A stretch of DNA of 64,000 bases from Reclinomonas americana ATCC 50394. Lineage: Eukaryota. The translations under genes were made by a program, and so were the position numbers. Positions 1 through 64,000 of the stretch are shown in pieces. The stretch is taken from contig PS015186.1 of NCBI GenBank assembly GCA_048213135.1, positions 1 to 64,000 of the forward strand, written 5' to 3'. Position 1 is the first letter of the stretch. The number at the start of each line of letters is the position of its first letter. The notes under the pieces are model-generated. The model had not been told where the DNA came from, searched no databases, and was given only the letters and a program-made list of their open reading frames with translations.

Positions 1-113
1 CACACAAGGAACCTGCTGCTGCCTCAAGGTTGGTGTCTGTGTTGATGTTTTGGATACGGTTGAACTTGGTCATCAAGACAGCTGTTGCTTGTTTGTTGGT
101 GAATGAATTGTTG
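1..113 (+). repeat. Dispersed ~110-bp repeat family A, copy 1 (may extend left of the window)
   Basis: Core ggatacggttgaacttggtcatcaagacagctgttgcttgtttgttggtgaatgaatt recurs at 5443-5504 (+), 47538-47655 (-) and 48197-48300 (-). Confidence 0.85.
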
Positions 114-271
114 TTGTTTGAAGCCCTCCATTCTTGAGCTCGATTATTCGAACATCGCAACGCTCAAAATACGGGAACCAATCAACAAACCCAAATCTGG
201 CAGATGCGAATCTCTTTGTTAGCTTTTGTTGTTTGTTTGTTGCTTGGAGAGCGGGAGAGAGGCCATCAATC

Positions 272-570
272 ATGCGGTTGCGACGCGCGTTTCTCTTTGT
301 CGTCGGTGAGCAAGCAACACACACACACACAGAGAATGAAAGAATATGAGACTCACACTCTTTCTCAACAGTACAACTCGCCACCTTTTTCATTGCCGGT
401 CTGCTCTTTGCGTGGCCACTGATTGTCGATGTGTGGCAACGAGAAGGCGATGAGTTGCGTTGGAGAGAGAGAGAGAGAGAAAGGAAGAACACACTCACAC
501 AGAGAGAGAATCATGACAAGTGCACTGCAACAGTCACTGCATAAACAGCGCACATCATGGCTCACTGAAG

Positions 571-637
<67 letters not shown>

Positions 638-694
638 CTCTCTCTCTCTCTCACTCNNNNNNNNNNNNNNNNNNNNNNNNNNNNNNNNACAGAC

Positions 695-762
<68 letters not shown>

Positions 763-3700
763 CTCTCTCTCTCTCTCACTCATGCGCTCATGCTCTCAGT
801 CGATCAATCACTCACTGTCACATTCTCGCTTTCAATCATTCTCTCACTCGGTCTCTCTTTGTCTCTCGCTCTCTTTCTCTTTCTCTTTCTCTTTTTGTCT
901 CTCTCTCTCTCTCTTCACTCTTCACTGTTCACGCCCATCATGCCTCGCATCTTCTGCAGTCATTTGCACAATCGACAGTTTGCGCACATCTCTTCTTTTT
1001 CTGCTTGTCTTGTCGTTCTTCTTGTTCTTGATCTTTTTCTGTTTCTTCTTCTTCTTCTTCTTCTCTTCCTCCTCCTCGTCCTCCTTCTCCTTCTCCTTCT
1101 CCTCCTCCTTCTCCTCCTCCTCCTCCTCCTCCTCTTCTTCTTCTTGTTCTTGTCCTTCCTCTTCTTGTCCTTCCTCTTCTCCTTCTTCCTCTTTTCCTTC
1201 TCCCTCTCCTTCTCCTCCTCGTCTTCCTCCTCCTCCTCCTCCTTCTTCTTCTTGTTCTTCTTCTTTGCCTGCCTCTTCTTCTTCTTCTTCTTCTTCTTCT
1301 TCTTCTTCTTGTTCTTCATGTTCTTATTGTTCATTTTGTTCTTATTGTTCCTCCTCCTCCTCCCTCTTCTTCTTCTTCTTCTTCTTCTTNNNNNNNNNNN
1401 NNNNNNNNNCTTCTTCTTCTTCTTCTTCTCCTTGTTCTTCTTCTTCCTCCTCCTCCTCCTCTTCTTTTTCTTCTCCTTCTTATTCTCTCTTTCTCACCCT
1501 CCCTTCCCTCTTCCTCTTCTTCTCCTCCTGTTCTTCTTTTCTTCTCTCCTCCTGTCTCCTCCTTCGCCTTCTCATTCACCCTTCTCCACCTTCATTCATC
1601 ACGTCACGCAGAGTCGACCTGAGCTTCCTGGGCATGACGTACGGAATCGCCGACTCGGTGCGTCGACTGGCGACGCTCGTGCTCGGCACGTTGCTGGACA
1701 AGTTTGGACCGCGGTTCACGTTGCGTGCGCCTCCTCCACCTGTCCGCACGCGTCGTGCTTGTCGCTCACGTGCTGCGTGCAGAATGGTGTACTGCGGATC
1801 GCTGTCGATCATTGGCTCGTTGTTCTTGTCGCAGCAGCGGTCGCAGATTGATGTGGTGCGTGTGGTGATCCAAGGGGAGCAGGAGCAGAGAGGATGGACA
1901 AGAGACAAGAAATTCGTGATGAGCAGAAAAGCTATAGAGAGAAGATGCTGTTGCACTTCCTCTAGTTGGGCACTCGAGAAATGGTATTCAGAGAAGGCGG
2001 GTGAGTCCTGAGGAATAGAGGAGAGAAGAGTACGGAGGATGCTGTCGAGTTCACGAGAACTGCGTTCACAAAAGACGGAAGGAGGGGGAGAAGAGATATT
2101 AGAGTTGAGATACATCATCATGCTTCTCCTCTTTCGATCGTTTCTCGACGAATGCGATGCCGAGTCTAGAGTTAAGCGAGCATGCCATTAGAATTCGTGT
2201 CCACTCCTTGTTCACTTCAACATTGTGCGACAATTCTCGTCCCTCTTTTTCGCACGAGTGCTCACCATGTTACTTGTCTCCCACTCAGCTTATCGGAGCC
2301 TGCTTGGTCGGCATCGGCGGCAATGCCATCGGCTACGGCGGTGAGCGTGCTCTCTCTCCTGTCTTCTCTCCTGCATCATATCAAACTGACACTTATTTTG
2401 CCTCTTCTTTCGCAGGATTCAAGGTTTATAATTCACTCATGTGCCCTTCCCCCCCTTCCCCTTCCCCTTAATCCACCCTTCCTCTTTATTCCCCCCTTCC
2501 CTTCCCCCACCAGATCGGCCGCCTCTTCCCCGGCCGCCAATCCACCATCATCAGCATCAACTCGGCGCTGTGGGAGGTGGCCTTCGTGGTCGGCCTCTTT
2601 TTCCGCGCCATCAATCAGGGTCTCGGACTGAGCATGCAGAGCATATTTATTCTGTACTCGCTGTGGACGGCAGTGCTGCTGGTGCTGCTGTGGATCGGGT
2701 GGACCATCAATCGCGCCGCCCTCATGGACCCCTCGCCGCTGGCGCCGAAACCGGCCGTGCCCGTTCTCGGCAGTCCCACGCGCAAGCCCTCCTCCCCGAA
2801 ATCACCGTCGCAGCCGCTCGTGCTCACCGACATGCGCCGCTCCGACGACAGCGGTGTCAAGCTGCTGCCGCGCGGCAACAAATCCTCCGACGACCTCAGC
2901 AGCAGCACCACCGCCAGCAGCGGCATGATGCGCGTCAGCACCGACAATGTCGGTCTGCTGCACGCCTCCACTGGCTCGCTCTCCAACTCGAACGCCTCGC
3001 TCGATTCGGCGGCCGCACCCGCGGCGGCGACTACTGCTGCGGCAGCGGCGGCGGCCGCCACCACCACCACCACGCCCACATCAGCGGCCAGTGGCTCGTC
3101 GTCACCTAACAACAACAGGAACGACAGTGTGGTGGCGACGATTGTGCCTCCCGTGTCGCCGGTGGCGTCGCCGGCTGCTGCGAATGCCGCCACGGTGGCC
3201 CGTGGTGGAGGAGAGAGTGATGGTGGCGGAGATGCGCAGGAGGGCGAGGAGTATGATGAGGAGCTGGCCGCTTTCGAGGCCGCCGATCTGGCCAAGGGCG
3301 CCGAGGTGCCGATCAAGACGCTGCCGGATCTGAAGCACCGCCTCACGTCGGAGTCGTGTCAGTTTGGTCTGTACACGCTGACGTCGTGGCGATTGCACAA
3401 GCCGCATTCGACGAGCGAGGTGAGGCTGAAAAGGAAGAGGGAGGGTGGGATGGGGGGAAGGGTAAAGGGATAAGCAGAGAACTACGAGAGCAGTGCGCGA
3501 ACAGAGTTGTCTGTCTGTGTTCCACAGATGACACTGCCGTGGTGGGCCTGTCTTGCTCTTTCTCCTCGTCACTGCCAGTGGGGGCTTTGGTGTATCACAT
3601 GACAGTTGCAGCGATAAAGAAGGAGAGACGTGCGGCAAGGGAAAGAGTGATGTGCACGCTGACCACCACACGCACAAGATAGAGAGAGAAGACAGAGAAC

Positions 3701-5963
3701 GAAGAGAGAAGCAAGAAGACAGAGAGGGATGGGAGAAGCGAGAATACAGAGTGTTTGTGAGAGAGAAGCGAGAAGGCAGAGATGGTAGGGAGAAACGAGA
3801 GACAGAGAGAGAGAGAGAGAGCAATGAGCTAGAGAGTAGAATTGAAGTTGAAAACAGCGGTGATGAGCAAGGGACGATAGGGCCAACAAAGGGCTTTCGA
3901 ACACTAAGAGGGACTTTTCTCTGCAATGTTGTTCATTTTGTTCCTTCTGCCTTCCCCAACTCACCGTTCATACTCTGCTTGTGCTGTGCTTCTCACACGG
4001 CGTGCTGCGTAACAGATGAAATCGCTCAAGCGTGGCCTCCTGTCGTGCGAGTTCTTCACGCTGGCCATTCTCGGTGCCTCGATGAATCTCTGCACGTCGT
4101 TCTACCTCGGCACGGTCAATGGCTTCCTCGAGTCGCTGACAGACAGCGCCACGGCCAAGGTACAAAACACTGCTGTCGTGTCACTCGATTGCCGTCGTGC
4201 TGCTCATCCATTGCTTGTCGTCAACGCAGACGTATGTGAGCGTCTTCTCGGTGGTCTACGTTGCGTTGCTCTTCCCACAACACTGCTGCCATGCGCGCCA
4301 CTCACTTTCCTTCCCCTCCGCCTCCACAGCCATTCACCGCCGCCACCGTCATTATCGGCGACATGGCTGTGAGATACTGGGGCATCTTTTGGGCCATGCT
4401 GCTGATGATGAGCACGGCTATGGTGCTGTGCATCTCGGCGGCCATGCCGGTGGTCGAGGTGCAAGTGATTTCCATGTTGATGATGGTGTTGCTGCGCGGG
4501 CAGGTGGGTCGAAAGGGGGAGAAGGGGGGAAGGGAGACGGGGGAAAGGAAAGAGTTGGCAAGTCAGTCTTTGTCTTCCTTGGTTTTGCGGCCTTTGCTTC
4601 TTTGTGCTTCTGAGTCCCCTCGTCGAATGGGATGATGTGGCAGAGCTTCAGAATATGTCGGCTCAGAGTAAGGTTCTGTGATTCTTTCAACCGACTGCTG
4701 CATCCTACGTTGGAGGGGAAATAGGATAGAGAGTTGCAGAAAGTTGTCGCCATTCTCACCTCTTCCCTTCCTTTGCGCAGTTTTCCGCTGGCATTGTTAT
4801 CCACTTTGCCGAACTGTTGCGTTGATCTCATCCCGTCAGTCGCACCACCCTCCTCCTCTCTAACATATTGCTCCAGGTACCCGCCAGCGCTCTTTGGTCG
4901 CATCATGGGCGCCTACAACGTTATCATGGCCATTGCCGCGCAGCTGCAAGTCGGTATGCATTGTTTACTCTCATCTGCTCTTCTCTCCGTCCGCCTCACT
5001 CTCACCTGCTCACACTTTTCTCACATTCCCTTCGCTCCCTCTCTCACTTGCACACTCTTTCGTTTTCCTCGCTTGCTCCCACTGTATCTCGTATTCCCCG
5101 CACCCACGCTTTTCAGTTTAGATTCCGCTCCCTCCGTTACTTTCGTTCCCCTTTAGTTCTCTCTGTCCTCTTTTTCTCCCTCTCTCAGTTCCTCATTCTT
5201 CGCTTGCTTTTCTTTCTTTCTCTTATTTGCTCACGCTCTTCGTCACCGTCTCATGCGCTATCGCTCCTCCCACTTTCCCTTCCGCTCCATTCCTCAGTTG
5301 CACAGTCTTTCGGGGTTTCTCAGCAGACTCTCTTCCCTTTCCTGAATCGCTCTCTCTCTCTCTCTCTCTCTTCCTTTGCTTTCTATTCTATCTCTCTCTC
5401 TCTCTCTCTCTCTTTCAGTTGCTCTTCACGTTTGATTTCCCCGGATACGGTTGAACTTGGTCATCAAGACAGCTATTGCTTGTTTGTTGGTGAATGAATT
5501 TGTTGTCTTCCCCCGCACTCATTCGCTCTCTCACTGTCGCCGTCTCCCGCTCTGTTTCATCATTCTCTTCTCCCTCCTTCCTGTGTCTCTCTCAATTCAC
5601 ACTTTTCGTTTTCCTCACCGACTCTCGCTGCAACCTTTCCCTCCTCCCTCTCTCGCTCCCTTTTTCTCTCTCCGTCTCTCAATTGCTCACATTCTTTCCA
5701 TCTCTCTCTCCCTCTCTCCCTTCCCCCCTCACCCTTTTCCAATTCTCGCAGGCCTCGTGTACGTCACCTACAACGTACTCAATCGCAACTTCACCGCCTC
5801 GTGGATCGTGCTCATGTGCATCGTGGCCATCAATTTCCCACTCGCCATCCGCCTGCGTCGCGTGTGCCCCGGGGTCAAAAAGCCCTCGGACATTTACCGC
5901 TTCATCCACGATCACGGTGTCAATGTGCACGACGTGCATCATCACATCACTGTTCACCTCTAG
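272..5963 (+). CDS. Multi-exon MFS transporter, SLC43/LAT3-like
   Basis: Spliced N-terminus MRLRRAFLFVV|VQLATFFIAGLLFAWPLIVDVWQREG; MFS motif-A-like GTLLDKFGPR (~1685-1715); YPPALFGRIMG (~4878); many hydrophobic exons; phase-compatible GT-AG introns; TAG at 5961-5963. Confidence 0.8.
5443..5504 (+). repeat. Repeat family A, partial copy in the last MFS intron
   Basis: Near-identical to about 52-112. Confidence 0.85.
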
Positions 5964-6020
5964 AAACAAAACAACACCACCAAATTAAAATATCTGTGTA
6001 TCGCGCACTCGCTCTCCTGT

Positions 6021-9000
6021 TTACAATCGGAATCTGCTGGCACATATTCTGTCGCCCTCCTCCAAGTACCTGTCAGACGGTGAGGTGAGGGGATGGGACA
6101 GCACTTGAACAGGCAACAGCAGAACGCAACTGCGCCTTGGTCACGGCATACGAGGCGAATTGCGACGATTGCGCAAACAGCGAGCCACCTCGCCAGGCCG
6201 AGAACGACGGCTGGGAGTTCGGCAGCACCGTCACGTCCACGTGGCTGGCAGAATCGCGCTGCAGCTCCAAGGTTCTGTGCGCCAGAGGGAATGAGCAAGT
6301 GGTGGAGAGGGACAGGGGGCGAGACGATGCGGCGCAACAATCTCTCCGCGAATCCCGGCATCTCGCTGCAGCCACCGACGCAGACGACGCTGGAAAGCAC
6401 AATCGGCTCGAGTTCGGCGGGCAACGAGCGCACTGATTCCATCACACACTCGGCGACGCCACACTGCGCCTTGCCGAGGACGTCTGCGGGGCAGAAGAGG
6501 ATCTCCGGCACGCAAAAGCGCTCGTTGCCGAGGGTGATGACGGTGCCGTCGTCGGCGGTGGCAGCAGCAGAGCTGCCACCAGGTGGTGCGTGCGTGTCGA
6601 CCTCCATGGCGGTGGAGGAGACAAGGGTGGTGGGTGGGATGGAGTCCTGTGCGATGGAAGAGTGAGAAGGGAAAGAGCAGCAGACAATACAGACAGACAG
6701 ACACGGACTCTCTGCCTCTCTCACTCTCGACCACACAGACAATGTAAAGACACACCACAGAATCGATCTCACGCACAAGCAAACTGATAATCACTGATAT
6801 CTCTCTGTGCTCCTTGCTCTCTCTGTGTTCCGTTCCCCTCGCAATGCTCCATCAATAATAAGAACAGGGAGAGTGTGCAAGAGGGGGAAAGTGAAGGTGC
6901 TCAATTCTTCCAACCTGTCAGCACAATCACTCTCTTGGCTTGTCCCTCACTCACAACAAGCTGACGTGGCCCTCCTTCTACCTTCCTCTCCAAACCCTTG
7001 AATAAAGACTCTCTGCCCCTCAACCCTTGCCCCATTTTCACCCTCCTTGAGTGACGGGAATTGGGGAGGGATCAATCACTACAACGGCACTCAGTTTCTC
7101 ACTCTCTTCTCCCTCTCTTCCCCCTCTCCCAGCCACGCAACTTTCACAAGCCCAAAGTGTCCGCTGCCGGGGCGGAACACGTAATCGCGCGCCAGCAGCT
7201 TGCGCGAGCGGCGAAGGCTCTCCAGATCGCGATCGAAGTCGGTCGACACGAAACACAGCTTCTCCTTCACGTCGTTGATGAGAATGGTTTCGTCCATGAC
7301 GTTGACCGAGCTGCGCGTCGCGTGTGAGAGAGAGAGGCGGAGGGAAACGGGAACGGACGGAATGTGCTCACCGGAACGTGAGCACCTCTTTCAGGTAGTT
7401 GGTCAGCAGCTTGCCGCCGACATTGATGCGACGAATGGCCGAGGCCACGGGAACGCCGTCGACAAAGGGTGTCACGGTGGTGGCCGAGAAGCCGCAGTCG
7501 ACCACCACGCCAGTGGACATGGTGCCTAAGGCGCTTTCGGGGAAGGCGCGGCTGGCGAATTCGTAGGAGAGGCCGGCGGCTGGTGAAGGGGAAAAGGAGG
7601 AGGGAGGGAGGGAGCAGAGAAGTGAGTGAGTGGGGAATGGGGGGAATGGGGGGAAGGGAGAGGGAGAGGGAGAGGGAGAGGGAGAGGGAGAGGGAGAGGG
7701 AGAGGGAGAGGGAGAGGGAGAGGAGAGGGAGAGGGAGAGGAGAGGGAGAGGGAGAGGGAAGAGAGAGAGAAGTAAGCAAGAAGAAGAAAGAAGAAGAAAG
7801 AAAGAAAATTAAAGTAAGAAAGGAAGAATATGTGTGCGTGTCCAGATTTCTCTTCTTCGATTTTTTCTCTCATGCATTATCTTTCTTTCATTTTTTCTTT
7901 CTTTCTTCTTCTTGCTTACTTCTCGCTCTCCCTCTCTCTCTCTCGCGAGAAAGGCGCGTCCTTTTGCAAGCGGCAAGAGAACGGCATCTAAAAGACAGGG
8001 AGACATCCCCCACTACTTCTGAAGTGCGAGCGACTGAGAACTGCAAGACAGACGAGAGACTGATGGGAGGGAAACCAGTTCGAATGAGTCTCTCTCTCTT
8101 CCCCTCACATGCTGGGCACGCAACTCGTCGCACGGGCGTACGATTTCCAGCCAAAGTATCTGTCGCACGGCGCATGAGAACAAGCGAATAAAACGAAGCG
8201 CCGTCTCCGTAGCGCAACTCAAACGCCATCTCATCCATGTCGTGCAGCAAGGTGGGCGGACATGCCACCGGCGAGGACACCAGCAGACAGCTCTCGCGAG
8301 GATTCGACTGTGCAAGGCGGTGAGGGGCAGGCGGGGATGGGATTGCTCTCAAGGCGAGACGCAACATTCATCACGCTGCTGCTAAAGATGCGCGACCAGA
8401 TGGCGCCCTCCACTTGAAAGTCGACGGGGAAGCCCTGAGGATCGGGAAGGAAATATTGTGCTGTTGAGGCAGACAACAAACACAAGCTCGCCCACTGCCA
8501 AGCAAACGCAACTCGCTCAAAAGGATACTTCAGCAGCAGCACCGACGAGTCGTCAACCTGGAAATAACACGAGTAAGTCTCAGAAACAGACGAAAGCTCG
8601 TCTCACATGCTCTCTGGCTCTTGTTCTGCGCGCGTGCTCATTTGCGTTGTATTTGATCCCTCTCTTCTGGCTTCTCTCGCTATTGCCACTCTCGTGCACT
8701 GCGTGTAAGGGAAGGCAAAGAACTAAAAAACGATTGCCAGAGTGAGAATGCCGTGAGTGAATTCATACAAAGTGAGCGATCAAAGAAAGGGGAGGAGAGG
8801 TGAAGCGAGGAGAGACAATGAGCGAAAGGCGCTGCAAGAGTGATAGCACACGAAGAGTGAATGCAATCCACGTGCTCCAGCCATGGAAACTGCAAGGGTG
8901 ACGGCACGTGTCTGTGTGACTACACCAATGCCAGCTGCAACTGCAGTCCCAGCACCACGTGCTCGAGTTACGCCAAGGGCACTTGCACGTGCGCTGCCAA

Positions 9001-9076
9001 TTACGAGAAAGGCACGAGAGAAGCGAGACGCAGGGAGTGATAAGTGCTTCCAATGTCTCTCAGCAATCATTGAATG

Positions 9077-9137
<61 letters not shown>

Positions 9138-9470
9138 GAGAGAACGCAAAAGAGAATGAGAATACTTTCTCTCTCTTCGTTCTCTCCCTTCCTCTCTGTC
9201 TCTCTCTACAACACTCATGGCATTCTCTGATTGCTATCTGTCTGCACTGCATTCTCTCTTCCCTCTCTCTCGCATTGCATTTTGCACCTTCTCTTGATGC
9301 ATTCACTCACTGCGTTCTCTCCCTTGTACTGTCTCTCTTGCAGCGCCTTTGTCTCTCTCTCTCTCTCTCCCTCTCTTCATTCTCTCGTGCTCATTATCTC
9401 CTCCTTCTCTCTTGCTCATTGATCTCTGTGACTGCATTCGCTCACTGCACATACACACACACACACTCTC

Positions 9471-9501
<31 letters not shown>

Positions 9502-9600
9502 GCCCTCCTCTCTCTCTCTCGTTCATTGCATTTTCATTGATCTCTCAGTGTATTCTTTCGATGCATTCACTCACTGTTCTTCGATGCATTCACTCACTGC

Positions 9601-9638
<38 letters not shown>

Positions 9639-9946
9639 TCTCTCTCTCCCCAATCTCTCTTTCTCTCTCTCTCTCTCTCTATCTCTCACTCTCACCTCCG
9701 TCCACTCATCAGCAACATACGTCAACCGACTATCCTTGCGATGGCGCGAAATAAAGTTGGGAATCACACTGCACAAACAAACAAAAGAAGAAGAAGAAAT
9801 GTGAGAAGAACGCACAAGACAACTTCTCTCTCACACAATGTGTGTGTGTGTGTGACTCACCGTGGCAACAACTGTGCATCGTCGCCTTCTGCTGCAAAGC
9901 CGCACTTGCACGTGGCACCTCCGTTGTCAATCACCAATGTCTTCAT
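6021..9946 (-). CDS. ARP6: Actin-related protein 6 (11 exons)
   Basis: MKTLVIDNGGATCKCGFA; YPFER|GFPVD; GVVVDCGFSATTVTPFVDG; RINVGGKLLTNYLKE; NVMDETILINDVKEKLCFVS; LGNERFCVPEILFCP; VGGCSEMPGFAERL; AWRGGS; ends YLEEGDRICASRFRL*. The MDET..IN.VKE motif is typical of ARP6. Confidence 0.9.
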
Positions 9947-10870
9947 TGTGTGAGTGTGAGAGAGTAAAGTCCTGCAGCATTGTGTTGTTTTGTTGTGTGA
10001 TGGGTTTGCGCGCAGTATGGCTTGCAGGCGAGTGATAAAGGTGAGAGTTATTCTGTGGGCTTGTTGCAGTTGAGTATGATGTGCATTTTTTTGTTGACGT
10101 CGACGTCGATGTCGACGTCTGGAAGTTTGTCGTGTTGCGTCCGTGCGAAGCCTTGTCGCGTGCGGTGTGTGACCGATGTGTCTTGTAGTGCACGCTGCAC
10201 TCTCCTTTGTGCTCCTGCTGTACAAGGTGGTTGTCGACGTCGAAGAATCACACGTTAATTTGCCGAGCTGGTTTGCCTCCCTGCAATCGTAAAAGCACAC
10301 TGATTCATACGAAGTGGGTGCATTGAAAAGAGCACCATGTCTTCTACTCAGTGGCACCTGTGGAGGCTCGCAGGAACGTCTCTGTCTCGAGTTTTTCGTG
10401 CCAATACCCGGGACCAGCATCAGCGCGTTCGCACCATGCCTCCACCGCGCCTCGTCACTTGCTCGCCTGCATACCTGCGCAGAGCCAAGCAGCAGCGCCT
10501 CCCCTCCTAGATGTCGCGATCGCCACTCAGCACTCATCCAGCGCAAAACCGAACCACGTGTTCGAAGATTGCACACACATACTCACTGTCGCGTTCCTCG
10601 TCACCGCCTCCCCCTGGTCGACGCGCAAGCATACACAGACACACACTATTCAGTGGCGCATGCTTTGACTCATGGCAAACACGAACAACACATGAAAACA
10701 TTGGCAAACAGATTCCTCGCTCCTCGCTCTCACTCTAGATCTCACCTTCCTTCTCGCACTCGCCCCTTGTCACATCACGCTCTCCTCTCTCCGGATCCTA
10801 TGCCGCACCCCGAAAGTGCACACCCCCGTGACCGCATTTTCGTTCAAAGCGACTCTTTTTGCGAGAAAGA

Positions 10871-11538
10871 ATGGGCCTCCTCCAACACCTCCGCGGCCTC
10901 TTCCTCGTCGCGCGTGGAGGCGCACACACGCCCGCGCACACCACTCGTCAAGTGCGCTGGGTGCTGCTGGCCATTGCGCTTCTCACGCTCACTGTGGTTG
11001 CGCTGTTGTGGTTCCGTCGCAACTCGTCTCCAGCGAGGACCGAGTGGGTAGTGGGCGCGGAGGAGGAGCAGGCAGAGGCGGGAAGGAAGAGGGGGAATAA
11101 GGCGCGCGAGTGGTTGCGGGAGAGGCGGAGGAGTGGGAGTCGGCGGAGGAAGAGGAGGGTGGTGAGGTGAGGGGGAGGGCAAGGGGGAGGGCAAGGGCAA
11201 GGGATGGAAGGGGAGGGAGGGAAGGGAAGGAGTGAGTAAGTGGGCAGAGGGAGTGTGTGTGTGTGTGAGTGAGTGAGTGAGTGAGTGAGTGAGTGAGTGA
11301 GTGAGTGATTGAGTGTGTGAGTGAGTGAGTGAGTGAGTGAGTGAGTGAGTGAGTGAGTGAGTGAGTGAGTGAGTGAGTGAGTGAGTGAGTGAGTGAATGA
11401 GTGAGAGAGTGAGTGAGTGAAGAGTGGGTGAGTGAGTGAGTGAGAGAGTGCGTGAGGGTTAGGCGACGATAGGTGCCGCCTAATGCAGTTGAAAGCGACG
11501 GCTAAAGCAATGACCGAGGCGTCCTTGATTGCACGCAG

Positions 11539-11594
<56 letters not shown>

Positions 11595-34600: not shown

Positions 34601-36598
34601 CGCAACCGCATGCTCAAGTACACGCCGGAGCACATGCACTGTGTGGCCACGTTGTATGCGCCAGCGACGCCTCCCAACACGGGTCTGATGGCGTTCCAGT
34701 CGGTGGCCAATGATCTTGTTGCGTATGGGAAGCGGAGGGAGAAGTGCTGCAGATTCTTCCACTCATTCCTCTCCCTTGACAGGCACACTTCCGTGTCAGC
34801 GCCACTGGCGTCGTCCTGGAGCTGGATCAGAGTTTCACCGTGGTGAAGAAACTCAAGCTGGTCGGCTACCCCTACAAGATCATGCGCAACACGGCCTTCA
34901 TTCGCGGTACGTGACGCTGTCAATGTCGATGTCCGTGGGTGATGTGTTTTCTGCTCTCTCAACTCTCACTCTGCGCAGACATGTTCACGAGCGACCTGGA
35001 GGTGGCCAAGTTCTCCGGCGCCTCCCTGCGCACTGTCAGTGGCATTCGCGGGCAGGTGAAGAAGCCGGCGAAGGGTGGCCAGCCAGGTTCCTACCGTGCG
35101 ACGTTTGAGGACAAGATTTTGATGAGCGGTGAGGAAGGGGAAGGGGAACAAAGGGGAAGAGAGAGGAGGAAGGAAGCGAGAGACGAGAGGAAGGATAGTA
35201 TGAGACGCAGGATAGTAACGGGGAAGGAAAGAGAAATGAGAGGAAGATGTTGTGTGAAAGAGATGAGATATGAATAAGGGAGAGAAGAGAGACACGAAAT
35301 AGGAGAGAGGAGGAGAAATGTGAGAGACTAAAGAGGAAGAAACAGACACGAGGGAGAAAGAATGTAAGCGAGAGACTGAGAAGATGACACGTAAGAGGGA
35401 GGGGAACACGAAAGAGGACGAGAGCTAAAGAGAAGTTGGAAATGGAGGGAGGGTACGAGGAGAAAGCGGAAGAAGAGAGGTGAGAGACACGAAGAAGAAG
35501 ACAGTCTTGTGAGAGAGAGTGAGAGACGAAGAAAGAGACGAAGAGGAAGAGAACCGTGTGTGTGTGAGAGAGAAAGAGAAGTCGGAGATGGAAGAATGAG
35601 AAGGATGCGAGAAACAAGGAGAGAGACGCAGAGATGAAAACAGTGACGACGAGGAAGAAAGAGACTAGAGGAAGACAAATCTTGTATGAGAGTGAGTGAG
35701 AGTCGACGAAAGATACGAAGAGGAAGAGAACCATCTGTGTGTGTGAGAGAGAAAGCGCGGAAGGGAGGTGCAGAATGAGGTAAATGACACTGGTCAGGTA
35801 GTTGTACGAAGAGCGGGATAAGATTGAACACTGGAAAGCAACAGCACCTCTCCTGCGAAGCAGTTACAAGAATGGAAAGGGGGGCACACAGAGGAAGAGA
35901 GAGGAGTTACTTTCGATGAATTGATCAAGGGCAACGAGTTGCTGAGTTATGCCTGTGCTCCTTTCTCTTGTTCCCTTCTCCCCTTTCCCCCTTTCCCCTT
36001 TCCTTCCCCCTCAACCACAGACATTGTGTTCATCCGCACGTGGTACCCCGTCAAGATCCCGCGCTTCTACAACCCCATCCACTCGCTGCTGACGGGCGCC
36101 AAGAAGGACTTCCCGCACATGCGACCACTGCGCGAGCTGCGCATCGCGTACGACCTGAAGACGCCGGTCAACCCAGACTCGCTGTACAAGCCGGTTGAGC
36201 GCGTGGCACGCAAGTTTAACACGCTGAAGATTCCGCGACAGCTGCAGGCGCAGCTGCCGTTCAAGTCCAAGCCGAAGCAGATGGAGGCGCGCAAGTCCAC
36301 CAGCAAGACGCTAGTGCAGAAGCGTGCCGTCATTCTCGAACCGGAGGAGCGCAAGGCGCTGTCGTTCCTCAATCGTGTCAACACGGTACGCAACGAGCGC
36401 CTCCAGAAGCGCTTCGACAAGAGGAAGGAGCGCAAACAGGCGCACGGCAAGAAGAGGGCGCGCGAGGACGAGCGACTGCATCGCGTGCATCAGGAGCGCG
36501 TCAAGGCCGCCATGGTTGCCAAGGCACGCAAGGCAGCGGACACTGGCGGCGGGCCGGCGCGGAAGCGACGCAAGACCAACGATGGAGATTCCGACTGA
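28132..36598 (+). CDS. BMS1: Ribosome biogenesis GTPase BMS1 (three assembly gaps, apparently intronic)
   Basis: HNPK|AFA; HVPLIDR; P-loop [104 protein letters not shown]. Confidence 0.97.
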
Positions 36599-36871
36599 CA
36601 ATGTACACACACATGATTGACGTGCTGATGGACGACAAACACTCGCGATACACAAACAACTCATAATTTTCCGTCAAAGCGACAAGGGGGGGAAGGAGAA
36701 AAGAAAGAGAGAGAACGAGAGAGAGACAAAGAAAGGCATTATAAAGAAAATGACACACAATAAAAGAAAGAGGGGGCGAATAGATAGAAAAGAGCTGGCC
36801 AGTGACGGCCTGAAAAACACACACACACACAAATAACGATAGATCTCTACAAGCAACTATGCGGCAAATCA

Positions 36872-39062
36872 TTAGTCCTCCTCGCCATAACAGACAAACT
36901 GCGTGAACGCGTCGACAAACGCCGACAGCTCCTCCGGAGCCATGAGGGCACGGATCGTAAAACGATGCCGTGCATTGGCCACTGCACGTCGCGTGCCTTG
37001 ATCACTCGACGACGCCATCATTCCCAGGCTCTGCTGCTGCTCGCCAGCGCGGCGTGCAGCGTGCGCCACTCGAGCCGCCGTGCTTCCCGTGCTCGACTTT
37101 TTGTGGCCTCCACTGCTGCCGCCGCTGCTACTGCCACCAGCGCCAGCACTGCCGCCAACAGGAGGAGCAAGACCACTGCCGCCCGAGTGACCGCCAGCAG
37201 ACACACCGCTGTTGCCGGCACTTGCCATGGCCTGCCGCGCAGCCGCATTGCCGGCCGCAGCAGCACTCAGCAGCCCTGACTGTGTCGGCATGCTGTTGCT
37301 GTTGGTGTTGCTCATGGACGAGGTTGTCGACGTGGTGGTCGTGGTGGTGGTGGTGGTGGCGGAGGCGATCGAGGCCGCAGAGGCTGCCGCCGACGCGCCA
37401 GTGGGAGCACTCATGTTGGAAATCGAATTGCGACGATGCGGCTGCGACAGGCCGCCAATGGCACCGAATCGGGAGGCTGAGCGTCCACCGAGTGGACCCA
37501 ACGAAGGCGAGGTGCCCGCACTGAGTGGCGGAGGCATCGAGTGACCCGGCGGGAGGAACGACGAGTGCACGGCAGGCGAGGTCATTGAGAAGTTCTCCGT
37601 GCCCAGCATGTCGTCGTAGTGCGGCACGCCAGTGTCGTAGGTGCCGGCACTCAACGAGAAGGAATGCAGCGCACCTGGGCCGGCCTCCGGCAGGCCCTGA
37701 ATCAGTGGACTGACACGCGACAGCAACTCCAGCGAGCTCTCCGGCTCGTGATCGCCGAGAACCGACAGAAGCTGCGGCGATCGTGACAGCAGATTCGGCG
37801 TCGAGTGCAACAGTGGCGACGAAGCTGCAGGCAATCGGAGGAATGAGCGCAACACTGCAACAATCCACGCACTGTGTTGTGAAACACAAATGACTCACCA
37901 AACGAGCCCGGGTGATAGTGCCGCGATCCGCCGAGTTGCGACATCATGCTGCCGGGCATGCTGCGCGAGCCACCGAGGATGGAGGCCGTCAGGTCGGGCG
38001 ACGGTGGCACAAACTGACCCTTGTTTCCGCGCGTCGCCGCCATGTCCACATCCATGCCGTCGCCTCGATCACCGCCACCTGAACCGGAACCGCCGCCCGA
38101 GTGACCTGATGCCGCCGCCGCAGCCGCCGCAGCCGCAGCTGCACTCGAGCCAAGTGGCAATGGTGGGTGCATGCTCCCGCCATCGGCACCATTCTCCGAC
38201 GAAGACGACGACGACCCACCTCCCCCATGTCTGTAGGCGCCCCCCGACGACGAAGACGACGACGATGACGACGACGAAGACGATCCGCCCGACGATCCCG
38301 ACTGACCACCGCCCGACGAAGACTGTCCGCCCGATGCCGACGACGGAGGCAGTGGTTGCAAGCCAGCCAAGTCACCCTGCGCAGCTGCTCGAGCAGCCGC
38401 CAACAGCGGTGACGAGTAGGCATTGGCGTCGGAGAGACCCATCAGCGTCGGCGATGAGCGGGGCTGTGCCGCGAGGGAAAAAAAAAAAAGACATGCAGCC
38501 GACGAGTGAGACAATTCGTCGCCGCATTCTCACATATAAGACGCACGCGTACCAAGCGCGGTGTAACAGCAGGTGGTGGAAGCATGGCGCCGACGGGTTT
38601 GCCGTTGGTCGGCGTGTCGTCGTCGGATGAACCATCGCCGTCTGCGGAGACATGAGCAATGATGTCTCTCAACCAATCGAGTACAAAACACACAAAACAC
38701 GCTCACCTCCTCGACCCGTCCGTCGCCGCGCGGCTGTGGGGCACTCGCACAAGTCGACCAAGTCGCGCGCCGAGTGGAAGCAGTTGGGGCACACGTCAAA
38801 GTTCTCACACACTTTGCATCCAAAGTGCAAGTTGAAGATCTCGGCGTTGCAGACGTCGCAGTAAAAGGTCTCTTGCGAGGCGTCGACGTCCAGGATGTGC
38901 AGGTCGCTGAGAGGGGAAGGAGAAGGGAAAGGGAAGGGGGATGTGGGTGAGAAGGGGGGCGGGAGGAGAAGGGGGAAGGAGAAGGGGGAAAGGGGAGGAA
39001 CGGGGAGGAAGGGAGGAAAGGGAGGAAGGGAGGAGAGGAGGAGAGGAGAGAGGAGAGAGGAG

Positions 39063-39116
<54 letters not shown>

Positions 39117-39868
39117 GAGAGAGAGAGAGAGAGAGGAGAGAGGNNNNNNNNNNNNNNNNNNNNNNNNNNNNNNNNNNNNNNNNNNNNNNNNNNNNNNNNN
39201 NNNNNNNNNNNNNNNNNNNNNNNNNNNNNNNNNNNNNNNNNNNNNNNNNNNNNNNNNNNNNNNNNNNNNNNNNNNNNNNNNNNNNNNNNNNNNNNNNNNN
39301 NNNNNNNNNNNNNNNNNNNNNNNNNNNNNNNNNNNNNNNNNNNNNNNNNNNNNNNNNNNNNNNNNNNNNNNNNNNNNNNNNNNNNNNNNNNNNNNNNNNN
39401 NNNNNNNNNNNNNNNNNNNNNNNNNNNNNNNNNNNNNNNNNNNNNNNNNNNNNNNNNNNNNNNNNNNNNNNNNNNNNNNNNNNNNNNNNNNNNNNNNNNN
39501 NNNNNNNNNNNNNNNNNNNNNNNNNNNNNNNNNNNNNNNNNNNNNNNNNNNNNNNNNNNNNNNNNNNNNNNNNNNNNNNNNNNNNNNNNNNNNNNNNNNN
39601 NNNNNNNNNNNNNNNNNNNNNNNNNNNNNNNNNNNNNNNNNNNNNNNNNNNNNNNNNNNNNNNNNNNNNNNNNNNNNNNNNNNNNNNNNNNNNNNNNNNN
39701 NNNNNNNNNNNNNNNNNNNNNNNNNNNNNNNNNNNNNNNNNNNNNNNNNNNNNNNNNNNNNNNNNNNNNNNNNNNNNNNNNNNNNNNNNNNNNNNNNNNN
39801 NNNNNNNNNNNNNNNNNNNNNNNNNNNNGACGACGAGTAGTAGTAGTAGTAGTAGAGTAGTACGTACG

Positions 39869-39938
<70 letters not shown>

Positions 39939-40700
39939 ACGGTTACAAACCGTTGATGATATTCAATGGCGCGTCTCCGGAACTGTGCAGCAAGGTGCTG
40001 GCCCTGCTTCACAATCTTGCCACGCCCGCTGGTAAAGACGCTGAGGAAGGTCGTCGAGTCCGCATCCGATGCGTACGTGGTGGTCAGTAATCGGCGAGCA
40101 TTGGCACTCTCGTCTGCAGAAGAAGACGCGGGGTGAGCGGGATAGCAATTCGGGAAAACAAACTGTTGCGACTCTCGCTCACCAATCTCCGCATCCGAGA
40201 AACGCACAGCGCCACTGCCGACCTCGCTGAATAACCGGAACACAAAAGGCAACAGCTCGCGGGCGGCCTTGAGATCGCGGTGCTCATACGCATCGCGAGC
40301 ACGCAGAATAGTGAGCCGCTTGGCCGGCACCACACACCGGATACTCTCCTTGCGGTTCTCCTCCATCGCCCGCCACACGTCCGCCCACTGATACGGCGAC
40401 ACAAAGTTCCACGGTGTGGCAATCGTCACATCCATGTGCCACATTTCGTGGTACACGCCTTGCGGGATAATGGCCACGTCGCCGGTCGTCAGGTCGATCT
40501 CCACGGGGTGCGCGCGGTCCACCAGTTGTCGCGCGAGGGCCTCGGGGAGCTGTGAGGGGGAGTGAGCATCAAAGAGGAACGGGGGAGGAAGGGGAAGAAG
40601 GGGGAAAGAAGGGGAGGGAGGAGAGGAAAGGAGGGAGAAATGGGGAAGGAGCACGGGGAAAAGGAGGTGCAAGACTTGCTGTTCACGAGAGGGCATGACA

Positions 40701-40736
<36 letters not shown>

Positions 40737-43700
40737 AAGAGGAGGGGGACAGAGCTGACTGCAACAAACAAGGTGAATAGAGACTTGATATCAGCGCCAT
40801 GAGGAGCAACGAACACAGATCGACAGAGAGCCCTGCTTCACGCCCCGAGCTTCACACGCAACATCATCGAGTACTGGCACTGGATAACCGGCACGGAAGG
40901 GATCGTCCGAGTCACTGAGGCCCAGCATGTCACGCACGACTCCCTGCTCGTGAGCCTGGAAGAAGCGCAGTCGAATGTTGCCTGTGCCGGGGTGGGGAAA
41001 GGGTGAGCGGAGCTGACAACAAGTGAAAACCAAACTGACTGGCTCACAGAGGAAGAAGCGAGTTGGGAAGGAGAGAGAGTGTGAGCGCATGAGAGAGAGA
41101 GAGAGAGAGAGAGAGTACGGAAGGAAGGGAGAGGCGAGAGAAGGCGAGGACGGTAAAGGGATGGAGAATGCGCGAAACAGCCAGGGAGAGAGAGAGAGAG
41201 AGAAAGAGAGAGAACGAAACAGATAAAACAAAGGAACGGAGCACGAATAAAGAAATAGGGCGAGAGCCATGACTGGCGTGAAAAGCGAGGGAGATATACA
41301 AGGGAAAGCTGCTCAGCAGATGAAAGGTGCGCACTTCGCATATGCTTGTGCGTGCGAGACGGAGTGCAGCAGAACTGTGACTATGTATTTGACAGCGTAT
41401 GAACGCACACGTATAAGTCTCTCTCAGTGTGTGTATGTTATGTATGTATGTGTGTGTGCGCGCGCGCGCGTATGTGTGTGCGTCTGTGCGTGTGCAAATT
41501 TCTTTCTTTCTCTCACGCACAGTGACACTCAGTCTCCCACCCTTAACATTCCCTCTCCCTCCCGTCCCTCCCCTGTCCTTTCCTCTCCCTATACCTCATT
41601 CCTCCCTCCCCTTTTCCCCCTCCCTTTCTACACCCACTCACCCGAGATCACAGGCACCACCGTGGCCGCCATTCGCTGACCGGCCGCGTGCAACAACGAC
41701 CCACAGCCGGCGGGACTGCACACCAGTCGCGGACCAAAGCCCTCCGGCAGATTCGTGTTGATGTACTGCAGCATGCAGTTCTTCATGCCCGGATTGAGAT
41801 CAATCGGGCTGTCAGAGCTGACGCGCTTGTGTAGTGGGGTGCACGAGTCCTTCAGAGGCAAATGTGGCAAGATGTAGAACTTGGTAATGTCGAGACCGCG
41901 TGGTCGTGGTGCGCCAGGAATGGGCACGCGTGATGCCGCATCGTCGCCAATGTTGGTGCTGCGCGGTGGCGAGAGGAACAAAGTGTGTGAGAAAGAAGCA
42001 AAGGGGGGATGATGCCGCGCAAATAAAGACACTCACCGGAAGGGATTTGTTGGTCGTCTCAGCCGTCGTCCTGCACTGCCGTCGTTCCTCAACGCCAGCA
42101 GCACATTGGCTGTCTGCGACGAGGTCGGCGACATTGGTGATTGTGGGACGCCACGAGAACTGTGGTACACGGGTGTGAGCGACAAGTCCTTCCCCCATTA
42201 TGACGTGCGCAGAAACACACCCGCTCGATGGGGGGAAGGGTGAGGCGGTGCCCGGCGGCGGCGTGTTCAACGAGGACACCAAGAGCATCGGTGCTGATGG
42301 TGTGCCTGCAGCGATTTTAACAAGCACACACACAATCAGTACAGCATATGACACACACGCTCTTCACGTTGTGTCCCTCAACGGTGCGCACCAGGCAGGT
42401 TAGTGTTCGGAAGATGTATTCGCAGCTCTCGCTTGTGCGCCATGGGGGATGCTACGCGATTTGCATCGGACGCGGAAGAAACAAAAGAACATACACACAC
42501 ACAAACTCGTCAACAATGAGAGAGAGGTCGACTGGAGAGGGAGAGGCAGAGAATGGTGCATGCATGCGGCGAACACTATCGAGAAACAACACACATCATC
42601 TACATCGTTACTCGCAATGCACGCACCTGTACCACCGCCTACTCCCGCATCCCCAACGTCCGTCGAGGCTGCATGAGGCTGCTGGGGGCATGCAAGTCAG
42701 CGAAAACCATACTTGCACGAGCGCGCTCACTCTCTCACTCTCTCCCTCACCATGCGGCCGGCCACATCCTCGGCAAGCGACTCGGTGGATTCGGAGGCCC
42801 NNNNNNNNNNNNNNNNNNNNGAGAGAGAGAGAGAGAGAGAGCATGTGTCATAGATTCTGTGTTGCGTCAATCACCTGTCCAACTGCTGCTGCTGGCGAAT
42901 CGTGTGTGCCTGCACGTACTCGGCGTACTCGCGGAACTTACACCTCACCGAGCCCACCACCTGACCCGACGCGTCCTGCTCCAGCACCGACACGTGGTGG
43001 TCGCCGACTTGTCTCACCAACTCCTCCCACGTGACAGTCTTGGCCAGCGACAGCGCACCACCACGAATCACAATCACGGAGAGATCGGCAAGCGGTTTGA
43101 AAATGGCCTGCAGTGCAACAGAAATGCCATGAGCGAGAGGCAAATCAGCAGATAATAGATACCGGGGGGAAACTCACATCATCCATCAGTGGCCATCCGT
43201 CGCGGTATTCAACGTACGGCAGCTCCGAATGACGCGTCTTGGTCGTCGGCAGCGTAAACGAGGCGGCCGGCGAGAAGAATCGCTCGTGATTGGCCGAGCC
43301 CGCAAACGAGAGGCGACCTGTGTGTGTGTGTGTGTGCACGCACGCAATGTATGATGAGTTCACAGACACCAACGCCACCAAGTGGCCGAACACAGACGCA
43401 CATCTGCCACTCTCATCACCGCTGTCGTCCGAGTCACCGCCGTCGCCTCGACCACGTCGTGATGCAGAGGCTGCTTGGCCTCCTGCCGACGAGCCACTCT
43501 GCTGCGATGAGGGGGTGCCGGCGGTGCCACGCCTCCTGGTTCCCACTGGACCGAGTGTGGGCGTGCCGGAGCCAGGCTCACCATTGTGCACTGGCGTCAG
43601 TGATTCCGGCGTGTTACCATCGTCACCATCGCCCCTGCGCGACACCATGTGTGAGAACTTGTGGGTGGCAATAACGCTTGGGAAGAAGACGAACCTTCTC

Positions 43701-45017
43701 CTGCGGCGCTTGACACTTGGCGCCTCCGAGTCCGACACGGGCGAGTCGCTGGCGGCCAGCGATGGTGAGCTAGCATGACGGCCGCCCGAGGCCGACATCT
43801 CCGAGGCGGCGCGCTTGCGTTGGTGTGCGGCGGCCACCACCGAGCCCTTTACGGTGCCGCGGCGGGAGCGCCCGGATTGAGACGAGTCCTGTGGGAGGGG
43901 AAGAGGGGAGGAGGGATAGTGAGGAAAAGGGAAAAGGGGGAGGGAGGGGAAGGGGGAAAGCGGGAAGGGGAAGGGGGAAAGGGGGAAGGGGAAATGGGAT
44001 GAGAAAAAAGGAAGGGGGACAAAAGTGGGAATTGATGATTCACCAAATAAACAGAAAGCAATACAAGGAGAGCATGACCAACGCGCACAAGAGAAAGCAC
44101 GCGCGGTAGAGGGAGAGGAGTAAGAACAGACAAGAGGAAAGTGCCAAAACAGACTGGAAGAATGCGTTGTACAATTGTAGAATCAACCGCAACGACCATC
44201 CAAAACAAGAGCAATCTCTCAACCATATTACTGACCCTATCAAGTCCCTCCATGGAAGACATGTTCTCCGACGACTGCAAAAACAGCGACTAAGAAGATG
44301 AGTTTTGCTGCCAACTACACACGAGCGAGACAAATGAGTTGTAGACACACCGACATGGCACTATGAAGGGGTGCTTTGGGAGGTCGTGAGGCGGTGGGCA
44401 TGGTGCTCACTGCACCGGCCGCGCTGACCGCAGGTGTTGGCACCGCCATGACCGACATTTGTGGTGTAGAGGTGGGTGGCGGCAGCGACATGGGTGCGGC
44501 GGCGGCCGCGGCCGCGGCTGCTGCCGCCTGAGCGGCTGCGACGGAAGCAGCGTGTGCGGCGGCGATCGAGGCCGCCGTTTTCACACCAGGGGAGCGCTTG
44601 CCGACGGCGATTTTGCCGCCGGCGTGTTGGAACTGCGGAGGGGGGAAAAGGGGCAATGAGGGAAAAATATGGAGAAGGAGATAAATGGGGAGAGGGGGGA
44701 AGGGGATAAATGGGGAGAAGGGGAAGAGAGAAGAAAGGACGGCAAGACTAGCAATAAACGGCAAGGGGGCGAGAAGAGAGGGCACAATGAGAAGGCTAAG
44801 AATGAGTGAGAGATGAAAGGAGCAACAGCGAGAGGGATCACAAGGAGAATAAGAAAAAGAAAGAGAGATTGAATCTGGAGCGACGGACACATGCACAGAG
44901 AGAGACAGAGAGAGAGATGAAGGGAGCAACTATGACAGCGAAGCACAAGGAGCAGAAGAGAAGAAGTGAAAGAGAGGGATACAAAGACTGCAGCTACCAC
45001 ACATATAGAGAGAGAAA

Positions 45018-45055
<38 letters not shown>

Positions 45056-47015
45056 GCGCAACAGAGCGCGTTTCCCAAACACACAACAACACAGCTCATC
45101 ACCCAATCGTCCACTCTTTTCTCCCGCCTCCTCACCTTCTTCGTGGCTGGCTGATCGAGGAACTCGCGCAGCACATAGTAGCCCTCAGAGATGCGCACAA
45201 ATGGCGAACCTTGCTTCTTGACATGCTGCGAGAGCGTCGAGTTGAGCGTATTTTGCGGGGTGGCGCCGCTAAATTCGAATTCGCCACGCTCCACAATGCG
45301 CTCCAGCAACTGCGGCACCGACAAGGGTCCGCGCGCCTGTTTCAGCTCAAAAAATGCCTCGCCAATCCACTTTCCGCGAGCATATCTCGTCTCGTACTCG
45401 TCGGGCGAAACAATGGCCCCACCCGTGGCCTTCTTTCCCGGGTGGTGATGGTGGTGGTGGTGCGCCTGGTGGTGCGTCGAGCCGTGGTGCGACATGGAGA
45501 GACCGGAGGGTGGGGAGTTGCTGTCGTAGCCGCCTGTGCGAGAAAAAGGGGAAGAGGAAGGAGAAGAGTGAGTGACTGGAAAAGGAGAACGCGATGGTGA
45601 CAGCAAGAAGGGATGAGGCACACACAAAGAGATAAAAAGTACGAAAGCACGCATCATCTACACAGTAGTGCACATCAAGAAGAGCATAGTGAGCAAGGAA
45701 GACGAAGAGAAAAACAAGCGATTGATTAACTCTCTGGTGGAAACACGCACACATAGACAGAGAGGCACAAGAGAATACATGCAACATAGCATAAGAAACA
45801 GAGAAACCAAGCGACAGATCACCTATATTGCTTAAATTCCGCACACACAGATAGAGACACAACAGCGCATGCAGCTTCAGGTCTACATGGCAGCGCACAT
45901 CAACAAGAAGCAACGAGTCTACAGGTAGCAGCAGAGAAGAACAAGCAAAGGAGAAGAAGAAATAAACATAAAAATAAGCGACTATACTGCGAAGAATGCA
46001 TGCACAAAGAGGCACAGACAGAATGCATGCCACTTCCCATCTACATAGCAGCGCACAGCAACAAGCACGAGTCTACAGGAAGCAACACGACGAAGCGGCG
46101 AAGAAGAAGAAACAGAAAAAAAAAGAGACAGACCAACACAACTATATTGCGAAATACGCATGCAAGCAGACACACAGGAGAATGCATGCAACTGCACATC
46201 TACATAGCAGCGCACAGCAACAAGCAACGAGTCTACAGTAAGCAATACGACGAAGCGAAGAAGAAGAAGAAACAGAAAAAACAAGCGAATGATCATCTAT
46301 ATTGCGAAATACGCATGCAAGCAGACACACAAGAGAATGCATGACATCCCATCTACATAGCAGCGCACAGCAACGAGCAACGAGTCTACAGTGAGCAACG
46401 TCACAAAGCGGCGACAGAAAAACAGAAGAAACAAGCGAATGATCATCTAAATTGTGTGAAATACGCATGCACAAGAGAATGCATGCAACTGCATCTACAT
46501 AGCAGCGCCACACTCCACGCATCTACAGTAAGCAACACACACGCGCACAACACAGAGTGCAGTCAAATGACGACGACACAGTCAACTCACACACACGCAC
46601 AAACAAGACACATACACATACACACAGACAAAGTCACAGAGAGAGACACACACACAAACACACAGACAGTAACGAGCGTGTGCATATGAGAAGAGCGCAC
46701 ACACGAGATGGCGCGTGCGCTCTTCGTCGGCCATCTCTCACTTTTATCTCACGCACTTTCCACTGTCTGTGTGGGTCTCACATACCTGAGCCAAGTGGGG
46801 GCGAGGGCGCACGATCTGCCACTGCAATCGAGTGTGTTGCGGCTGCGGCGATGGCCGCCGCTGCACGTCGCTGACGAGCAGGCGCTGTTTGCACACACAC
46901 ACACAAAGACACACACAAACGTAAGAGAGAGCAAAGAGTAAATGTGTGCTTCTGTGTGCGACTTGCCTGAGCGAGAGGCGCCAGGTGGAACGTACTCGGT
47001 GTCTTGGTCGCTCAT
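36872..47015 (-). CDS. Chromatin protein: HARE-HTH, JmjC (KDM6-like layout) and ZZ-like zinc finger
   Basis: Start MSDQDTEYVPPG; HARE-HTH-like GPLSVPQLLERIVERG..FSGATPQNTLNSTL...SPFVRISEGYYVL (45170-45370); JmjC strands NCMLQYINTNLPEGFGPRLVCSPAGCGSLLH and GDVAIIPQGVYHEMWH...TPWNFV; CDVCNAEIFNLHFGCKVCENFDVCPNCF; long S/G/A-rich tail. Confidence 0.8.
45655..46535. repeat. Intronic tandem array of ~140-160-bp units (about 5-6 degenerate copies)
   Basis: Recurring catctacatagcagcgcacagcaacaagcaacgagtctacag...tatattgcgaaatacgcatgca. Confidence 0.85.
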
Positions 47016-47537
47016 TCACTCACACACGGAGTGATGGAAGAGTGGTGTGCTTTGCTTTTCCTTTTTTTCGGTCACGCACACGCACACAGACAGACACACA
47101 CACAAACGACGCACGCAGAGAGAGAGTGCGATCGGGACAGTTGCGTGCGCGCGAGTGGTGGACAGTGGTGGCGAATGTCCCGGAGCGGCACAACGACGGT
47201 TGCGGTGATTTCGCTCCAGTTAGCGATCCTGCGCTATGATGGTCAGCTAGTGAGAGAGAGAACCAGAAACGAAGGCATCACAGAAAAAGTACGAGATTTG
47301 TACAACGTCCACTCGCAGTTTTTGGTGCTCACTCGTGATCGCGAGTGATCATCATGCACTTGTGTTACTCTTAGGATTCTAAAGCTTGGCTCCTGTCGCA
47401 TTTATTGTTCTCGATTTGTTCGAATATCCGAATTATGCAACCTNNNNNNNNNNNNNNNNNNNNNNNNNNNNNNNNNNNNNNNNNNNNNNNNNNNNNNNNN
47501 NNNNNNNNNNNNNNNNNNNNNNNNNNNNNNNNNNNNN

Positions 47538-47655
47538 CAACAATTCATTCACCAACAAACAAGCAACAGCTGTCTTGATGACCAAGTTCAACCGTATCCA
47601 AAACATCAACACAGACACCAATATATCTTGAGGCAGCAGCAGGTTCCTTGTGTGT
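47538..47655 (-). repeat. Repeat family A copy, abutting a gap
   Basis: Reverse complement of 1-113 with small differences. Confidence 0.85.
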
Positions 47656-48196
47656 GTGTTCGCTCTCGGAGCTCCGAACAAGTCGAGAACTGCGATCTTC
47701 ACCGCATGAGCGTGGTTGACCAGTGGATTTGACGCACTTGCATAGACGCATAGCGTTTTCTGCGATCGTACACGGCACATCGAATTCGGGGAAAGGCCAT
47801 AAGCCAGGCAAACAAAGCAAAGCCGCTGCGGGTCCGGATCCGTGAAGCAGGCAAAGCAAAAACAGGGAGACGTCGTACGTTGGTGGCGCTTGTCAAGTTG
47901 TTGGTGAGGCTCATATCGGTGGTGGCTTGAGCAGGTGGTACGCGCAGTTGTTGTTGTTGTTGTTGTTGTCGCAGCAGTGATTTCAGCACTGTACATGTGA
48001 CAGCCACTGACCGGTGGCCGCACAGTGAGAAACAAGAGGACTGAGGGTTGAAGACGACGTTGACCACAGACACAATGTTGTTGTTGTCGTCGTCATTATG
48101 TAGAGTGATAGCGGTGGAGGGGAAGAACGTGCAAGACATGCTGGTTGCGTGAAAGCAGAGCCGGTGTCAGCAGTTACTGCCGTGCAGAGATGACGC

Positions 48197-48300
48197 GAAC
48201 ACCAACAAACAAGCAACAGCTGTCTTGATGACCAAGCTCAACCATATCCAAAACATCACCACAGATACCAGTCTTGAGGCAGCAGCAGGTTCCTTGTGTT
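48197..48300 (-). repeat. Repeat family A copy, more diverged
   Basis: Reverse complement of about 2-100. Confidence 0.85.
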
Positions 48301-48868
48301 GGCTCAACTCTGCCGGCCGTATCCGAAGCACGTGCAAGAGAGCATTTTTGCCAAGGCAATTGAATTCAGAGGGCGACCTGGCGATCGCTGCAAGATCCAA
48401 TGCAGACAAATGCATCGATTGATCACTGGGAGCAAGACGAATTCATGTTCATCTTTCAAAAGGATGCATGCCCGACTGCGATCGAGCACGGAGCGATCGC
48501 GAACAAGTAAGCTTGTGTCCGCTCAATCGACGAACGACCGCATCTCTTACTCACCCACTCTCTTCACACACTCGAATCTCATGGTGCGTTGCCACATACC
48601 CGCTCACCCACCCACGCACAACACATCGCACCACTCGCACACACGCGCCCGACATGCAAACCAACGAGCAGTTGTCGCGATCGATCTTTTGCACCTGTTT
48701 CTTTCCACGCTTGAGCTCGAGACGACTTCGGGTTGCTTGAGGCAGTGCTCCGCCTTGCACCTGCGTTGCCATCTGCTCCTCTCTGTTTCTCCGCCACACT
48801 CGTCTCGTGTCCGCTCAATCGATGATGACGCATCTCTCTCCCTCACTCACACACACAACTCGAATCTC

Positions 48869-49742
48869 ATGGTGCGCTGTCGCCACCCACCACCCACACC
48901 CCCTCACACAGTCACGCACAACACATCGCACCACTCGCACACACGCGCCCGACATGCAAACAATGCTCACTCCCATTCGCACCTTACCAGGCCAAGGTCA
49001 ACAAAACAATCGACATTGTCTCGTGGCTGCTCGTCGTCTACGGCGTCTACATGCTCGTCTACGATGGGTTCTGGCGGGACGCGCAGCAGAGTGTGTCGCG
49101 CATGTGGTCGCAGATGATGGAGAACCCGCTGCTCGGAGGCAGTGTCGAGCACATGCGCGCTGGTGATGCAAAGGGAGCGGCGGGCAAGCAGCATGCCTTG
49201 TGGACGTATGCCATGGGGCATTTCTTGCCAGGTGTGTGAGAGAGGAGAGAGGTTGAGTGGTTCAGGTTGGTTTTCCGCGATGCATTCTATCACGATATAT
49301 CGTGTCTCTCCTTTGCGTTTCTCCGGAGATCCCCCCTCTCATTCTCTTTCTCTCCTCTCACTCTCTCTATCTCTCTCTCCCCTTCTCTCTCTCTCTCAGT
49401 TGCTCGCATCGGAAACAGGCTGTTGTTTCGGCTCTCGCACCCTCTATCTCCCTCTCCTTTCTCTCTTCACTCTTCTCCTCCCCCGCTCCCTCCCTTTGTC
49501 CCTCCCTCCCTCTCTCAGTTGCTGAATCTCCGACAAGTGCTGCTCGCCTATACTCACCTATTGTTGTTTCGGAACAGCTCGTTTGTTTTCTCCCTCTTTC
49601 TCTCCCTCTACCTTCCTTCCTCTGTCTCACTCAATTCCTGCATCTTCGACAAGTGCTTCTCGCCTGTCTCGCATCTCACCTCCCTTTGTTTCGGAAACAG
49701 CTCGTTATTTCGTCTCTCCCACCCTCTTTCTCTATCTCTTCT

Positions 49743-49781
<39 letters not shown>

Positions 49782-51132
49782 CTGCATCTATGACAAGTGG
49801 CGTCACCGAGACACAATTATTCTGCTCGTCGCGCTCCCTCCTTCCTCTCCCCGCCTCTCGCTGTCACCTCCCTCACTGCATCTTGGACAAAGCTTGGATC
49901 GCCATTCATGTCTCCGAGAAACAGTTCGTTTCTCCGGAGGCCTCCTCTCCTGCAAAATCTGAGGCCGTGGCACCACGCTCCACCCTCCTTCCTCTCACTT
50001 GTGTGATACTCTTTGTCGCCACGCTTTCCCCTTCCGCCCTTTGTTCTCATCTCCTCCTCCTTTCCTCCCCACAGGCGTCGTTCTTCAACTCATTGGCGGC
50101 ATCGCGGCGACGTTGATGGCCCGCGAGTGGCGACTCGTGCCGCGCGAAGACCTGCGCGCCCTGTTCACCACCATTATCACGCTGCTCGGCTCGGCGCCGG
50201 TGCTGGCTCCGCTGCACAAGGCGCTGTACGAGGGCACAATGGGCCAGCTGTACTTTGATGTGGATCAGCACTCGAGGTAAGACTGATCATGACGGCGGCG
50301 ACGACGAGAAGAGATGTTGCGCTTGTGTCGCACTCACGGTCGTGCAGGTGGTGGTTGCTGGCCTCGTTTTTGATTTCGGTGTTCACCACGGAGACTTGGT
50401 TCTATTGGGTGCATCGCGCCATGCACACTCCATTCCTGTACAAGGTGCAGCATGCATGGGATGGGAACACTCTTGTAGATATCTAGATCTGCTCTCCTGC
50501 CTCTCCTTCCCCCTCACCACCTCGTTGTTGTCGTCGCTTGCGCAGCACATCCACTCCGTCCACCACTCCTTCAACCCCTCCACGTCGTCCTGCGCCGCTG
50601 CATTCCACCCGCTCGACATTGTCGTCCTCACCATTGGCTCCTTCATCACCGCCTGCGTTATTCCGGTGCACCACGCCGTGCACACTGGTCTGCTGCTAAT
50701 CAACTTGTTTTACTCGATTTACCAGGTGCGTCAGCCACGTTACCGCAAGCAGCACTGGTGCACACTCACTCTTCTTGTGTCTCCAGCACACGGCCGTGCG
50801 CCACGATTACAGCTCGTTCGGCTTTGGCATTTTCTGCGGTGAGCCTTCTTCTTCCTCTCTCCTCCTGCACCCTTTTCTCACTTTCCCCCCCACATGAAGA
50901 CTCCAACCTGCACAACATCCACCACGACTACGGCATGAACGGCCGCAACCTCGGCAGTTTGCTGTGCATCTGGGACCGCCTGTGCGGCACGTACGTGGCG
51001 GAGGTTCCGCCGTGGATCAAGCTGTCGGACCAACTCAGCGTCCAGCCGCGCATGCAAAAGGCCGAAACACCGCGCGGCGAAAACGGCAGCGCCAAGCCGC
51101 GACAGCACAAGAAGGCGGTGAAGGCAGCGTGA
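48869..51132 (+). CDS. Sterol desaturase / fatty acid hydroxylase family (SC5D/ERG3-like)
   Basis: His boxes FYWVHRAMH, HIHSVHH and LHNIHH; AAAFHPLD; NLGSLLCIWDRLCGT. First coding exon is ATG only (atg|gtgcgc), spliced to 48991 (AKVNKTID). Confidence 0.88.
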
Positions 51133-51217
51133 GCAGCCTCTTTCTTTCTCCCTCTATCCCTCGCGCCAGGTTCTCCACGCGCGCGGTGCACAAGTGTACG
51201 ACCACCATTCAATTCAT

Positions 51218-53873
51218 TCAGTGCCGTTCGTTCAGCTCCGACTCGGATAGCACCACCGGTTGCGTGTCGTCCTCCACGACGACAGCCTCCTGCTCCTCGG
51301 TACCCCACCACCTGAAGCGACAAGCGGCAAAAGAGTGAGTCGTTCCGTTTTGTCTCTTTTCTCCCCCTCCCCTCCCCCCTTCCCCTCCCCCGTTCTCCCC
51401 TTTCCACCTCACCTCCTCCTCAGCACATGCACCTCCACCTGGCACCTCCTCGCACACCGATCCGTCGCATCGTGCACCGCATTGCGCCACATGACGTCGA
51501 CATCACGCGAGCCGAGTAACATGTATCGCGTCGGTTTCGGCGGCATCTCAAACAGGTGCGCATTCGCCGTCTGCACGTCGTCGTGGTTGCTGGCCGCCCA
51601 CTGCACGCACGTGTGAGGAGCTGAACTTAGCAAAAGCGCCCCTCTCTCACTCACACACACACACACCTTTCGCATCATTTGCACGCGCGCCACCTTGTGC
51701 AGGTACCGTTGCAGCTGGCGCATGAACTCGTTCCGCTGCCGGCGGTACACGCACCGCACCAGTTCCACGTTGGCCGGACACAGCTCGTCGGCCACAATGG
51801 TCTCGCACAGCAGCTGCATCTCGCGTTTTCGCGTGAGGAAAAACGGATTGGCCGCCGTGTCGTCGTCGGTCGTCACTCGACTCTTCTTCGTCGACGCCTC
51901 CGCGGCCTCCAGCTCTCGCTGTCGCGTCACTCGCACCAGCTTGGCGCGCTGCTGGCCGCTCTGGATCGTCAGGCAGGCCGCCATCTTGCCCAGCGGCGTC
52001 ACCGGGTCCTCGTCGGCGTCTAGCTCCAACAGACGCGTGCGCCGCAACTCGCACTCGCGCGTCCAGTGAAGACGCAGCAGGTCGCACCGAGCGCGGAAGA
52101 CCCTCATCCAGCCGCGCACCGTGTTTTGAATGCGACGCACTGTGAGCAGCAGCAGTGGTGGCCATGATGAGCATGTCGTGCACAATCGAAAGCAGCGGAG
52201 CGCCAAGCAAACCTCGCAGGAGAAAGAGACGAACGGCCGACTGCATGCGCTTCCGCTCGTGCAGCTCGATGAGCATGATGCGAATGACGGTGGTCGCCTT
52301 TCGCTTGCGCTTGACGCGCCGATTGACGGAGAGCCGCAGGGCACACGAATCCACCGTGTGCGCCAGACGACACCAGCGAACGTACCGGCGCATGCGAATG
52401 CGTGGCAAGAACACGCGCTGGAGGAGTTTCACGGCGCGTTCCCTCCGCTGTCGCCACTCGCGAATCGCACGGCTCACCTGTCACAGTGCAGGTTGAGGAA
52501 TCGTCTGCACGCATGAAAGGAAAAGAGAGGTACGAACAGCGAGACGAGTGCTCCATCGTCGTACGCGAGAGAACACGGCGGCCAAGTACATCCTGTGTAA
52601 AGACGAGTGAGCGGACGACGAACAAAACCGAGAGTGGAGGACAAAACAGGAAGGAGATGCGACGCAACCAGTACTGTTGGAAGCAGTGCACCACCGGCAG
52701 CACGTCGCGAATGTACTCCTTGCGTACAATGGCCTGCAGTCGGCAAGCGCAAGCGTGAGTGTACTACTGATACAGGCACGCGCTCGCGACATGATGCAGC
52801 ACACCTCGTCGGTTTTGCGCAAGAGTTTCGACAGCTCACGATCCAGCCGCTCCGCCTCGTGCTCCTCCATGTCATGCACGCGATGCTGCACCGTCTCCAG
52901 CTTGTGCTCCCGTTCCACCTTCTGCTTATCGTCTATCAGAGCCCGAGTCAGAGGAGCGAGCATATCCTTCCGACGCAACTCTCTCTATCAGCTCCTGTGA
53001 CAGCAGGTCGGGCGTGCGGTGGCCAACGGTGGCCTTGTTGTGCGCAACAATGTCGGTGATGCCAACTCGTGCCGCCTCCCACCGCAAGTGTCGCTCGTGC
53101 AAGTATGCCGCTGCGCAGTGGTCGGGGGGAGTGAGTGAGTGTTGAGTGCTTTGAAATCGTAAGAGGCGACGCACCGACACGCTTCTCCAGCATGATGCGG
53201 TCGGCTGGAACCGACTGCAGTTGTGCCAGGCGAATGCGCAGGCGCTCCGCAGCTGGAATACTCCTCCGTATCGGCGCGAGGTGCGCTGCAACACGGCGAG
53301 TGAGTGAGTGAGTGACTGAGCGAACGAGGGAGGGGAAATAAACAGACCAGCATGTGCCGCCTCGCGCGACCGCAGCAGCGATCGCTGTCTCCGCAGGTCT
53401 GTCGCATACACAAGATAAGGCCTCGGTGTCACCATGATTTGTCCTCTAACTCTCTCACCGTCATTCTCGTCTTCGGGATGCAGCGCTGGATCATTGTCGG
53501 CACCGACCCAATGGTCCTCCTTCAGCACACGAAAAATGGCGTCCATCTCGCTGTCGAAAGCCGCGCTGTCAATGTGGTTCGTGCGCGATGGCGACTGCTG
53601 TCGCGTCGGCGGCGAGTCCTGCTGTTGGCGACGGTGTGGCATTTGCTGCGGGGTGATGAAATCGAAACCGGGCGTGCGCGGTCGTGATGAGCGGCGTCCC
53701 TTGACCACACGATTCACCACGGCCATCACATTAGCCACAGCCGCAGCCTCTCCAGTCGGCACTGCTGGTGTTGCTGGGAGCTGCGGCAGTGAACTTGCGC
53801 GTGCATGAGGCGGAGAGGCGAGTGGTGGCGTCGGCGAACCCAGTCGCGGCGGAGTCGACCACGGATTGGCCAT
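51218..53873 (-). CDS. Unknown helical/coiled-coil protein, paralogue A
   Basis: MANPWSTPPRL start; phase-consistent exons; shares blocks with paralogues B and C (LRLSVNRRVKRKR; RARCDLLRLHW; PPKPTRYMLL). Confidence 0.7.
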
Positions 53874-54037
53874 GCGCACCGGTGACGACGGCGTCAGTGT
53901 GGGCAGTGTAGGGAGCGAGCTTCGTCGCTGTGGCTGGTGAGTGGAGGAGAAAGTGAGGGTGGCAAATCAGGAAAAGTGACAGGAAACGCATTCACAAACG
54001 CACAAATGTGGCGGCAATCAAAGGCGGAGTTGTGGGC

Positions 54038-55077
54038 TCATGCAGGGCGCTGTGATACGCTGCTGCAGGTGGAGAGTGTGGCAGCAGGGCGACACTGCCG
54101 CTGCGTGGAGGGCGTGGTGGAGAGCGCTGAGCGGCGGGTGACCGCAGCGCCGGCAGAGCCATCGCGATTGATCGGACAAAAATCGGGGAGGGTGAGTGAG
54201 TCATCGAGCAGCAAGCCGTCTGCGTCAGCTGCTGTCAGAGGCGGACAGTGTTCATGCCAGCTCGAGGTACTGCAGCATGCAACTCTGATGTGCGCGCACG
54301 CACACACACAAGAGACATTTGTGCGCGTGAGGCTCATTGCCCTCCTCCTCCACTGGCCACAGTCTTGCGCGCGTGATGCCGGGGACTGCCACGTTTGATG
54401 ATCATTACAGCGGCGCCTTGTACTTCCCCAGACAGATGTGCTCAGGAGTGTGGAGCATGGACTCCCCCGATGGTGGCAGCTTGCCGTAGTCATACACGCA
54501 TGTGCTCCCATGATAAGACTGCAGCTGCCGCGATAGAACGCTGCTTCTGCGGACGGATGGTGCCTGGAGAGCGCATCGTGGACTCTTCTCCACCTCCGAC
54601 TCACGCTGGTGGCTTGCCGCAGTCTCGCACGCGCGATCTCTCTCTCCGTCACACGCGCAGTGATGCAACTCGAGGCCAGTACACGACAGGTCACTGCTTC
54701 AGCGCGCAGCGACAACTCCTCCACCTCCGACCGACGCTGGCAGCCTGCCGCCGTCTCGCACGCGTGAGCTCTCTCCGTCAACACGATTGCCACGATTTGT
54801 GAGTATCACACCGGCGCTGTCTATTCGTGCAGACAGCTGGCGTCTGCACCGCCTGCACATGTGAACCATTCGTGTGCCTGGGTGGCGGCCCAAGAGAACG
54901 TGATGCCAGCTGCTTCCGGAGCTCAAGGAGCAAGAAACGCATTTGTTTACAGAAACTGACGGCAACTGCTGAGGCATTTTTGGTGGTACTCATCCCTCTG
55001 TCGTCATCGAGAGCAGGTGCGTCCACACATCTGAGCTGCCGCCCCTTTCTTCCTTGCACAACCACTTTCTCTCTCAT
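54038..55077 (-). other. Possible short hypothetical gene
   Basis: ORFs 54778-55077 and 54038-54793 could join via gtgtga...tcag; no recognisable motif; contains a ~66-bp direct repeat. Confidence 0.25.
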
Positions 55078-55139
55078 TGCAGGTGTCACCGCGGTCCATC
55101 ACCCATCAACTAGCGCCGTTTCGCCGAATCCAGACGCAC

Positions 55140-55711
55140 ATGAGCACACGCCGCCGCCCACACACGGCAGGCGCACGGCGACCCTCACCCACACGCACCT
55201 CCTCCTCTCTCTCCTTTGCCACCGCCACCACCACCACCACAACAACCACCACGGTGAGCGCGTGTCCGCGATTCGAACAGCATCGATCCGAACAAACACC
55301 CTCACTCTTCTCACACACACACACACAGCCGACACACTCGCGTCCTGCCTCTGCGCTCTCCGCACCCGGCGCTGCCACACTTCAACGTCGCCCACTGGCC
55401 GCAGCCGCAGTGGCGGGCGCAGATCTGTCCACCAATCGCCTCTTTCTGCGTGTGGCCTCGCAGAGTCGAGTCAGCGGAGGCGCTGTGTCGTCGACGGTCT
55501 TTGACGATGCGTGGTCATCGCTGCTCACCGGTGCGTCGCGTGTTTACATATGAGCGCGTTACACAAGACGCTGTTCGATTGACATGGAAGCGCCACAACA
55601 GCTTCGCGGGCAACCAGTGTGCTGCAGGCACCTCCGCTCGCGCAGACAATGATCACCGGTGCCTCGCCGGCGCTCAACATGACCGCCACTGCAGGGACGG
55701 CCACTGCCTCC

Positions 55712-55744
<33 letters not shown>

Positions 55745-58374
55745 GCGGCGACCACACTGGTCACATCGCCGACTCGCTCACAATCACGATCGCGCACTCG
55801 CCCGCAATCGGCCTCGTCGGTGCTCGATCGCAGGCGGCGATCGGTCAGCGCTGATGCGTCGTCACTAGAGTCGCCTCTTATGCCGTCGTCGCCGAGTCCG
55901 TCGATCAATCTGGAGCGTGTGATTCGAGAGCGCATGGCAGCACTGATGGACCCAGAGCATGAGCGGGAGAAGCGGGAGTTGTTCAAGCGCACCGCCGGCT
56001 ACGTCAAGGAGAAGAAGGATGCGCTGGATCTGTTGAAGAAGGAGGGCAAGTACCATCCGTTGCAGAACAAGCGCACCGCAGGCGAGCCTGGCATCGGCGT
56101 GGAGATACACGAGGAGTTTGCGCAAAAGAGAGTTTCGTGTCTCCTGCAACCTCTGCATCTGCAGCTTGATGTGTGACATCGCCCTTCCCCACTGCGCAGA
56201 AGGAGCTGGCGCTTCGTGCTGAAGAGCGTCGGCTGGCACTGGAGGAGCAGCAGAAGCGTGAGCGGGAGGAGCTGAGGGAGCAGGTGCAGGAAAAGTTGCA
56301 AAAGGCGGACGAGCGTCGTGCTTTCCTGGCCAGTCTGCCGCAGCTGGAGCGTCGTCTCAAGACCTGGCTCTATTTGGTGGAGGTAAGAGGCGCGCAGGGG
56401 GAGAGAGAGATATGGGAGATGCGCCTCTGACTGCGAGTGCTGCTCAGACATTCAACCGTGTGGCGATTTGGTCCGACACACTGGCCGCGCATCGTGAGCT
56501 CGTCTACCGACAGCAGCGTCGCGACAAGGCGGCGCGCACGCTGCAGCTTCGCTTGTGTCCCATGTTGCGTTGTGCAAGAAGGGAAAGAGAAATAGAAGGC
56601 AGACTGAATGAGAGGAGGAGAGGAAACACGGACAGAGATGGAAACAGCGAGGGTATGTGTGAGGAAGCACTTTCATGATTTAATGACGTCGATCGGCAAC
56701 AGCTGTCGACTCCGGTTGCGTCGTCGTCGCCGTCGTCTTGCAGTGGTTCTGGATCGCAACGCACTTCGAATGGCCATTGGTCGTCGCGTGCACCGGAAGC
56801 GGCGCATGCTCGTTCGCATCAAGGAGTACATGTGGGTGCTGGCCGCGCAGCTGGATGTAAGGAACAGGATGCATTTGTTTGCCCAGCGAGGTTTGACTTT
56901 CTGTGTTTCCTGCATTTCTATGCCTCGTGCACCGGTGCTTATTCGACTTGCAGTGCACATGGCACGGAGGGCATTCAACGACTTTGGTGTCTGCCACCGG
57001 CAGCGATGCGAGTTGTTCATGCTGCAGTGGCAGCTGTACATGGGTGCGGCGCTGGCTCGGGCGCAAGTTGCGTGAATGGGAGAGAGAGAGAGAGAGGGGG
57101 GGTGGGGAGGGCGCAGCGTGTTTCTCACTTACTCAACTTTCATCCGCCTCCGTCTTCCCTGTTCTAGAAGCAAAACACGTCATTCACCACACTCCTATAG
57201 TGCGTCAAATGTCCACATATCGCTTTCCTTGTCTCGTCTGTTGTCTCACTAGGTTGGTCTCGCGCTGGCTGTTGTCCTCCTGGTGATCCTCTGTTCCCGC
57301 AATGGCACTTGCCTGTCGAATATCCCTCTTCTTCTGATTCTTTCTTTCGCCCCGTGTCGCTTGCAGCTCGTCTTGAAAATTGCATTGCACCCTGTGACAC
57401 TCTGTCGCACGCTCTACCTTGCCGTGATTTCTTTCCTTTGGATCGTCGTCGTCGGTCTCTTGTCTGTCTCCTCACTCTATAATTGCGCGCAGAAAATTGT
57501 CGAGGCCTCGGACGAGCGGAGACCTCAGTTGCGTCAGTCTCTCTTTCACTCTTTTTTCATTCCTTTTTCTCTCTTTCTTTTTCTCCCTCTCCTTCTCCCT
57601 CTCCCTCCCTCTCCCTTTTTCCCGTCTCACCCTCCCTGCGATGCACTCACTCTTTTTCTCTCCTTCCAGATCGGCGCCGGTTGGTCGGCGGCGAGCGCAT
57701 TCCGTTCAACGACCTGGTCGTCGCCAGCAACAGGTCATGCCACCAGACCTGCTGCGCTTCCGCCACATTCTGCCGGCAATCGCCAAGGAAGATGTGCCAT
57801 TAATGCTCAAGATGAAATCGTTGCGCCGCCGCATCCCAGGCGTTTCCGAGTGGTGGGTGCCCCGTGTCTCACAAAGCTTCGCGCAGAAGCACCGATTTGT
57901 CGCGCACGTACATTTGGCGAGCGGTATGGGCGAGTCGACGAGGTATGTGATGTTGTTTGTGTCACGCCCACCAGCGCTCCAGTGGTTCACACGGATGCGC
58001 GCCAGATTTCTTGACGCAGGGACGACAATATCGTATCGATCTGGCGCAGTGGGAGCGTGAGCGAGCGACGCTGGCCAGCTTGGGTCCGGTAGCACTCGCT
58101 CGATGCACCGCGCCACCAAAGCCACCAGTGCGTCGCACCCTGTTGACTGCCGAGCAACTATTAGAGTTGTGGGAGGTGAGGGTCGACTCGCAGTGTACAC
58201 ATGCATGCATCGCGGATTCCTCACTCTTTCCTGATGCAGCTGTCGTGCGTCCTGTATGGCATCCGTGCACTTGGCGCCAGCATGCCACCATCGTCACCAC
58301 CACCCTCCAAGTCGCCGTCGGCCGCACACTCACGTCGAACGAGTTCCATCAGCACCAGTCAGTCGAGCAAGTGA
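55140..58374 (+). CDS. Unknown helical/coiled-coil protein, paralogue B
   Basis: MSTRRRPHTAG start; RRAFLASLPQLERRLKTWLYL; LRMAIGRRVHRKR; DFGVCHRQRCELFMLQWQLY; PPKPPVRRTLL; TGA at 58372-58374. Confidence 0.72.
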
Positions 58375-58412
58375 AATTACTTCTCGTTACACTCTTCCCC
58401 TGAGCCGCTTTA

Positions 58413-61400
58413 CTACGTTTCACTTGCTGATGTTTGTTTCGAGCGTTTGCAAATGGGGGCCGGCTGCAGTTGTATGCCCATGTCGTCGTCGACCACTGCC
58501 GGCAGGCTGCGCACACTTGATGATGACGACAGTCGGCTGGCGGTCGGTGACATGGGACGTGAGAGGCCATGACCGCTCGCAGTCTGCGGCCGACTCCCCG
58601 AACGTGACGATGGTGTGAGTGCGCGGGAGGTGGCGGAGGTTGGTCTCCGCGCTGATGAAACACGGCTGGTGGCGCTGCTGCTGCTGCTGCCGCCGTCAGC
58701 GTTGGCGGTGCGCGAGTGTGCTCCTCCTCGTGCGGAACTGTTGCTTCGCGACTGCCGCAGCATCACGAGCAGCATGCGGTCGGCGTCCACCCCCAACTCC
58801 GCAGCTGCGTTGCACAGGGCGCTGAACATGCATCCCTGTCGGTGCGCGAGTGTGAGTATCAGCATGAACGTCTGTGTAGTTGTTGTGCGTCGCAACCATA
58901 CCTGGAACATGGCGTGCAACTCGTCCTGTTTCAGCAAGCTGCGGACAATGGGCGCGCGTGGTCGGTTCTCGTCGATCCACGGCTGCACCATGGCTCTGGT
59001 GTTGGCCTGCATCTCCGCATCCGTCACCGCACCACCGCCACCCATCAGCAGCTGCAGTGACATGGACTGCGACCATCGCACCTGTGGAGTTGGGAGAAGG
59101 ATTCTTGTCAACGACTGCGCCCACACATGAACAGAGCAGTGCCAGGCAACTCACCGCGCAATCGCGTTCAAACGCGTCATGCGCCGCCAGGTACTGCCTC
59201 CGTGCTTCGGTGTGCTGCCGGCGTAGTCGACGAACAGCCTCACGCAACTGAAAGCGCACGTCGTCGCCGTCGAGTGCAGCGGAAATGTACGGCCGTAGAA
59301 CATCAAGCGGCGACCGTGTGCCCGCCGCAAAACTGCCCCCGGTCACCGACGAGCTCACCGGTGCGGCGTAGCTGCCACGCGGCGAGTAGGCTTCTGAGTA
59401 TGCTGTGGAAGGGCGACTGTTGTCTGCTGCTGCTGTTGTCGCCGACAATGGTCGCCGACCATTGACTGTCACGGTAAGCAGGAGTCGATGGCTGCTGCCG
59501 CTGGGACTGTCGGTGGAGCCTGCGGGTGGTGTCAGCGGCCGTCTGCTCGAGAATCGCGTCGACTCAGAGCCGCCATCAGTGTCGCGATCGGGAGACGACA
59601 TGATCCGCTGCAGTGCCACCAGCTGTCGGTGCGTCTCCGTCTCCGAGTGAATCATCCGCACAAACTGCTTTGCACTGTAGGCGTTCCACTGCCGAGTGAG
59701 CAGCGACAGGCGTTCGCGTTGGCACAAGACAAAGTCCACAATCACGTCGGTGGCTCGGTGAACTGCGTCGTGTGGTGGTGGTGAGAGGTGGGGAAAACGG
59801 CAGGCGTTGAACCTTCATGACGAAGTATAGACGACGCAACTGTGCATGACGCAGAGGTGTACGCGATGTCGCAGGCGGTTGAACGACGCAAAGATCTCCA
59901 GTGACTCGTAGATGCGAGCAATGGCCAGACGACGGCGGTGAATACGCCGCCCGATAGAGAAGCGGAGAAGGTTGCCGAAACTGTAGTTGGTGAGTGGTGT
60001 GAGGTGGAGCAACAAAAGGAGAAGGGCCATGCATTCAAACAAACAAACCGACACAACACACTGGCGAGACGGCGGCGTTTCTTGTGCATGTAGAATCGCC
60101 ACATTGGCACCACCATGGTGTTGAAGGTGCGCATGGCACGTTGACAGGCTTCCACTTGATCACGCAAGTTGCGCGAGGCCTGCCGATCGCAAGTGCAAGT
60201 GATGAGCTAAATTGTCGACGTCGTGACACCAGTAGAAGAAGCAATGCACGCAACTGCTAAACAGTACCGCATCAGCTGCGATGTGAGCAGAGGAATGAGT
60301 GAGTTTTTTTCCTGCGTGCGTCATTTTGAGCACAGCAGTGGCACAGACCTCGAAGCGTGAGGCCAAAAAGACGAAGGCAAGCCACTTTTGCTGCTGCTTG
60401 CGCAAGCGTGGCAACTCCACCAGCATAAAGTCTCGTCGACGGTCAGCCTGTGAAGACGAGAGTGTGAATGGTGACTACAACTGCTTTGGTGCGTTGCCCT
60501 GCAGATCGAACTCGCTCACCTGCTCGCCCTTCACCGCGAGCTCCTCTCGCAGCTGCTCTGCTGCAATGTGCTTCTCCACGGCATCGTGCTGCCGATGCTC
60601 AGCGGCACTCTCGATACGTGAGCGGAGTGTTTCGTTCTGCAGAGAACAACAGGCGGTCAGTGGTGACACAAAGGGAGCATGCAGATTCATCGCTACACAC
60701 CCTCCGACGAATCTCTTCCTCCACCTGCTCCCGCGACAGCTTGAATGCCTGCTCCCTGTTCTGCTTCACCAGGTTCACTTTCGGTACAGGTTTCGCTTCT
60801 TGACGCTCCTCCAGCGTGGCCTCTGTGTGGCACGACACGGATTGACTACTCGGAAACGCATTCGTCACCAAACAAGAAGCAATCGCAACTCACCCACACG
60901 CATCTCCAGTGCAGCTCTGGCCGCAGCATCGTCCTGCAACGCAAACAACTTTTCCTGTAATCTGCTCCACGCAGAGATGCGTCGCCTCTGACCCGCCTCA
61001 TCCTCCTCCCCCTCCTCCTCTTCGACAAGCATCGAATCGGTGCGGGAATTCGGTGATGACACTCCCCACGGTTTGTACGTCTGCAGCAGTGCCATCCTGG
61101 CCGGTGATCCCGCCATGCTCAGTGCCGCAGTCTCCGACTGTTGAGTCACTGTGTATGTGTGTGTGAGCAGCAGCTGAGCAATCAGAAGAGAGTCCCACTG
61201 TGGCGCCTCGTGACGCAACTCTCGACGTGATGCTGATGCAATATGGTTCCAATGTCACGCGTCAGATCGCTCCACGCCCTCTCGTGATGCGACGGCCCTT
61301 GCGCTTCGTCACGGTGCTGTTGTTGATGGTGGTGATGATGATGGTGATGCTGCGCCGCTGGTGATGCTGTTGGTGACGGAGGCGATGCCACCATGGTCGG

Positions 61401-62105
61401 TCTCCGATTGACCTTGAAGAGTGGACTGGCGGAGAATGGAGACACTGGCGGTGCCGACGACGGTCGCACAGGCGTCGACGACTTGGGCGACGATGACATG
61501 TCCAGAGAGGTCTTCCTTGACGGTCCCGCTGCAGCAACAGCGCCGCCTGCTCCCGACCCGACAGCCGCAGATGCGACGGCCGCGTTCTTGTCCTTTTTCT
61601 TCGAGCGCTTCTTCGGCGACATGGTGCGCACGGATTCGTGCGCACGCGTCAGCAGTGGTGACGATGGCCGCGTGGCCACGAGTTGCCTCGGTCGCGGAGC
61701 CGAGGCCGGTCGTACCAGGCTGCGAACGCCGGTCGGTGAACTGCTAGTCACCTTTGGCGAGTCAGCATCGGCGGTGCCCTCCGCTGCTTCTGCTGCTGCG
61801 GCTGCTGCTGCAGCGGCGATTGCGGCTCGTTGTATTTTCCGCGTCAGCTGCACGTCGATCATTTGCGGCGACAGCTGCAGCGGAGCGCTGCCCGTGGCGT
61901 GGCGCAACCGAGTGGCTCGCAGACGCCATCCGTCAGCCGCGCCAATGTCGCTCGAAATCACCTGTCAGTGAGCGAGAGAGAGAGGCGGTAGTCGACACGG
62001 TCAATCATCTCTTTCGAGAAAAGGGAGTGAGGAGGAGTGGCGAACCGACTGCCGCCTCCGCTTGCCCGGACTGGCATAGAGGGTGGCCAGTGGACTCTTC
62101 AACAT
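58413..62105 (-). CDS. Unknown helical/coiled-coil protein, paralogue C
   Basis: MLKSPLATLY start; RRDFMLVELPRLRKQQQKWLAF; LRFSIGRRIHRRR; DFVLCQRERLSLLTRQWNAY; RPRAPIVRSLL. Confidence 0.72.
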
Positions 62106-62266
62106 TCCCGCGCGTCACGGGCGTTGAGTGCGTTTCTCGAGCGGGTTCTCGGACAATGTCTGGTCATGTCATTGACACGTCAGCGCGCGCGTCTCGCGTG
62201 TCATTTTCCTCGCTTGAGTCGTTTACTACATACGTAGGCGGCGAGTGAGCGCGGTTCTGCTTTTAG

Positions 62267-63604
62267 ATGATCAAACGACCGCACTCGGCGGCCACTACTG
62301 TGTCGTTCAAGACACGACCGGTGCCGCTCGACATGGACGTGTCGGTTTGTGTGTGTGTCTTCGTGTGCTCCGGACACAGTGTCACCTTATCCCATCCCGT
62401 GTTGTGCGCAGCGTGTGTCAGAAGGCACCGAGGCAGTTTCCAGTGCGTCTACAGCTGTGGGCGGCGACCGGTACGCCAGTTTCCGTCGCGGGAGTGTCGA
62501 TGTCGATCGACTAGTACACTATGCTGTGGCCGCCGCGCCGCTGCTGGAGTTCGAAATCAACAGCCAGGCACGATCACACGCCGAGTGGCAGCTGGAGATC
62601 GACGCCGCGCAGCAGTTGCTGGAGGAGCGACGACGCAGCGGGTTGTCGGGTCGACCGCGCCAGCGCCGTGGTTCCACACCCGCTGTCGACGCACAGACCA
62701 GTGCAATGTCGCCCAAGTCGTGGGCGTCGGGGCAGTCCACTGACACACCGGCCAGCAGCACGCTGGTGGTCGGCAGCCCGGTGGTCTCCAGCAAGAGCGC
62801 GCGCACTGTCAGCGCATCGCCCGTGTCGCGCGTACTCACGCGCCCCTCATCGGCCATTGGCCTCGTGCGGCAGTCGGTGATGGTGCCGTCGCCCACTCAC
62901 CGTAGCCACGTCACGCAGTCGCCAGCGACACCGGCGCCGAGTTCGCCGAGTGGCACACGACTCGACTTTGCCGCCGCCGCCTCTTCTCCAGAGCCGGCGC
63001 AGGCGCCTGTGAATGGTGGCATCAGCGCCGCCAAGACCCTAGTCATGCGCATGCGGCAGGCCGCCGGCCTCGGCAAGAGCTTCGACGCACCATTGACCGC
63101 CACAGACACACCGCCGTCTGCCGCCTCCTCCCAGCAGCAACAGCAGCAGCGCTTCAAGGTACTCGCCGGCAATCAGCGCACGGCGGCGGCGCTGATTCGC
63201 AGCGGCTCAACACGCCTGCACCACAGCGGACACCGACTGCCCGCCGGCCAGTTCCAGCAGGAGCTGGTGGGCATGTTGGAGATGACTGCCGAGTGCATGT
63301 CCGACTATTGCAAGGAGCGCAAGCCGGCGGTCACCACCACCACCACCACCACCACCACTGTCAGTGCAGCAGGTCACGGCGGCGACTCTTCTCCAACTGC
63401 GGCCGCCACCACGCCGTCGCAGACGCAGTCAGCAGTCGCCGCAGCAGCGAGCGAACACCATCGGCAGGCTCGTCCACGGGCGCATTCGGCGGACACATCG
63501 CAGCGGCGATACCAGTGTGCGCCGATGCAGAAAAAGGTGGACGACCGCATGCAGGAGCTGATGACGATTCCCACAGTGAGGGAGGAGTTGCTCAAGCAAG
63601 TCGG
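62267..63604 (+). CDS. 5' part of an unknown S/P/A-rich protein, possible paralogue D (continues beyond the window)
   Basis: MIKRPHSAATT...|RVSEG long exon ending KVDDRMQELMTIPTVREELLKQV, followed by a donor-like ggtgag. Confidence 0.65.
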
Positions 63605-64000
63605 TGAGAAAGGGGGAGGGAATGGGGACGGGATAAGGAAGGAGGAGGATGTTCGCAAGAGAAGTCGGTGGCGTAGGGCGCGAGGAGCAGAGTGTGGGGT
63701 GCGAGACATGGCAGGAGTGTTGGATATGCTTCGCAACGTGTGGCCATCTGATAGAAGGGATCGCACGGCCGCGAAAGACAAGGGGAGAACAGAGAGTGGA
63801 GACAGTTGCAAAACTGCTGGAGACAGAAAGTGGAGCTGGTTGCAGAGAACGGAGTGCGGAGTGCTTTGATTGCAGAAAAACAACTCAGAAGTGTGGGGTA
63901 TTGCACTTCCGCATGAGGCAGCAGTAGAAGGGAGCGCACGGCAGCAAGTAATTAGTTGCCTCTGTTGGTTGTCGACAGCGTTCGAGGAAAACAATGCAGA

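What the first reader, a model, noticed from the sequence alone, without database searches (positions are those of the whole stretch)
454..61219. Abundant non-standard 5' splice site GTTGCG(Y) with C at +5, used mainly after non-G exon ends
Seen: 25 introns whose boundaries fit the reading frame start with GTTGCG followed by T or C. They are MFS 454, 1720, 4260; ARP6 (minus) 8512, 8365, 8218, 8124, 7141, 6338, 6130 (7 of its 10 introns); fucosyltransferase 11845, 12574, 13139, 14481; BMS1 28593, 33283, 34718; JmjC 40862; paralogues 52979, 52668, 56564, 57067, 57528, 59840, 61219. Only one (52668) has G at exon -1, whereas the other three ARP6 donors are G|GTGAG. Known: U2-type donors are GTRAGT-like with a highly conserved +5G read by U1 and the U6 ACAGAGA box. 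Inference: GTTGCGY equals GTGCGY plus one extra T, so this lineage may use a bulged or shifted pairing register at scale, or carry variant U1/U6 snRNAs, giving two donor classes.
Basis: partly seen in the sequence, partly recalled or inferred. Interest (0 to 1): 0.9.

Follow-up and report, generated by a model that had tools for sequence, protein, structure and literature searches.

The report
Second splice-donor class GTTGCGY
In this unidentified intron-rich protist, about four in ten verifiable introns begin with the fixed sequence GTTGCG(T/C) instead of the usual GTRAGT-like start, which points to a second way of recognising intron starts that still has to be found.

Summary
The motif is real and marks intron starts. 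GTTGCGY occurs 55 times against 24.8±4.5 expected. Spliced alignments that required only GT/GC...AG put it at 10 of 24 well-supported intron starts in ARP6, BMS1 and a fucosyltransferase gene (p=8e-16); an eleventh has weaker support.

- 11 are supported by homology.
- 6 have only intron-like signals.
- 8 stay unresolved.
- The "paralogue" label is unsupported.

The link to the last exon base holds. G at -1 is seen in 0 of 11 GTTGCG donors against 12 of 14 other donors.

The other donors fit a standard U1 5' end (mean -6.8 kcal/mol). GTTGCG donors do not, even with bulges allowed (-1.0; random GT sites -2.7). The bulged-register idea is therefore poorly supported.

Both classes share the same branch and acceptor signals, and the introns are not copies of one element.

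Best reading, inferred only: a second, sequence-specific recogniser, most likely a variant U1-like snRNA beside a standard one.

No genome, snRNA gene or RNA data could be reached.

The parts
8435..8512 (-). ARP6 intron, 78 nt, cga|GTTGCGT...CCTCAG, phase 0
   Evidence: 2 of 8 spanning alignments. It joins YPFER|GFPVDF, as in the homologues. The nearer CAACAG acceptor would be out of frame (read).
8308..8365 (-). ARP6 intron, 58 nt, aat|GTTGCGT...GCACAG, phase 0
   Evidence: 4 of 10. CTCAC lies 16 nt before the 3' end.
8160..8218 (-). ARP6 intron, 59 nt, tga|GTTGCGC...CGACAG, phase 2
   Evidence: exact intron 6 of 12, donor 8 of 12.
7580..8124 (-). ARP6 intron, 545 nt, cga|GTTGCGT...CACCAG, phase 1; it contains microsatellites and a long hairpin
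   Evidence: 5 of 12.
6275..6338 (-). ARP6 intron, 64 nt, att|GTTGCGC...GCACAG, phase 2
   Evidence: 5 of 7.
6070..6130 (-). ARP6 intron, 61 nt, gca|GTTGCGT...TGACAG, phase 2
   Evidence: 4 of 4.
12574..13061 (+). Fucosyltransferase intron, 488 nt, gaa|GTTGCGC...CCCCAG; it contains a tandem repeat
   Evidence: 2 of 6, including the best homologue P0133. It fell below the listing threshold, so support is weaker.
13139..13209 (+). Fucosyltransferase intron, 71 nt, cta|GTTGCGC...GCGCAG, phase 2
   Evidence: 13 of 19.
14481..14810 (+). Fucosyltransferase intron, 330 nt, ccc|GTTGCGC...CTGCAG, phase 2
   Evidence: 5 of 17.
28593..28664 (+). BMS1 intron, 72 nt, gga|GTTGCGT...TGATAG, phase 0; it splits the GTPase P-loop GPPG|VGKT
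   Evidence: 24 of 26. Alignment shown.
34718..34782 (+). BMS1 intron, 65 nt, ctt|GTTGCGT...TGACAG, phase 0
   Evidence: 20 of 30. A further 8 of 30 choose the GC three bases downstream.
7311..7371 (-). Example of the other class: ARP6 intron ccg|GTGAGC...GCGCAG
   Evidence: 11 of 11.
30251..30317 (+). Example of the other class: BMS1 intron aag|GTGCTG...CCGCAG
   Evidence: 29 of 29.
34907..34978 (+). Example of the other class: BMS1 intron gcg|GTACGT...GCGCAG
   Evidence: 27 of 30.
1720..1782 (+). Claimed donor in the MFS-like gene, supported by signals only (63-nt intron model, CTCAY...YAG)
   Evidence: No homologues were found.
4260..4329 (+). Claimed donor in the MFS-like gene, supported by signals only (70-nt intron model)
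52593..52668 (-). Claimed donor ctg|GTTGCGT, the only claimed one after G; signals only (76-nt model ending CTCAC...ACACAG)
6647..7141 (-). Claimed ARP6 donor aaa|GTTGCGT; the boundary is unresolved
   Evidence: Homology prefers 7136-6573 because the region is unconserved. The 7141-6647 model keeps the frame open and has CTCAC plus GCACAG.

Best explanation
These are ordinary GT-AG spliceosomal introns that fall into two donor classes.

Class B is about 14 of 24 well-supported introns. It looks like (A/G)AG|GTRNG and fits a standard U1 5' end.

Class A is about 10 of 24. It has the fixed intronic word GTTGCG followed by T or C, with no G and mostly A at -1, and it does not fit a standard U1.

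Both classes use the same branch-site and acceptor signals, so the 3' side is read by one machinery (U2).

I infer that class A is recognised by a second, sequence-specific reader of the 5' splice site. The most likely reader is a variant U1-like snRNA whose 5' end is complementary to GUUGCG(Y), with a G opposite +7 that would accept both U and C. It would work beside a standard U1, and U6 would then engage GCG(Y) one position further into the intron than usual.

Shown here: the introns, the two classes, the -1 dichotomy, the shared 3' signals and the lack of fit to a standard U1.

For: - The motif lies at 10 of 24 well-supported intron starts found without using it. GTTGCGY makes up 55 of 7526 GT sites (p=8e-16).
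- All 11 class A donors are identical at +1 to +6, with T or C at +7 (6 T, 5 C).
- G at -1: 0/11 against 12/14.
- Among the 25 claimed sites, 1 has G at -1, against 8 of the 30 other GTTGCGY sites (p=0.004).
- Predicted pairing to the canonical U1 5' end: class B -6.8, random GT sites -2.7±2.3, class A -1.0 kcal/mol. So a standard U1 probably exists but cannot account for class A.
- CTCAY-type branch sites 9-30 nt before YAG occur in both classes.
- In the three aligned genes the motif lies 16 times on the sense strand and 4 times on the antisense strand. All four antisense hits are inside exons (coordinates; gene spans; p=0.012).
- Precedent from passages read (Roy & Bowser preprint, 10.1101/2022.06.08.495308): Entamoeba U1 reads ACAAAC for GUUUGU donors, Mastigamoeba U1 reads ACGUAC, and Physarum is said to have both standard and modified U1 variants.
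- Precedent from PMC12621601, section 8: two U1 genes with different 5' ends in the diplonemid S. specki.
Against:
- A U1 complementary to GUUGCG would need four changes in a region that is almost invariant among eukaryotes.
- U6 must still accept +5C.
- GTGCGT donors after a non-G also occur (31371 ggc|, 34076 cga|).
- The sample is three genes from one 64-kb window.
- RNAduplex energies ignore pseudouridines and the U1 proteins.
- 14 of the 25 claimed sites are not verified as introns.
Confidence: 0.4

Rival explanations
1. One reading: one standard U1 (and U6) reads GUUGCGY in a register with the extra U at +2/+3 bulged out, which makes it equivalent to GUGCGY.
For: A one-nucleotide bulge at +3 (or +2) is an experimentally validated register in human cells (PMC4856993, passages). 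GTGCGT donors after non-G exist in the same gene (31371 and 34076). A shift of U6 pairing by one base would place G+6 and U+7 where G+5 and U+6 normally sit (inference).
Against: RNAduplex, which allows bulges, finds at best -2.5 and on average -1.0 kcal/mol, below random GT sites. Even un-bulged GTGCGT after a non-G gives only -2.1. The model does not explain why +3T, +4G and +5C are invariant, or why better-pairing GTTGAGT or GTTAAGT forms were not found among the 24 supported donors. Nor does it explain why the weakest-pairing class is the one that does without -1G. In human cells this register covers 54-68 of 201,541 sites, not about 40%.
Confidence: 0.2
2. Class A is a transformed and expanded minor-spliceosome (U12-type-like) intron class, read by a co-evolved U11/U6atac.
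For: Like U12-type donors, class A has a rigid extended intronic motif and no dependence on -1G. A massive expansion with transformed signals is reported for Physarum (10.1101/2020.10.12.336362; only the search listing and the start of the abstract were seen).
Against: The branch and acceptor signals are the same CTCAY...YAG as in class B, not a distinct conserved branch box. The motif shares only G1, T2, C5 and sometimes T7 with the U12-type consensus (consensus recalled). No minor snRNA could be searched for.
Confidence: 0.12
3. Recognition is independent of U1 and mediated by a protein. An RNA-binding protein binds GUUGCG and recruits the spliceosome, or the tri-snRNP engages directly.
For: The motif does not fit standard U1. 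An invariant 6-7-nt word has the size of a protein binding site (inference).
Against: No candidate protein was found. Known spliceosomes define the 5' splice site mainly by RNA pairing (established knowledge). The T/C ambiguity at +7 is most simply a G·U / G-C pair.
Confidence: 0.13
4. Class A introns descend from a mobile intron-generating element (introner) that brought its own complete donor to arbitrary insertion sites. The motif would be inherited rather than specially read.
For: The flanking exon sequence is not a proto-splice site: no MAG|R around class A introns, whereas 8 of 14 class B introns follow AAG or GAG.
Against: The intron interiors share no similarity beyond low-complexity matches (best E about 6e-4, 32 bits, on microsatellites). 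Cognate intron ends pair no better than non-cognate ends (-5.4 against -5.3). An old burst would still need selection, and therefore a reader, to keep seven positions fixed.
Confidence: 0.1
5. Artefact: the motif is a coding or repeat word and the intron models are wrong.
For: 14 of the 25 claimed sites lack independent support. The antisense word occurs in exons (4 cases in BMS1).
Against: Conserved protein motifs are joined exactly across these introns, for example 28593 in 24 of 26 alignments.
Confidence: 0.03

Closest known systems
Co-evolved U1 snRNA and atypical donors in Entamoeba (GUUUGU with U1 ACAAAC) and Mastigamoeba balamuthi (U1 ACGUAC; donors GUGCGC): Roy & Bowser preprint 10.1101/2022.06.08.495308 (passages read)
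   Same: A lineage-specific donor word that does not fit standard U1 and starts with GUU (Entamoeba) or contains GCG (Mastigamoeba). The proposed solution is a changed U1 5' end.
   Different: In those species the atypical donor is nearly universal and one U1 serves it. Here only about 40% of donors carry the word and the rest fit standard U1, so two readers would have to coexist. Four changes would be needed, against one or two. No U1 gene was seen here.
Non-canonical bulged and asymmetric-loop 5'ss/U1 registers in human (Tan et al. 2016, PMC4856993; passages read)
   Same: GU followed by an extra U before a G-containing core.
   Different: The human cases are about 1.5% of sites, keep exonic pairing and gain energy from the bulge register. 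Here the predicted energy stays near zero and the class is abundant and invariant.
U12-type (minor) introns and their expansion in Physarum (10.1101/2020.10.12.336362; listing and start of abstract only)
   Same: Two donor classes in one genome, one of them with a rigid intronic motif and no need for -1G.
   Different: No separate branch-site box. The motif is different. The minor snRNAs could not be tested.
Two U1 genes with different 5' ends in the diplonemid Sulcionema specki (PMC12621601, sections 5 and 8 read)
   Same: Precedent for standard and non-standard U1 5' ends coexisting.
   Different: There both variants fit the same weak G|GT logo, and no second donor class was reported. Diplonemid donors are (G)/GTATG, not GTTGCG.
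GYGCGY donors of Mamiellales and +4C donors of Thecamonas trahens with standard U1 (as described)
   Same: GC-rich donors with C at +4 and GCG cores.
   Different: Those lack the extra T and keep G at +5. No dichotomy with the -1 base is described in the passages read.

Membership tests
U2-type GT-AG spliceosomal introns | GT at the 5' end and AG at the 3' end; removal restores the reading frame of a conserved protein | tested here: met
   10-11 class A introns were recovered by protein-to-genome alignment.
U2-type GT-AG spliceosomal introns | YTNAY-type branch site shortly upstream of a YAG acceptor | tested here: met
   CTCAY, CTGAT or CTTAT lies 9-30 nt before YAG in most introns of both classes.
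U2-type GT-AG spliceosomal introns | Donor complementary to the standard U1 5' end, with G at +5 | tested here: not met
   Class A has C at +5 in 11/11 and a mean duplex energy of -1.0 kcal/mol, against -6.8 for class B.
U2-type GT-AG spliceosomal introns | Spliced junctions seen in RNA | not testable with these tools
   No RNA run was listed.
U12-type (minor) introns | RTATCCTT-like donor | tested here: not met
   The donor is GTTGCGY. The consensus is recalled, not taken from a call.
U12-type (minor) introns | Distinct conserved branch box close to the 3' end | tested here: not met
   The branch motif is the same as in class B.
U12-type (minor) introns | U11, U12, U4atac and U6atac genes present | not testable with these tools
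   No genome is held. There are none in the window.
Bulged-register 5' splice sites on standard U1 | The bulged register pairs clearly better than the canonical register and gives a stable duplex | tested here: not met
   RNAduplex, with bulges allowed, gives between +0.7 and -2.5 kcal/mol.
Co-evolved U1 / atypical donor systems (Entamoeba type) | A U1 gene whose 5' end is complementary to the atypical donor | not testable with these tools
   No genome is held.
Co-evolved U1 / atypical donor systems (Entamoeba type) | The atypical donor is nearly universal in the genome | tested here: not met
   10 of 24 supported donors.
Introner elements | Copies share sequence along their length | tested here: not met
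   blastn of the intron interiors gives only low-complexity matches.
Euglenid-type nonconventional introns | No GT-AG; intron ends base-pair | tested here: not met
   GT-AG throughout. Cognate end pairing equals non-cognate end pairing.

The most novel reading that the evidence does not exclude
An intron-rich eukaryote runs two parallel 5' splice-site recognition systems inside the major spliceosome. One is a standard U1 for (A/G)AG|GTRNG donors. The other is a U1-like snRNA with a rewritten 5' end (complementary to GUUGCGY) that serves a third or more of all introns independently of the exon end. U6 would then engage one nucleotide out of the usual register.
Probability: 0.3. Interest if true: 0.8.

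Novelty: new variant of a known kind. Interest (0 to 1): 0.62.

Why it matters
The U1 5' end and the +5G of donors are among the most conserved features of splicing. The few known exceptions (Entamoeba, Mastigamoeba) replaced one consensus by another.

A genome where a standard class and a rigid, U1-incompatible class coexist at comparable frequency would be a natural experiment on three questions:
- how 5' splice sites are defined;
- how splice signals and snRNAs co-evolve in an intron-rich genome;
- how far U6 tolerates C at +5.

In practice, gene finders trained on standard donors will mis-annotate such genomes. My own naive parser chose neighbouring GTs at several of these sites.

Tried and rejected
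- Whole genome: none is held.
- Rfam at gathering thresholds: nothing.
- Rfam at E≤1: only spurious miRNA and snoRNA hits on low-complexity hairpins at 7743-7945 and about 31606-31736, and no snRNA.
- Relatives in metagenome contigs for the BMS1 exon: none.
- Homologues for the MFS-like exon: none.
- Pfam on single exons: weak JmjC/cupin (E 0.04), FA_hydroxylase and Pkinase hits, nothing for the MFS-like exons, so no coordinate check of those junctions was possible.
- ESM Atlas: only generic BMS1 clusters and no taxon clue.
- Organism: not identified. The best named BMS1 hit is the jakobid Andalucia godoyi at 57% identity, and an unnamed hit reaches 66%. A. godoyi itself is intron-poor. Diplonemids have GTATG donors. 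Mastigamoeba has 60.7% GC, 3.4 introns per gene and GUGCGC donors. None of these matches.
- My ab initio codon-usage parser chained genes and mis-set boundaries.
- My frame-consistency census had a flawed null, with real equal to null.
- Flank coding scores did not separate the motif from permuted controls (6/55 against 0-4 per control).
- Hexamer over-representation on both strands is modest (79 against 45, z=5) and is swamped by microsatellites.
- Literature: full-text searches for GTTGCG or GUUGCG with 'splice site', 'intron' or 'donor' returned only unrelated primer or sequence hits. Sequence logos in figures and supplements cannot be searched. The supplements of PMC10161547, PMC12621601 and PMC8136499 were not seen and could bear on prior description.

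Full report
**What the window is.** The window is eukaryotic nuclear DNA. GC runs from 40% to 61% by 4-kb bin, and there are nine N runs. GC3 is 0.79 in verified coding sequence, and microsatellites are abundant. No genome is held for it. No RNA run was listed.

The organism could not be named. The BMS1 exon finds an unnamed protein at 66% identity, then the jakobid Andalucia godoyi at 57%, then a broad mix of eukaryotes near 50%. The window's own proteins did not appear in the database.

**The observation.** GTTGCGY occurs 55 times on the two strands, against 24.8±4.5 in dinucleotide-preserving shuffles (0 of 100 reach 55).

To test whether they are intron starts without using the motif, I wrote a protein-to-genome alignment routine. 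It allows introns only as GT/GC...AG and uses no other splice information. I ran it with 12 ARP6, 21 fucosyltransferase and 30 BMS1 homologues (single examples).

Ten GTTGCGY donors are recovered. Support is given as alignments with exactly that intron out of alignments spanning it:

| Donor | Gene | Support |
|---|---|---|
| 8512 | ARP6 | 2/8 |
| 8365 | ARP6 | 4/10 |
| 8218 | ARP6 | 6/12 |
| 8124 | ARP6 | 5/12 |
| 6338 | ARP6 | 5/7 |
| 6130 | ARP6 | 4/4 |
| 13139 | fucosyltransferase | 13/19 |
| 14481 | fucosyltransferase | 5/17 |
| 28593 | BMS1 | 24/26 |
| 34718 | BMS1 | 20/30 |

An eleventh donor, 12574, is used by 2 of 6 homologues, including the closest one. It fell below my listing threshold.

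The 28593 intron splits the GTPase P-loop exactly (GPPG|VGKT).

With GTTGCGY being 55 of 7526 GT sites, 10 of 24 supported donors gives p=8e-16.

Three claimed sites in these genes remain open. For 7141 the routine prefers the GT at 7136, although a 7141-6647 model is open and well signalled. Site 33283 competes with 33288. Site 11845 lies in an unconserved N-terminal region.

For the other eleven claimed sites I had no homologues. Together with 33283, six unverified claimed sites have a CTCAY...YAG module at intron-like distance. Over all sites, 18 of 55 have one, against 14% of all GT sites (p=4e-4).

The "paralogues" label is not supported.

**Two classes.** The 14 other well-supported donors are these:

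| Donor | Sequence |
|---|---|
| 9695 | gag\|GTGAGA |
| 7371 | ccg\|GTGAGC |
| 28258 | aag\|GCAAGT |
| 28797 | gag\|GTGTGC |
| 30251 | aag\|GTGCTG |
| 31371 | ggc\|GTGCGT |
| 34076 | cga\|GTGCGT |
| 34255 | aag\|GTTTGT |
| 34907 | gcg\|GTACGT |
| 35129 | gcg\|GTGAGG |
| 13436 | aag\|GTAAGG |
| 13615 | aag\|GTGGGG |
| 14348 | atg\|GTGAGC |
| 14887 | aag\|GTCGAT |

Twelve of these 14 follow a G. None of the 10-11 GTTGCG donors does (7 A, 3 T, 1 C).
- The first tally of 0/11 against 12/14 gives Fisher p=2e-5. It used 33694 in place of 34076.
- With the rows only, 0/10 against 12/14 gives p=7e-5.
- Adding four low-support rows, 0/10 against 12/18 gives p=9e-4.

Among the 25 claimed sites, 1 has G at -1. 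Among the 30 other GTTGCGY sites, 8 do (p=0.004). So G is avoided rather than merely unnecessary.

Class B shows R at -3, A at -2, G at -1, R at +3 and G at +5 (12/14). Class A is invariant from +1 to +6, has Y at +7 and no clear preference after that.

**What reads the donors.** I computed duplex energies with RNAduplex, which permits bulges and internal loops, against the canonical U1 5' end.
- Class B averages -6.8 kcal/mol.
- 400 random GT sites of the window average -2.7±2.3.
- Class A averages -1.0, with a best value of -2.5.

Class B therefore behaves as expected for a standard U1. Class A pairs worse than chance.

It covers only a small share of human sites, and the bulged register gains energy there (PMC4856993, passages). 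Here it gains nothing, and it leaves the invariance of +3T, +4G and +5C unexplained.

The un-bulged GTGCGT after a non-G (31371) reaches only -2.1. Such donors do exist (31371 and 34076), so some continuity between GTGCGT and GTTGCGT cannot be excluded.

**One spliceosome or two?** Both classes have the same 3' module: CTCAC, CTCAT, CTGAT or CTTAT lies 9-30 nt before a (C)AG. This argues against a separate minor-type branch recognition.

The interiors of the introns share nothing beyond microsatellite matches. The 5' ends pair no better with their own 3' ends than with foreign ones (-5.4 against -5.3 kcal/mol). This argues against a recent introner family and against Euglena-like end-paired introns.

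In the three aligned genes the motif lies 16 times on the sense strand and 4 times on the antisense strand. All four antisense hits are inside BMS1 exons. No sense-strand copy lies inside a supported exon (coordinates; gene spans; p=0.012).

**Best reading.** An invariant seven-position word that makes the exon end irrelevant calls for a dedicated, sequence-specific reader.

The most economical candidate is a second U1-like snRNA with a complementary 5' end. A G opposite +7 would accept both U and C.

There are precedents:
- Entamoeba and Mastigamoeba have U1 pairing regions changed to match their atypical donors. Physarum is said to carry both standard and modified U1 genes (Roy & Bowser preprint, passages).
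- A diplonemid has two U1 genes with different 5' ends (PMC12621601, section 8).

What would be new is the coexistence of a standard and a rewritten system at comparable frequency in an intron-rich genome, and a donor with C at +5. None of this could be tested: the window holds no snRNA gene.

**Novelty.** Full-text searches for the word together with splice terms found nothing relevant. Logos in figures and the closed supplements could not be checked, and the organism is unknown, so prior description cannot be excluded.

I rate it a new variant of a known kind (lineage-specific transformed donor signals). The interest is real, but it rests on three genes in one window.

Noticed in passing
window 28258-28445 (+): A GC-AG intron in BMS1 (aag|GCAAGT...GATTAG), chosen by 17 of 25 spanning alignments despite an extra penalty for GC donors.
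   Followed up: partly
window 13642-15324 and 19273-20923; also 15323-15632 and 26845-27135: A segmental duplication at 91% identity covers the 3' half of the fucosyltransferase gene. The second copy keeps the donor word (GTTGCGT at 20092) but has TAA in the reading frame just before it, so it looks like a decaying partial copy.
   Followed up: partly
window 7743-7945: A long, near-perfect low-complexity hairpin (purine-rich arm facing a pyrimidine-rich arm) lies inside the 545-nt ARP6 intron. It causes spurious sub-threshold miRNA, snoRNA and RNase P hits in Rfam.
   Followed up: no
window 1-113, 5443-5506, 47538-47654, 48200-48299: A dispersed repeat of about 100 nt at 91-97% identity, in both orientations. 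It flanks the MFS-like gene and an N gap near 47.5 kb and may be the end of a mobile element.
   Followed up: no
window 12616-13020: A tandem repeat array inside the 488-nt fucosyltransferase intron, seen as self-matches at about 80-83% identity.
   Followed up: no
Their products are low-complexity, Ser/Ala/Pro-rich ORFs.
   Followed up: partly
window 48985-51126 (+): A fatty-acid hydroxylase / sterol desaturase-like gene (histidine boxes; Pfam FA_hydroxylase E=1.4e-4 on one exon). Its ab initio introns all have standard-looking donors (gag|GTAAGA, aag|GTGCAG, cag|GTGCGT, gcg|GTGAGC). These are predictions only.
   Followed up: no
Each is followed at 61-73 nt by a branch-like motif and a YAG and may be further class A donors.
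   Followed up: no
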